A stretch of 42,404 nucleotides of DNA from an uncultured Haloferula sp. (lineage in GTDB: Bacteria > Verrucomicrobiota > Verrucomicrobiia > Verrucomicrobiales > Akkermansiaceae), in NCBI GenBank assembly GCA_965652295.1, contig CBFGTS010000024.1, positions 1 through 42,404 of the forward strand, in the 5' to 3' direction. Below are positions 1 through 42,404 of the stretch, piece by piece (positions within the stretch are counted from its first letter, which is position 1; every line of letters starts with the position of its first letter). The translations under genes were made by a program, and so were the position numbers. The notes beneath the pieces are model-generated. The model saw only the letters and a program-made list of their open reading frames with translations. It was not told the origin of the DNA and searched no databases.

Positions 1-109
1 TTGTGGGACGAGGGCGTCCCACCTCCGATCCATCCCGGACCGAATGCGACGATTTCGTCACTCTGCGCTGGTTTGCCAGGTGACGGCTTCGCTCTAATCG
101 GGACGCCGC

Positions 110-787
110 ATGCAACGCATTTTGATAGTCGAAGACGAACGGGACATCGCGGACCTGATCGGCTTCAATCTCGAACGCGCCGGATACGAGATCCTCAAGG
201 CGCACGACGGGATCCATGGCGCCTCGATGGCGATCCACGAGCAGCCGGATCTGGTCATCCTCGACCTGATGCTTCCCGGAAAGGATGGCTACGCCGTTTT
301 CAAGGAGCTGCGCCGGGACGCCCGCACGCGGGAAACCCCGGTCATCATGCTCACCGCCCGCGCCCAGACCGAGGACCGGATCCAAGGCCTTGAGGCCGGG
401 GCGGACGATTACCTCACCAAGCCCTTTTCGCCCAAGGAGCTGATGCTCCGCGTGCACGCCATCCTCAAGCGCTCCAACGCCGCGCCCGGCTCGGTGGTCG
501 TCGAGCACGGCCCGTTCCGCTTCAACAAGAACGACCTCAAGTTTTACCTGGAGGGGGAACCGATCGACCTCACCTCGACCGAGTTCAAGCTCCTCCTTTA
601 CATGACCGAGCGCCCCGGCCTCCCGCAGGACCGCAACGACCTGCTGCGCTCGGTGTGGGGATACAGCGACGACGTCCACAGCCGCACGCTCGACACCCAC
701 ATGAAGCGGCTCCGCCAGAAGCTCGGCCATCACGCCGAGATGATTGAAACCGTCCGGGGAGTCGGGTACCGTGTCGTTACGCCCTGA
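110..787 (+). CDS. phoB: OmpR/PhoB-family response regulator (PhoB-like)
   Basis: Receiver domain (ILIVEDE, LDLMLP, MLTA, DDYLTKPF) plus winged-helix C-terminus (SRTLDTHMKRLRQKL, IETVRGVGY); directly upstream of a PhoR-like kinase. Confidence 0.8.
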   Translation: MQRILIVEDERDIADLIGFNLERAGYEILKAHDGIHGASMAIHEQPDLVILDLMLPGKDGYAVFKELRRDARTRETPVIMLTARAQTEDRIQGLEAGADDYLTKPFSPKELMLRVHAILKRSNAAPGSVVVEHGPFRFNKNDLKFYLEGEPIDLTSTEFKLLLYMTERPGLPQDRNDLLRSVWGYSDDVHSRTLDTHMKRLRQKLGHHAEMIETVRGVGYRVVTP

Positions 788-789
788 AC

Positions 790-2058
790 ATGTCCGATTT
801 CGTCGTCACGACGGCGGTCGCTGCGGCCCTGTCTGCCGTGGCCGCTCTCACCCTGCTCGCCCTCCGGCTCCGCCGCGCCCGTCGCGAGTTCGCGGAGCAG
901 GTCAATGCGTGGAAATCCAAGCTGGAGGTCGAGCTGCGCAGCGCCCGGGCCGAGCGCGACAAGATGCTCGATGCCCTCTCGGACGCCTTCCTGCTGGTCG
1001 ACGCCTCGGGAGTCATCCGCATCGCCAACGGCGCGGCGGAACGGTTTTTCAACGGCCGCTCGCTGGTGGGACGCCCGGTCAGCGAGGTCATGCTCGACCG
1101 CAATCTGGCGGCGGCGGTGAACGAGTGCGTGCAGGAGGGAAATCCCATCACCCGGCGCATCCCGCTGCACTACCACCGGTCCCATGGCGATATGCCGCCC
1201 GCGGGCCCCAAGGGCCAGGTCGTGTGGGACCTCGATGCGGCAAGGCTGGGTGGCATGCCCAATCAGGAGGATTTCACCCGTATCGTGATTCGTGACGTGA
1301 GCGTGGAGCACCAGACCGAGCAGATCCGGAAGGACTTCGTCGCGAACGCCTCGCACGAGCTCCGCACCCCCCTTGCGATCATCAATGGCTATCTGGAGAA
1401 CCTGATCGACGACGACCTGCTGGACGATCCCGACATCGCCCGCCGGTTCCTCAAGATCATGCGCAAGCACACCGAGCGGATCGCCCGGATCGTCGAGGAC
1501 ATGCTGGTGATTTCCCGGCTGGAAAGCGGCGAAGCCGCCGCGCTGAAGATCGAGCCCTTCCGGCTGCGGTCGTGCGTTCAGGATGTCCTCGAACGTCTCG
1601 AGTCGATGATCCGCCACCAGAAGGCGGAGATCCATGTGGAAATGGAGGACGAGGACCTCCAGCTCAACGGCGATCGCTTTTACTGGACCCAGGTTCTTTT
1701 CAATCTCATCGAGAACGCCCTGAAGCAGAACCCCCGTTCCGGCCTGCACGTGCACGTGGGTGCCCGGCGCGATGCGGGCGGCTTCACCCTGTGGGTGGCC
1801 GACGATGGCGTGGGCATTCCCGCGCAGGACTTGCAGCACATTTTCCGCCGCTTCTACCGCGTCGAGAAGCACCACTCCCAGGAGGAGATCAAGGGCACCG
1901 GACTCGGGCTCTCGATCGTGAAACGCGCGATCGAGGCGCATGGCGGCACGATCGAGGTCACTTCCGTTCCCGGCGAAGACACCCGCTTCACCATCCGCAT
2001 CCCCGCCCTCGCCGCAGCCGAACTCGCCGCCAGGGTCGATGAGCAGGGTGCGGCGTGA
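790..2058 (+). CDS. phoR: PhoR-like sensor histidine kinase (TM, PAS, HisKA, HATPase)
   Basis: RKDFVANASHELRTPL H-box, NLIENALK N-box, DDGVGI, IFRRFYRV, GTGLGLSIVK; one N-terminal TM and a PAS-like segment. Confidence 0.8.
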   Translation: MSDFVVTTAVAAALSAVAALTLLALRLRRARREFAEQVNAWKSKLEVELRSARAERDKMLDALSDAFLLVDASGVIRIANGAAERFFNGRSLVGRPVSEVMLDRNLAAAVNECVQEGNPITRRIPLHYHRSHGDMPPAGPKGQVVWDLDAARLGGMPNQEDFTRIVIRDVSVEHQTEQIRKDFVANASHELRTPLAIINGYLENLIDDDLLDDPDIARRFLKIMRKHTERIARIVEDMLVISRLESGEAAALKIEPFRLRSCVQDVLERLESMIRHQKAEIHVEMEDEDLQLNGDRFYWTQVLFNLIENALKQNPRSGLHVHVGARRDAGGFTLWVADDGVGIPAQDLQHIFRRFYRVEKHHSQEEIKGTGLGLSIVKRAIEAHGGTIEVTSVPGEDTRFTIRIPALAAAELAARVDEQGAA

Positions 2059-2133
2059 GCCGATTCCGGAGCCGCGACGCCTTCATCTTACGTCGGAGGC
2101 AGGGCAATCGGGTGCCGGGAAACGGATGAAGTG

Positions 2134-2292
2134 AACCGCGGATGAACGCAGATAGCCGCAGATTTTCAGAGGATGGACGCCGACGTCCGCGAACAAAAGA
2201 TGGCCTCAAGGCCGTTCGGGGCGATTTCTCCTCCGTGTGAAATTGACCGCACCTCCCTCTCTATCTACGTCCATCCCCATTCATCTGCGGTT
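2134..2292. repeat. Imperfect inverted repeat made of three 10-nt units (consensus ~RAACGCAGAT)
   Basis: 2134-2163 aaccgcggat-gaacgcagat-agccgcagat vs reverse complement of 2263-2292 aaccgcagat-gaatggggat-ggacgtagat (23/30 identical); lies between convergent phoR and the tRNA. Confidence 0.55.
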
Positions 2293-2351
2293 GGATCTCC
2301 CCAACTTGATCACCCAGTCTTGGAGAACTGGCAAAACCCTCCGATTTCGAC

Positions 2352-2427
<76 letters not shown>

Positions 2428-2499
2428 CTTGAATGGGCCGAAGGGCGGGCGGATGGTTTCCACACCCGTCCTCCGGAGGAAAGTCAATTCTCCTGCGAA

Positions 2500-3294
2500 T
2501 CAGCGCGCTGCGGTCGCCGGAGCGGTGTTGTTGCGCTCGATCGCGGCGTCGGACTGGGCCTTGAACCACTCGTCGAAGGTGTCGCGGCTGATCACTTCCA
2601 TCTGCCCGGCCATGTTGGCGTGGCCTTCGCCGCAGAGCTGGCCGCAGACGACGGAAGTCTCGAGGTTCCGGGTGGGCGTGAACCACATCGGGATCTCGCG
2701 GCCAGGGATGGCGTCCTGCTGGATGCGCATCGGGACGATCGAGTAGTTGTGGATCACGTCATTGGACCCGATGTTGAGGATCGCGGGGCGGTCCTTCGGC
2801 AAACGCAGCACCGAGGTGGTGAAGTCGTCCTGGGCGTTCGGGTCGGCAAGGTCGATCCCCGGATCGCTCGAGCTGGTCTTGAGGCGGTGGTCGATGCGAC
2901 CGAAGCGGCCGTCGGCGCCGGCGTAGTGATAGGTCCAGCCGAACTGCCAGCCGATCACCCGCACGCGGATCGGGTCGCGCTTTTGCACCTGGGTCCAGGA
3001 ATCACTGCGGTCCTTCCACATCGGGAGCGCGAAGCCGAGGAGCAGCACGGCCTCGAGAATGATGATGCCGATCTCCAGGTGGGTGGAGAGATGGTTGCGG
3101 ACTCCGTGATAGGACGCCTTCGGCTGCACCCCGCGGCGGTAGCGCACGATCGTGAAGAGGAAGAACAGCGTCCAGCCGACGAAGAGGGCGATCATCAGCC
3201 AGTGCACCACATCGATGACGTGGTCCACGCGTCCGCCGTGGGCGGAGAAGCTATCGGGAATGCCGAGGAATTTGGAAGGACTCAGGGAGTTCAT
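2500..3294 (-). CDS. coxB: Cytochrome c oxidase subunit II (CuA), no fused cytochrome c
   Basis: Two TM helices, WQFGW motif, DVIH...CGQLCGEGHANM CuA ligand set. Confidence 0.93.
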   Translation of the reverse strand: MNSLSPSKFLGIPDSFSAHGGRVDHVIDVVHWLMIALFVGWTLFFLFTIVRYRRGVQPKASYHGVRNHLSTHLEIGIIILEAVLLLGFALPMWKDRSDSWTQVQKRDPIRVRVIGWQFGWTYHYAGADGRFGRIDHRLKTSSSDPGIDLADPNAQDDFTTSVLRLPKDRPAILNIGSNDVIHNYSIVPMRIQQDAIPGREIPMWFTPTRNLETSVVCGQLCGEGHANMAGQMEVISRDTFDEWFKAQSDAAIERNNTAPATAAR

Positions 3295-3307
3295 GGAGAA
3301 AAGGGAA

Positions 3308-3535
3308 TCAGTGGGAGCCGCTGGCCTGCGGTTCGCCGCGGGGATCGAAGTCGTCGCGAAGTTCGGGATCGAGGGTCTGTTCGCCGCGGCGGGCGATGCG
3401 GATCATGCACCACACCACGCCCCCGAGGACGGGCACGATCACGGCGAGGAGAAACAGGATGGACCAACTGGCGGCGTTGGCGCTGTCCTGGAAATTGGCG
3501 GAGCAGGTCGAGCAGGCGAGCAAGGAGTCGATCAT
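3308..3535 (-). CDS. Small single-TM protein with N-terminal CxxC (ACSTC)
   Basis: 75 aa; tight spacing between the 66-aa ORF and coxB; hydrophobic helix WSILFLLAVIVPVLGGVVW followed by RIARR. Confidence 0.7.
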   Translation of the reverse strand: MIDSLLACSTCSANFQDSANAASWSILFLLAVIVPVLGGVVWCMIRIARRGEQTLDPELRDDFDPRGEPQASGSH

Positions 3536-3541
3536 GGTCGG

Positions 3542-3742
3542 TCAGAGCAGGAGCTTGCGGGACTTGCGATAGAAATAGACGCCGTAAACCGGCATCCCCA
3601 CCCCACCGATGGCACCCAGGACGCCGAGACCGGTGACCATCACGGACTTCTCACCGGCAAAGCCGAAAGCCCACACGGCGAGGAACACGAAGAGCAGCGT
3701 GCTCAGCGTGACGAAAACGATGTGAAAGGCGCGAAGTGACAT
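3542..3742 (-). CDS. Small two-TM membrane protein
   Basis: 66 aa, two hydrophobic helices, basic C-terminus, co-oriented within the oxidase cluster. Confidence 0.7.
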   Translation of the reverse strand: MSLRAFHIVFVTLSTLLFVFLAVWAFGFAGEKSVMVTGLGVLGAIGGVGMPVYGVYFYRKSRKLLL

Positions 3743-3781
3743 GGCGGGAAGATCGCGGGGATCCGGCGGTTGGCAAATCGG

Positions 3782-4156
3782 TCAGGATTCCGGAGCCGGC
3801 AGCACGGCGGCCGCCTGTCCTCCGTCGGAGAAGCGGTCGTAGTGGATCGGGTCATCCTTGGCCCAGAAGATGAGGAAGACCATGAAGATGGCGAACACGA
3901 TGCCACTGGAGAACAGCCAGTAGACGGCCTTCTTCTCGTGGTTGAGGTGCATGAAAATCGCCGCCACCAGCGACGCCTTGGTCGTGGCGATGAGGAGGCC
4001 GAGGATCATGTCGGCCGAGTCGAAGCCGTGCCTGCCGAAATCGAGGGCGGGCACCGTGGCCACCAGCACCGTCACGATGGTGCCGACGAACAGCGCCGCG
4101 CCGATGATCAGGTAGAGGCGGATGGATTTCTTGATGTCTTCTGCGGTGTCAGCCAT
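3782..4156 (-). CDS. Cytochrome c oxidase subunit IV family protein
   Basis: Three TM helices and the KASLVAAIFMHL motif (CtaF/CyoD-like). Confidence 0.88.
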   Translation of the reverse strand: MADTAEDIKKSIRLYLIIGAALFVGTIVTVLVATVPALDFGRHGFDSADMILGLLIATTKASLVAAIFMHLNHEKKAVYWLFSSGIVFAIFMVFLIFWAKDDPIHYDRFSDGGQAAAVLPAPES

Positions 4157-4174
4157 GGGTGCGGAAGTTGGGGA

Positions 4175-5989
4175 TTACATGAGGTAGAAGATCGGGAACG
4201 CGAAGATCCAGACGAGGTCGACGAAGTGCCAGAACAGGCCGCCGACCTCCACCCGGTTGGCGAGCCACTCGGGATTGGAAAGATACATCTTGCGACCGAA
4301 GAACAGGTAGTAAGCCAGCACGATCGCCCCGCCCACCACGTGCAGACCATGGAGACCGGTGATGGTGAAATAGATGGCGTAGTAGGTGTTCCATTTCGGC
4401 GTGAACTTGGAGTCCATCGCCACTTCCGCCCGCGGGACGGAAATGTGCGGGAATTTGCGGTGGTCGTAATCCGGGCCCTTGAAGTGCTCCGTGAGGGTCA
4501 TCGTCACCCGCGGAGGCGTGAAGGCTCCTTCCTCGATCTGCACTTCCTCCAGCGGCGTGTCCATGTAGTAGGCGATCTCCTGCCAGCCCATCCGGTAGCG
4601 GTCCTTGTGGGTCGGCTCGCGGCCCTTCTCCGCCAGCGCTGCGGCGAGTTGCCCCACGGCCTTCTGATGTTTTTCCCAGAGGTCGGCGATCTCCGGGTTA
4701 TTCTTGATGATCCAGCTGTTCTCGATGGCGACCAACGGATCGATGCCTTTCTCCTCGGCCTTCATGACAAGGTGCTGGAAGTCGATGCCGTCCACGTAGT
4801 GGAAATCCAGCGCCGAATACCCCTGCTCGCCGGCGAGGGTGGTGCCATCCCGCAGGATGATGCTGGTGAGGCCCTCGCGGTAGTCGGTGATGACGTCGTG
4901 GCTTTTGAAGCGGAGCGTGAGCGGCTCGGCTCCGGCAGCGACGTTGAAGGTGGCGGCGGTGGTTTCGGGACGTTCGATCTGGGAGAACTTCTTGGTGTCG
5001 ATGAGCACCGGCACGGTCTCACCGCTGCCCAGCTTGACCGATTCGACGTTCACATCGGTGGCGAAGTTGGCACGCATGCCGGCCTTCCAGCGGACGTAGG
5101 CTTCCTCGCGCTCCTCCGGAGGGAGCTCGGAACCGGCGGGGAACGACGCCACGAACGCGGCCTCACCGAGCAGGTCGTTCTCTTCCACGTCGGCCCACTT
5201 GATTTCCCACGCCTTGCGCAGGTAGTCGGCGCGCATCGTCTGATTGAAGGCGCGGTTCTCGGTCTGGGCGGCGAAGAGCTTCTCCAACAGATCCACACTC
5301 AGCTTTTCTCCCGCGGCGAAAACCTTGGAGGCGTCGGGTGACTCGGCATCCGGCCGGTTGAAGTTCAGGTCATGGGCCAAGGCGATGGTGGCGCCGGCCT
5401 GATCGGCTTCCGCGACGAATGACTGCACCCACGGCTTGTAGGCGCGCAGCAGGTCGAAGGTCATCGTCTCCGGCTGGAAGCGCTGGACGTTCATCTCGAT
5501 TTCCTCGCCCATGGCGTCCACCGCATGCTCGGCGTGGCCGCCTTCTCCGGCATGGTCGTCGTGACCGGCACCGGCGGGCTTTTCGTAATCGATGTGGCCC
5601 TCGATCACCGAGTAGTCCGCCAGACGTGCGGCCTGGTGATGGAACTTCACGCTGTACTCGAGGCCCTTGAAGCCCATGAAGACCAGCGCGCAGAGCACCG
5701 TGATGGCCATGAAGATCTGGAACTGCACCCACTTCCTCATCTTCAGCGAGGCCCACGCGAATACCACCGTGACGGAGGACGCGATCAGGATGAAGGTGTT
5801 CAGCAGGCCCGGCAGCACCGGGAGCGTCCGCTCCGGCCACGGGTAGTCGGCCCCGAGGCGGAGGAAAACGTAGCCTGAGAACAGGCCGCCGAAGAGCATG
5901 ACTTCCGACGCGAGGAACAGCCAGATCGCGATCTTCGAGTTGAAGAGACCGGTGTCCTTGCGCGGGGTGACGACGTAGGGGATTTCCAT
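4175..5989 (-). CDS. coxC: Cytochrome c oxidase subunit III with large internal soluble insertion
   Basis: WLFLASEVMLFGGLF, NTFILIASS, EY in aa 1-112; YFTITGLHGLHV and FWHFVDLVW in aa 534-604; ~415 aa extra in between. Confidence 0.9.
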   Translation of the reverse strand: MEIPYVVTPRKDTGLFNSKIAIWLFLASEVMLFGGLFSGYVFLRLGADYPWPERTLPVLPGLLNTFILIASSVTVVFAWASLKMRKWVQFQIFMAITVLCALVFMGFKGLEYSVKFHHQAARLADYSVIEGHIDYEKPAGAGHDDHAGEGGHAEHAVDAMGEEIEMNVQRFQPETMTFDLLRAYKPWVQSFVAEADQAGATIALAHDLNFNRPDAESPDASKVFAAGEKLSVDLLEKLFAAQTENRAFNQTMRADYLRKAWEIKWADVEENDLLGEAAFVASFPAGSELPPEEREEAYVRWKAGMRANFATDVNVESVKLGSGETVPVLIDTKKFSQIERPETTAATFNVAAGAEPLTLRFKSHDVITDYREGLTSIILRDGTTLAGEQGYSALDFHYVDGIDFQHLVMKAEEKGIDPLVAIENSWIIKNNPEIADLWEKHQKAVGQLAAALAEKGREPTHKDRYRMGWQEIAYYMDTPLEEVQIEEGAFTPPRVTMTLTEHFKGPDYDHRKFPHISVPRAEVAMDSKFTPKWNTYYAIYFTITGLHGLHVVGGAIVLAYYLFFGRKMYLSNPEWLANRVEVGGLFWHFVDLVWIFAFPIFYLM

Positions 5990-6043
5990 GACAGAAGGTT
6001 CAAGATTTCGGTTTCAAGCTTTCAGACTTGGAACCGTGGAGAC

Positions 6044-7921
6044 TCAGTGGGCAGGCGACTCGGCGGGTTTTTCTTCCGGCTGCGGGCTGGTGCGCTTCGG
6101 CGCGATCCACTGTGGCAGGTAGTCCTCGTCGTGATCGGGACGGCTGTATTCGTAGGGCCCGCGGTAGACGACCGGCTCGGTCTCGAAATTCCCGTGGCCC
6201 GGAGGCGTCGGCGTGGCCCACTCGAGCGTGGTGGCATTCCACGGATTGTCGCTGGTGACCTTCTTGCCGAAGAACTTCGACCAAGCGAGGTTGATGAGGA
6301 ACGGAAGCTGGGCGAGCGCCATGGCCCACGCGGCGTAGGACATGAGGATGTTGAGGTCGATGTGCTGGGCAACGGTCGAGCCGAACACGTTCGGGCTGTC
6401 GGGCACCTTGGCCAGATAGGCATCGCCACCATTGTACCAGCGGCGGTGGAAACCGGACATGCCCTGGGTGAGCATCGGGAAGAAGATCAGGTTCATGCAC
6501 ACCAGGCTCGGCCAGAAGTGGAGGTGGCTGAGGAAGGTGCTCATGTGGCGTCCGGTGATTTTCGGATACCAGTGATACACCCCGGCGAAGAGACCGAAGA
6601 GGATCCCGGGAGCGACGACGTAGTGGAAGTGGCCGATGACGTAGTAGGTATCGTGCAGGTGAAGGCCGACGAGATTGAACGCGAGCGGCAAACCGGTCAG
6701 ACCGCCGATACCGAACATCGGCAGGAATGCGCAGGCCCAGATCATGGCCGGAGTGAACCGGATCGATCCCTGCCAGAGTGAAATGATCAGCGAGGTGAGC
6801 AGGATCACCGAGGGGATGGAAACCAGCACCGTGGTGGTCTGGAACCAGGTCGAAACGCCGGGGCCCATGCCGGTCATGTACATGTGGTGAGCCCACACGA
6901 GAAAGGAGAGGAAGCCGAGCACGAGCACGCCGTAGACCATGCCCTTGTAGCCCCACAGCGGCTTGCGGGTGTTGGCCGGAATGATTTCCGCCACGCAGGC
7001 GATGGCCGGAAGGAGAAGCACATACACCTCCGGGTGGCCGAGGAACCAGAACAAGTGCTGGAACAGCAGCGGCGAACCGCCACCGGAGATTTCAAGCAGG
7101 CCTTCCGCCTTGGTCACCAAGCCGGAGGGCATGAAGAAGGAGGAACCGGTCACCCGGTCCATCAACTGCATGATGCCGGCGGCTTCCAGCGGAGGAAAGG
7201 CGAGCAGGAGAAGGAAACCGGTGACCAGCATCGCCCATACGAAGAAGGGCATGCGCATCCAGGTCAGGCCGCGGGCGCGCAGGTTGATGATTGTGGTGAT
7301 GAAGTTGACCGAGCCCAGAAGCGAAGAGGTGATGAGAAGCACCAGGCCGATCAGCCATTGCGTCTGCCCTGCGAGCCATTGGTTGACGATCTGGGCGTCG
7401 GCAATGCCGGCGAGCGGCGAGTAGTTCGTCCAGCCGGACTTGGCGGCTCCGGACTCCATGAAAAACGAGGCGCACATCACCAGGCCACCTGCGAGGTAGA
7501 TCCAGTAGCTCATCATGTTGAGCTTCGGAAACGCCATGTCGGGGGCGCCGATCTGCAATGGGGTCACGTAGTTGCCGAAGGCCCCGAAGCCGAGCGGCAC
7601 GACACCGAGGAACACCATGATCGTGCCGTGCATGGCACCGAACATGTTGTAGGTCTCACCCGTCACCTTGCCATCCTGCAGCCAGCGGGATTTCCAGGTA
7701 TCGGAGAACATCCAGCTCATCCACTCCGGCAGCGGCTCGTGCGGGAAGGCGATGCTCCAGCGCATCACCATCATCAGGAAAAAGCCGAAGAGCAGGAAGA
7801 GCCCGGCGGTGATTCCATACTGGAGGCCGATCATCTTGTGATCGGTGGAAAAAAGGTATTTCCGGACGAAACCCGGGTCGTGGTGATCGTGATGATCGTG
7901 TGCGTCAGCGTGGGCGCTCAT
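6044..7921 (-). CDS. coxA: Cytochrome c oxidase subunit I, A1 type
   Basis: STDHK, HGTIMVF, PDMAFP, FWFLGHPEVY, WAHHM, HDTYYVIGHFHY, RR pair; all six His ligands present. Confidence 0.97.
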   Translation of the reverse strand: MSAHADAHDHHDHHDPGFVRKYLFSTDHKMIGLQYGITAGLFLLFGFFLMMVMRWSIAFPHEPLPEWMSWMFSDTWKSRWLQDGKVTGETYNMFGAMHGTIMVFLGVVPLGFGAFGNYVTPLQIGAPDMAFPKLNMMSYWIYLAGGLVMCASFFMESGAAKSGWTNYSPLAGIADAQIVNQWLAGQTQWLIGLVLLITSSLLGSVNFITTIINLRARGLTWMRMPFFVWAMLVTGFLLLLAFPPLEAAGIMQLMDRVTGSSFFMPSGLVTKAEGLLEISGGGSPLLFQHLFWFLGHPEVYVLLLPAIACVAEIIPANTRKPLWGYKGMVYGVLVLGFLSFLVWAHHMYMTGMGPGVSTWFQTTTVLVSIPSVILLTSLIISLWQGSIRFTPAMIWACAFLPMFGIGGLTGLPLAFNLVGLHLHDTYYVIGHFHYVVAPGILFGLFAGVYHWYPKITGRHMSTFLSHLHFWPSLVCMNLIFFPMLTQGMSGFHRRWYNGGDAYLAKVPDSPNVFGSTVAQHIDLNILMSYAAWAMALAQLPFLINLAWSKFFGKKVTSDNPWNATTLEWATPTPPGHGNFETEPVVYRGPYEYSRPDHDEDYLPQWIAPKRTSPQPEEKPAESPAH

Positions 7922-8017
7922 GGCAGGTCAGAAATTGGAGTGAACGCAAAAGGCGGTCAATGAACAGCAGAAAATGCGGAGTTGAAGAGACGAATAGGGC
8001 TCAGAGCGATAGGAGGG

Positions 8018-8046
8018 AAAAATGCGGGCTGCCGGCAGCGACCCGC
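8018..8046 (-). terminator. Possible intrinsic terminator or attenuator between the cytochrome c gene and coxA
   Basis: Minus strand GCGGG-tc-GCTGCCGGCAGCCCGC then ATTTTT, just after the stop at 8050; stem is imperfect. Confidence 0.35.
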
Positions 8047-8049
8047 GGC

Positions 8050-8802
8050 TTATTCTTCCACGGGTGAGAGGGATACGGGATCGACCTTGGTGGTGGGGTC
8101 GAGGGGCTCGCCGGGCAGTTCCTCCATGTGGTCGGCCTGCAATTCCTGCTGGTCGAGTGGAGTACCCGGAGCCGACCGGGCTTCGGAGATTTCAAGCGCC
8201 TTGGCGGCCATTTCCGTCGTGACGATCCCGCCGGCATCATTACCGAACGAGTTGCGGACGTAGGTCATCACCGAAGCGAGATCGGTCGCGCTCATGCCGA
8301 CCCCTTGGGCGGGCATCACACCGAAGGTCTTGCCGGTGCTGGTCGGACCGGTGAGGCCATTGAGAACGATCATCGCGAAGCGTTCGGTCGGGCCCATCAC
8401 CCATTCCGAACCCGCGAGCGAGGGGTAGGCTCCCCCACCCTTGCCGTCGGGAGCGTGACAGCCGACGCACTTCGAGTAAACCTTCTCTCCCTTCGCCATG
8501 TAGGCCTTGAGGGCATCGACGGGCGGCGGACCGGAATCCTCGCCGCTGTCGAGAGCTTTGCGGGTGTAGTCGGGTGCGACGATCTGGTTGTAGTCGAACA
8601 TCCCGCCGGCCTGGCCGAGGACGAGGCCCGCCGCGATGGCGACCACCCCGCCGGTGGCGAAAATCCAGTTGGAAACCGGTTCGCGTCCACCATCGTCCAC
8701 GCGCTTTTCGCGGGCCACGGCAGCGGCATCGCGCAGGAGGCGGTCGTGGGACTCGGTGACGTTCAGCGAATCGTCGAGATCGGGCTTGTGAGGATCTTGC
8801 AT
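8050..8802 (-). CDS. Membrane-anchored monoheme cytochrome c
   Basis: One TM, CVGCH, PSLAGSEWV, VMPAQG (Met ligand), VMTYVRNSFGN. Confidence 0.9.
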   Translation of the reverse strand: MQDPHKPDLDDSLNVTESHDRLLRDAAAVAREKRVDDGGREPVSNWIFATGGVVAIAAGLVLGQAGGMFDYNQIVAPDYTRKALDSGEDSGPPPVDALKAYMAKGEKVYSKCVGCHAPDGKGGGAYPSLAGSEWVMGPTERFAMIVLNGLTGPTSTGKTFGVMPAQGVGMSATDLASVMTYVRNSFGNDAGGIVTTEMAAKALEISEARSAPGTPLDQQELQADHMEELPGEPLDPTTKVDPVSLSPVEE

Positions 8803-8821
8803 CGGATGCGGGAAACCGGGT

Positions 8822-9526
8822 TCAGCCTTCGGGGTTGGTGGGCGCCGGAGCGTAGTTCATCGAGGCCGGCACGGTGTCGTCGTGCTGGAGGGAAAGGAGA
8901 TAACTGGCAAGCGCGCGGGCTTGCTGGCCGGGCACGATTTCGATGCCCTCTTCGGTTGCCACGTCGATAGCGGCATCAGAAGGCGGACCGTGGCGCTCGC
9001 GCTTCTCGAAGAGGAACGGCAGCGACGGGCAGTTGGTCCAGGCGGCGACCTCGGGGTCGAGCCGTGGATTGTAGAGGCGGAGGTAAAGGTAGTCTTCCGC
9101 ATCCGCACCGTGGTCACGCAGCAGCCGGCGACCGTAGTTCATCAGGTCCGGGCCGGTCCTCGTCACGCCGATCGGGGCGAAGTCGAGGCCGACGTAGTCG
9201 AAGGGGTTCGACTCGCGGCGGGTGTCGCCCCGCTCCGGGTCGTCACTGAGACCGGCGAAGTCCGGGCGACCGAGGTCGTTGCCGGCGGTGGTCGGGCGGA
9301 TGACCTGGGTGTGGCAGAGGTAGCAGCCGTTCTCGGCGTAGACTTCGTAGCCGTTGACCACGCGGCCGGCGGTCTTCGGGTGATAGATCCCGGTCTGGGT
9401 GTCGATGCCCTCCTGGAATGCGACCGGGGAAAGGGCGCGCATTTTGAAGAAGGGGACGACCACCACGGCAAGCCAGGCGAGGCCGAAGCTGGCGGTGAGT
9501 CCGATGGCGAAAGTGCGGAAGTTCAT
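8822..9526 (-). CDS. CcoO/FixO-like monoheme cytochrome (cbb3 subunit II homologue), atypical
   Basis: N-terminal TM, GYEVYAENGCYLCHTQVIRP, RTGPDL, LYNPR; the SxMP motif reads TNCP. Confidence 0.85.
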   Translation of the reverse strand: MNFRTFAIGLTASFGLAWLAVVVVPFFKMRALSPVAFQEGIDTQTGIYHPKTAGRVVNGYEVYAENGCYLCHTQVIRPTTAGNDLGRPDFAGLSDDPERGDTRRESNPFDYVGLDFAPIGVTRTGPDLMNYGRRLLRDHGADAEDYLYLRLYNPRLDPEVAAWTNCPSLPFLFEKRERHGPPSDAAIDVATEEGIEIVPGQQARALASYLLSLQHDDTVPASMNYAPAPTNPEG

Positions 9527-9548
9527 GTCGCGGGGAAAATCAGGCGGG

Positions 9549-11027
9549 TCAGTGGACGATGGGACCGGTGTTGTCGATGTCGCCTTCCGGCCCGTGCGGG
9601 CTCTCGGCGTGGCCGTGGACCAGCAGGGTCGGATGCGAGCTGCGGCGGCCGAGGCGCAGCCACATCAGCGTGAGGTGCATGAAGAAGAAGAAGTTCGAGA
9701 CCAGCAGGAAGCACCAGGCGATCGTGTTGAACACGGCGTAGTTCTGGCTGCGGTCGGCCGCGTCCTCCCAGCCGGTCAACATCGCCTCCTGGCCGACTCC
9801 CTGCATCAGGCCGCCGAACAGCGTGATCACCGCGATGCCGCCCGCTCCGTAGATCGAGAGGAAGAAGTGCGAGGTGATGAGGCGGCGGGAAAGCCACTCG
9901 CGGCGGGTGATGCGCGGGACGATGAAGTAGATCGCACCGAAGGCGATGAAGCTGAAGAAGCCGTAAACGCCGAGGACCTCGTATCCGTATCCGGAAATGG
10001 TGAATTGCGTGAGTTTCAGCACCCCGGGGAGATTGAGGAAGACGCTGGCGAGGGCGAAAACGAGCAGGAAGATCAAGCCCCAGACGGTGAAACGCAGGGT
10101 CGGGCTGGTGTTGACCGTTTCCAGATCGGTGGCGGCCGTCTTGAGCAAGTTGATGCCGGCGACGGCGGCGGGGATGGCGAAGAGAACCGTCGCGAAGGCC
10201 CCGAGGTAGGGCAGGAAGTTCGGCAGCGGCACCCCGGCAAGGGTTTGCAGGCCGGCCCACGGAGCGATGATCGCCAGCGACCAGAAGCCAATCATCGAAA
10301 GCGAGTAGTTGTAGACCGGACGACCAAGCACCTTGGGCACCAGGTAGTAGGCCATGCCGATGCCGATCGGGGCGAAGAGCATCAGCAGCATGGCGGAGCG
10401 GAACCAGGCGTTCACGCCGGTGGCTCCGAGCGGGCTGCCATCGAAGCCGTGGATCAGCAGGTTCGACGAGGCGAAGAACCACGGGAACCAGATCAGCGCG
10501 GCCATCAGGTACCACTGGGAAACATAGGTGTGACCCTCCGGGCGGACTTTGAACTGGACCATCGAACCGATGACGATCGCGATGTAGGCGAGGAGCATCG
10601 GGAACCAGGCGAACGAAGGCATTTCCATCCATGGCATCCCGGTGCCGCCACCGGCGAGGATGGCGATGACGCCGAGCGAAAGTGCGAAGTTCCAGACGTG
10701 GCCGGCGGTGAGGATCGTTCCGGGGTTGCGGCAGGTCTGGCGGGAAAGCCGGGCCATCAGCCAGATCACCATCCCGAAGGCCGCCTGGCAGCCCCAGCCG
10801 TAGATGAAGGCGGTCTGGTGAGCGGCGAACACGCGGCCGTAGGTCAGCCAGGCACATTGGTCGAGGAAGCCGGGGCTGTGGACCTTGGCGGAGGAGACGA
10901 TGCCGAGCAGGATCGCCACCGCCAGCCAGGCCGCGCCGCTGGTGAAGAAGAACATCACCGGATGGCGGAGCGATCGGTCGATCGACGCGCGCAGGATCGT
11001 GTCTTGGTCGTTTTCGAGGGAGGCCAT
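9549..11027 (-). CDS. CcoN/FixN-like polytopic membrane protein lacking active-site ligands (pseudo-oxidase)
   Basis: CcoN framework motifs LTYGR..H, YVSQWY, YYLVPK...PVYNY, WAG, P.LRF, YFIVPR, HF are present; CuB and heme b3 histidines are absent. Confidence 0.85.
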   Translation of the reverse strand: MASLENDQDTILRASIDRSLRHPVMFFFTSGAAWLAVAILLGIVSSAKVHSPGFLDQCAWLTYGRVFAAHQTAFIYGWGCQAAFGMVIWLMARLSRQTCRNPGTILTAGHVWNFALSLGVIAILAGGGTGMPWMEMPSFAWFPMLLAYIAIVIGSMVQFKVRPEGHTYVSQWYLMAALIWFPWFFASSNLLIHGFDGSPLGATGVNAWFRSAMLLMLFAPIGIGMAYYLVPKVLGRPVYNYSLSMIGFWSLAIIAPWAGLQTLAGVPLPNFLPYLGAFATVLFAIPAAVAGINLLKTAATDLETVNTSPTLRFTVWGLIFLLVFALASVFLNLPGVLKLTQFTISGYGYEVLGVYGFFSFIAFGAIYFIVPRITRREWLSRRLITSHFFLSIYGAGGIAVITLFGGLMQGVGQEAMLTGWEDAADRSQNYAVFNTIAWCFLLVSNFFFFMHLTLMWLRLGRRSSHPTLLVHGHAESPHGPEGDIDNTGPIVH

Positions 11028-11037
11028 GGCAGGAAAA

Positions 11038-11847
11038 TCAGGGAGCGACGGGGATCAGGTCGGCTTGCTTGAGCATCGGCTTGCCGACCTCGGAGCGGAG
11101 CATTTTGACCTGCTCGGGGAGCACGGGCGGAGCGGAGTTCCCGAAGGAATTGCGGATGTAGGTGAGCACGGCGGCGACGTCTTCATCGCTGCTGGCGGCA
11201 CCCATGGGTGCCATCGGTGCGGGAAGAGTGTATTCCTTGCCGGAAACGGTGATCGGGCCTTCGAGGCCGCGCATCTGGATGCGGATCAGGTTGGAGACCG
11301 GGCCGGTGACCCAGTCGGAACCGGCGAGCGGCGGAGCGATGACCGGGTTGCCCTCGCCGTTCTGCCCGTGGCAGGCGGCGCACAGCAGGTAGGCCGTTTT
11401 GCCTTTCTCCATCACGGCCGGGTCTGGAGCAGTGCCCGCGGCGGGAGTCAGTTGATCCACCGCACCTGCGTCGGCTTCCGGAGACTCGGCCAGTTTCTCA
11501 GCCGTCGGAGATCCGGGAACGACCTGGGCGGCGTCGGTCGAAGCGGTCGGTTTGGAGGCGACGAGTTGCTTCCCGACGAGGCCGAACACGGCCTCCGGAT
11601 GAGCTTTCACCGTCGTCTTGTCTTCGGACACCGTCCACGCGTGGAGATTGGCCTTCTGGGATTCCTCCACCTGGGCGCGGACCTTCAGGCGGTTGAGCCG
11701 GGCGGTTTCCTCAAGCGAATTGCGAGCCTCCCCGCCACCAGCCACCAGGCGGGTGATGAAGAGCACCACGAAGAAGAGCAGGATGACGCCGATCCCCCAC
11801 CAGAAGGCGGTGAAGCGGGCCATGGGATTGTCACGGGATGGATCCAT
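11038..11847 (-). CDS. ActG-like N-terminus fused to a monoheme cytochrome c
   Basis: Follows actF; TM plus LHAWTVSEDKTTVKAHPEAVFGLV segment; C-terminal CAACH, APPLAGSDWV, PMAPM, LTYIRNSFGN. Cytochrome c is certain, ActG homology is tentative. Confidence 0.75.
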   Translation of the reverse strand: MDPSRDNPMARFTAFWWGIGVILLFFVVLFITRLVAGGGEARNSLEETARLNRLKVRAQVEESQKANLHAWTVSEDKTTVKAHPEAVFGLVGKQLVASKPTASTDAAQVVPGSPTAEKLAESPEADAGAVDQLTPAAGTAPDPAVMEKGKTAYLLCAACHGQNGEGNPVIAPPLAGSDWVTGPVSNLIRIQMRGLEGPITVSGKEYTLPAPMAPMGAASSDEDVAAVLTYIRNSFGNSAPPVLPEQVKMLRSEVGKPMLKQADLIPVAP

Positions 11848-11895
11848 GTTGGGAAAAGCTGAGGCGCTGAAATAGTGAAACCTGAAACGGGATGA

Positions 11896-13233
11896 TCAAT
11901 TCGAGACGTTCGCGGACTCGAGGATGCGGGGATCCTGGTTGGGGTAGAGGTTGTTCTGGCCGAGGGCGCGCAAGTAGAAGAAGACGAAGCCGGAGCCAAC
12001 CGTGATGAAGGCGAGGATGTCGCCCCAGAACGCACCGGGGACGGTGGTCGTCACGTGGCCGAACTGCTCCGGAAGGAGATTCATCAGCGAGACCGAGCGC
12101 TCGGGAATGGCGATCAGGTAATGATCGAGGAAGTGCATCGCCAGCGTGTAGACGGCCATGGCGGCGAGAGCCATCGGCTTCTTTTTCAGCCAGGCTTGCA
12201 GCAGGATCACGAAGGGGACGACGAAGTGGAGGAAGACCAGAGCGATCATGCCGGTGTTCCAGCCGCCGGTGTTGCGGATCAGGAAATAGCGGGTCTCCTC
12301 GGTGATGTTCGCATACCAGATGAGGAAATACTGGGAGAACGCGATGTAGGCCCAGAAGATGGTGAAAGCGAGGAGCAGCTTGCCCTTGATGTGGTAGTGC
12401 TCCGGCGTGACGACCTTCTTCATGTAGCCCGCCCGCTGGAGCAGCGCACAGGTGATGATGATCACGGCCATCGAGTTCAGCGCGGAACCGGCGAAGAGAT
12501 ACACCCCCCACATGGTCGAGAACCAGGTGTAGTCGAGGCCCATCAACCAGTCGAAGCCGGCGAAGGTGATGGTGATCGCGAAAATGATCAACGTGTAGGT
12601 CGAGTGGAAGCGGGCGCGGAACAGGCGGCTGGTGCCGGGGTTCGGATCGCTGTCCTGCTCGACGGAGAGCTTCCGCAGACCGCGGATGACGAGGCTGAGA
12701 CCGACGAAGTAGAAGACGAAGCGGACGTACCAGAACGGGATGCTCATGTACCAGTACTTGAGATACATGAGGTGGTGGTGCGGATCGTGGCTGTGGTGGA
12801 GCGCATCCTTCGCGCCCACGCCGAAGGTGGAACCGGAAAGCTCGCGGTGGGTGTTCATCCACTCGTAGAGCCATTTTTGCACCGCCGGGCAGGCCAGCGG
12901 CGCGGCGAAAATAAACATCCAGGGATACACCGAACCGAGGTTCTCCATGACGCGGCGGACCGAGGTCCCCCACCCCGAGTTGGAGACGTTGTGAAGCAGG
13001 GTCCAGAAGCAGCCACCGACGGCCAGGGTGAAGAAGAAGAACACCGCGAACAGCCAGGAATAGGAGTAGGTGGCGGCCCAGCCTTCATTCGGGCCGAAGA
13101 GCAGGAAGAAGCTGACCAGCGTGAGCACCGCCGAGGTGCCACCGGCGATCAGCTTGATCTTCGGAATGATCGGGCTGCTGAGTCGCTCGCCTTGGGCGGG
13201 GACGTCCGCGGAAGTGACGTAGTGGGAAGCCAT
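11896..13233 (-). CDS. actF: Alternative complex III subunit ActF
   Basis: Polytopic NrfD-like protein: FDWLMGLDYTWFSTMWG, FWAYIAFSQYFLIWYANITEET; position in the act operon. Confidence 0.9.
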   Translation of the reverse strand: MASHYVTSADVPAQGERLSSPIIPKIKLIAGGTSAVLTLVSFFLLFGPNEGWAATYSYSWLFAVFFFFTLAVGGCFWTLLHNVSNSGWGTSVRRVMENLGSVYPWMFIFAAPLACPAVQKWLYEWMNTHRELSGSTFGVGAKDALHHSHDPHHHLMYLKYWYMSIPFWYVRFVFYFVGLSLVIRGLRKLSVEQDSDPNPGTSRLFRARFHSTYTLIIFAITITFAGFDWLMGLDYTWFSTMWGVYLFAGSALNSMAVIIITCALLQRAGYMKKVVTPEHYHIKGKLLLAFTIFWAYIAFSQYFLIWYANITEETRYFLIRNTGGWNTGMIALVFLHFVVPFVILLQAWLKKKPMALAAMAVYTLAMHFLDHYLIAIPERSVSLMNLLPEQFGHVTTTVPGAFWGDILAFITVGSGFVFFYLRALGQNNLYPNQDPRILESANVSN

Positions 13234-13252
13234 GGTCGGAGAGGAAAAGAGC

Positions 13253-13954
13253 TTACTGGGCCGGGTTGGCTGAGGCTTGAGCCGCGTCGTAGGCGGCCTT
13301 GACGGCAGGATCGGACAGCGGCGCCTTCTGGGCGGCCTGGAGGGCGCGGACGTAGGCGATCACCGCCCAGCGGTCGCGCAGCGAAAGGTTGTGCTTGTAG
13401 GAACCCATGTTGCCTTTGCCGTGGGTGATCACGTCGAACATCCGTCCGTCCGGATACGCGGCGGGGCCGAAATTCTCGAGCGTCAGGTTGGCGACACCGG
13501 GGACACCGTATTGCGCGGCCATGCCTTGGCCGTCGCCGGAAGCGCCGTGGCATGGCATGCAGTTGACGAGATACATCTCGTGGCCGCGGCGGAGGAAGGC
13601 ATCGACGTTCTCCTCGGTGAGCTCCAGTTCCTCCGGCATGCCGCTGGAGTAGTGGTCGTTGATGACACCGGTGGCGTAGTAGCCGGTGCCTCCGCCGAAC
13701 TGATACTCGGGGATGCCGCCGAGTTCCGTCTGGCCGCTTTCGAGGAAGCCCCGGGGATGGGTGCCATCGACCGGCTGACGGGCACCGACGCCATCGGCGA
13801 AGAAAGCGTCCGGCTTCTGGGCCTTGAGCTTGTCCTGGTTGTCCATGTCCGGGAGCAGCCAGATCGGTGTGTCGGCGCGCTTTTCACCCCGCATCGGCAT
13901 GAGACCGATGAAGAGCGCGGCGATGATCGCGTAAGCGAGGAAGAAGTATTTCAC
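13253..13954 (-). CDS. actE: Alternative complex III monoheme subunit ActE
   Basis: PDMDNQ.K.K.Q, RG.EMY.VNCMPCHG..GDGQG, ITHGKGNM, DRWAVIAYVRALQ; GTG start. Confidence 0.9.
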   Translation of the reverse strand: MKYFFLAYAIIAALFIGLMPMRGEKRADTPIWLLPDMDNQDKLKAQKPDAFFADGVGARQPVDGTHPRGFLESGQTELGGIPEYQFGGGTGYYATGVINDHYSSGMPEELELTEENVDAFLRRGHEMYLVNCMPCHGASGDGQGMAAQYGVPGVANLTLENFGPAAYPDGRMFDVITHGKGNMGSYKHNLSLRDRWAVIAYVRALQAAQKAPLSDPAVKAAYDAAQASANPAQ

Positions 13955-13976
13955 GGTGGGAGCGGAGAGCTGGGAG

Positions 13977-14531
13977 TTAGTCCTCTTCTTCGACGAGTTC
14001 GATGTTGGTGCCGCCGATGTCCTGGAGGAGGTTCCGGGTGCCTTCGGGGCTGAACTTCGGATCGCGGGCTTCGATGGCGATGAAGAAGGCGTCGTCGGTG
14101 GCGCGGTGGAACTGCTTGCTGGCGAACAGCGGGTGGTTCAGGCGTGGCAGCTTCATCAGCGCAAGCAGGCCGAAGAGCACGGTGAAACCGGAGAACAGGA
14201 TGGTCAGCTCGAACATCACCGGGAAGAAGGCCGGCACGGTGAAGATGTTGGTCGGCTTGGCCTGGACGACGGTCGGGTAGATCAGGACCTGGGTGCCGTA
14301 GGCGAGGCAGAAAGCGGTGAGGGTGCCGGTTGCGCCACCGAAGAACACCAGCCAGGGCAGGACGGAGCGCTTGAGGCCCATCGCGCCATCGAGGCCGTGG
14401 ATCGGATAGGGCGAGTGGCAGTCCCACTTGCGGAAACCGGCATCGCGCACCTTTTCCGCGGCCTTGTAGAGGGCGGAGGCGCTTTTGAATTCGGCCAGGT
14501 AGCCGTAAACGCGTTTACGAGTCGTGCTCAC
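13977..14531 (-). CDS. actD: Alternative complex III subunit ActD (DUF3341)
   Basis: LAEF, HSPYPIHGLD.AMG, FFPVMFELTILF, DDAFFIAIEA.DP. Confidence 0.92.
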   Translation of the reverse strand: MSTTRKRVYGYLAEFKSASALYKAAEKVRDAGFRKWDCHSPYPIHGLDGAMGLKRSVLPWLVFFGGATGTLTAFCLAYGTQVLIYPTVVQAKPTNIFTVPAFFPVMFELTILFSGFTVLFGLLALMKLPRLNHPLFASKQFHRATDDAFFIAIEARDPKFSPEGTRNLLQDIGGTNIELVEEED

Positions 14532-14568
14532 AGGTAATGAAAGGCGTGGGTGATTCCGGCGGGAGGTT

Positions 14569-16047
14569 TCAGATCGACGGCGACTTGTCGCGCAGTTCGT
14601 ATTGATAGGCGGCCTGATCCGTGACGCCCTCGTCGGGATGATCCTTGAGGTCGTCGAAGTGCGGATCGGACTCCGGCAGCGTCCACTTCACTTCCGCAAT
14701 GTTGATGCAGGGCAGGAAACGGAGGAACAGCAGGAACAAGGTGAGGAACATCCCGATGGTGCCGACGAACAGGAGCTGGTCCTGGCCGCTCGGGGAGAAG
14801 TATTTCCAATCGCCCGGCAGCCACATGCGAGAGAGCGTGGTGACGATGATGACGAAGCGTTCGAACCACATGCCGCAGTTCACGCACATCGCCACGGCCA
14901 TCACGACCCAGAGGTTCTCCCGGCATTTCTTGAACCAGAAGATCTGCGGCGAGAGGACGTTGAGGCCCATCATCCAGAAGTAGGCCCAGTTGAAGGGACC
15001 GGCGATCCGGTATTTGAAGGCTTCCATCTCGAACTTCGCGCCGGAGTAGAAGGCGACGAAGAGCTCCATCAGGTAGGCGTAGCCGACGATGGTGCCGGTC
15101 AGCAGGATGATCTTCGCCATGTTGTCGATGTGCTTCATCGTGATCAGATCCTGCAGGCCGTAGATGAAACGGGCGGGAACCATGATGGTGAGCACCATCG
15201 CAAAGCCACCGAAGATGGCGCCGGCGACGAAGTAGGGCGGGAAAATCGTGGTGTGCCAGCCGGGGACGACCGAGGTGGCGAAGTCGAAGGAAACGACCGA
15301 GTGCACCGAGAGCACCAGCGGGGTCGAAAGCGCGGCCAGAAGGAGGTAGGCCATTTCATAGTGGCTCCACTGGCGGTTGCCGCCGCGCCAGCCGAGCGAG
15401 AACAGGCCGTAGAGGAACTTGCGCAGGCCGGGCTTGCAGCGATCGCGGATGGTCGCGAGGTCCGGAACCATGCCGAGATACCAGAAAATCAGCGAGACGG
15501 TGAAATAGGTCGAGACCGCGAACACGTCCCACAGCAACGGCGATTTGAAGTTTTGCCAGATGCCGTTGGCATTGGGAACCGGGGCAAGGAACCAGACCAT
15601 CCAGACGCGGCCAACGTGGAAGGCGGGGAAGATCCCCGCGCACATCACGGCGAAGATCGTCATGGCCTCCGCGGCACGGTTGATCGAGGTCCGCCAGTTC
15701 TGACGGGTCAGGAAAAGGATGGCCGAAATCAGCGTTCCGGCGTGGCCGATGCCGATCCAGAACACGAAGTTCACGATCGGCCAGCCCCACATCACGCGGT
15801 TGGTGTTTCCCCAGACCCCGACACCGGTCGAAACCAGGTGGAAGAGGCCGAAGCCGACGCCGATGGCGGCGATGAGGGCGCTCGGAATGAAGAGCAGCCA
15901 CCACAAGCCGGGCTGGCGGTTTTCGAGGACGCCGCAGATCCGCTCGGTGATCCAGTGATAGGAGCGGTCGTTGAGGATCAGCTTCTCGCGCTTGAGCACG
16001 GGAAGCTTCGGACCTTGGCGTTGGGAGGTTTCAGTGGCGGTGGCCAT
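14569..16047 (-). CDS. actC: Alternative complex III subunit ActC (NrfD family, quinol-oxidising)
   Basis: [64 protein letters not shown]. Confidence 0.96.
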
Positions 16048-16086
16048 GTTTCTCGCAGGTGACTGGGATCGGATCGCGGGCAGCGA

Positions 16087-19000
16087 TCAGTGCATGTGAA
16101 TGGTCGCTTTCCCGATGAACCGGGCACCGGGCATCGAGGGATTCGGATTCTTGACGCGGGCCAGATAGCTGGTGCGCGGGCGGGTTCCGATGTATTGGAG
16201 CAGATCGTAGTTCCGGGCGACGTCCTTGGCGCGCATCACGGTGGCCTTCTGCTCGTCGAGCTTGTTGCCGAAGGTGATGGCACCGGCCGAGCAGGCGTCC
16301 TGGCAGGCGACCTTGACGGAATCGACCGGGATGCGGAGTTCCGCGGTGCCGACGCTGACGGCCAGCGAGTTGCCGGTGGCGAGCGTTTCCTGCTTCTGGC
16401 GGCGCTTCTGACGGATCTTGGCGTCCTTGAGGCGCTGCACGCAGTAGGTGCACTTTTCCATCACGCCGCGCATGCGGACGGTGACGTTCGGATTGCGCTG
16501 GAGGTGGGCGGCGGTGCCGACCTGCTTTTCACCCAACGGACCGCGGTAGAGGTTGTGGGCGATGAGCGGGTTGCGCTTGTTGTAGTCGAAGAAGTTGAAA
16601 CGACGGGCCTTGTAGGGGCAGTTGTTCGCGCAATAGCGGGTGCCGATGCAGCGGTTGTAGGCCATCGCGTTGAGGCCGTCCTCAGTGTGAACGGTGGCAT
16701 TCACCGGGCAGACGGTTTCGCACGGCGCGGACTCGCACTGCACGCAGGCAACCGGCTGCGGGATCATCTCCAGGTTGTCGCCGGATTCGTCGCCGTCCTG
16801 GGAGGCGAAATACCGGTCCATCCGGATCCAGTGCATCTCGCGGCCCTTGGCGAGCTGCTCCTTGCCGACGATCGGGATGTTGTTCTCCGCCTGGCAGGCG
16901 ATGAGGCAGGCGTTGCACCCGGTGCAGCTGCTGAGATCGATCGCCATCGCCCACTGGTGAAGCGGGTCGTTGATGAGCGGCTGGCCCTGACGGTCCTCCT
17001 GCTTGTAGAGCGAGATGTTCGGCGGAGCGTGGGAGTCCATGCCCTGCTTCTTCACACCGGCGAGCTGGTGGGCGAAGTCGCCCTTCACGTCATCGGCCGC
17101 CGTGGAAACCTCCCGGGCAATCGCGCGGCCATACATGGAGTGATGCTCCTGGGTGGCGGCGAGGCTGTATTTCCGGCCGGTCTTGGTCGGAGTTCCTTCG
17201 AGAACCGCGAAGTAGGGAGTCGCGCTGGTGCGGGCGGGATAGACGTTGAAACCGGTATTCACACCGACGAGGCCGACGTGGGCTTCGTTGCCGGTGTCGC
17301 GGCCGAGTTCGTCGTCGGCATTGCAGCCCTGGCCGTAGCCGAGAGGAACGTAGACCACGCCATCGGCGAGCCCGAAGGCGATCTGCACCGGCAGCTCAAG
17401 TTCGACGCCGTTGACCTTGATGGAAATCATCTTGGCCTTGAGGTTCTCCCCTTCCCCATCCGGCGGCACCGCGGCGGTCGGGGTCTGGATCTTCACCAGC
17501 TCGTCGTAGAGATCGTATTGCTTGGCCGTCGCGGGCGAAACGAAGGCGGCGTTGTCCCACGACAGCTTCGAGAGGGGGTCCGGGGCTTCCTGGAGCCAGC
17601 CGTTGTCGATCCAGCGACCATCGTAAACCGAATAGTCGGTGGCGAAGATGATCTCAAGGTCGCCGCCGGCGGGCGCGGCATCGATCGCGGCGGTCAGCGC
17701 GGCGGCATCGGAGGAAACGGTCGCGGTGGGATAGCTCGATCCGGCGAGGAAACCCTCACGCAGCAGGGTTTTCCAAGCCTCTTCGGTTTCGCCTGCCAGG
17801 GCGGAGAAGGTCTTGCGGACCGCGGCCATCGCCGGGCTGGCTCCGCCTTCCTCGCCTTCTCCGGTGAGAAGACGGCCTTCGCCATCGAGCAGCGCGGAGA
17901 GCACCTCGAGCTCGCTCGCGCAGTCGGGGTAGAGCGGCAGGATCATCGGCTGGACGATCGTGTAGACGCCGGTGGCGCTGCGGGCATCGCTCCAGCTTTC
18001 GAGGTAGTGGCTGGCCGGCACGTGCCAGGTGGTGGCGTGCGCGGTGGCGTCGGTGCGGAGACCGAAATGGATGCTGGTCTCGGCATTCGCCAGCGCCTCG
18101 TTGAACCCGAGGTCGGCCGGGGCGTCGTAAGCAGGATTCGAGGGCGTGAAGAACAGGACGTGCTCGACGGCGCCGGAGTTGAGGTCGGCGACGAGCTCGG
18201 CCAGACCGCCGAGGCCGGTGTTGCCAGTCACCACGGCGCGCAGCGGGGCGTCCTCACCGATCGCCCCGATACGGAGATTGATCGCGGCGGCGATGCGATG
18301 GACGGCTTCCGGCGCGCGGCTGCCGACGACCACCATCGAACGTCCGCGGTTCGCCTGCAGGTCCTTGGCCAGTTCCGCGACCCAATCGGAAATGCGGGCA
18401 TCGGCGGCAGGTGCGTTTCCAACGGAGCCACTATCGCCGAGGGCGCGGAGGATTTCCGCGGCCGCCGTGACGAGCTGGCTCGGCTTCACGCGCAAGCGGT
18501 GATCCGCCATGCCGCCGGTGAGCGAGAAAGCGCTTTCGACGGCGTAGAGCCGGTTCATGCGCGAGGAATCCGGAGCCTGATCGTAGCCTCCACCCTCGGG
18601 CTTGCGGCGGTCGTAGAACGCGCGGACCGGACCGACGGAGTCGAGTTCGGTGAAATCGCAGTCGAGCGAAACGATGCGGTCGGCCTTGGTAAAATCGGCC
18701 ACGAAACGCACACCGTCGCCGAACAGGCCGTCGGCTTCGCCTTCAAGCGCCTCGTAGGCGTAGGCCCTGAGGCCGGAGAACTTCGCCTGCAAGTCCTTCA
18801 GGAGACGGCTGCGGGTGGGCGAGTCATCGCGACCGAAAACCACGCCGACTTTCGCCGCGGGATCGTTGGCGATTCCGGCGAGCACGCCCTCGAACTCACC
18901 GCGGGTGGCGGGCTTTCCGTGGTGCAGCACCTGGCGCGAGCGGCTGGGAGAATACAGATCGAGCACCGAGGCCTGGGCGAAGGCGTCGGTGCCGGCACCC

Positions 19001-19407
19001 TCGGGGTGCAGCTCGTTCGGGCCGACCCGGGTCGGGCGGCCTTCGTAGGTGGTCACCACCAGCGGGGTGGCACCGCCGGAGCGGGGAAAACTGGAAGCGT
19101 AGTAGGTCGCCTTGCCCGGAATGACCCACTCGGGCGCGTTGGCGTAGGGCAGGATGTAGCTTTCCGGGCGGCGGCAGGCGGCCATGCCGAAACCGGCGAG
19201 GGCGGTCGAGGCGCCCATGAGTTTGAGGAACGACCGGCGGGATGTCTCCATCTCCTCCTGGTTCTCCATCTCCGCGGCGCCGCGGGGAAACTCGCGCTCG
19301 AGCCACTCGCGGAACTCGGCCGTGTTCTCAAGCTGCCCGACACCGCGCCAGGAGACGGTGGTTTCGTCCGCGGGAACGTCGGGGTGTTGCCAGATGCGTT
19401 TGCTCAT
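16087..19407 (-). CDS. actB: Alternative complex III subunit ActB (molybdopterin-oxidoreductase-like plus Fe-S domain)
   Basis: Tat motif SRRSFLK followed by AAC; C-terminal [42 protein letters not shown]. Confidence 0.96.
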
Positions 19408-19441
19408 GGGTCGACGGAAAGATTTTCGAAACGGAAAGGAA

Positions 19442-20143
19442 TCAGTGGTGGCAGGTGGCGCAGGAGGTCGGCGCGTGGATCTGCCACTGCTCTACGAGCT
19501 TTTTGCCGAGATCCTCGGTGGTCGTGATGCCGAGTTCGGGGTGGGCGGCGAGGTATTCCTCGGCGTCATAGGAAAGGTTGTAGACCTCCTCGAGCGGACG
19601 GAGGTTCTTCTCCGGCTGACGGTGGCAATCGAGGCACCAGCCCATCGAGAGGCTCTGGTCCTGATAGACGACCTCCATCTGGTCCACCCGGCCGTGGCAG
19701 CTCTGGCAGGAAATGCCGCGGTTCACGTGGGCGGAGTGGTTGAAGTAGACGTAGTCCGGCGTCTTGTGGATGCGCACCCACTCGACCGGCTTGCCGAAGT
19801 CCGGGTGCTTCAGCAACGGATCCATCCGGTTGCGCAGCGGCTGGAGCTTCGGGCTCTCCTTCTGCACGTGCTGGTGGCAGTTCCAGCAGGTGTTCGAGGT
19901 CGGGACGTTCGAGTGATGCGAGACGTCGACGAACGAGTGGCAGTAGCGGCAGTCCAGACCGACCTGTTCGACGTGGATGCGGTGGGAAAACGGGATCGGT
20001 TGCGAGGGCTGATAGCCGACGACGAGCGTTTTCGGCGTGGCGTAGTAAGTGAAAGCCGCCACGACACCGGCTCCGAGCGCCAGCACGCAGATCGCGATCT
20101 TGAACGGGAGAACGTTGGTCCAGCGCGGGAAGAAGTTGGCCAT
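19442..20143 (-). CDS. actA: Alternative complex III pentaheme cytochrome ActA
   Basis: Start reassigned to ATG 20143 (MANFFPRW); one TM, QPIPFSH, five CxxCH motifs (CRYCH, CWNCH, CQSCH, CLDCH, CATCH). Confidence 0.94.
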   Translation of the reverse strand: MANFFPRWTNVLPFKIAICVLALGAGVVAAFTYYATPKTLVVGYQPSQPIPFSHRIHVEQVGLDCRYCHSFVDVSHHSNVPTSNTCWNCHQHVQKESPKLQPLRNRMDPLLKHPDFGKPVEWVRIHKTPDYVYFNHSAHVNRGISCQSCHGRVDQMEVVYQDQSLSMGWCLDCHRQPEKNLRPLEEVYNLSYDAEEYLAAHPELGITTTEDLGKKLVEQWQIHAPTSCATCHH

Positions 20144-20182
20144 GACGGTGGTGAAATCGTTTCTCGTCGAGAAAATCAGAGA

Positions 20183-20204
20183 GCTTGTGAAATTTTTCAC
20201 AAGC
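20183..20204. promoter_or_regulatory. Palindromic operator matching the Rex consensus (TTGTGAA-N4-TTCACAA); also fits CRP-family TGTGA-N6-TCACA
   Basis: GCTTGTGAAATTTTTCACAAGC, an AT-rich palindrome in GC-rich DNA, 40-61 nt upstream of the actA ATG. Confidence 0.8.
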
Positions 20205-20343
20205 GATGCGGGTTGTCGGGCAGGGGTGCCGCCAGAGAGCGGCGAGTTTGCAAACCGACTTCCGACTGGCAACCGGAAAAACACCCCGTCGGCGGAAAAA
20301 TCCGCCTAGCCGGAATGCCGTCCAAAACTACTGAGACAGGGTC

Positions 20344-20679
20344 TCATTTGGACCAGTTCAGCCCTCTTTCTTTCCGCCATTTCCGGAAGCCCTCGAACTG
20401 CTCTTTTTTGCTGAGAAGACGGCGTTGGGGGTCTTCGGAGAGGAACTCCTCGAACAAGCCCGCCTGCTCGGATTCGGAAGAGGCCGGTTCCGCGGGCTCG
20501 GGTTCAGCGGACGACGGCTTGCGGCCGGAGGCGAGTTGTCGCTCGATCCTCCGCAGCCGGGCACCCAGCACGAGCCGGTGCAGCAAGCCGATGACTTGGA
20601 GGAACAGAATCAGCCCCAGGAGAAACCAGAGGGTGCCGGGGAAATCGGAAGCTTGATAGGGAAGCGGAGTGGTCGGCAT
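20344..20679 (-). CDS. Hypothetical single-TM protein
   Basis: 111 aa; TM LWFLLGLILFLQVIGLL and a structured-looking C-terminus FEEFLSEDPQRRLLSKKEQFEGFRKWRKERGLNW. Confidence 0.65.
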   Translation of the reverse strand: MPTTPLPYQASDFPGTLWFLLGLILFLQVIGLLHRLVLGARLRRIERQLASGRKPSSAEPEPAEPASSESEQAGLFEEFLSEDPQRRLLSKKEQFEGFRKWRKERGLNWSK

Positions 20680-20772
20680 GGGAAACGACGGGAGTTTGCG
20701 AAGGAAGTCGGCGGGGGCGAGCGGAAATTGAGGGAAGGGGGACGACTCCCACGGAAAAGCTCATTCCGCCTA

Positions 20773-20900
20773 CCAGTGGCATGGCCGTCCCGGCCATGAA
20801 AGGTGGATGTGTGCCCCCCCCCTAAAAGGGGCCTCCCATGGATCCCGCGCTGTCTTGATTCCGGCTCCAACGTTCATGGCCGGGACGGCCATGCCACTGG
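20773..20900. repeat. REPIN-like doublet (two inverted REP hairpins)
   Basis: Perfect 28-bp inverted repeat 20773-20800 / 20873-20900: CCAGTGGCATGGCCGTCCCGGCCATGAA; each arm is GTGG plus a hairpin. Confidence 0.85.
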
Positions 20901-20918
20901 CAGAAAAGACACGCTTCC

Positions 20919-21836
20919 TCACCATTCGATGCCCACCCCCTCCTCGGGGATGAGGATCTTTTCGCTCACGCCCAGGCGATCGGCTTCCTGCAAGAGCCGG
21001 TCCACCGCCTCGCCCGGAGCTTCGTTTCCCAGCGGAAAGGTATCGTGGTGCATCGGAATGAGCACCTTGGCTCCCATCTCCGCGAAGGCCCGGACGGCTT
21101 CCTCCGGATTCATGTGGACGTCGCGGCCGCTGGGGGCGTCGTAGGCACCGATGGGCATCAGGGCCACATCGATGTTCGGATGACGGCGGCCGATCTCCGA
21201 AAAACCGGGGAACCACGCGCTGTCCCCACAGTGGAAGACGCTCTTGCCATTCACGTGGATCAAATAGCCGCCGTAATCGCGATGGGTGTCATGGAGATAG
21301 CGCGCGCCCCAGTGATGGCTCGGCGTGTGGACGACCGAGAGCGGACCGAATTCGAGTTCGTCCCAGATCTTCACCTCATGGACGGCAGGGAAGCCGAGCT
21401 TCCGCACCAGCGATCCGCTGCCACGCGGGACCACGATGCCGTCGCGCGACTGCAAGACCTTCAGGCTGGGTTTGTGGAGGTGGTCGAAGTGCGCATGCGT
21501 CACGAGGACCAGGTCGAGCTCCGGGATTTCCTGCAACGGCAGGCCCGGCCGACGGCGGCGGCGGACGATGCCGTGCCAGTTCGCCCAGTTCGGGTCGACC
21601 ATCAGCGAGTGGCCCTCGAACTGGATGAAAAACGCCGCGTGGCCGATCCAGGTGACGCGCACCGTACCATTCGTGGGCGGCTTCAGGATCGGAGCCTGGG
21701 TGGCCCCGTCCGGTCGGCGGAACATCCCCGGCACGATGCGATGGCGGAAGAACTTGTAGTTCCGCTGCGGCCATCCTTTCTGGGGCATCAGACCCGAATA
21801 GTGGGCCGCCGGTCGCACTGGAGGTTCTTGCGCCAT
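20919..21836 (-). CDS. MBL-fold metallo-hydrolase (NAPE-PLD/UlaG-like)
   Basis: VTWIGHA, THAHFDH, HCGDS, LMPIGAY, HMNPEEA, IPMHH; start placed at ATG 21836 (approximate). Confidence 0.88.
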   Translation of the reverse strand: MAQEPPVRPAAHYSGLMPQKGWPQRNYKFFRHRIVPGMFRRPDGATQAPILKPPTNGTVRVTWIGHAAFFIQFEGHSLMVDPNWANWHGIVRRRRRPGLPLQEIPELDLVLVTHAHFDHLHKPSLKVLQSRDGIVVPRGSGSLVRKLGFPAVHEVKIWDELEFGPLSVVHTPSHHWGARYLHDTHRDYGGYLIHVNGKSVFHCGDSAWFPGFSEIGRRHPNIDVALMPIGAYDAPSGRDVHMNPEEAVRAFAEMGAKVLIPMHHDTFPLGNEAPGEAVDRLLQEADRLGVSEKILIPEEGVGIEW

Positions 21837-21847
21837 CGTTCCGCCGC

Positions 21848-22621
21848 TTACGCGTAGGCCGCCGCGATCTTTTCCGCCCATTCCGCGGCCCGCTGCGCGA
21901 AACTCCGCCCATCGTCCGCGTAGGAGATCCCGCGGGAAACATTGATCACATCCGGAGCCATCCGTTTGGCCCCGGCAAGCGCCGCCAGGTCACCGCCCTG
22001 CGCGCCGAGCCCCGGCACCAGCAAGGGAGCCTCTGGGATTTTCGCGAGGACATCGGCCGCGTTCGTCAGGCCGACCACGTAGCCGACATCGGTCGCATTT
22101 CCCTCGCTCTTCGACCGTTCACCGAGAGCCGTCACCAGCTGGAACACCGAGCGACCGTCCGCCAGTTCCTGCCGTTGGAAATCCGCCGAACCGGGATTCG
22201 ACGTCACCGCCAGAAGGTAGACTCCTTTCCCCTCCCAGCTCAGGAAGGGCTCGATCGAATCATATCCGAGAAAAGGATTCAGCGTCACCGCATCCACGCC
22301 CCAGTGGTCGAAGTAGCCCTGCGCGTAATATTTCTGCGTCTCCCCGATGTCGCTGCGCTTGGCGTCGAGGATTACCGGCACCTCCTCCGGCATCCGCTCC
22401 ATCAGCTCGCCGAGCATCTCGATTCCCTTCAGACCCATCGCCTCAAAGTAAGCGATGTTCGGCTTGAACGCCGCCGCTTTCTCCCAGGTTTCGTCCACCA
22501 GACGCCGCAGAAAATCCGGCACCGCCCCGATCCCGTCCTCGCCCGGCCGGGGATCGATCCCCACGCACAACCTCGATCCCGTCGCTTCAATCCTGCCTTG
22601 CAACCGCTCCGTGTAACGCAT
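21848..22621 (-). CDS. pyrF: Orotidine-5'-phosphate decarboxylase
   Basis: LCVGIDP, FKPNIAYFE, ILDAKRSDI, TSNPGS, LVPGLGAQGG, NVSRGI; start at ATG 22621. Confidence 0.95.
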   Translation of the reverse strand: MRYTERLQGRIEATGSRLCVGIDPRPGEDGIGAVPDFLRRLVDETWEKAAAFKPNIAYFEAMGLKGIEMLGELMERMPEEVPVILDAKRSDIGETQKYYAQGYFDHWGVDAVTLNPFLGYDSIEPFLSWEGKGVYLLAVTSNPGSADFQRQELADGRSVFQLVTALGERSKSEGNATDVGYVVGLTNAADVLAKIPEAPLLVPGLGAQGGDLAALAGAKRMAPDVINVSRGISYADDGRSFAQRAAEWAEKIAAAYA

Positions 22622-22737
22622 CGGCAGGACCTTGGCCCGGCTGCGCCGAAACGTCCAATGCGAAGGCAGGCTCATGACATCCTCCCTCCCCCAATCTTCT
22701 TGAACACCCCCGCTCTCCATCGACAGCTTCCGGTGCG

Positions 22738-23754
22738 ATGAAGATGGTGATGGTCCTCGCGATGCTGGCGTGCTCCAGCCTTTCCCTGCCAGCCCGCACC
22801 TGGCGGAATGCGGAAGGCCGGGAAATCGAAGCCGAGTTTGTTTCCAGCGATGGCAAGACGGTCCGGCTGAAGATGGAGACGCGGGAGGTGGACTATCCCA
22901 TCGCGAATCTCTCGGAAGAAGATCGTCAATGGATCGCCCGGCAAGAAGAGCGGAAAACCGAGCCAGCTCCTGTCACGACCGGGCTCCGGACCGGAGTGCC
23001 GATCACTTCCCGGCTGTATCCTGAGATTGACGACTACTTCGACGAAAAGTCGCGTAAGGAGGTTCTGAAGGCTTTTGAGGACGGCGCCTACGCCATCGAG
23101 GGAAAAGATGATCCTGATTCCTGGTTCAAGCGGGATGCTGCCGACTCCTGCGTCATCTACGTTCCGAACTCTTACGACGGCAGCGAGCCCTACGGCCTCT
23201 ACCTGCACATCTCCCCCGGCGACGACGGGAGGCTTCCCTCGGAGTGGTTCCCGCTTTTCGACGAGCGGAAAATGATCGCCGTCAGCGCCAACGGCACCAG
23301 CAACCATCAGCCGATGCTGCGCCGTGTGATGCTGTCGATGGACGCCGTCCAGACCGTCGGCGAGACCTACACGATCGATCCGAAACGCCGGTTCTCCGGT
23401 GGTCTTTCAGGGGGAGGGCACATGGGAATGCTCACCGCCGCGATGTTCCCGGAGCACTTTGTCGGCGCGATCAGCCATGCCGCCCAGAGCTATCTTCCCC
23501 ACGACGACGGCTTCGGACATTTCCCCGGGATGACCCTCAAGGACTTCAACCGTAGCCCCCGCCGGGACCTCGGATGGGTCGTCATCGGCGGCAACAAGGA
23601 CTCGAACTACCCGGAAATCCTGAAAACCACCGAGGCGTGGGAGGGAACGCGCCTCCACTACCGCTTCATCGATGTCCCGGAAATGGCCCATGTCACTGCC
23701 TCCGCGGAAAAGCTAGGCGAGGCCTTCGACTGGATTCTGACCCAAGCCCGGTAA
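22738..23754 (+). CDS. Secreted SHD1-domain alpha/beta hydrolase (esterase-like)
   Basis: Signal peptide; RTWRNAEGREIEAEF...LSEEDRQWI (SHD1-like); IYVP, GLSGGG nucleophile elbow, late His (EMAH). Confidence 0.8.
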   Translation: MKMVMVLAMLACSSLSLPARTWRNAEGREIEAEFVSSDGKTVRLKMETREVDYPIANLSEEDRQWIARQEERKTEPAPVTTGLRTGVPITSRLYPEIDDYFDEKSRKEVLKAFEDGAYAIEGKDDPDSWFKRDAADSCVIYVPNSYDGSEPYGLYLHISPGDDGRLPSEWFPLFDERKMIAVSANGTSNHQPMLRRVMLSMDAVQTVGETYTIDPKRRFSGGLSGGGHMGMLTAAMFPEHFVGAISHAAQSYLPHDDGFGHFPGMTLKDFNRSPRRDLGWVVIGGNKDSNYPEILKTTEAWEGTRLHYRFIDVPEMAHVTASAEKLGEAFDWILTQAR

Positions 23755-23769
23755 GCGGGCCGATCCCAC

Positions 23770-24243
23770 TCACCTCCCCGGCAGCGACATCCGCGAGCCG
23801 CCGAAAACCCGTCGCCGCGAAAGCCGCTCCGCGACGATCAGAAACACCAGCACACCGAGCTGCACCACCAGCAAACCCATCTTCGGCCTCAGCCCGATCT
23901 CGAGCGCGTCGCCAAAACACCCGCAGTCGGGATTCAACCCCCGCGCCAGCGCCTGGCCATTCACGAACAGGAACACCACCGTCAGCCCCACCAGCCACCG
24001 CACCGCCCCGCGCGACCAAAAACCACTCAGCAAACACAGTCCGCAGAGCAGCTCCGTCCACGCCACCCCGTAGGCCACCACCAGATTGTAGGGGTCCTGC
24101 AGAATCAGGAACTCCGCCACCTGCCGGGAGAATACCTGCGGCCCGGTCACGAACAGCTTCAGCGCCCCGATGTAAGCGAACCACAACCCGAACGTGACCC
24201 TCAGGGTGATCACGGTGTAGTCGAGACGCGTCTTGGGTTGCAT
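23770..24243 (-). CDS. DoxX/MauE-family membrane protein
   Basis: Four TM helices; LR...G..K, E..G and RGLNPDCGCFG motif. Confidence 0.85.
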   Translation of the reverse strand: MQPKTRLDYTVITLRVTFGLWFAYIGALKLFVTGPQVFSRQVAEFLILQDPYNLVVAYGVAWTELLCGLCLLSGFWSRGAVRWLVGLTVVFLFVNGQALARGLNPDCGCFGDALEIGLRPKMGLLVVQLGVLVFLIVAERLSRRRVFGGSRMSLPGR

Positions 24244-24334
24244 TTGTTAGGGAGGGTAAACGAACCCCCCACCCCCTTCCAAGCGCGGAAATCCGTTCGA
24301 CCCCGCACCGCTTCAGGTCGAGGGTGGCACGATC

Positions 24335-25003
24335 ATGAAAACCCTTTTCCACCTCCTCGCTCCCTTTCTCCTCCACCTCGGCTCCGCCACCGCCGCCGAT
24401 CCACCCCGCTACGAGCTGCGTGAGGGCGACATCCTGTTCCAAGGAAACGCCGGCCCTCAGAGCGACGCCATCCGCGCCGCCACCGATTCACCCTATACCC
24501 ACTGCGGTATCGTCGTGGAAAAGGGCGGAAAACTCGTCGTCTTCGAAGCCTCCCAACCCGTCAAGACCACACCTCTCAAAGATTTCATCGCCCGCAGCCA
24601 GCCCAGCACCTTCCGGGCCATGCGCCTCGCCGAACCCATCAACGACACCTGGCTCGCCAAGGCCAAGGACTGGGGCGAGGAACTTCTCGGCCAGCCCTAC
24701 GACGCCAAATTCCAGTGGAGTGACGAAGCCTACTACTGCTCCGAACTGGTGTGGAAATTCTACCTCGCCGGCGGCATCGAGCTCTGCAAGCCGAAGCGCT
24801 TCTCTGACTACGACCTCGATGAGCCGGCCGTCGTCGCCCTCATCGAGCAGCGATACGGCGGCATGGGAAACCTCCCCCTCGACGAAGCCGCCGTCGCCCC
24901 CGGCGATCTCGCGGAATCGGACATGCTGGATGAGGTTCCGCCTCTGCCTTCCCATCCGCCGGAAGCGCCTACTCGGTCCACCCCTCCGATGAACGAGCCA
25001 TAG
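24335..25003 (+). CDS. YiiX/YebB-like permuted papain-like (NlpC/P60) protein, secreted
   Basis: Signal peptide; GDILFQ, S.YTHCGIV, PYD, YYCSELVW (His precedes Cys). Confidence 0.88.
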   Translation: MKTLFHLLAPFLLHLGSATAADPPRYELREGDILFQGNAGPQSDAIRAATDSPYTHCGIVVEKGGKLVVFEASQPVKTTPLKDFIARSQPSTFRAMRLAEPINDTWLAKAKDWGEELLGQPYDAKFQWSDEAYYCSELVWKFYLAGGIELCKPKRFSDYDLDEPAVVALIEQRYGGMGNLPLDEAAVAPGDLAESDMLDEVPPLPSHPPEAPTRSTPPMNEP

Positions 25004-25046
25004 GCGAATTCGTAGAGATTCGGAAATTTCGGCGAATGGAAGTCCA

Positions 25047-25165
25047 CCTGCCAGTGGCCTGACCGTCCCGGTCAGGAATGGGAGCGGCTCTACCTCTCCG
25101 CCCGCTCACCTCAAGCGGGAAGCGCTGTTCGGGTTCCTGACCGGGACGGTCAGGCCACTGGCAGG
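25047..25165. repeat. REPIN-like doublet, same family as 20773-20900
   Basis: Perfect 32-bp inverted repeat 25047-25078 / 25134-25165: CCTGCCAGTGGCCTGACCGTCCCGGTCAGGAA. Confidence 0.85.
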
Positions 25166-25225
25166 GAGCGCGAACCTTCGCGTCTTCCGCCTTGCAGTCT
25201 TCCGTCTCTTCCCGACGCTTCATCC

Positions 25226-26380
25226 GTGTCCGTCACCGAGCTTCTCCAGCAACTTGTCCGCATCCCGTCGGTCAATCCCGACAACAGCCCGGGCACCGAT
25301 CGCATCGGCGAAGCCGAGATCGCCGGCTTCCTCGCCCAATGGCTGCGCGACCTCGGAGCCGAGGTCACCCTCGAAGAAATCCGCCCGAAGCGCCCGAACC
25401 TGATCGCCCGTTTCGCCCCGCTCGACGGCCGCCCGCGCATCCTGTTCGGCCCACACCTCGACACCGTCGGCGTCGGCGGCATGACGATCGATCCATTTTC
25501 CGCGGAAATCCGCGACGGCCGCATGTGGGGCCGCGGCACCTCCGACACCAAGGGCCCGATGGCCGCCATGCTGTGGGCTCTCAAGGAAAACGCCCCCGAC
25601 CTCCGCGAGGCCCCCGTCGCCATCGATTTCGTCGGCTTCATGGGCGAGGAGTCGTGCCAGTGGGGGTCGCGGCAGTTCGGGGAAAAGCACGCCGGCGACT
25701 ACCAGTTCGCGATCGTCGGCGAGCCCACCTCGCTCGACATCGTCCACACCACCAAAGGCTCCCTCTGGGCCACCCTGCGCGCCACCGGTAGAGCGGCCCA
25801 TTCCTCCCTCCCCGAACGCGGCGACAACGCCGCCATGAAGCTCGCCCGCACGTTGTGCGAAATCCACGACCCGCTCGTCGAGCGCCTCGCCTCTTTCACC
25901 CACCCCGTTCTCGGCCGTTCCACCCTGAACGTCGGCGTCATCCGCGGCGGCTCGCGACCGAACATCGTCCCCGACCTCGCCGAGGCCGAGATCGACATCC
26001 GCCTCACCCCCTCCCTGCGCGATGCCGGCGGAGCCTTGCGTTTGCTCCGGGAAATCCTGGACGGTCATTCCGTGGAAATCCTCGACGACGACGAAAAGCC
26101 CCCCATGGAGACCCCCGCCGATCATCCATGGATCCAGCACCTCCAGCAGGTCCGCCCCGCCTCCCGCTGCGTCGGTGCTCCGTGGTTCTCCGACGCCGCC
26201 CACCTCTCCCAAGCCGGTATTCCCTCCATCTGCCTCGGCCCCGGCAGCATCGACCAGGCCCACACCTGCGATGAATTCATCGAAGTCGCCGCCCTCGAAG
26301 AAGGCGCCGGATTTCTATCCAGCTTCGTCCGGTCGATCTGCCAATCTTCAATCGGGAATCCCCCATCGGAAATCAGATGA
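25226..26380 (+). CDS. M20 family metallo-hydrolase (ArgE/DapE-like)
   Basis: LVRIPSVNP, HLDTV, GRGTSDTKG, GEE, GEPT, GPGSIDQAHT.DE. Confidence 0.9.
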   Translation: MSVTELLQQLVRIPSVNPDNSPGTDRIGEAEIAGFLAQWLRDLGAEVTLEEIRPKRPNLIARFAPLDGRPRILFGPHLDTVGVGGMTIDPFSAEIRDGRMWGRGTSDTKGPMAAMLWALKENAPDLREAPVAIDFVGFMGEESCQWGSRQFGEKHAGDYQFAIVGEPTSLDIVHTTKGSLWATLRATGRAAHSSLPERGDNAAMKLARTLCEIHDPLVERLASFTHPVLGRSTLNVGVIRGGSRPNIVPDLAEAEIDIRLTPSLRDAGGALRLLREILDGHSVEILDDDEKPPMETPADHPWIQHLQQVRPASRCVGAPWFSDAAHLSQAGIPSICLGPGSIDQAHTCDEFIEVAALEEGAGFLSSFVRSICQSSIGNPPSEIR

Positions 26381-27222
26381 CCACCGTCCTCGACATCCTC
26401 GACAAAGGCACCGCCTACCTCGAAAAGCGCGGGATCGAGGACGCGCGGCGCAACATGCAGATCCTCGTCGCCCACCAGCTGGGCTGCACCCGCATGGACC
26501 TCTACCTGCGCTTCGATCAGCCGATCGATGAAACCCACCTCGCTCCGCTCCGCGAGTCCCTCAAGCAGCGCGCCGATGGCATTCCCGTCCAACACCTCCT
26601 CGGCAGCGTCCACTTCCGCCACCACGAGTTCAAAACCGACGCCCGCGCCCTGATCCCCCGCCCCGAGACCGAGGAACTCGCCGAGTGGATCGCCAAAAAC
26701 GTCACCCTTCCGGAAAACGCCCGAATCCTCGACATGGGTACCGGAACCGGCTGCCTCGGGCTCTCCCTCGCCCACGATTTCCCCAACGCCCGCGTCACCC
26801 TCGCCGACCTCTCCCCCGATGCCCTCTCCCTCGCCTGCGAGAATGCCGCAGCGACCGGACTCGAACATGCCGAACTCCTCGAAACCGACCTCTTCGAGAA
26901 CGTCCCGTCCGACACCCGTTTCGATCTCATCGCCGCCAACCTCCCCTACGTTCCCGAGGGTGAGAAGGTCTCAAGGGAGGTCCGCCACGACCCCGCACTC
27001 GCCCTTTTCAGCGGAAAGGACGGCCTCGATCTGATCCGCCGCTTCATTCCCGAAGCCGCACGGCATCTCCAGCCCGGCGGGTGGCTCGCCATGGAGATCG
27101 GCATCGATCAATCTTCCGAAGTCGAATCCCTCCTCCGTGCCGCTGGACTCACGGACGTCTTGACCCTCAACGACCTCTCTGGCATCCCCCGCTTCCCGGT
27201 CGCCCGCCGTCCTGAACTCTGA
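26377..27222 (+). CDS. prmC: Release factor glutamine methyltransferase
   Basis: LIPRPETEEL, LDMGTGTG, NLPY, DP..ALFSGKDGL, EIG..Q; ATGA overlap with the upstream gene. Confidence 0.93.
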   Translation: MTTVLDILDKGTAYLEKRGIEDARRNMQILVAHQLGCTRMDLYLRFDQPIDETHLAPLRESLKQRADGIPVQHLLGSVHFRHHEFKTDARALIPRPETEELAEWIAKNVTLPENARILDMGTGTGCLGLSLAHDFPNARVTLADLSPDALSLACENAAATGLEHAELLETDLFENVPSDTRFDLIAANLPYVPEGEKVSREVRHDPALALFSGKDGLDLIRRFIPEAARHLQPGGWLAMEIGIDQSSEVESLLRAAGLTDVLTLNDLSGIPRFPVARRPEL

Positions 27223-27248
27223 AAACTGAAAACTAGCAACCTTTCCGG

Positions 27249-28520
27249 ATGGACAAACTCCTCGTTCACGGCGGCACCCCGATCCACGGTGCCATCACCA
27301 TTTCAGGATCGAAAAACGCCTCGCTGCCGATCCTTGCCGCCGCGCTGCTGACCGAGGAGGACGTCGTCATCCGTCGCGTGCCCGACGTTTCCGACACCAA
27401 CTACATGGTGCAAATCCTCACCGGCCTCGGAGCCGATGTGGAACGCTTCTCCGGCACCGTCCGCATCACCGCGGCGGAGATTTCCGACACCGCGCCCTAC
27501 GACATCGTCCGCCGCATGCGCGCCTCGGTCTGCATGATGGGTCCGCTGCTGGCGCGGAAACACCGCTGCGTCGTCGCCCTTCCCGGTGGTTGCGTGATTG
27601 GCGACCGCCCCATCGACCTCCACATCCGCGGTCTCGAAGCGCTCGGGGCGAAGGCCGAGTTCGAGGGCGGAAACGTCATCCTTTCCGCTCCGGGCGGGCT
27701 CAAAGGTGCCACCATCGACCTCTGCGGTGAAAACGGCCCGACCGTTCTCGGCACCGACAACGTGATGATGGCCGCGACCTTGGCCGAGGGCACCACCACC
27801 ATCACCTCCGCCGCCTGCGAACCGGAGGTCGTCGATCTTGCCGAATTCCTCAACTCGATGGGGGCGAAAATCAGCGGTGCCGGCACGCCCGTCATCACCA
27901 TCGAAGGCGTGCCCAAGCTTCACGGCACCGTCCACAACGTCATCCCCGACCGCATCGAGGCCGGCACCTTCATGGTCGCCGCCGCCCTGGCCGGTGAGGG
28001 CGTCACCCTCCGCCGCGTCCACGAGGGCCACCTCGTAGCGATCACCGCCGCGTTGCGGAAAGCCGGTCACCAGGTTCACTTCAACAGCAGCGGCGACGCC
28101 TGCACCGTGCACCGCGGCGATACCCCGATGCCCGTCGAGATCGTCACCGAACCCTACCCCGGCTACCCGACCGACATGCAGGCGCAGATGACCGCCCTGT
28201 TCGCTCTCACGCCCGGCACCAGCGTGGTGGTCGATACCATTTTCCCCCAGCGCTTCATGCACTGCGCGGAACTCAAGCGCATGGGTGCGGACGTCCACGT
28301 GGCCGATGGCAGGGCCGTCATCAAAGGCGTCTCCGGCCTCAGCGGCGCACCCGTCATGGCCAGCGACCTCCGCGCCTCCGCCGCGCTTGTCTTGGCGGGT
28401 CTCGTCGCCAAAGGCACCACCGAGATCAACCGCCTCTACCACATCGACCGCGGCTACGAGCACATCGACGAAAAACTCCTCGCCCTCGGTGCCAATGTCG
28501 AGCGCGTCCGCGAGCGCTGA
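27249..28520 (+). CDS. murA: UDP-N-acetylglucosamine 1-carboxyvinyltransferase
   Basis: SGSKNASLP, MRAS, LPGGCVIGDRP (catalytic Cys), DRIEAGT, PTDMQAQ, DLRASA, IDRGYE. Confidence 0.97.
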   Translation: MDKLLVHGGTPIHGAITISGSKNASLPILAAALLTEEDVVIRRVPDVSDTNYMVQILTGLGADVERFSGTVRITAAEISDTAPYDIVRRMRASVCMMGPLLARKHRCVVALPGGCVIGDRPIDLHIRGLEALGAKAEFEGGNVILSAPGGLKGATIDLCGENGPTVLGTDNVMMAATLAEGTTTITSAACEPEVVDLAEFLNSMGAKISGAGTPVITIEGVPKLHGTVHNVIPDRIEAGTFMVAAALAGEGVTLRRVHEGHLVAITAALRKAGHQVHFNSSGDACTVHRGDTPMPVEIVTEPYPGYPTDMQAQMTALFALTPGTSVVVDTIFPQRFMHCAELKRMGADVHVADGRAVIKGVSGLSGAPVMASDLRASAALVLAGLVAKGTTEINRLYHIDRGYEHIDEKLLALGANVERVRER

Positions 28521-28543
28521 AGGGGCTCGCATTCCGGTTCTCC

Positions 28544-29611
28544 TCACATCACCTCCCGCAGCACCTCCATCACCCCGGCAGCGGTGCGGTCCCAGGTCGC
28601 CCACTTCGCCTGGAGCTGGGCTCTTTCCCCCAGCTCGACACGCCATCCAGGATCGACGACAAGTCCCCAGATCCTGCCGGCGAAACCTTCGAGATCCCCG
28701 GCTTCCACATGCCGCGCCGCGGGCAGAACCTCGCCCACGCCAGCGTGCGAAGAAATCACCGCCGGCACACCGAAGGCGGCCGCTTCCAGCGCCACCAGCC
28801 CGAAGGGTTCCTGCCGCGACGGCATGCATAGTACATCGGTCCGCGCCAGCAGCGCCCTCACCGCTTCCCGGCCGATGAAGCCGGGCATCTCAAAGCGCGG
28901 TGCCAGCCCGAGCTTCACGATCCGTTCGACCAGTTCCGGCTGCATCTCGCCGCGTCCCGCGAGGGTGAACTGCACGACCCGATTCATCCGCGCGATCTTC
29001 GCGGCGATCTCGACGAAATCATCCGGTGCCTTCTGCCATGTCAGGCGGCCGATGAAACTCACCCGCGGCACGCCGGTTTCCCGCCGCCACGGCTTCACCG
29101 GATCGATCCCGTTGTGCACCACGTGGATCTTGCTACGGTCCACGCCGTACTCATCCTCGCAGCGACCGGCCGTCCGGTGGCTCACGGCGATGACCGCATC
29201 CGCCGCACGCACGCCGGCACCCTCGATTTCCCGGATTTCCGGCACCGCCATGCCGCCGGAGCGATCGATCTCCAACGAGTGGACATGAGCGACCCACGGC
29301 CTGCCGGTTCTCCGCGCCCATGCCATGGCAGCGGGGAAAGTCATCCAATCGTGTGCATGCACCACGTCATGCTGCGCGGCCCTGGCCATCACGAGCTGAC
29401 CGAATTCGCCGCCTTCCAGATCCGTGGGATCGCAATCGTAAGGATCAGCCACCCCTCCTCCGGGAGTGATCACGTCCACGCCGGTGAGCCGGTCCAACGC
29501 GCGGGCGATCCCCTCGCACGCCACGCCGAGCCCTCCGGTGACTTCCGGAGGGTATTCCCAGGTCAGCAACGCCACCTTCGGGCGGAAAAACGAATCATCG
29601 GTCAACGACAA
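28544..29611 (-). CDS. Glycosyltransferase family 4
   Basis: WEYPP..GGLG, HAHDW, HVHS, IGRL..QK, PSRQEPFGLVALEA; TTG start is uncertain. Confidence 0.88.
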   Translation of the reverse strand: MSLTDDSFFRPKVALLTWEYPPEVTGGLGVACEGIARALDRLTGVDVITPGGGVADPYDCDPTDLEGGEFGQLVMARAAQHDVVHAHDWMTFPAAMAWARRTGRPWVAHVHSLEIDRSGGMAVPEIREIEGAGVRAADAVIAVSHRTAGRCEDEYGVDRSKIHVVHNGIDPVKPWRRETGVPRVSFIGRLTWQKAPDDFVEIAAKIARMNRVVQFTLAGRGEMQPELVERIVKLGLAPRFEMPGFIGREAVRALLARTDVLCMPSRQEPFGLVALEAAAFGVPAVISSHAGVGEVLPAARHVEAGDLEGFAGRIWGLVVDPGWRVELGERAQLQAKWATWDRTAAGVMEVLREVM

Positions 29612-29665
29612 GATCCCACCCCTAGCACAGGCTCACGACATGGCCAGCCCGGGCTGCGTCGCAGG

Positions 29666-30013
29666 TCACTTGCCGGAACGAACGATCGAGTTCGTCTCGT
29701 CGAGCACCAGTTTGACCGGCTCGACCGGAACCTCGCTCAACGCGAAGGCCATGATGGTGAGCCGTTCGCCCTTTTTGATCCGGTTGGCGGCCCCGCCGTT
29801 GATCAGGATTTTCCCGGTGCCCGGCGGACCGGCCAGCACGTAGGTTTCGAGCCGGGCGGTGGTATCGATCGACGCCACCAGCACCTTTTCGCCCTCCCAC
29901 AGGTCGGCGGCCTCCATCAGATCACGCGGAATTTCGATGCTTCCCTCGTAGTCGACCACCGAGTCGGTCGCGACCGCGCGGTAGAGCTTGGATTTCAAGA
30001 CCTGACGAAGCAT
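29666..30013 (-). CDS. panD: Aspartate 1-decarboxylase
   Basis: LKSKL.RA, YEG-S self-cleavage site, RLETY, NGGAA; start at ATG 30013. Confidence 0.93.
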   Translation of the reverse strand: MLRQVLKSKLYRAVATDSVVDYEGSIEIPRDLMEAADLWEGEKVLVASIDTTARLETYVLAGPPGTGKILINGGAANRIKKGERLTIMAFALSEVPVEPVKLVLDETNSIVRSGK

Positions 30014-30210
30014 GGCGGGCGGAACGAACCACCCCCGCCGCAGCCGGTCAAGCGGGAACCACGACCGCGGAAACGCGCGCACCTTGCCCCGGATGACGGA
30101 GGCATTTGAACGAGGCCGGCATTGCGCCAAGTAACAGATGCGGTTTCCATGAAACCTCCTCCGCGGAACCCAGAGTCAACCCACTCCCGCGGAGACCACG
30201 TATCAACCCG

Positions 30211-32466
30211 ATGAAAGCAAAACATATCCTCACACTGCTGCTCGCCAGCGGCCTGGGAGCTCCACTCCATGCGCAGTGGAAACCGGTCGAAGGCAAGATC
30301 ATGACCCGATGGGCGAAGGACCTCTCGCCCGACGAGGTCTGGACCGAATATCCACGCCCGCTGCTTGAGCGGGAGTCGTGGAGCAACCTCAACGGCCTCT
30401 GGGATTTCCAGGTGACCGGCAAGGACGACGGCCAACCCTCCAGCTGGGAAACGCAGATCCTCGTGCCCTTCGCTCCGGAAGCCGCCCTGTCAGGGGTCGG
30501 CCGGATCATCGAGGCGGATGAAGCCACCTGGTACCGCCGTCCGCTGCCGGCCCCGGTTTCCGGAAACCGGACGCTGCTCCATTTTGAAGCGGTCGATTAC
30601 GACACCACCGTCTGGGTCAACGGCCGGGAAATCGGCAAGCACCGCGGCGGCAACACACCCTTCAGCTTCGACATCACCGACGCGCTCAAGGCCGACGGCA
30701 ACGAGCTCATCGTCCGCTGCTACGACGCCACCGAGGAGTTCCAGCTCAACGGCAAGCAACGCCGCAAAGCGGAAGGCATTTGGTACACCCGCGTCACCGG
30801 CATCTGGCAGACGGTGTGGCTGGAGAACGTCCCGCAGCGCTCGCTGGAAGACCTCGACTTTGCCTGCGACATCAAGGCCGGTACGGTGACCGTCACGCCG
30901 AAGCTCCGCGGAAACGCCGTTTCCGGCGAAAAAATCCGCGTGTCCATCGCGGGCGGCCCCACCGCCGAAGGCACCGGAAAGCTCACGCTGAAGATCCCGA
31001 ACGCGGAGCTCTGGTCGCCCAAGAACCCGAAGATCTACGATCTCAAGGTCGAGCTGATCGACCGTTCCGGCAAGGTGATCGACTCCGCCAAGTCCTACAC
31101 CGCGCTGCGGAAAGTCGGCAAAACCAAGGACGCCAATGGCCACTGGCGTTTCACGCTGAATGATGAAGTGATCTTCCACTGGGGTCCGCTCGATCAGGGC
31201 TGGTGGCCCGGCGGATTGCTCACCCCGCCCTCCGACGAGGCGATGCTCTCCGACATCGAGTTCCTCCGCGACGCGGGCTTCAACATGATCCGCAAGCACA
31301 TCAAGGTGGAGCCCCGCCGCTACTACATGCACTGCGACCGCCTCGGCATGCTGCTGTGGCAGGACCAGGTCAGCGGCGGCCCGAGCCCCCGCTGGACGCG
31401 CTTCGACCGCAACCCGGAGGACGCCAAGTGGCCCTCCGAGCACGCCGAGCAGTGGGTGGTGGAATACAAGCGCATGGTGGATCACCTGCGCGATCACCCG
31501 AGCATCGTCGTCTGGACTCCCTTCAACGAAGCCTGGGGCCAGCATGATACCGTCGCGATGGGCAAAATGGCCATCGACTACGACAAGACCCGCCTCATCA
31601 ACATCGCCTCCGGCGGAAACTTCTGGGAAATCGGAGACATCGCCGACGAGCACCGCTATCCGCATCCCGGATTCCCCTTCGAGCAGAAGCGGCTCGATGA
31701 CTACATCAAGGTCGTCGGCGAATTCGGCGGCCATGGTTTCCCCGTGGAGGGTCACCTCTGGGACGCCAATGCCCGCAACTGGGGATACGGCGGCCTGCCG
31801 AAAGACATCGACGAGTGGAAGGAGCGCTACCGTCAATCCATCAACATCCTCTGCGAGCTGCGCAAACAGGGCGTCGCCGCCGGCGTTTACACGCAAACGA
31901 CCGACGTCGAGGGCGAAATCAACGGCCTGCTGACCTACGACCGCATCGAGAAGCTCGATGCCGGCTGGTTCAAGGAACTCTCCGACAAGCTCCTGAACAC
32001 GCCGGACGTGGTGGAACGCACCACCGTCCTCGCCACCGCGGTGGAAAAGGCGGAAACCTGGCGCTACACGACCTCCGAGCCCGGCGATGGCTGGCAGAAG
32101 GCCGGCTTCGACGACTCCTCGTGGAAATCCGACACCGCCGGCTTCGGCACGGTCGGCACGCCCAACGCGCGGGTCCGCACCGATTGGAAGTCCTCCGACA
32201 TCTGGCTGCGCAAGGAGTTCAACGCCAAGCCCCGGTCCGACGGCAGCTACGTGATCTCCGTCTACCATGACGAGGACGCGCAGGTTTTCCTGAACGGCAG
32301 CAAGGTCGCCGACCTGACCGGCCATACCGGAGGCTACGTGTCGATTCCGCTCGAAGACGCCTCGCTGGTGAAATCCGGCAAGAACGTCATCGCCGTGCAC
32401 TGCCACCAGACTCAGGGCGGACAGTTCATCGACCTCGGACTCTACCACGAGACGCCGGTCGACTGA
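30211..32466 (+). CDS. Secreted glycoside hydrolase family 2 with C-terminal beta-sandwich domain
   Basis: Signal peptide from ATG 30211; YPRP, LNGLW, LHFEAVD, GIWQTVWLE, GFNMIRKHIK, FNEAWG (acid/base), GEFGG (nucleophile). Confidence 0.92.
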   Translation: MKAKHILTLLLASGLGAPLHAQWKPVEGKIMTRWAKDLSPDEVWTEYPRPLLERESWSNLNGLWDFQVTGKDDGQPSSWETQILVPFAPEAALSGVGRIIEADEATWYRRPLPAPVSGNRTLLHFEAVDYDTTVWVNGREIGKHRGGNTPFSFDITDALKADGNELIVRCYDATEEFQLNGKQRRKAEGIWYTRVTGIWQTVWLENVPQRSLEDLDFACDIKAGTVTVTPKLRGNAVSGEKIRVSIAGGPTAEGTGKLTLKIPNAELWSPKNPKIYDLKVELIDRSGKVIDSAKSYTALRKVGKTKDANGHWRFTLNDEVIFHWGPLDQGWWPGGLLTPPSDEAMLSDIEFLRDAGFNMIRKHIKVEPRRYYMHCDRLGMLLWQDQVSGGPSPRWTRFDRNPEDAKWPSEHAEQWVVEYKRMVDHLRDHPSIVVWTPFNEAWGQHDTVAMGKMAIDYDKTRLINIASGGNFWEIGDIADEHRYPHPGFPFEQKRLDDYIKVVGEFGGHGFPVEGHLWDANARNWGYGGLPKDIDEWKERYRQSINILCELRKQGVAAGVYTQTTDVEGEINGLLTYDRIEKLDAGWFKELSDKLLNTPDVVERTTVLATAVEKAETWRYTTSEPGDGWQKAGFDDSSWKSDTAGFGTVGTPNARVRTDWKSSDIWLRKEFNAKPRSDGSYVISVYHDEDAQVFLNGSKVADLTGHTGGYVSIPLEDASLVKSGKNVIAVHCHQTQGGQFIDLGLYHETPVD

Positions 32467-32534
32467 ACCGCCGCCGATTTTCGGCAAACCGGACCTTCGA
32501 CATCGGCGCGATCCCTGCTTAAGTCGGCGCGCCG

Positions 32535-35267
32535 ATGACCGAATCCTCCCCTACCCGTGAACAACTCCGCCGCGAGGGTTTCGAACAGATCGACGAAACC
32601 CTCGCGACGCTCATCGAATCCCTCGGAGAAGCCCTGCATTCGCTGGGTGAGGACGACCTGATCCCCTACCTCCCCTGGTCCGGCACCGTGCCCGAGGACC
32701 ATCCACCGGAGGGGACCCAGCAGCTTTATTCGATCGGCTTCCAGCTCCTCAACATGGTCGAGGAACGCGTCGCCGCCGCGATCCGCCGCGAGCGGGAAAA
32801 GACTCTCGGTGCCGACTCCATCCGCGGCCTCTGGCCCCGCGCCCTCAAGGACATGAGCGAGATGGGACTCTCGCCGGAGGAAATCATCGGTGTTCTGCGT
32901 GATGTCGATGTCCAACCGGTGCTCACCGCTCACCCCACCGAGGCCAAACGCTCGTCCGTCCGCGAGCGCCACCGCGCGCTTTACGACGAACTCGTCCGCT
33001 CCGAATACCCGAAATACACCGAGCGCGAGCAGCGCCGCATCCGCGCCCGCATCGTCACCGCGTTGGAGACCCTCTGGCGAACCGGCGAGATCCACCTCGT
33101 CCGGCCGGATCTCTTCCGCGAGCTGCGCGACGCGATTCACTACCTGCGCGATCTCTTCCCGCACGCCCTCAACCGCCTCGACCTCCACTTCACCGAAGCC
33201 TGGCGCGACGCAGGCTTTCCGATGGACGTCCTCCGCGCCGCGGAAAACGTGCCCCGGCTTTCCTTCGGCACCTGGATCGGCGGCGACCGCGACGGCCACC
33301 CACTGGTCACCCCGGCGATCACCCGCGAAACCCTCGGCATGCTGCGCAAGGCCGCGCTCCAGCTCCTCCACCGCGAGCTGGTCACCCTGGGCACCCAACT
33401 CACGCTTTCCCGCCAGCTCAACGAAGTCCCCGACGAGCTCGAAACCCGCATCGACGAGCTCTCCTTCACCCTCGGCGACGAGACCGTTTCCACCGCCCTT
33501 CACAACCGCTTCCACGAAGAACCCTGGCGCCACCTCGCCGCCCTGATGGCCGCGCGGCTCAAGCGCCAGATCGACGATCTCCCCGGCTACGACGGACCCG
33601 CTGCCTTTGGCGAGGACCTCAAGCTGCTGAGCGACACCATCAACGCCACCGGCTGCACCCACATCGACGAGCAGTACATCCGGCCGCTCCGCCAGAAGCT
33701 CGACATCTTCGGCTTCCACCTCGCCACCCTCGATGTACGGCAGAACTCGGAGTTCCACGATGCCGCCATCGCCCAGCTGCTCACCGCCGCCGGCATTCCC
33801 GATGGTGAAAACTACGCCTCCTGGCCCGAGGAAGAGCGCCTCACCCTGCTCGAAAGCGAACTCAAGTCACCCCGGCCCTTCCTTCACGACACCGCCAGCG
33901 CCGGCGAGCAGGCCGATCTCGTGCTCGAAGCCTACCGCGTCCTGGGTGCCGAAATCGCGGCCCACGGCAAGCACGGCCTCGGCGCGCTCATCATCTCGAT
34001 GACCCGCCAGCTCTCCGACCTGCTCGGCGTTTTCCTCCTCGCCCGCGAGGCCGGGCTCATGGAAATGACCCCCGGGGGGCCGATCTGCCCGCTCGAAGTC
34101 GTCCCGCTCTTCGAGACCATGGACGACCTTGAGCGCGCCCCCGGCATCCTTGGCGACTACCTCGCCCATCCCTTCGTGAAACGCCGCGCCGCCGGAACCC
34201 AGCAGGTCATGCTCGGCTATTCGGACTCGAACAAGGACTGCGGCATCCTCACCGCAGCCTGGTCCCTCCACCGCGCGCAGGAAAACCTCACCCAGGTCGC
34301 CGGTGAGCACGGCGTGAAACTCCGCTTCTTCCATGGCCGCGGCGGCACCATTTCCCGCGGTGCCGGCCCCACCCACTGGTTCATGGCCGCGCTGCCCCAC
34401 GGCTCGCTTTCCGGCGGCTTCCGCATGACCGAGCAAGGCGAAACCATCGCCCAGAAGTACGCGAATCTCGCCAACGCCACCTACAATCTCGAACTCCTCC
34501 TCGCCGGCACCGCCATCACCACCGCGCACCACCGCCAGCCCGCCCCGGCCGCCGACCCCGCCGAGGCGCTCGTCCCCGAGCTTTCCGCCGCCAGCCAGCA
34601 CGCCTACCAGCAACTCCTGCACTCCGAGGGTTTCATCGAGTTCTACCGCCAGGCCACGCCCATCGATGCGCTCGAAAACTCCCGCATCGGTTCCCGCCCC
34701 GCCCGCCGCACCGGCAAGAAGGGCCACTCCATCGCCGACCTCCGCGCCATCCCCTGGGTCTTCTCCTGGACCCAGGCCCGCTTCTACCTGCCCGGCTGGT
34801 TCGGCGTCGGCAGCGCATTGGAGGAAATGAAGGCCCGGACCCCCGACAAATTCGCCGCTCTCAAGGCCGCGCTGCCCGGCTCCACCTTCCTCAGCTACAC
34901 CCTCACCAACGTCGAAACCAACCTCGCCTCCGCCAATCTCGACCTGATGGGCGACTACGCCGGCCTCGTCACCGATGAAGCCCTGCGCGCGCGTTTCATG
35001 GATCTCATCGTCGCCGAGTTCGAGCGCACCCGCACCCTCCTCGCCGAGCTGTTCGATGGCGACATGCGTTCCCGCCGCCCCCGCATGGCCAAGACCCTCG
35101 ACATCCGCGAAGCCCCGCTCCGCGTCCTCCACCGCCAACAGGTCGAGCTTCTCGGCCAATGGAGGAAACTCGTCGCCGCCGGCCGCGACTCCGAAGCCGA
35201 GGCCATGTTTCCCAAGCTCCTTCTCTCCATCAACGCCATCTCCTCGGGTCTTCGCACCACGGGATAA
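32535..35267 (+). CDS. ppc: Phosphoenolpyruvate carboxylase
   Basis: VLTAHPTE, WIGGDRDGHP, VPLFET, QVMLGYSDSNKD, FHGRGGTISRG, LRAIPWVFSW. Confidence 0.97.
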   Translation: MTESSPTREQLRREGFEQIDETLATLIESLGEALHSLGEDDLIPYLPWSGTVPEDHPPEGTQQLYSIGFQLLNMVEERVAAAIRREREKTLGADSIRGLWPRALKDMSEMGLSPEEIIGVLRDVDVQPVLTAHPTEAKRSSVRERHRALYDELVRSEYPKYTEREQRRIRARIVTALETLWRTGEIHLVRPDLFRELRDAIHYLRDLFPHALNRLDLHFTEAWRDAGFPMDVLRAAENVPRLSFGTWIGGDRDGHPLVTPAITRETLGMLRKAALQLLHRELVTLGTQLTLSRQLNEVPDELETRIDELSFTLGDETVSTALHNRFHEEPWRHLAALMAARLKRQIDDLPGYDGPAAFGEDLKLLSDTINATGCTHIDEQYIRPLRQKLDIFGFHLATLDVRQNSEFHDAAIAQLLTAAGIPDGENYASWPEEERLTLLESELKSPRPFLHDTASAGEQADLVLEAYRVLGAEIAAHGKHGLGALIISMTRQLSDLLGVFLLAREAGLMEMTPGGPICPLEVVPLFETMDDLERAPGILGDYLAHPFVKRRAAGTQQVMLGYSDSNKDCGILTAAWSLHRAQENLTQVAGEHGVKLRFFHGRGGTISRGAGPTHWFMAALPHGSLSGGFRMTEQGETIAQKYANLANATYNLELLLAGTAITTAHHRQPAPAADPAEALVPELSAASQHAYQQLLHSEGFIEFYRQATPIDALENSRIGSRPARRTGKKGHSIADLRAIPWVFSWTQARFYLPGWFGVGSALEEMKARTPDKFAALKAALPGSTFLSYTLTNVETNLASANLDLMGDYAGLVTDEALRARFMDLIVAEFERTRTLLAELFDGDMRSRRPRMAKTLDIREAPLRVLHRQQVELLGQWRKLVAAGRDSEAEAMFPKLLLSINAISSGLRTTG

Positions 35268-35275
35268 ACCGGACC

Positions 35276-35905
35276 TTGAAACTCCTCATCACCGCCGGCC
35301 CCACCCGCGAGCCGCTCGATCCCGTCCGCTACCTGACCAATCGCTCGTCGGGAAAAATGGGCTACGCCCTCGCCGCCGCCGCCGCGCACGAAGGCCACCA
35401 GGTTCTGCTCATCTCCGGCCCCGCGAATCTCGATATCCCCGATGGCGTCGACTTCCTCCCGGTGGAAACCGCCGCCGACATGTTCGAGGCCGTGAAGCAT
35501 CACATCGGCCGCATGGAAGCCGCCATCTTCGCCGCCGCCGTGGCCGACTACCGCCCTGTCGTCGCCGCCGGACAAAAGATCAAGAAAACCGGCGAGACCC
35601 TCACCCTCGAACTCGTCCGCAACCCCGACATCCTCGGCTCCTGCCGCAGCGAATTCGGATTTACGGGAACCCTAGTAGGTTTTGCCGCCGAAACCGAAAA
35701 CCTCGCCGCCCACGCCCGCGCCAAGCTGGAGAAGAAAGGCTGCGACCTCATCGTCGCCAACGACGTCTCCCAGCCCGGCATCGGCTTCGACTCCGACCGC
35801 AATCAGGTCCTCCTCGTCTTCCCCGACCGCATCGAGTCCCTCCCGGAGGACGACAAACACCACCTCGCCCACCGGATCATCCAGATCGTGGAGCGCCGGC
35901 TATGA
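35276..35905 (+). CDS. coaB: Stand-alone phosphopantothenate-cysteine ligase (CoaB half of CoaBC)
   Basis: LITAGPTRE..DPVRYLTNRSSGKMG, AAVADY, NPDIL, VGFAAET, IVANDV; TTG start at 35276, no flavoprotein domain. Confidence 0.88.
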   Translation: MKLLITAGPTREPLDPVRYLTNRSSGKMGYALAAAAAHEGHQVLLISGPANLDIPDGVDFLPVETAADMFEAVKHHIGRMEAAIFAAAVADYRPVVAAGQKIKKTGETLTLELVRNPDILGSCRSEFGFTGTLVGFAAETENLAAHARAKLEKKGCDLIVANDVSQPGIGFDSDRNQVLLVFPDRIESLPEDDKHHLAHRIIQIVERRL

Positions 35906-35999
35906 AACCGTCATCGTCAGATCACCGGGTCTCCTCTCCCCGCCGGCCCCCAAAAAAACATGCTTTGATCCGCTGGCCCGCATCGCCAGTTTCCCCCCC

Positions 36000-36749
36000 G
36001 TGACCGATCTCGAACTCACCGTCCACGCCGCCGCCGAGGCCGGCAAGCTCCTCAAACAGCACTTCGGCTCCGAAGCCGCCGTCGATGAGGCCACCGCCCA
36101 TGACATCAAGCTCGCCCTCGACAAGGAATCGCAGAGCCTGATCGAGGGCATCCTCCTCGGTGCCCGGCCCGACGACGCGTTCTATGGTGAGGAAGGCATC
36201 GGCGGAAACACGGGATCCCACCGCCAGTGGATCGTCGATCCCATCGATGGCACCGTGAATTTCTACTACGGCATCCCGCACTTCTGCGTTTCGATCGCCC
36301 TGCGAGTCGACGGCGACGTCGTCCTCGGCGTCATCCACGATCCCATCGTCGGCGAGACCTGGACGGTGGAAAAAGGCGGCAAGCCCTGTCTCAACGGCAA
36401 GCCCATCTCCTGCTCCAAACGCGCCCGGCTGGAAGAGTGCGCGATCTTCGTCGGCTGCGGCAAGGACGAGGAAGCTCTCACCGTCGGCCTCGAACGTTTC
36501 CGCAAGGCCTCCGTCCGCGCCCGCAAGATGCGCATGATGGGCAGCGCCGCGCTCGGCCTCGCCTACATCGCCACCGGTCGGCTCGATGCCTACGTCGAGT
36601 CCCGTATCTCCCTCTGGGACATCGCTGCCGGCAAGCTCCTCGTCGAGGCCGGCGGCGGAAAAGTCACCCTCCAGGAAAACCCCGGCTCCACCGACTCCTG
36701 GGCCATCGTCGCCACCAACGGGCTGATCCCGATCGAGGAAATCCTCTGA
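36000..36749 (+). CDS. Inositol monophosphatase family protein (SuhB-like)
   Basis: GEE, WIVDPIDGTVNF, GSAAL, WDIAAG; GTG start at 36000. Confidence 0.9.
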   Translation: MTDLELTVHAAAEAGKLLKQHFGSEAAVDEATAHDIKLALDKESQSLIEGILLGARPDDAFYGEEGIGGNTGSHRQWIVDPIDGTVNFYYGIPHFCVSIALRVDGDVVLGVIHDPIVGETWTVEKGGKPCLNGKPISCSKRARLEECAIFVGCGKDEEALTVGLERFRKASVRARKMRMMGSAALGLAYIATGRLDAYVESRISLWDIAAGKLLVEAGGGKVTLQENPGSTDSWAIVATNGLIPIEEIL

Positions 36750-36829
36750 CGCTCCGAGAGCGTAGGTGACAGATCCCGCCCGGCCACCTCGGCTTCCATC
36801 TACGATCCATCATCTGCCATCTTCGTCCC

Positions 36830-37294
36830 ATGACCGGCCTCGGCTACGACATTCATCGTTTCAAGGAAGGACGCCCGCTCATCCTCGGCGGCGTGGAGAT
36901 CCAGCACACCCACGGCCTCGACGGCCATTCGGATGCGGACGTGCTCTCCCACGCGATCGCCGATGCCGTGCTCGGGGCGCTCGGGCTGCCGGACATCGGT
37001 CACTGGTTTCCGCCCGGTGACCCCACCTGCAAGGACATTTCCTCGCTCAAGATCCTCGAAAAGGCCGCAGCGCTGATCCGCGAAAAAGGCCATGAGCTCG
37101 TCAACGTCGATGCCACGCTCATCGCCGAGGCGCCCAAGGTCCTGCCTCACCGCGAGGCCATGCAGGCGAACATCGGCAAGGCCCTCGGCATCGCGCCCGA
37201 GCGGGTCGGCATCAAGGCGACCACCAATGAGTTGCTCGGAGCCATCGGCCGCCGCGAGGGCATCGCCGCCATGGCCGTCGCCCAAGTCGATTGA
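36830..37294 (+). CDS. ispF: 2-C-methyl-D-erythritol 2,4-cyclodiphosphate synthase
   Basis: GYDIHRF, LILGGV, GHSDADV..HA..DA.LGA....DIG, IKATT.E.LG..GR.EG. Confidence 0.96.
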   Translation: MTGLGYDIHRFKEGRPLILGGVEIQHTHGLDGHSDADVLSHAIADAVLGALGLPDIGHWFPPGDPTCKDISSLKILEKAAALIREKGHELVNVDATLIAEAPKVLPHREAMQANIGKALGIAPERVGIKATTNELLGAIGRREGIAAMAVAQVD

Positions 37295-37305
37295 TTTCCG
37301 CCGCC

Positions 37306-37334
37306 TTGCCAAGCTCTTCGCCGTTCCGTAGTTT
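37306..37334 (+). promoter_or_regulatory. Sigma70-type promoter placed for a leaderless transcript
   Basis: TTGCCA-N17-TAGTTT, then 6 nt to GTG 37341. Confidence 0.5.
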
Positions 37335-37340
37335 CCCACC

Positions 37341-37607
37341 GTGCTTCCAAGCCGACCCGACCGTCCGTTTCTCGCCACCTGGCTGCGCCGCACGCGCAAG
37401 CAGCTGGCACCCAGCGGCCGCCTCAGCGAGCTGGCACTGATCCTGAGTCGCCGCGAGGGCAACTCCCCGGTTTTCTGGTCCGATTGGCTGCGCCGTGTGC
37501 TTGAGGAAGAAATCACTCCGACGCTCGACGAGCTGACTGCCATCGACCTGCTTCTCGCCCGGCCCAAGCCCCGGCCCGTCACGGAGACCGAGCTTTGCCT
37601 CTTCTGA
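37341..37607 (+). CDS. Small hypothetical protein, possibly HTH-like
   Basis: 88 aa, helical pattern WLRR.RKQL...SELALIL...W..WLRRVLE...PTLD; has its own promoter. Confidence 0.55.
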   Translation: MLPSRPDRPFLATWLRRTRKQLAPSGRLSELALILSRREGNSPVFWSDWLRRVLEEEITPTLDELTAIDLLLARPKPRPVTETELCLF

Positions 37608-37660
37608 AACGTATCCCGAACGTGGCGTCGGCTTCCGGCCAGTGAGAGTCCGGCGGGCGT

Positions 37661-38161
37661 TCAACCTGCCCCTCCGGACGCACCCGCCTGACGTTTCCAC
37701 ATCAACACCGTCAGCCAGAACGCGAGCCCCATCAGGCCCGGATCGTCCACGGAGCCCTCAATCACAACCCTGCGGGTCATGGGATGCACCGGCCGGATGG
37801 AAAGGTTTCCGCCCAGCGCCATCGTCCTCCCCAGCCCGATCGCACGGAGCTCCCGACTCTGGCCGTTCCAATCGATGTCGAACGTCCGCGTCAACGGGTT
37901 CCTCTTCTTTGCCACTGCCACCGTTGTCCCAGCCCGTTTCATCTCCCACGTCCCGGAAAGGAATCCCTCCTTCCGCACTTCATAAGACACTCCGTTCACC
38001 TCAAAGCCACCCTCCTCGCCAAAGCCCCTCAACCACGTCGCCCCCCTCAGCCCGTCACCGTCGAACGATAGTCCCACGAACAGATCCCGATGGGAACGCA
38101 CTCGATCATAGGTGCCATCCAAGCCGATCGCGGACAAGGCGGCCATGGGAGATTTTGCCAT
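37661..38161 (-). CDS. Hypothetical beta-rich protein
   Basis: Beta-strand-rich body with a hydrophobic C-terminal helix; start uncertain (ATG 38161 or later). Confidence 0.55.
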   Translation of the reverse strand: MAKSPMAALSAIGLDGTYDRVRSHRDLFVGLSFDGDGLRGATWLRGFGEEGGFEVNGVSYEVRKEGFLSGTWEMKRAGTTVAVAKKRNPLTRTFDIDWNGQSRELRAIGLGRTMALGGNLSIRPVHPMTRRVVIEGSVDDPGLMGLAFWLTVLMWKRQAGASGGAG

Positions 38162-38218
38162 GATTGGAGGCGGTTCTCGCCGATGAAACCGGTCCTTCCC
38201 CGCTCCGACGGAAGCACG

Positions 38219-38250
38219 AAAAACGGCGACCTCCCCATCGAGAGGTCGCC
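38219..38250 (-). terminator. Intrinsic terminator of the PEP-CTERM gene
   Basis: Minus strand GGCGACCTC-8nt-GAGGTCGCC followed by GTTTTT, ~28 nt after the stop. Confidence 0.7.
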
Positions 38251-38277
38251 ATGAGAAAAATGCAGCGGAAGCTTCCA

Positions 38278-39177
38278 TCAAGCGGAGCGGCGACGACGCG
38301 CCACCAACCCCAGAGCCGCCAGCCCCGCCAGCATCGCCGACGAAGGCTCGGGAATCGCATTGAGGAACTGGCTCGTGCTCAGAGCCTCGTCACTCCAGCG
38401 GATCTCATCGAGGTAGCCGTTGAAGAAGTCCCCCGGATTTCCATTGAACTGACCGCGCCCGATGGTCCAGGAGGTCGGCGTGCTTGGCACCAACAGTCCG
38501 TCGAAACCCGAGACTTGGCCGACGCTGGTGCCGTCGACGTAGAGGGTCAACGTATCCGCGGTTGAATCGCCCACCGCAGCCAAGTGGTACCAAGTATTCA
38601 AATCCGGAATGAAGGAACTGTTGACCTGGATGTTCGTGTTGCTGGCCGTGATCAGCTCGACGCGGAAGGAATTGGTCGGTGCCGATCCGAGCACGCCACC
38701 GGACTCGCCCATGTATAGCAGCGATTGCCCTCCCGTGCCGGACCCCGGATTCCCGTTGTCGTCCCGGCCCACGAAGGTGTTCCAGCCCGAGTTGTCCGTC
38801 ACGTTCACGAACATCTCCAACGTGAAGTTGGTGAAGGTCGTCGTCGCCAGCGCCGAACCCGCCGGGTTGGGCTGATAGATGTCGTCGCCGCCATCGAATT
38901 CCATCGCCACGTTGTTGCTGTACATTGTGGTGGGCTTCGAAGCCGTCGTGTAGTTCGGAGAGGCAGCGGTGCTCCATGCCACCATTCCATTGGTGCCATT
39001 TCCTCCGCCATCGACCGTGAGGCTGCCGGTGGCCCCGGAGGAGCCGACCGAGTTCACCTCAAGTCCGTTCGTTCCTTCCTCGAAGCTGAAGTAGGCCACC
39101 GTAGAGGCCGACACAGCTTGAATCGCCGCAGCAGCGGCAAGACCAGCAAACGCCGGCCACGCTTGGGTTCGTTTCAT
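38278..39177 (-). CDS. LamG/ConA-like domain protein with PEP-CTERM sorting signal
   Basis: Signal peptide; FTLEMFV, WYHLAAV, LYVDG, TIGR, FNGYLDEIRWS; C-terminal IPEPSS + TM + RRRR. Confidence 0.93.
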   Translation of the reverse strand: MKRTQAWPAFAGLAAAAAIQAVSASTVAYFSFEEGTNGLEVNSVGSSGATGSLTVDGGGNGTNGMVAWSTAASPNYTTASKPTTMYSNNVAMEFDGGDDIYQPNPAGSALATTTFTNFTLEMFVNVTDNSGWNTFVGRDDNGNPGSGTGGQSLLYMGESGGVLGSAPTNSFRVELITASNTNIQVNSSFIPDLNTWYHLAAVGDSTADTLTLYVDGTSVGQVSGFDGLLVPSTPTSWTIGRGQFNGNPGDFFNGYLDEIRWSDEALSTSQFLNAIPEPSSAMLAGLAALGLVARRRRSA

Positions 39178-39429
39178 TGGGTTTTTGGTATGGGTTTTAA
39201 CGAGCCCTCAAATCCGCGGAGCCGCCGAAATGGCAGCGCCCTACGCCAATCCAAGGAACTCGGCGGCAAGCTAGAAAATTCGTTTTACAGGTCAACAGGA
39301 AACGAATCCTAAGAATCGATTCCTTCAGCTTCTTATTGCGCATTTTTCGACCTCCTTAGCCCCCGCCGGGGATCTGCCCGATCCAAACCTTTGGCAAACC
39401 GACCCGGACATGGTCTTCTCCTCTCCAGC

Positions 39430-41946
39430 GTGAGCAGCAAGCACGATCCCACCCCTGAACTCCTCAGCCCCGCCGGCAACTGGGACTGCGCCCGTGCCGC
39501 CGTTGCCGCCGGGGCCGATGCAATCTTCTTCGGCCTGCCGGCTTTCAACGCCCGCCTGCGCGCCGACAACTTCACCGAAGAAGACCTGCCGGAGTTGATG
39601 GACTTCCTCCACCGCCACGGCGTGAAGGGCTTTGTCACCATGAACACGCTGATCTTCACCGGCGAACTCGCCGCCGCCGAAGAGCAGCTCCGCAAGGTCG
39701 CCGCGGCCGGCGTCGATGCCCTCATCATCCAGGACCTCGGCCTCGCGAAGATGGCCCGGGAAATCGCCCCGGACGTCGAGTTGCACGCCTCGACCCAGAT
39801 GACGATCACCTCCCCCGAGGGCCTCGCCTTTGTGGAAAGCCTCTTTCCCCTCGAACGCGCCGTTCTCGCCCGCGAGCTCTCGCTCAAGGAAATCGACCGT
39901 TTCCAAACCTCTTCGCTGAACACTCCTCTGGAAGTCTTCGTCCACGGCGCGCTCTGCGTCGCCTACTCCGGCCAGTGCCTCACCAGCGAGTCGCTCGGCC
40001 AACGCTCCGCCAACCGCGGCGAGTGCGCCCAGGCCTGCCGCATGCCCTACGAACTGGTCGTTGACGGCGAAACGAAGGAGATGGGCGAGGTCCGCTACCT
40101 GCTCAGCCCGCAGGACCTCGCCGTCGTCGATCTCATTCCCGACCTGATCCGTTCCGGCGTGAAATCCTTCAAGATCGAAGGCCGTCTCAAGTCGCCCGAA
40201 TACGTCGCCGCCGTCACCCGCGTCTACCGCAAGGCCATCGATGCCTGTGGCTGCCCCGACTTGTCGGGGCAGGCCGTGGAAGCGGCGGCCCGCCGCGTCT
40301 CCCCCATCACCCCCGCCGACCGCTACGCGTTGGAGATGACCTTTTCCCGCGGTCTCTCCACCGGCTGGATGTCCGGCACCGACCACCCCTACCTCACCCA
40401 CGGCCGCTTCGGGAAAAAACGGGGGCCGTTCCTCGGCACCATCACCGAAGCCCAGAACGGCTGGATCCGCCTCGACACGCCGCCCTCACAGCAGATCCCG
40501 CCACTCAAGCCGGGCGATGGCGTCGTCTTCGATGCCGGGGAAAACCGCGACCTCGAACAGGGCGCGTCCATCTGGAAGATCGAGAACGACCGCATTATCT
40601 TCCACCGCACCTTCAGCGGCATCAATTTCGACCGCATCCGCCCCGGCGTCACCCTCTACAAGACCTCCGATCCCGCCCTGCAGTCGGAAATCCGCCGCTT
40701 CTGGCAAAACGCCAAGCTCACGCCGAAAAAATCGTCCCTCCACCTCACCGTCACCGGCCGCCCCGGAGAAAAGCTCATCCTTGGAGGGGGCACGCCCTCG
40801 TGCCCCGAGCCCGTGCAGGTCGCCTCCGCCATCGACCTCCAACCCGCCGCCAAACACCCGCTTTCCACCGAAACCCTCGAAGCCCAACTCGGCCGCCTCG
40901 GCGACACCCCCTTCGAACTGGCCTCCCTCGACAGCCGCCTCGAAGGCGACTGCCACCTCCCCATCTCCGAGCTCAACCGGCTCCGTCGCGAACTCGTGGC
41001 GGCACTTTCCACCTCCGACTTGCCGCAAAGGTCCGCCACCTCCGTCAGCCACCGCGATCTCCTTCCACGGATCACCCCCGACACACCGCCGCAGGCGGCA
41101 TTGTCCGTCCTCTGTCGCAGCCTCCCCCAGGTCGAAGCCGCCCTTTCCCTTCAGATCCCCACCATCTACTGCGATTTCGAAGACCCGCGCCGATACAAAG
41201 AGGCGGTCGCGCTCAAGTCCCAAATCTCCGGCCCTCCCTCCCGGATCCACCTGGCCACCCCACGCATCATCAAGCCCGGTGAACTCGGCTACCTGAAGCT
41301 CATCGAGCGCGCCGAGCCCGATGGACTCCTGCTGCGCAACCTCGCCGCCCTTCACCACTACCGCGACCGCAGCGACCTTGTGAAAACCGGCGATTTTTCC
41401 CTCAACGTCGCCAACCCCATCACCGCCCGTCTCCTCCGCGAGGCCGCCGGGCTCGATCGGCTCACGATTTCCTACGATCTCAACATCTCCCAGATCCTCG
41501 ACCTTCTCGGGGGCGCGCCGCCCTCGTGGTTCGAGCTCACGCTCCACCAGCACATGCCGCTCTTCCACATGGAGCACTGCGTCTTCTGCACCTTCATGAG
41601 CACCGGCACCTCCTACAAGGATTGTGGGCGGCCCTGCGAAAAACACGTCGTCCATCTGCGCGACCGCGTCGGCCAACTCCACCGCCTCCAGGCCGACGTC
41701 GGCTGCCGCAACACCCTTTTCAACGGCCGCGCCCAAACCGGGGCCCGCTTCTTCCCCGCCCTGCTTGATGCCGGGCTGCGTCACTTCCGGCTCGAGCTGC
41801 TTGATGAAGACGCGGATTCCGCGGAAACAGCCATTCGTCTCTACCTCGACCTGCTCGCGGGGCGGATTCAGCCCGGGGAACTCGCATCCCGCGTCGCCGC
41901 TCAGGAAAAACTCGGCGTCACCGAAGGCACCCTGGCCACCCGCTGA
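39430..41946 (+). CDS. U32-family Fe-S protein, long form (RlhA-like)
   Basis: PELLSPAG, HASTQMT, EVFVHGALCVAYSGQC, NRGECAQACR, KIEGRLK; second Cys-bearing C-terminal domain; GTG start at 39430 (approximate). Confidence 0.88.
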   Translation: MSSKHDPTPELLSPAGNWDCARAAVAAGADAIFFGLPAFNARLRADNFTEEDLPELMDFLHRHGVKGFVTMNTLIFTGELAAAEEQLRKVAAAGVDALIIQDLGLAKMAREIAPDVELHASTQMTITSPEGLAFVESLFPLERAVLARELSLKEIDRFQTSSLNTPLEVFVHGALCVAYSGQCLTSESLGQRSANRGECAQACRMPYELVVDGETKEMGEVRYLLSPQDLAVVDLIPDLIRSGVKSFKIEGRLKSPEYVAAVTRVYRKAIDACGCPDLSGQAVEAAARRVSPITPADRYALEMTFSRGLSTGWMSGTDHPYLTHGRFGKKRGPFLGTITEAQNGWIRLDTPPSQQIPPLKPGDGVVFDAGENRDLEQGASIWKIENDRIIFHRTFSGINFDRIRPGVTLYKTSDPALQSEIRRFWQNAKLTPKKSSLHLTVTGRPGEKLILGGGTPSCPEPVQVASAIDLQPAAKHPLSTETLEAQLGRLGDTPFELASLDSRLEGDCHLPISELNRLRRELVAALSTSDLPQRSATSVSHRDLLPRITPDTPPQAALSVLCRSLPQVEAALSLQIPTIYCDFEDPRRYKEAVALKSQISGPPSRIHLATPRIIKPGELGYLKLIERAEPDGLLLRNLAALHHYRDRSDLVKTGDFSLNVANPITARLLREAAGLDRLTISYDLNISQILDLLGGAPPSWFELTLHQHMPLFHMEHCVFCTFMSTGTSYKDCGRPCEKHVVHLRDRVGQLHRLQADVGCRNTLFNGRAQTGARFFPALLDAGLRHFRLELLDEDADSAETAIRLYLDLLAGRIQPGELASRVAAQEKLGVTEGTLATR

Positions 41947-42099
41947 AAGCTGGAGACCGCAAAATATGCGTGTTCCGAGAGAAAAAATTCGACTTTTTCG
42001 GGAACATTTGTAGCTCCCAGTGTTCTTAATGGTCGGAGTCCGATGATCCGGGCTTCGAAATTCGATCGATCCAACAATCACTTCAACCCTACACAGACT

Positions 42100-42404
42100 A
42101 TGACCATGATATTCCGTTCCCTCGTCGCCGCCGCCTTCTGCCTTCCCATGGCTTTCGCCGGCGACTGTGACAAATGCAAGGATGGCGACAAGGAAGAGAC
42201 CCTCGCCGTGATCACCGCCGACTGCGACAAGTGTAAAGACGGCGACAAGGACGAAGAAGCTGTCCTCGCCGACTGCGGCAAATGCAAGGACGGCGACAAG
42301 GACGAAGACACCCTCCTCGCCGGCAAGTGCGAAGGCGGTGACTGCGACAAGGACGAAGACACCCTCCTCGCCGGCAAGTGCGAAGGTGGTGACTGCGACA
42401 AGGA
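42100..42404 (+). CDS. Secreted Cys-pair/acidic tandem-repeat protein (partial, runs off the window)
   Basis: Manual translation: MTMIFRSLVAAAFCLPMAFA-GDCDKCKDGDKEETLAVITA-DCDKCKDGDKDEEAVLA-DCGKCKDGDKDEDTLLA-GKCEGGDCDKDEDTLLA-GKCEGGDCDK...; no stop, GC3-rich codons. Confidence 0.85.
   Translation, partial: MTMIFRSLVAAAFCLPMAFAGDCDKCKDGDKEETLAVITADCDKCKDGDKDEEAVLADCGKCKDGDKDEDTLLAGKCEGGDCDKDEDTLLAGKCEGGDCDK
42295..42404 (+). repeat. 51-nt coding tandem repeat (2+ copies)
   Basis: 42295-42345 and 42346-42396 differ at one synonymous position (ggc/ggt); a third copy starts at 42397. Confidence 0.9.

Follow-up and report, generated by a model that had tools for sequence, protein, structure and literature searches.

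Among described respiratory systems, one of the closest to the locus analysed here is the ACIII-aa3 supercomplex of Flavobacterium johnsoniae (PDB 6BTM), reportedly described by Sun et al. in 2018. It is encoded as actABCDEF followed by an A-family oxidase in one operon, a layout that our locus shares, its ActF matching chain 6btm_F, and the expected function, electron transfer from quinol to O2 without a soluble carrier, would be the same. Our locus differs in having four extra genes between the two complexes (for an ActG-cytochrome c fusion, a CcoN, a CcoO and a cytochrome c), in an oxidase without the K-channel Lys and in a subunit III with a predicted periplasmic domain of ~435 residues. 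The extra genes recall the cbb3 oxidases, in which CcoN holds the helix anchors of CcoO and CcoP. With CcoNOP of P. stutzeri (3MK7/5DJQ) the locus shares the N-O-cytochrome c order, the CcoN fold and the transmembrane (TM) anchor and CxxCH motif of CcoO, but its third subunit has one haem instead of two, ccoQ and ccoS are missing, and its cbb3-like proteins score far under the NCBIfam cut-offs (109.9 against 583 and 35.6 against 200.65).

Refojo et al. 2010 is said to be the source cited, in two papers on Verrucomicrobia, for ACIII next to a cbb3-type oxidase. Passages of those papers (PMC8498564 and PMC6688271) report ACIII adjoining "cbb3" genes in methanotrophs and Opitutaceae and regard the module as a high-affinity oxidase of the verrucomicrobial methanotrophs. 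Parts of Degli Esposti et al. 2021 (PMC8239418) describe A-family oxidases with altered or lost K-channels, archaeal cases; compared with what is described there, our CoxA is likewise a subunit I of the A family that lacks the canonical Lys, but it belongs to a bacterial clade tied to an ACIII-ccoN operon, has an inserted loop of 13 residues and is accompanied by a subunit III of increased size. We found no published description of an ACIII-ccoN-linked, K-less A-family clade in the literature searched. His/Cys-ligated c-type cytochromes include SoxAX, TsdA, DsrJ and others, and the potential of such haems lies far below what a relay from ACIII to an oxidase requires. The CcoO of our locus likewise has a CxxCH haem and, at the place of the distal ligand, a conserved Cys, making it a putative His/Cys cytochrome; we know of no SoxAX-, TsdA- or DsrJ-type His/Cys cytochrome that is a CcoO homologue or part of an oxidase-type complex.

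Results

The window, a 42,404-nucleotide stretch of DNA from an uncultured Haloferula sp., carries 16 genes on the minus strand between positions 2500 and 20143, in the order actABCDEF, ActG-like-cytochrome c fusion, ccoN-ccoO-cytochrome c, coxA-coxC-coxIV-orf66-orf75-coxB (Table 1). An earlier note had claimed 16 co-oriented genes, which we confirm, separated mostly by a few to ~55 nt; the intergenic gaps are indeed 6-54 nt, with the exception of 128 nt between the cytochrome c gene and coxA. Naming by Pfam and NCBIfam gave families for all 16 save ActF, orf66 and orf75. The 15 genes queried are collinear with the window in 10 of 10 full-length related loci, and this identical order argues that the gene set is not due to chance. 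Scans of the stretch returned no promoter-like sites, where 2.5 were expected, and 19 terminator-like sites, for which the expectation was 13.1; the G+C content makes both counts uninformative. RNA libraries contributed two runs only, which match small fractions of the stretch (0.10 and 0.06). Contigs of a soil metatranscriptome (X1) match the window exactly at 10764-10914 and at 10934-11223, the latter spanning the junction between the ActG-cytochrome c and ccoN genes, although a two-gene contig does not prove a single transcript; the other run (X2) has an identical piece at 8176-8415. Libraries of this kind can contain DNA, and these matches are a weak hint of expression at most. Genes for a PAS histidine kinase and a response regulator adjoin the cluster.

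Table 1. Genes of the cluster, with positions in the window (all on the minus strand).
Gene	Positions (strand)	Product	Matches and motifs
actA	19442-20143 (-)	Pentahaem cytochrome c of alternative complex III (ACIII)	Five CxxCH; Pfam Cytochrome_C7 and c3; NCBIfam QrcA-like
actB	16087-19407 (-)	Fused molybdopterin-like and 4Fe-4S subunit, TAT signal	Pfam Fer4_7, TAT_signal; NCBIfam TIGR04519, QrcB and QrcC-like
actC	14569-16047 (-)	NrfD-type quinol-binding membrane subunit	Pfam NrfD, 92.4 bits
actD	13977-14531 (-)	ActD	Pfam PF11821 ActD, 202 bits
actE	13253-13954 (-)	Monohaem cytochrome c	One CxxCH; Pfam Cytochrome_CBB3, Cytochrom_C
actF	11896-13233 (-)	Second NrfD-like membrane subunit	PDB 6f0k_F (ActF), E 1.7e-49; also 6lod_F, 6btm_F
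ActG-like-cytochrome c	11038-11847 (-)	ActG-like single-TM protein fused to c552-like monohaem cytochrome c	TM 18-36; CAACH
ccoN	9549-11027 (-)	Cofactor-ligand-poor homologue of cbb3 catalytic subunit	Pfam COX1, 133.8 bits; TIGR00780, 109.9 bits (under cut-off of 583.15)
ccoO	8822-9526 (-)	TM-anchored monohaem cytochrome c, Cys at axial Met column	Pfam FixO, 31.4 bits (cut-off 29.6); TM 6-24; CYLCH
cytochrome c	8050-8802 (-)	TM-anchored monohaem cytochrome c (CcoP-like, c552-like)	TM 47-65; CVGCH; Pfam Cytochrom_C, Cytochrome_CBB3; NCBIfam ccoP, 32.6 bits (under cut-off)
coxA	6044-7921 (-)	A-family oxidase subunit I without K-channel Lys	Pfam COX1, 419.8 bits
coxC	4175-5989 (-)	Five-helix subunit III, insert of ~430-435 residues (TM3-TM4)	Pfam COX3 in two stretches; five predicted TM helices
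coxIV	3782-4156 (-)	Prokaryotic subunit IV	Pfam COX4_pro, 40.1 bits
orf66	3542-3742 (-)	Small protein, two predicted TM helices	No Pfam or NCBIfam family
orf75	3308-3535 (-)	Small single-TM protein, N-terminal CxxC	No Pfam or NCBIfam family
coxB	2500-3294 (-)	Subunit II, CuA motif	Pfam COX2; NCBIfam CoxB, 117 bits (under cut-off)

As expected of ACIII, the cluster encodes a pentahaem ActA, a monohaem ActE, an ActB with its characteristic domains and TAT signal, NrfD-type ActC and ActF, and ActD. An in-frame GTG at 20284 allows a possible longer form of ActA. No cytochrome b was found in the genome at 98% completeness, ActD is present in single copy, and ACIII is the organism's sole candidate quinol:cytochrome c oxidoreductase. 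In the ActG-like fusion, the cytochrome c domain is similar to c552 of T. thermophilus and to the corresponding domain of NirK, and the N-terminal part aligns weakly to an unfused small ORF at the same place in other families; the fusion occurs in 11/11 related loci of the window's family and is confined to that family.

Proteins of the CcoN type found here are labelled "cbb3-type cytochrome c oxidase subunit I" by NCBI and JGI, and the window's copy had been called ligand-less. Alignment to P. stutzeri CcoN and to the genome's own true CcoN shows that five of the six ligand His of cbb3 are gone, as claimed, and that the helix-2 His, His70, remains; the five other columns hold Ser or Ala (depending on the alignment), Gln, Thr, Tyr and Val, and the column of the cross-link Tyr holds Ala. 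The predicted model (pLDDT 87, pTM 0.89) nevertheless has the 12-helix fold of a subunit I and superposes on 3mk7_A with TM 0.86/0.90 and an rmsd of 2.2 Å over 456 columns. With the metal-holding residues gone, the protein is probably a scaffold and not the oxidase that the databases name. Its dN/dS of 0.095-0.141, next to 0.149-0.155 for ActF, indicates purifying selection. Across families, mean identity is 35% for the ligand-poor CcoN against 65% for ActC, and 59% for the complete CcoN against 73% for ActC; the ligand-poor form thus evolves faster than the complete one, a pattern compatible with a constraint on structure rather than on catalysis. The His70 pattern (H.....) is found in L001-L010 and L053-L056, that is, in the window's family and two others.

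The CcoO of the window retains its haem-binding motif and, as had been claimed, carries Cys in the axial Met column, the motif "N-M-P-x-Y-P-W-L" reading "N-C-P-S-L-P-F-L" here. This Cys is present in 120/120 of the closest homologues and missing from 19 loci outside the window's family, being found only within the family, and the CxxCH is intact in the CcoO of 31/31 loci regardless of the state of CcoN. We infer that the CcoO haem is His/Cys- or five-coordinate in the window's family and hence that it is probably no longer a plain relay. The third cytochrome and the cytochrome domain of the ActG-like fusion both resemble c552, a known kind of CuA donor.

Aligned to 1m56_A and 1ar1_A, CoxA retains all six His, the D-channel Asp and the Glu and Tyr of GHPEVY, and has a 13-residue loop inserted ahead of GGGSP. 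Compared with R. sphaeroides 1m56_A, its column for the K-channel Lys (K362 in R. sphaeroides numbering) holds Leu, and 16 of the 18 CoxA sequences compared likewise keep the ligands and D-channel and lack this Lys. CoxC yields a model with a pLDDT of 81.5, most of the insert lying at 85-95, and the insert is predicted to be a folded periplasmic domain. A Foldseek search of the PDB with this model gave no match at E ≤ 0.001, its best rows being subunit III helices; in a wide VIA-align search, helical-bundle matches covered the membrane part only, and residues 120-525 gave no usable match in the ESM Atlas. The translation of CoxB contains the CuA motif H...CxxxCxxxH..M, and a motif scan found no CxxCH and hence no fused cytochrome c. 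Between these genes, orf75 shows 50-73% identity in L001-L010 and L053. Elsewhere in the genome are two CtaA genes for haem A synthase and genes for a true fused CcoNO (614 bits) and CcoP. Of the features expected of an A-family oxidase, the metal ligands, cross-link Tyr and D-channel Asp and Glu of subunit I, the CuA site and haem A synthesis are thus all present and the K-channel Lys is absent. The cluster holds the organism's only A-family oxidase. Alignment and TM map together bear out all four deviations that the earlier note had listed, in CcoN, CcoO, CoxA and CoxC, including the giant insert in the last.

These deviations had been noted to co-occur, and all four are found together in 11/11 related loci spanning the whole cluster (L001-L010 and L053), so that the association is fixed in the window's family; class-wide they are nested and separable. 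A cofactor-complete CcoN is paired with a K-less CoxA in L058, and the ligand-poor CcoN stands beside a CcoO with the normal Met in nine loci (L054-L056, L065, L067-L070 and L072). A single coordinated package of four deviations is not supported by these sequences. In 20 loci sampled across the class, the ACIII-ccoN-ccoO-cytochrome c unit is complete in 18, and ActA-F lie directly upstream of the module in 18, the exceptions being L054 (partial) and L071 (contig end). An A-type oxidase lies downstream in seven of the 20, five of these seven being of the K-less kind. Because 12 of the 20 loci have no A-type oxidase within 7-9 kb downstream, bridging to an aa3 enzyme cannot be the conserved role of the module; its conserved partner, judged by gene order, is ACIII and not the aa3 enzyme.

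The CcoN tree groups 149 sequences in a ligand-poor clade (support 0.832), whose sister group is a ligand-complete clade of 15 (support 0.988); two ligand-poor representatives branch outside the ligand-poor clade. Many independent losses of the ligands are mostly rejected, given that the 149 ligand-poor sequences form one clade with only two outside. The ligand-complete forms retain the cross-link Tyr, and a FixS/CcoS-like ORF ahead of CcoN scored over the Pfam cut-off in three of nine ligand-complete loci and below it in two more; none of six gap ORFs tested from ligand-poor loci, nor the window's ActG-like gene, gave a CcoS-like match. Monophyly of the ligand-poor sequences could owe something to long-branch attraction. 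The methanotroph-type locus L072 has a neighbourhood like that of the window, with ActA-F, a ligand-poor CcoN, CcoO, cytochrome c and a K-less CoxA. In four methanotroph genomes, all from a single genus, the encoded CcoN lacks the ligand set, with six His in all and no HH or HxH, and a search of the four for a true CcoN found none (best TIGR00780 score 28.5 bits).

Discussion

The earlier note had proposed that the cbb3-derived proteins were repurposed to link ACIII to the aa3 enzyme. A scaffold or electron wire is the most economical reading of them, since they are conserved, selected and non-catalytic; the link to aa3 as such fares less well, ACIII being the conserved partner. We give about an even chance to a dead oxidase core that has been retained at the exit of ACIII, where anchored cytochromes c would use it as their scaffold. 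The gene order, the conservation, the loss of ligands, the retained CxxCH and the purifying selection on which this draws are observed, and the retained fold comes from a model; a physical association of the module with ACIII and aa3, the route of the electrons and the part played by the Cys are inferred. The ancestor of the class would have encoded ACIII together with a working CcoN-CcoO-cytochrome c oxidase, and in one large sub-lineage CcoN would have been retained despite the loss of both haems, of CuB and of the cross-link Tyr. As a 12-helix membrane scaffold, it may still hold the helices by which CcoO and the CcoP-like cytochrome c are anchored, which, together with the ActG-cytochrome c fusion, would place membrane-tethered c-type haems at the ACIII exit (ActA/ActE). 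Electrons could then pass to CuA in the neighbouring aa3-type enzyme, subunit II of which lacks a fused cytochrome c; a second, probable destination would be the true cbb3 oxidase, whose genes lie elsewhere in the genome. The c552-like domain on the ActG-like anchor may have assumed the relay step of CcoO. A scaffold alone might be lost or replaced, and a dN/dS of ~0.1 could mean an unforeseen function. The invariant Cys (120/120) would imply a potential much too low for relaying electrons from ACIII to the oxidase.

A more far-reaching version, to which we assign a low probability, makes the ligand-poor CcoN the load-bearing bridge of an obligate ACIII-relic-aa3 megacomplex in Verrucomicrobiales, with a closed periplasmic conduit and CcoO as a gate or sensor. 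It is doubtful whether such a conduit is built from the CcoN scaffold, the ActG-fused and CcoP-like cytochromes and the large periplasmic domain of subunit III, and it is a tentative and rather improbable proposal that a low-potential His/Cys haem in CcoO switches electrons between the K-channel-less aa3 and the true cbb3 oxidase.

Co-regulation may be all that unites these genes, CcoN, CcoO and the cytochrome c forming a small complex of their own that receives electrons from ACIII by collision and without stable binding. The evidence for association is gene order alone, the downstream oxidase is variable or missing in 13/20 class-level loci, and the one wide gap of the cluster lies ahead of coxA; yet the adjacency of ACIII and ccoN is very tight class-wide, with gaps of 10-48 nt in the window, and co-encoded ACIII and oxidase form a supercomplex in F. 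johnsoniae, going by the title of PDB 6btm. We regard mere co-regulation as unlikely. A new function in the window's family, in which the module would be a sensor or gate, seems to us quite unlikely. The His/Cys or open haem of CcoO would then bind a small molecule such as O2, NO or sulfide, or react with it, or else report redox state, and CcoN would transmit the signal to ACIII or to the oxidase. Such a function would account for the family-specific invariance of the Cys, which coincides with the gain of the His/Met-type ActG-cytochrome c fusion that could free CcoO from the relay, and for the neighbouring PAS kinase and response regulator, but the Cys is only a putative ligand of the haem iron and a profile search found no signalling domain in CcoN, CcoO or the neighbouring small ORFs.

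Residual cofactor binding by CcoN, through unconventional ligands (the conserved His70, together with Tyr/Phe or Lys in former ligand columns) and with some redox or catalytic activity left, is very unlikely. The retention of His70 in L001-L010 and L053-L056 is compatible with this, as are the His/Lys- or His/Met-ligated low-spin haems that a passage of PMC11214002 describes in other oxidase families; against it, the column partnering His70 holds Val, Ile or Leu, the three CuB His, the haem b3 His and the Tyr are all gone, 69 of 169 sequences have none of the six His, the methanotroph form is poor in His throughout, and a CcoS-like gene is missing. Decay of CcoN and CcoO into functionless pseudogenes, which the loss of all catalytic residues might suggest, is contradicted by the conserved gene order in relatives and by the dN/dS of 0.10-0.14, and with frames intact in 30/30 loci examined, 63-89% identity across genera, a model of pTM 0.89 and, weakly, RNA-library contigs that match the genes, we consider it hardly credible.

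Should the retained-scaffold reading be true, the ligand-poor CcoN would be a pseudoenzyme, a haem-copper oxidase core that has lost its cofactor sites and is still under selection. The active-site histidines of these oxidases are described as essentially invariant in a passage of PMC11214002. If a true CcoN is really missing from the methanotrophs, statements about their low-oxygen respiration would need revision. The class would offer a natural series, from a working ACIII-linked oxidase to a ligand-less core and on to a Cys-haem CcoO accompanied by an additional cytochrome, by an aa3 oxidase of the K-less kind and by a subunit III of increased size, and this series would be a tractable system for how respiratory supercomplexes are built and rewired.

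Results

Of 401 genomes of the phylum searched for CcoN-like genes, 120 had a match at E ≤ 1e-20. The strong matches listed (~130 bits or more) lie in families of the same class or nearer, and in many such families nearly every genome has one (e.g., 26/26 and 34/35); no match came from any of the 28 genomes of one genus in the window's own family. Matches in other classes are weak (22 to 27% identity), and many come from fused CcoNO-sized frames. For 20 genomes of 19 families, we took the 20 kb surrounding the match. CcoO and a cytochrome c follow CcoN in all 20 loci, and ActA-F of alternative complex III (ACIII) lie directly upstream in 18. The two exceptions are L071, which is cut by the contig end, and L054, a stretch with ActE-ActF only, where the operon for ACIII looks divided or interrupted; according to one paper, a nos cluster has inserted among the ACIII genes of a methanotroph. 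An A-family oxidase lies downstream in 7/20 loci, none is present within 7 to 9 kb in 12/20, and L065 has a CoxB-like gene only. The constant partner of the ccoN-ccoO-cytochrome c module is thus ACIII (18/20), not aa3 (7/20).

The earlier note described the window's cluster as 16 co-oriented genes a short distance apart, and this holds: all are on one strand, with intergenic gaps of 6 to 54 nt and a single exception of 128 nt before coxA. Profile search gave no family match for orf75, which may be a copper factor or an assembly factor.

Features of the window, its genome, and loci of other families (gene identities from Pfam, NCBIfam, and PDB sequence matches)
Feature	Coordinates	Strand	Description
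Respiratory cluster	2500-20143	minus	16 genes
ActA		minus	five CxxCH
ActB		minus	TAT signal, Fe-S domain
ActC		minus	NrfD
ActD		minus	PF11821, 202 bits
ActE		minus	one CxxCH
ActF		minus	6f0k_F, E 1.7e-49
ActG-like + cytochrome c		minus	269 residues; one TM helix and a c552-like cytochrome c domain
CcoN*		minus	COX1 family, CcoN nearest kin
CcoO*		minus	cytochrome c of FixO family
Third cytochrome c		minus	monoheme, TM-anchored
CoxA, CoxC, CoxIV, CoxB		minus	oxidase subunits; two small membrane ORFs between CoxIV and CoxB
orf66, orf75		minus	small membrane ORFs of 66 and 75 residues
orf75	3308-3535	minus	N-terminal C-S-T-C motif ahead of TM helix; conserved in the window's family
Regulatory pair	110-2058	plus	OmpR-type response regulator and PAS histidine kinase, convergent to cluster end
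True cbb3 oxidase, same genome	C6:196729-200113 (L022:6730-10114)		fused CcoNO (843 residues), then CcoP
NOR-like cluster, same genome	C3:149974-155302 (L021:3975-9303)		diheme-type cytochrome c, 452-residue COX1-family protein, MoxR/NorQ-like AAA protein, 566-residue protein, subunit-III-like protein; NorQ/NorD-like neighbors
Further upstream at L054	L054:13293-20000		no ActA-D match in 6.7 kb
CoxB-like gene at L065	L065:7154-7987		after module; no CoxA match in following 7 kb

All four deviations reported in the earlier note were confirmed by alignment or by the map of TM helices. Compared with P. stutzeri CcoN and the genome's own true CcoN, the window's cbb3-derived CcoN* keeps only the helix-2 His of the six ligands; Ser or Ala, Gln, Thr, Tyr, and Val occupy the other five columns, and Ala replaces the cross-link Tyr. 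Its partner CcoO* has CYLCH; in the motif N-M-P-x-Y-P-W-L, Cys takes the place of the axial Met. CoxA has every metal ligand, the GHPEVY Glu and Tyr, and the D-channel Asp; its K-channel Lys column is Leu, and it carries a 13-residue loop insert. CoxC has five predicted helices (residues 20-38, 58-76, 92-110, 546-564, and 582-600), with an acidic, Cys-free stretch of ~435 residues between helices 3 and 4. The membrane topology of five-helix subunit III is known and, together with the positive-inside pattern, places this insert on the periplasmic face; in the AlphaFold model the insert is mostly confident (block means 85 to 95).

The window's organism is related to Haloferula: the nearest locus is that of Haloferula sargassicola (89% identity in CcoN*), and CcoN* identity across close relatives is 63 to 89%. 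All 15 queried genes occur in the same order in 10/10 full-length related loci (Haloferula, Luteolibacter, and MAGs), and three short related contigs agree as far as they extend. The dN/dS of CcoN* against three relatives is 0.134, 0.095, and 0.141; comparison values are 0.149 to 0.155 for ActF, 0.136 to 0.225 for ActB, and 0.039 to 0.063 for CoxA. The predicted CcoN* model (pLDDT 87, pTM 0.89) superposes on 3mk7_A with TM-scores of 0.86/0.90 and an rmsd of 2.2 Å over 456 columns at 21% identity. By its dN/dS values and confident cbb3-like model, CcoN* is a protein that folds and is under selection, not a gene in decay.

The deviations had been taken to co-occur. They do so in the window's family (L001-L010 and L053); elsewhere they are nested and separable. 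Among the 31 sequences compared (the window and 30 loci), the CxxCH of CcoO is always intact, and Cys replaces Met only in the window, L001-L010, and L053, the other 19 having Met; Cys and CxxCH are present in 120/120 best CcoO* homologues of a large protein collection. The fusion of the ActG-like anchor to cytochrome c is found in the window's family, and the anchor alone in other lineages; at L068, a locus of another family, the interval preceding CcoN also matches a cytochrome c. K-less CoxA with the loop insert accounts for 16 of the 18 CoxA compared, from four families, and at L058 stands beside a CcoN with all six ligand His and the cross-link Tyr. The two loci with the normal K-channel Lys have the gene order coxB-coxA. 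CoxC length is 202 to 207 residues in the Lys-bearing type, then 263 and 312, 466 to 482, and 527 to 634 in the window's family.

CcoN occurs in two states: 10/31 have all six His and the Tyr (ligand-complete), and 21/31 lack the Tyr and have three His or fewer (ligand-poor). Another 29 short loci, some of them in genomes already sampled, divide into 20 complete and 9 poor. HMMER run across the whole library returned 1621 hits, of which 281 reach E ≤ 1e-30. In a tree set of 169 sequences, biased to the query's own kind, the ligand columns hold no His in 69, one in 59, two in 18, three in 5, four in 1, and six in 17. A FastTree phylogeny with the genome's NOR-like protein as root pairs a ligand-complete clade (n = 15, support 0.988) with a ligand-poor sister clade (n = 149, support 0.832). 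The former takes in stand-alone ccoNOP operons from a Granulosicoccus and from a Pseudobdellovibrionaceae MAG, and two ligand-poor representatives fall outside the latter. This topology points to essentially one old loss of the ligands, although long-branch attraction may contribute. Across families (36 pairs for each state, with L054, which has no ActC, left out and the window's family represented by L053 alone), ligand-poor CcoN averages 35% identity where ActC averages 65%, and ligand-complete CcoN 59% where ActC averages 73%. Ligand-complete loci have a ~70-residue FixS/CcoS-like ORF just before ccoN, scoring above the Pfam cut-off in 3/9 and below it in 2 more; neither six gap ORFs of ligand-poor loci nor the window's own genes gave such a match. 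The ligand-complete, ACIII-linked CcoN of L057-L064, L066, and L071 has Gln, Leu, Ile, or Phe at the position that the Glu of the T-F-E-G-P motif takes in canonical cbb3. One paper holds this Glu mandatory in "authentic" cbb3 and also mentions an "unknown group," to which these CcoN may belong.

The assembly, 98% complete, holds four COX1-family genes: CoxA, CcoN*, a fused CcoNO, and a NOR-like enzyme. The fused CcoNO matches TIGR00780 at 614 bits, above the cut-off, and sits on a contig other than the cluster's. By this inventory, the K-less enzyme is the genome's sole A-family oxidase. The genome also has one cytochrome bd, two CtaA genes, and a single ActD, and no cytochrome b is detectable in the assembly; the cluster's ACIII is therefore the sole quinol:cytochrome c oxidoreductase found. 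The cluster belongs to core respiration and is no accessory island.

Discussion

The cbb3-derived proteins had been proposed as a scaffold or electron wire linking ACIII to aa3. A conserved, selected, and folded CcoN* that has lost its cofactor ligands agrees with the first part of this proposal; the link to aa3 fares less well, given the constancy of ACIII as partner and the minority of loci with aa3 downstream. We consider it most likely, with about even confidence, that CcoN* is a scaffold kept from a dead ACIII-linked oxidase. A working ACIII-linked cbb3-type oxidase would have lost its catalytic center, and the 12-helix CcoN core would then have been retained as a membrane scaffold for its cytochrome c subunits. 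Three observations speak for an electron-relay role: heme c motifs survive everywhere, CoxB carries no cytochrome c domain, and the two c552-like domains are similar to known donors to CuA. A plain relay is hard to reconcile with the Cys of the window's family; the strict conservation of this Cys and the further cytochrome gained at the same time suggest that CcoO* changed job in this family. The supercomplex of ACIII, the relic, and aa3 proposed in the earlier note stays hypothetical.

The tightly spaced genes may instead be co-regulated, their products making no stable contact, which we regard as possible but clearly less probable than a retained scaffold. A function as a sensor, also raised in the earlier note, or as a gate is somewhat less probable again. 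Residual cofactor binding by CcoN*, with its single remaining ligand His, is improbable. Decay, against which selection and fold both argue, we consider very improbable.

According to PMC8498564, PMC6688271, and the preprint 10.1101/2024.01.15.574570, the ACIII genes of verrucomicrobial methanotrophs and Opitutaceae have a "cbb3-type oxidase" beside them, which these sources regard as a high-affinity enzyme; transcripts of it are reported in the preprint. Four genomes of one genus with 3 to 4 pmoA copies each (G279, G132, G093, and G111), which we infer to be the organisms of those methanotroph papers, have a sole CcoN-like gene by ACIII, with six His in all and without an HH or HxH pair; true CcoN was not found in these four, the best TIGR00780 score being 28.5 bits. 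In the methanotroph-type locus L072, the "cbb3" next to ACIII also has no ligand pair. In its pertinent sections, PMC11214002 describes the active-site His as completely conserved outside one family and lists no ligand-less family, and PMC8239418 discusses K-channel variants of A-family oxidases for archaea. The passages returned by full-text literature searches contained no description of the ligand-less clade, the Cys-bearing CcoO, or the K-less clade. Among the best 120 hits of the ligand-poor profile, every organism name given is verrucomicrobial, bar one "Limnocylindria" MAG, and those proteins that bear a functional name are named cbb3 subunit I; one is annotated as a hypothetical protein. 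The window illustrates well a feature of Verrucomicrobiia that is under-described and widely misannotated, and to this feature it adds family-specific layers: the Cys-heme CcoO*, the ActG-cytochrome fusion, the K-less aa3, and the giant subunit III domain.

Follow-up and report, generated by a model that had tools for sequence, protein, structure and literature searches.

The stretch of DNA analysed here (the window) comprises 42,404 nucleotides from an uncultured Haloferula sp. and carries the following genes for subunits of a haem-copper oxidase:

6044 to 7921, minus strand: coxA, subunit I of an A1-type haem-copper oxidase, 625 aa (Pfam COX1, E 1.7e-125)
4175 to 5989, minus strand: coxC, subunit III, 604 aa, with an insert of about 400 aa between two COX3-like parts
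3782 to 4156, minus strand: coxD, small subunit IV (COX4_pro)
2500 to 3294, minus strand: coxB, the 264-aa subunit II, which carries a CuA site but lacks a cytochrome c domain (Pfam COX2; alignment to Paracoccus and R. sphaeroides subunit II)

The insert in CoxC gave no usable match when it was searched against the ESM Atlas. In CoxB the CuA ligands are His182, Cys217, Cys221, His225 and Met228, which form the pattern H-x34-C-x-Q-x-C-x3-H-x2-M with Gln at the usual Glu site. CoxA scores 419.8 with Pfam COX1 (cut-off 34.8) and 541.8 with NCBIfam TIGR02891 (CtaD_CoxA), which is under the cut-off of 670.75 for that model, and its top phmmer matches among PDB chains are the enzymes of R. sphaeroides (1m56_A, E 1.9e-106) and P. 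denitrificans (1ar1_A, E 2e-106). Membership of family B (ba3-type) was considered and ruled out, as the D-channel is intact and the best PDB matches belong to the A family.

Conservation is given below for a close set of 121 sequences (the window CoxA and its best 120 database homologues, at 67-91% identity), for a clade set of 29 rows (28 genome loci and the window) and for a comparison set of 50 more distant, Lys-bearing loci. The D-channel residues of A1 enzymes are listed in Table 2 of PMC3084760 as Asp124, Asn113, Asn131 and Glu278 in the Paracoccus enzyme (Pd). In CoxA this channel is kept, with D132, N121, N139 and E286 of the R. sphaeroides enzyme (Rs) corresponding to Asp128, Asn117, Asn135 and Glu298, and the cross-link Tyr (Y288) is Tyr300. 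The six conserved His of the family, of which two bind the low-spin haem, one the high-spin haem and three CuB, are present as His98, 296, 345, 346, 431 and 433, which align with the R. sphaeroides ligands. The main landmarks are:

7022 to 7036, minus strand: CoxA His296-Pro-Glu298-Val-Tyr300, containing an intact CuB His, D-channel Glu and cross-link Tyr
7538 to 7540, minus strand: CoxA Asp128, the D-channel entrance (Rs D132), intact; Asp in 120 of 121 sequences, with one gap

The GHPEVY motif is that of A1 rather than A2 enzymes, and Glu298 and Tyr300 are each found in 121 of 121 sequences, the covalent link itself being beyond what sequence can report. Each redox ligand and D-channel residue is shared by 119-121 of the 121 sequences, which is consistent with a functional enzyme; the earlier note had already called the D-channel residues, the cross-link Tyr and the six His of the window CoxA intact. 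CoxA is probably the subunit I of a working A1-type cytochrome c oxidase, its activity being presumed from these residues; a search of mostly open-access literature found no biochemical data on any member of the clade described below.

The Lys of the K-channel counts among the residues by which A-family oxidases are defined. Table 2 of PMC3084760 defines the K-channel of A1 enzymes as Lys354, Thr351, Ser291 and Tyr280, a set that reads Leu374, Ser371, Ala311 and Tyr300 in CoxA. Residues 363-379 of CoxA are TTVLVSIPSVILLTSLI, encoded by positions 6785-6835, and the alignment to the R. sphaeroides and Paracoccus enzymes is free of gaps through helices VI-VIII, placing 'sipsvill' opposite 'avptgiki'. 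The positions that matter for the K region of CoxA are:

6800 to 6802, minus strand: Leu374, codon CTG, at the K-channel Lys position (Rs K362, Pd K354, bovine K319; alignment and codon check)
6809 to 6811, minus strand: Ser371, counterpart of the upper K-channel Thr (Rs T359), hydroxyl retained (alignment)
6989 to 6991, minus strand: Ala311, at the site of the lower K-channel Ser (Rs S299, Pd S291; alignment)
6818 to 6820, minus strand: Ser368 (Rs A356), one turn above Ser371, with a hydroxyl particular to the clade (clade columns)
6794 to 6796, minus strand: Thr376 (Rs F364), on another face of helix VIII and two residues below the lost Lys, again with a hydroxyl particular to the clade

The alignment and the codon check confirm the earlier note in placing Leu374 (codon 6800-6802) at the Lys position and a Ser at that of the K-channel Thr. 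That note had also named the outcomes that would count against it, and these did not occur: no alignment puts a Lys at the position, and the orthologues lack it as well (121 of 121 in the close set, 29 of 29 in the clade set). The column holds Leu in 95 and Ile in 26 sequences of the close set with no Lys, and Ile 22, Leu 6 and Val 1 in the clade rows, as against Lys in all 50 distant loci. By the textbook definition CoxA is without a K-channel (two of the four residues are lost and one is conservatively changed), yet by homology and phylogeny it is an A-family sequence.

The remaining columns of the region are similarly uniform. The Ser371 column reads Ser in the whole close set (121/121) and in 28 of the 29 clade rows, and Ser368 is Ser throughout both sets (29/29 and 121/121), where Lys-bearing loci have Ala (41) or Gly (9). 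The Thr376 site is Thr in 22 and Ser in 7 of the 29 clade rows, and Thr in 119 and Ser in 2 of the 121, versus Phe in 50 of 50 Lys-bearing loci. Ala311 corresponds to a column with Ala 19, Gly 4, Thr 2, Cys 2 and other residues 2 in the 29 clade rows, versus Ser in 50 of 50. The counterpart of Asn/Ser365 is Ala, Ser or Cys within the clade; in CoxA itself the alignment gives Ser377 for Rs S365 and Glu312 for Rs H300. This Glu312 was rejected as a novelty, Glu being the usual residue at this site across the family (PMC8239418 tables; 33 of the 50 Lys-bearing loci).

The Lys-less sequences of the clade set form a single branch of the tree, with an SH-like support of 100 and a stem length of 0.43, and have one origin within this sample. 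They span Verrucomicrobiota, Acidobacteriota, Neomarinimicrobiota and Hydrogenedentota, and cultured aerobes, namely Haloferula, Luteolibacter, Rubritalea and Persicirhabdus, are named among the CoxA homologues. Other Lys-less lineages, surveyed in 150 representatives, have Glu or Asp at Rs 360, 361 or 362 in 8 cases, Gln at Rs 362 in 8 and His at 362 in 1, and the frequency of such helix VIII replacements suggests that the position usually wants a polar or protonatable stand-in. A stand-in is not obligatory, since a separate Lys-less lineage of Planctomycetota (L043) has the usual CoxB Pro and no acid on helix VIII.

The search for a stand-in in the window clade leads to subunit II. Within CoxA there is no clade-specific Lys, Arg or His in any hydrophobic segment that could compensate in cis, and Lys/Arg326 at the start of helix VII was set aside as a compensator because it is common in Lys-bearing relatives too (Arg 21 and Lys 15 of 50). 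The only clade-specific ionisable residues within hydrophobic segments are CoxA Glu246, CoxB His31 and CoxB Glu81, and the flank of Glu81 is the most hydrophobic among all ionisable residues of CoxA or CoxB. Two Glu of CoxB are of concern here:

3073 to 3075, minus strand: CoxB Glu74, the K-channel entrance Glu (Rs E101(II), Pd E78, bovine E62), with 'hleig' opposite 'pleia'
3052 to 3054, minus strand: CoxB Glu81, in TM2, seven residues above Glu74, at the Pro of the usual WTxxP motif; predicted to be buried

Loss of the Lys co-occurs with Glu81, which is Glu in 25 of 25 clade rows versus Pro 40, Thr 8 and Val 1 (and no Glu) in 49 Lys-bearing rows, and all 120 close CoxB homologues have the E-x6-E spacing, which a pattern match picked up in 110 and inspection by eye in the other 10. 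The entrance residue is less strictly kept: its column is Glu 20, Asp 1, Ala 2, Val 1 and Pro 1 in the 25 clade rows, as against Glu in 49 of 49 Lys-bearing loci. In all four of the clade rows that are non-acidic at this site (L017, L021, L022 and L027) Glu81 is retained, and the occasional loss of Glu74 with Glu81 kept indicates that the constraint has shifted. This linked change in subunit II may be the new part of the finding, as a search of mostly open-access literature for the channel of this clade or for a second subunit II Glu returned only the PMC8239418 tables. Loss of the Lys, gain of Glu81 and a change of gene order all fall on one branch and count as one evolutionary event, and their association could be a coincidence of lineage.

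We consider the best explanation, at a probability of roughly 45%, to be a K-channel in which CoxB Glu81 provides the protonatable group in trans. The lower K-channel would have been rebuilt once in an old, multi-phylum clade, with the Lys giving way to Leu, Ile or Val and the Ser299 site mostly to Ala, while the top of the channel, consisting of the cross-link Tyr300 and the hydroxyl of the Thr359 site (Ser371), was retained and polar groups were newly gained at Ser368 and Thr/Ser376 on helix VIII and at Glu81 in TM2 of CoxB. The K region would still admit the substrate protons that the reductive half of the cycle needs, and these would pass from CoxB Glu74/His72 to CoxB Glu81, from there by way of water and Thr376 to Ser371, and finally to Tyr300. 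Glu81 would thus be a mid-membrane protonatable group in trans, in place of the Lys that other enzymes have in cis.

A position of Glu81 on the channel side, level with the lost Lys, is predicted from helix periodicity and from the geometry of another enzyme. TM helix II of subunit II is described as one of the helices around the K-channel (PMC6115622), and together with helices VII and VIII as lining the cavity at the channel entrance (PMC10095113; PMC9961948). Simulations of the R. sphaeroides enzyme, as described in PMC9687966, place E101(II) at about -13 to -12 Å along the channel axis, S365 at about -7 Å and the point 'just below K362' at about -2 Å. Seven residues along a helix amount to a rise of about 10.5 Å on the same side, which would bring Glu81 near the height of the Lys. 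According to PMC10095113, E101(II) mutants regain activity with added carboxylate amphiphiles, a rescue which shows that a carboxylate in the entrance cavity can serve the channel. Proton transfer by Glu81 is what we infer from this; its role could also be structural, lipid-facing or ion-binding, and the exchange of Pro for Glu in TM2 may itself alter the path of the helix. More tentatively, the clade may have moved the protonatable heart of its K-channel from a Lys of subunit I to a Glu of subunit II, creating a 'trans' carboxylate channel.

Of the other explanations, one that does without any mid-channel ionisable group would take protons in at Glu74/His72 and pass them on by way of water to Ser371 and Tyr300, much as in B-family enzymes, with Glu81 being structural or merely widening and hydrating the cavity. 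The B and C families do run alternative K-channels of Thr, Ser and Tyr (PMC3084760, Table 2), and the hydroxyls of Ser368 (29/29), Ser371 (28/29) and Thr/Ser376 (29/29) in the clade would suit such a route. The sites of the Lys, Ser299 and Ser365, however, are now hydrophobic or small, which would leave the canonical path dried rather than hydroxyl-lined, and packing alone hardly accounts for an invariant Glu whose flank is the most hydrophobic of the complex, so that this Lys-free route seems unlikely. In another reading the K route is shut and all protons, substrate and pumped, come through the D-channel, possibly at the price of slower reduction of the binuclear centre. The hydrophobic lower K path (Leu/Ile374 and Ala311) and the conservation of Asp128, Asn117, Asn135 and Glu298 at 119-121 of 121 fit this, but polar residues of the K region are also under purifying selection (Ser371 121/121, Thr/Ser376 121/121, CoxB Glu81 120/120), and in model enzymes the D-channel is described as no replacement for the K-channel in the reductive steps (PMC7196763; PMC6115622). 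We regard an enzyme that lives by its D-channel as doubtful.

Considerably less probable is a route along helix VII of the 'KC-type', in which protic residues at the sites of the cbb3 channel (Pd G304, M308, A311 and G319) replace the Lys route. An A1 'KC channel' clade, consisting of Elusimicrobia, Ca. Calescamantes and Methylacidiphilaceae, has been classed as 'no K, KC' on the basis of its COX1 (PMC8239418, Supplementary Table S1 and the table of Fig. S7), and the Elusimicrobia pattern at the K positions (A, I, S, C, E; that is, S291A, K354I, T351S, S357C and E at 292) resembles and fits that of the Lys-less clade. The window CoxA, however, has Gly324, Met328, Gly331 and Ser339 at the KC sites, only one of four being protic, and Ser at 331 (35/50) and at 339 (19/50) is common in Lys-bearing relatives and so is no marker of the clade.

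It is very improbable that the degenerate CcoN-like and FixO-like neighbour proteins help as extra subunits. Their genes separate ACIII from coxA in the window and do so at 9 of the 28 Lys-less loci too, but they are absent beside the other 19 (some with short flanks) and present beside the Lys-bearing CoxA of L058, and we know of no contact of such proteins with the K region. The check proposed in the earlier note, of whether loss of the Lys tracks the ccoN-like gene, gave a negative answer: this gene adjoins 9 of 28 Lys-less loci, all in Verrucomicrobiota, and 1 of 50 Lys-bearing loci, a distribution which follows verrucomicrobial ACIII clusters rather than the loss. The note had offered three mechanisms, namely another proton route, reliance on the D-channel alone and assistance from a partner subunit; the last is the best supported of the three, with CoxB and its Glu81 as the partner instead of the ccoN-like product, though the choice among them is one that we infer from sequence. 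Finally, the idea that the change reflects faulty sequencing or assembly, a lesion of one strain or the decay of the gene is refuted, as independent assemblies have the same state in 121/121 homologues and 29/29 clade rows, the ORF is intact with every ligand conserved, and no evidence was found in favour of any of them.

The function of the Lys has long been argued in terms of 'proton conductor versus dielectric well'. A K-channel fed in trans by Glu81 would mean that a proton pump which has a D-channel and is canonical in other respects can reduce its binuclear centre without the positive charge of the Lys, and the cultured aerobes among the homologues would make the debate directly testable in a natural Lys-free enzyme. 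Replacement of the Lys cripples model enzymes, according to PMC6115622 and PMC7196763, and a large, environmentally common clade of soil and sea does without it while keeping everything else; nor is this clade confined to acidophiles, where loss of the Lys has mostly been noted so far. If Glu81 is the substitute, the clade is a natural experiment on the role of the Lys, another way of supplying the oxygen-reducing site with protons and grounds for taking subunit II into account in channel-based classifications of oxidases. If it is not, the finding adds one more member to an already tabulated class.

The novelty that the earlier note implied for the loss itself was overstated, as many Lys-less A-family COX1, an A1 clade included, are tabulated by Degli Esposti 2021 (PMC8239418) in the classes 'KC-channel', 'hybrid' and 'modified'. 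Like the window clade, these lack K354, which in them is I, L, V, F, M, A or T, and keep Y280, and the tables (Supplementary Table S1 and that of Fig. S7) contain no Verrucomicrobiales, Vicinamibacteria or Neomarinimicrobiota and score only the entrance Glu of COX2, not the site seven residues further in. The A1 'KC' clade and the window clade both lack the Lys, but the 'KC' residues are not distinctive in the latter.

The B-family (ba3) analogue of the K-channel is entered through a Glu of subunit II. It shares with the window clade the absence of Lys and a route of hydroxyl residues and the cross-link Tyr (PMC3084760). The D-channel, in contrast, is absent from B-family enzymes and kept in the window CoxA, and the channel residues are at other positions. 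A further subunit II Glu is that of E. coli cytochrome bo3, an enzyme that keeps the Lys: its Glu89 lies at a sequence position other than that of the aa3 entrance Glu and is regarded as an entrance residue, not as a second, deeper Glu. Ma et al. in 1999 reportedly found this residue of TM2 to be functionally required and to serve the K-channel.

With canonical A1 aa3 enzymes (1m56, 1ar1) the window oxidase shares the fold, the length class, the six His, the cross-link Tyr and the Asp, Asn and Glu of the D-channel, as well as a CuA subunit II with its entrance Glu. It differs from them in CoxA, where Leu, Ala, Thr and Ser take the places of Lys362, Ser299, Phe364 and Ala356 and where the score is under the NCBIfam CtaD_CoxA cut-off; in subunit III, which is short in most of the clade (about 196 aa) and has a large insert in the window; in the gene order coxA-C-D-B; and in CoxB, which has Gln for the Glu of the CuA loop and Glu for the Pro of TM2.

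The CoxA of the window (P0001, 625 aa) matches subunit I of R. sphaeroides and P. denitrificans at about 1e-106, and the alignment runs ungapped from helix VI through helix VIII. The earlier note had claimed that this enzyme lacks the K-channel Lys and carries Ser for the channel Thr while retaining its D-channel residues, Tyr and six His, and that description proves right in every particular. Leu374, and no Lys, falls at K362 (R. sphaeroides numbering, Rs), and Asp128, Asn117, Asn135, Glu298, Tyr300 and all six His are present. The A-type K-channel has been described as Lys354 (equivalent to Rs K362), Thr351, Ser291 and Tyr280 (Sousa et al., 2011; PMC3084760).

Window CoxA residues at Rs positions
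Rs K362: Leu374 (CTG, 6800-6802, minus strand), by alignment and codon check
Rs T359: Ser371, by alignment
Rs S299: Ala311, by alignment
Rs H300: Glu312, by alignment
Rs S365: Ser377, by alignment

Among 121 close CoxA sequences (the window and the best 120 of 8000 scored matches, 67-91% identity), the Lys column holds Leu in 95, Ile in 26 and Lys in none, from which Leu374 is judged to be neither an error nor a single-strain change. A genome scan with one genome per species matched at least 600 stretches. Lys is present in 50 of the 80 loci among the matches listed, and Ile, Leu or Val replaces it in 28 (L001-L027 and L047; 52-87% identity); the CoxA of L028 ends before helix VIII, leaving the position unreadable. 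A FastTree built from 80 CoxA rows groups the window with the 28 loci on one branch (SH-like support 100, stem length 0.43), places L043, with Leu at the Lys position, on a separate long branch, and requires at least two losses of Lys. By their labels, members of the clade come from Verrucomicrobiota, Acidobacteriota (Vicinamibacteria, Thermoanaerobaculia), Neomarinimicrobiota and Hydrogenedentota. Three loci bear labels at odds with their placement, namely L013 ('Bifidobacteriaceae', among Acidobacteriota), L021 ('Enterobacteriaceae', deep in the Lys-less clade) and L062 ('Chitinophaga', among Planctomycetota), and are probably mis-binned or mislabelled MAG contigs.

Comparison of the 29 Lys-less rows (window plus 28 loci) with the 50 Lys-bearing rows among the loci listed indicates a concerted remodelling of the lower K path in the clade.

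Residues along helix VIII and the lower K path
Rs 299: Lys-less A 19, G 4, T 2, C 2 of 29; Lys-bearing S 50/50
Rs 356: Lys-less S 29/29; Lys-bearing A or G
Rs 360: Lys-less V 29/29; Lys-bearing A 49, G 1
Rs 362: Lys-less I, L or V; Lys-bearing K
Rs 364: Lys-less T or S 29/29; Lys-bearing F 50/50
Rs 365: Lys-less A, S, C or T; Lys-bearing N 50/50
Rs 366: Lys-less L, M or F; Lys-bearing W or Y

The Rs 359 hydroxyl and the Tyr are retained in the clade, and the 121 close CoxA carry the same signature (Ser368, Ser371 and Val372 in 121 each; Thr376 in 119, Ser in 2).

A scan of the hydrophobic segments of CoxA found no clade-specific Lys, Arg or His that might substitute in cis. The only clade-specific ionisable residues in hydrophobic segments were CoxA Glu246, CoxB His31 and CoxB Glu81, the last having the most hydrophobic flank. 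By alignment, the entrance Glu of subunit II (Rs E101) is CoxB Glu74, and Glu81, a second Glu seven residues further on, takes the Pro place of the usual LExxWTxxP motif. This position is Glu in 25/25 clade rows vs Pro in 40, Thr in 8 and Val in 1 of the 49 Lys-bearing rows among the loci listed, and E-x6-E is present in 120/120 close CoxB homologues (110 by pattern, 10 by eye). All 49 Lys-bearing rows have the Glu at position 74; four clade members lack it (Ala, Ala, Val, Pro), and each of these keeps Glu81.

Other clade-specific residues lie elsewhere. CoxA Glu246 (7184-7186, minus strand) is buried in the upper half of helix V, at Rs A247 and outside the K region; it is Glu in 121/121 close homologues, 27/29 clade rows and 0/50 Lys-bearing rows, and the nearby Pro244 is likewise clade-specific. 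CoxB His31 (3202-3204, minus strand), near the periplasmic end of TM1, is His in 23/25 clade rows vs Leu, Met or Phe in Lys-bearing loci. At CoxB Gln219 (2638-2640, minus strand) the CuA loop reads C-x-Q-x-C in place of C-x-E-x-C, as it does in every one of the 120 close CoxB homologues and in each clade locus that can be read here (the motif is garbled in L024); the CuA-loop Glu of canonical enzymes also ligates the Mg/Mn site.

These genes belong to a single long respiratory cluster on the minus strand, identified by Pfam and NCBIfam matches except for ActF. This 445-aa ORF has no Pfam or NCBIfam family match and was named because it follows ActE and is conserved beside alternative complex III (ACIII) genes in other loci.

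Respiratory cluster of the window
19442-20284, minus: ActA (ACIII)
16087-19407, minus: ActB (ACIII)
14569-16047, minus: ActC (ACIII)
13977-14531, minus: ActD (ACIII)
13253-13954, minus: ActE (ACIII)
11896-13233, minus: ActF, named by position and neighbourhood conservation
11038-11847, minus: cytochrome c
9549-11027, minus: CcoN-like gene
8822-9526, minus: FixO-like monohaem cytochrome c
8050-8802, minus: second cytochrome c
6044-7921, minus: coxA
4175-5989, minus: coxC
3782-4156, minus: coxD
2500-3294, minus: coxB

The nearest named relatives of CoxA and CoxB among the matches listed are Haloferula (88% identity), Luteolibacter and other Verrucomicrobiales. Among the loci listed, nearly all Lys-less loci in which these genes were detected share the order coxA-coxC-coxD-coxB, except L021 and L027, with a coxB match upstream of coxA; Lys-bearing loci (within L029-L080) have coxB-coxA-coxC, which in Bacteroidota comes directly after ACIII. 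Just past coxB, on the opposite strand, lies a PAS-domain histidine kinase gene (790-2058, plus strand), overlapped by a probable shadow ORF of 403 aa on the minus strand, which matches no family. CoxC is 604 aa, with COX3-like parts in its first ~115 and last ~80 residues (NCBIfam QoxC at 19-113, Pfam COX3 at 525-602) flanking a ~400-aa soluble insert, which begins with an acidic His-rich stretch and has no match in Pfam or ESM Atlas. CoxC is likewise long (463-549 aa) in L001, L002, L005, L007 and L018 and of intermediate length (257-387 aa) in several loci (L006, L008, L010, L011, L026), most other clade members having ~196 aa.

Since seven residues of alpha-helix give a rise of ~10.5 Å on nearly the same face, Glu81 should be about level with the lost Lys and on the TM2 side from which E101 reaches the channel. 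R. sphaeroides simulations place E101(II) at about -13 to -12 Å along the channel axis, S365 at about -7 Å and the zone immediately beneath K362 at about -2 Å (PMC9687966). Subunit II TM helix II has been described as one of the helices around the K-channel (PMC6115622), at the interface making its entrance (PMC9335260) and, with helices VII and VIII, bordering the entrance cavity (PMC10095113; PMC9961948), where bound carboxylate amphiphiles restore activity to E101(II) mutants (PMC10095113).

Other lineages lacking the Lys offer a comparison. In an exhaustive HMMER search, the best 150 cluster representatives comprised 85 with Lys, 49 without and 16 gapped at the position, the clade's helix VIII signature occurring in 19 of the 49. 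Among other Lys-less representatives, eight have Glu or Asp on helix VIII (Rs 360 in six, 361 in one, 362 in one; P0133, P0178, P0209, P0213, P0239, P0240, P0249, P0252), eight have Gln at Rs 362 (P0193, P0202, P0227, P0230, P0251, P0254-P0256) and one has His there (P0235). They resemble a set of distinct natural substitutes for Lys, and on this evidence lineages without the Lys tend to retain a polar or protonatable residue in this part of the enzyme; Rs 360 and Thr376 (Rs 364) of the clade share a helix face, one turn apart. For the present clade, the only candidate protonatable stand-in is a residue of the partner subunit.

We tentatively favour, with a confidence of 0.45, a K-channel that is rebuilt and fed in trans. 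Protons would enter via Glu74/His72(II), pass to Glu81(II) and then, through water and Thr376, to Ser371 and Tyr300, and the route would supply the two reductive steps that the K-channel serves in model enzymes (PMC7196763). The earlier note's interpretation finds partial support, in that help from a partner subunit, one of its options, gains a candidate in Glu81. The main weakness of the trans-fed model is that the loss of Lys, the gain of Glu81 and the operon rearrangement all map to the same single branch, so their association counts as one event.

It is possible, but rather unlikely, that protons follow a path of hydroxyls and water like that of B-family enzymes, Glu81 being structural. 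An enzyme running on the D-channel only is similarly doubtful, as the polar residues round the old channel are still conserved. A 'KC' route following helix VII, as published, is improbable, given that its positions in the window are Gly, Met, Gly and Ser, and that Ser at these positions is equally common in Lys-bearing relatives. Assistance from the CcoN-like protein is more improbable still: Lys loss does not go together with this gene, which adjoins 9 of the 28 Lys-less loci (all Verrucomicrobiota) and also the Lys-bearing CoxA of L058. In an alignment to a solved CcoN (9g6b_A), the window protein has lost five of six canonical His ligand positions and retains the one in helix II: the three CuB ligands are replaced by Ala, Gln and Thr, the haem b3 ligand by Tyr and the second haem b ligand by Val; the FixO-like partner (8822-9526) keeps its CxxCH motif. 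Across 11 loci compared (L001-L005, L007, L011, L018, L020, L028, L058), those nearest the window share these losses, and in L020 and L058 five of the six columns still read His; the decay is therefore lineage-specific. A review describes the gene beside ACIII in verrucomicrobial methanotrophs as a cbb3-type oxidase (PMC8498564); the protein of the present lineage, judged by its ligand columns, cannot bind a binuclear centre in the usual way. An artefact has a negligible chance, with Lys absent from the 121 close CoxA (best 120 of 8000 plus the window) and the 28 loci listed.

The absence of the Lys is itself a known phenomenon. Repeated K-channel loss in family A has been reported (Degli Esposti et al., 2021; PMC8239418), and Supplementary Table S1 and the table for Fig. 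S7 of that work hold dozens of Lys-less A-family COX1, classed as 'KC-channel', 'hybrid' or 'modified', including an A1 'KC channel' clade of Elusimicrobia, Ca. Calescamantes and Methylacidiphilaceae; A1 Lys loss is therefore not new in itself. No description of a strictly conserved, buried second Glu in subunit II was found in the literature searched, and this residue is put forward as an undescribed, testable candidate for how the clade may work without the Lys. The tables of PMC8239418 track COX2 at the entrance Glu only, and their Elusimicrobia row (A, I, S, C, E) resembles the present clade.

Follow-up and report, generated by a model that had tools for sequence, protein, structure and literature searches.

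A clade-restricted family of exported cysteine-pair repeat proteins in Verrucomicrobiota, possibly an unmodified metal buffer of the cell envelope

The window analyzed here, a 42,404-nucleotide stretch from an uncultured Haloferula sp. that represents contig C24 of genome G000 in full length, ends within an open reading frame that begins at 42100 on the + strand, encodes MTMIFRSLVAAAFCLPMAFA followed by GDCDKC..., and leaves the window at its end. The question raised by this locus is what becomes of an exported protein built from short cysteine-pair units, that is, whether it is modified by enzymes, cut into peptides, or used as it is. The initial annotation had described a signal ending in AFA and units of 17 to 20 residues with two Cys each, had pointed to precursors modified by DUF692/MNIO enzymes as a precedent, and had offered two inferences, a polyprotein cut at the unit ends or a periplasmic metallothionein-like protein. 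Signal and units are present as described, and the second of the two inferences emerges as better supported than the first. Read from its sequence, the protein is best explained as an unmodified metallothionein-like metal buffer, or sponge, of the periplasm or envelope, a reading that we hold tentatively and to which we give somewhat less than an even chance. The features of the gene are as follows.

42000..42028, + strand: candidate promoter element GGGAACA-N15-GTTCTTA, conserved upstream in orthologues
42029..42099, + strand: 5' leader with a CA-rich, ACCAACCA-like stretch ahead of the ATG, kept in orthologues
42100..42159, + strand: predicted Sec signal peptide of the signal peptidase I type, MTMIFRSLVAAAFCLPMAFA, 20 aa, read from the sequence
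42160..42219, + strand: unit 1, GDCDKCKDGDKEETLAVITA, CxxC type, 20 aa (translation)
42220..42270, + strand: unit 2, DCDKCKDGDKDEEAVLA, CxxC type, 17 aa (translation, repeat finder, codon comparison)
42271..42321, + strand: unit 3, DCGKCKDGDKDEDTLLA, CxxC type, 17 aa (translation, repeat finder, codon comparison)
42322..42372, + strand: unit 4, GKCEGGDCDKDEDTLLA, Cx4C type, 17 aa (translation, repeat finder)
42373..42404, + strand: unit 5, GKCEGGDCDK..., incomplete at the contig end (translation)
G000:C6:2-172: 3' part of the gene, three Cx4C units and the stop codon (translation; synteny with G021)
About C6:195-235: terminator hairpin (direct folding)

As read from the sequence, the signal peptide consists of an n-region with an Arg, a hydrophobic core, and then P-M-A-F-A, and each complete G000 unit contains two Cys. 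The 51-nt repeats that had been claimed for this edge are recovered by Tandem Repeats Finder in two overlapping calls of period 51, one at 42216-42373 (3.1 copies, 82% matches) and one at 42289-42404 (2.3 copies, 96% matches), and the 3' edge of the window is an assembly break within this repeat. Contig C6 of the same genome opens with the same repeat and encodes three further GKCEGGDCDKDE[D/E]T[L/F]L[A/V] units, all of the Cx4C type; the stop codon that the initial annotation had asked to be sought downstream lies at G000:C6:170-172, after three units ending ...EETLLVA. In G021, the closest relative examined, the gene order is U32 peptidase, repeat gene, LysR, and pirin, which corresponds to the end of C24 followed by the start of C6 and thus supports the C24-to-C6 join. 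The two contig ends overlap inexactly, and the number of units in G000 is a lower bound, at least eight. Units 1 and 2, compared over 10 codons, diverge at 5 of them, and each of these changes is synonymous when read in the + frame. Together with the matches across the genus, the number of clusters matched, and the contigs from RNA libraries, all given below, these synonymous changes identify the repeat frame as a genuine gene under selection, and the minus-strand open reading frames that cross the repeat are by-products of its composition.

A profile (A1) built from 24 members and searched against 1.84 billion proteins matched 111 representative clusters at E <= 0.001, 30 of these at E <= 1e-10, and in every matched cluster that was inspected, such units come after a signal peptide. 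Among the nearest clusters in the ESM Atlas, Verrucomicrobiota is the commonest phylum. We observe a match in 23 of the 24 other genomes of the window's genus, and when the phylum was sampled evenly, only 4 of 401 genomes matched, all four belonging to the window's own family. Within that family, 86 of 251 genomes are carriers, distributed over g1 (31 of 32, plus G000), g16 (31 of 33), g204 (15 of 16), g206 (6 of 9), and g205 (its single genome). One of 31 genomes of g207 gave a weak match with internal stops, and no carriers were found in g15 (0 of 33), g202 (0 of 32), g203 (0 of 25), or g212 (0 of 20). Five genera belonging to a single Verrucomicrobiota family thus carry the gene near-universally, mostly at one locus per genome. 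Full-length orthologues of 123 to 198 aa display the same design throughout.

Source records call members of the family "hypothetical protein." No Pfam or NCBIfam model scored above its cutoff for the window protein, the C6 fragment, or 15 full-length members, and a sequence search of the PDB gave no match at E <= 1. Hits below the Pfam and NCBIfam cutoffs, to Toxin_2, DUF321, SR1P, zinc-finger models, collagen-like adhesins, and HPE1_fam_CxxC, were judged compositional and set aside. In the literature searched on exported, periplasmic, or secreted metallothioneins and on Cys-rich tandem repeats of Verrucomicrobia, no description of such a protein emerged; Tables S2 and S4 of PMC12452194 might list related open reading frames. 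We are thus dealing with an unnamed, clade-restricted family of unusual and highly regular architecture.

This architecture was parsed in 29 genome-derived full-length proteins, which together contain 210 units, with 4 to 12 units per protein. The modal unit length is 17 aa (range, 11 to 28 aa), and 183 of the 210 units contain exactly two Cys. In the layout of the unit, a Cys pair flanked by Lys is followed by an acidic stretch and a short hydrophobic tail, [T/A/L][L/I/V]A. Among 224 consecutive-Cys intervals, the spacings within units range from 2 to 5 and comprise 106 CxxC, 37 Cx3C, and 59 Cx4C. The mature regions are composed mainly of K (23%), D (16%), E (15.5%), C (10.8%), G (9.8%), A (9%), L (5%), and T (4%); their 3973 residues include no Trp, no Tyr, no Arg, and two Phe, and the mean net charge per unit is -1.6. 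In relatives, a His-containing unit, AHCGKC-x3-7-H...EEGTLA, is recurrent, 17 units begin with HC, and dense metallothionein-like Cys blocks are present, namely SCECKKCACDSCACG in G021, CKCESCECSPCGC in G008, CKCKACKCEPCAC in P0036, and HCGKCGKGKCKEGCDCEKC in G003. One Cys is lost in 12 of the 210 units, and in two relatives, P0038 and P0076, the repeat units are without any Cys, and a Lys-rich and then a Glu-rich stretch still lead into the TLLA pattern.

Could these Cys pairs be the substrate of a modifying enzyme? According to PMC12452194, exported EGKCG-repeat proteins are MNIO substrates, type-1 Buf_EGKCG/oxazolin precursors are Sec exported and built from 17-residue repeats that each hold two EGKCG motifs and two Cys, and Buf_EGKCG proteins are very rare in genomes without MNIO; the literature premise of the initial annotation thus holds. 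The family described here shares with these HvfA-type precursors a Sec signal, a variable number of 51-nt (17-residue) repeats, and two Cys at Cx4C, as well as Gly/Lys/Glu-rich low complexity, export, and a proposed copper-binding role (PMC12452194). This shared design speaks for an MNIO-modified RiPP of the bufferin/oxazolin type, in which Cys would become thiooxazole or oxazolone-thioamide ahead of export and would bind copper. In addition, MNIO is encoded in 28 of the 86 carrier genomes, so that cross-modification would be possible in those strains.

However, MNIO is absent from 58 of the 86 carriers, among them the closed genome G003 and each of the six carriers of g206, and G000, which is 98% complete, encodes neither PF05114 (MNIO) nor PF09836 (DUF2063). 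A tblastn search with MNIO, DUF2063, and DoxX proteins returned nothing from the 488 kb made up by the window and 32 family loci, while the controls hit. In contrast, the EGKCG genes that we fetched, which have a 51-nt period, are immediately followed by MNIO and DUF2063 in 5 of 5 loci examined. Profile comparison by hhalign against 12 real EGKCG precursors gave a probability of 2.4% over 22 aligned columns, and against the genus's own MNIO-linked short precursors (L036 and L038) it stayed below 1%. At the residue level, Cys is followed by D, K, or E rather than Gly (Gly follows only in HCGKC units), the family motif being GKC[K/E]xGDC or DCDKC instead of EGKCG; the spacers are acidic and end in a ...TLA tail, whereas those of Buf_EGKCG are basic, Lys/Ala rich, and free of hydrophobic tails; and the NPF..GY segment that follows the signal in 12 of 12 EGKCG proteins is missing, as are the adjacent MNIO and DUF2063 genes. 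Neither the window protein, the C6 fragment, nor any of 15 full-length members matches Pfam DUF2282 (Bufferin Buf1). Moreover, the MNIO clusters of the genus already have adjacent precursors of their own, either DUF2282-like or of a short KCSGKDGC/EGCKGKDGC type. With genome, locus, and profile evidence all against it, we reject the MNIO/RiPP-cluster reading and consider modification of this kind very improbable. The proposed DUF692/MNIO link of the G000 protein falls with the absence of MNIO from the genome and from all loci, and the suggestion of a RiPP gene cluster is refuted in that maturation and export genes were sought near homologues and none were found.

The surroundings of the gene vary by lineage and are of a housekeeping nature. 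We observe rpsT with a photolyase-related protein and XerC/D, PTS enzyme I with HPr kinase, a U32 peptidase (as in the window), a TlyA-like methyltransferase, and DUF456 with DUF1802. No neighbor is conserved across 31 loci, and among 17 loci of other genera any one neighbor is common to at most 4. In none of the loci examined is the gene linked to a radical-SAM gene or to one for metal homeostasis (such as CopA, CusF, or a regulator of the Zur/CueR type), and in the 31 loci neither a dedicated protease nor a dedicated exporter is linked. The repeat gene thus stands alone, without conserved partner genes. Given this lack of a conserved neighbor and the lack of MNIO, DUF2063, and DoxX in 488 kb, no modifying enzyme would be needed.

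What the orthologues do share is the sequence ahead of the gene. In an alignment of the 170 nt 5' of the ATG from G000 and 14 orthologues of the genus, TTTnCGGGAACAAA-N~13-GGTTCTCA is found in 14 of the 15 sequences, across three genomic contexts. A drifted form, G(G)AATAA-N16-17-TCTC/TCTA, lies upstream in most g16 orthologues and in g205, and in every genus examined, the orthologues have a CA-rich leader ahead of the ATG. The element at 42000..42028 resembles what we take to be an ECF-sigma promoter, with a -35 GGAAC and a -10 of the GTTC/TCT type, and by this resemblance we regard it as a putative ECF-sigma-like promoter. The strict form of the motif occurs once in G000; a loose form was hit 18 times, compared with 9 times in a reversed-sequence control, and defines no coherent gene set or regulon, and a sigma-70 scan of the region found no promoter. 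Downstream of the stop in C6, a hairpin of 17 pairs runs into a U-tract; it folds at -30.5 kcal/mol (z = -4.0), a stability reached by 0 of 200 shuffles. This hairpin was missed by a simple terminator scan and was found by direct folding.

Contigs from RNA libraries (three libraries from two studies) cover 42041-42322, 42058-42367, and 42075-42322, which demonstrates presence in RNA and is informative about neither expression level nor strand. Their starts (42041, 42058, and 42075) fall within 35 nt of each other, with no start in common. The U32 peptidase part that lies upstream, 41000-42033, has no RNA-library cover or only short, diverged cover, and is covered by the DNA run X3, a soil metagenome that contains a 935-nt piece with 3 differences. 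As evidence that the repeat gene has a transcript of its own, this is no more than a weak hint.

Our preference for an unmodified metal buffer is based on the Lys-flanked Cys, the lack of Trp, Tyr, and Arg, and the CxxC and Cx3-4C pairs, on the His-Cys units and dense Cys blocks of relatives, and on the predicted disorder of the mature protein and the lack of a Dsb oxidase in G000. The absence of aromatic residues and Lys adjoining Cys are classical metallothionein traits. In the mechanism we envisage, a stand-alone disordered protein would be exported by Sec, the 20-aa signal peptide would be removed, and the tandem units of about 17 aa would remain; the Cys pairs, with the His of one unit subtype and the dense Cys blocks of relatives, would then bind soft metal ions (Cu(I), Zn, and Cd) as thiolates, the protein would become compact only upon metal binding, and its supply would follow demand through a dedicated ECF-like promoter. 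We infer the reduced state of the thiols, the metal binding, the promoter class, and the physiological role.

Several observations count against this reading. Metal-homeostasis genes are unlinked in every locus examined, the Cys content of about 11% is below that of classical metallothioneins while acidic residues dominate, and, in addition to the single-Cys losses, the repeat units of P0038 and P0076 lack Cys entirely. The promoter class is a matter of resemblance, no regulon having been found. The Cys pairs could also oxidize spontaneously in an aerobic soil bacterium, even without Dsb enzymes.

Regarding the fold, AlphaFold2 (AF2) models of the window protein and of the most regular orthologue alike reach a pLDDT of 41 and a pTM of 0.12 to 0.13 and contain no fold, and the mature protein is accordingly predicted to be intrinsically disordered. 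Such low AF2 confidence is equally expected for a polyprotein or for a plain disordered protein. The ESM Atlas model of an orthologue (pLDDT, 0.57) has beta-helix and pentapeptide folds as its nearest structures (TM, 0.55 to 0.64), a likeness that, coming from a low-confidence model, we treat as a lead only.

This lead, together with the beta-helix model reported for 17-residue EGKCG proteins (PMC12452194), would fit a disulfide-stapled, acidic, Ca2+-binding or structural protein of the envelope, in which each Cys pair would close into a small disulfide loop and the runs of Asp/Glu would bind Ca2+ or another hard cation, perhaps building a solenoid. The units of G000, strongly acidic and reading D-x-D-x-D-x-D (DCDKDED), also point in this direction. 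However, the DxDxD pattern is not conserved in the family, g16 units instead reading EKCKKKCDKEEEESTLVA, and the mean charge per unit is as modest as given above. Furthermore, there is no EF-hand, Excalibur, or TSP3 Pfam match, a unit length of 11 to 28 aa and a Cys spacing of 2 to 5 fit a regular solenoid poorly, AF2 yields no fold, and G000 has no Dsb/VKOR oxidase. We regard this possibility as quite unlikely.

The redox setting invites a different use of the same thiols. G000 has no match to DsbB, VKOR, DSBA, or Thioredoxin_4, and in the window's genus DsbB occurs in 0 of 35 genomes and VKOR in 14 of 35. With no recognizable Dsb/VKOR system in G000, exported thiols would not be enzymatically oxidized by any recognizable system, which is compatible with the metal buffer. 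An abundant periplasmic CxxC protein might equally serve as a thiol-disulfide redox buffer or electron carrier that replaces the missing Dsb system or scavenges oxidants, and the predominance of CxxC among the spacings, the absence of DsbA, DsbB, and VKOR from G000, and the near-universal, mostly single-locus gene are in its favor. Yet no thioredoxin fold surrounds the CxxC, the spacing varies freely among CxxC, Cx3C, and Cx4C, carriers are alike with and without VKOR, and Cys-free variants exist. This role appears slightly less probable again than Ca2+ binding, and both are weaker than the metal-buffer and polyprotein readings.

The feature that a simple sponge leaves unexplained is the hydrophobic tail of the unit, whose Ala (194 of 206) is conserved at least as well as the Cys pair. 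In 206 unit ends, position -1 is Ala in 194, position -2 is Leu, Ile, or Val in 203, position -3 is Thr, Ala, or Leu in 190, and position -4 is Thr, Pro, or Gly; the residue that follows (+1) is Gly in 115 of 181 cases and never Pro (0 of 181). Around the signal cleavage site, the residues are P(-5), A(-3), F(-2), A(-1), and then G, with A at -1 in 27, A at -3 in 25, P at -5 in 19, and G at +1 in 16 of 29 relatives. The echo of the signal cleavage site that had been claimed for the unit ends is thus confirmed, the tails do mimic it, and with a small residue at -1, a small or aliphatic one at -3, and no Pro at +1, the internal sites follow the residue pattern of signal peptidase I. All 29 proteins terminate exactly on a tail, and the first unit mostly follows directly after the signal.

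It is this strong conservation of the tail that keeps alive the reading of the protein as a polyprotein or multicore precursor, an exported chain that signal peptidase I, or some other protease of the periplasm, would cut after each [T/A/L]-[L/I/V]-A tail. Housekeeping enzymes could suffice for this, and the product could be many dithiol peptides of about 17 aa acting as metallophores, signals, or antimicrobials. Apart from the copied c-region (-1, -3, a helix breaker at -4, and G but no Pro at +1) and the exact phase, a polyprotein would be in line with the retention of the tail in the Cys-free units of P0038 and P0076, with unit numbers from 4 to 12 and the shuffling of unit types among relatives, and with a predicted disorder that would grant access to proteases. 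Signal peptidase I, however, needs a hydrophobic h-region to position its substrate, and the internal sites have none, each being preceded by 2 to 4 hydrophobic residues. In addition, the 31 loci contain no linked dedicated protease or exporter, no processed peptides have been observed, and in the literature searched on signal peptidase I and tandem multicore peptides, no bacterial precedent emerged. We therefore rate cleavage as unlikely overall. A fully cluster-free peptide factory, in which the protein reiterates its own cleavage site, [P/G/T]-[A/T/L]-[L/I/V]-A with the cut before G, and is divided into 4 to 12 dithiol peptides of about 17 aa, seems marginally less likely still; the same slim chance applies to its proposed agent, a housekeeping signal peptidase or a periplasmic tail-specific protease, and to a diffusible metal chelator or signal as its product.

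Known systems resemble the family in part. The proteins may resemble metallothioneins (SmtA/BmtA, MymT, and the eukaryotic MTs) in small size, Cys richness, Lys beside Cys, CxC/CxxC pairs, a lack of aromatics, and no stable apo-fold, and dense blocks of the classical kind, such as CKCKACKCEPCAC, occur only in some relatives. Metallothioneins are cytoplasmic, whereas this family is Sec exported and modular, with acidic stretches and hydrophobic tails in its units and about 11% Cys, and no metallothionein model of Pfam or NCBIfam matches the family proteins. Csp1 of methanotrophs is an exported Cys-thiolate copper storage protein, a folded four-helix bundle that is exported by Tat. The family would share with it export, Cys thiolates, and a proposed role as a metal store or buffer outside the cytoplasm, but it carries a Sec signal, is predicted to form neither helices nor a fold, and gave no sequence-family match. 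With respect to cleavage, the nearest parallels are Kex2-processed fungal repeat precursors (alpha-factor and ustiloxin type) and multicore RiPPs, which are eukaryotic or depend on cluster enzymes. As in the Kex2 precursors, a signal peptide is followed by near-identical short units in an exact multiple, each ending in a candidate protease site; unlike in those precursors, the motif resembles a bacterial signal peptidase I site, and no processing enzyme is linked.

Exported Cys-rich repeat proteins have so far been understood mainly as MNIO substrates (bufferins and oxazolins). The family described here keeps the same outward design in five genera, most of whose genomes lack MNIO, and since its repeats break contigs, it is prone to being overlooked or fragmented in assemblies. 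Should the units be cut at their ends, the family would represent a new, cluster-free bacterial route to multiple peptides, invisible to genome mining based on enzyme genes, and a true peptide factory would be a prokaryotic counterpart of the fungal Kex2-processed repeat precursors. If, as we favor, metal is bound by the unmodified protein, it would constitute an envelope metallothionein of a new class, apparently an important one, in Verrucomicrobiota of soil and rhizosphere, and would provide a natural control for what MNIO modification adds.

The gene encoding the Sec-exported Cys-pair repeat protein starts at an ATG at position 42100 of the window, and we observe the following features beside it or across it.

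38278-39177, minus strand: secreted Laminin_G_3 protein of 299 aa with a PEP-CTERM sorting signal
39391-41946, plus strand: protein of 851 aa with Peptidase_U32 and DUF3656 domains, directly 5' of the repeat-protein gene
42078-42404, minus strand: open reading frames of 107-108 aa and 63 aa spanning the repeat

Matches of the 851-aa U32 protein to the TrhP and UbiU models fall well under the model cut-offs, and its gene adjoins a repeat-protein gene only in this genome (G000), its closest relative examined (G021) and the relative G008. The minus-strand frames are by-products of the repeat's composition. They could appear as gene miscalls.

Across all genera examined (window 42060-42099; upstream regions L018-L031 and L071-L087), a CA-rich, ACCAACCA-like stretch lies 5' of the ATG, with no evident Shine-Dalgarno sequence before the start codon in these same regions. 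This leader may act as an unstructured translation enhancer.

Genomes of the genus also encode short Sec precursors within clusters for MNIO (PF05114/DUF692) enzymes.

L036:2383-2742, minus strand: short Sec precursor in an MNIO cluster
L038:147-566, minus strand: short Sec precursor in an MNIO cluster

Their motifs are KCSGKDGCDGKKKE or EGCKGKDGCKGKDGC, the spacers are hydrophobic, and the sequences end in ...SIL; at L038, the precursor is the last gene in the order ECF sigma factor, anti-sigma factor, MNIO, its partner DUF2063, precursor. By profile, the two show no relationship to the Cys-pair repeat family, and they may likewise be unrelated to the bufferin classes described so far.

The G000 genome has no match to DsbB, VKOR, DSBA or Thioredoxin_4, and across 35 genus genomes DsbB is found in none and VKOR in 14. 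By these results, a canonical system for disulfide formation in the periplasm is apparently missing from many members of the genus.

Members of the repeat-protein family also vary in their cysteines. The repeat units of P0038 and P0076 are Cys-free and of GDKKKKEKEEEKEEETLLA type, despite retention of the signal peptide, charge pattern and hydrophobic tail. In other members (P0067, P0099, P0118, L026 and L027), we observe a Cys immediately after the signal, e.g., ...LVLAC, ...LALAC or ...AFAC, and lipobox-like L-A-G-C at some unit junctions, sequence features by which a few members of the family may be lipoproteins.
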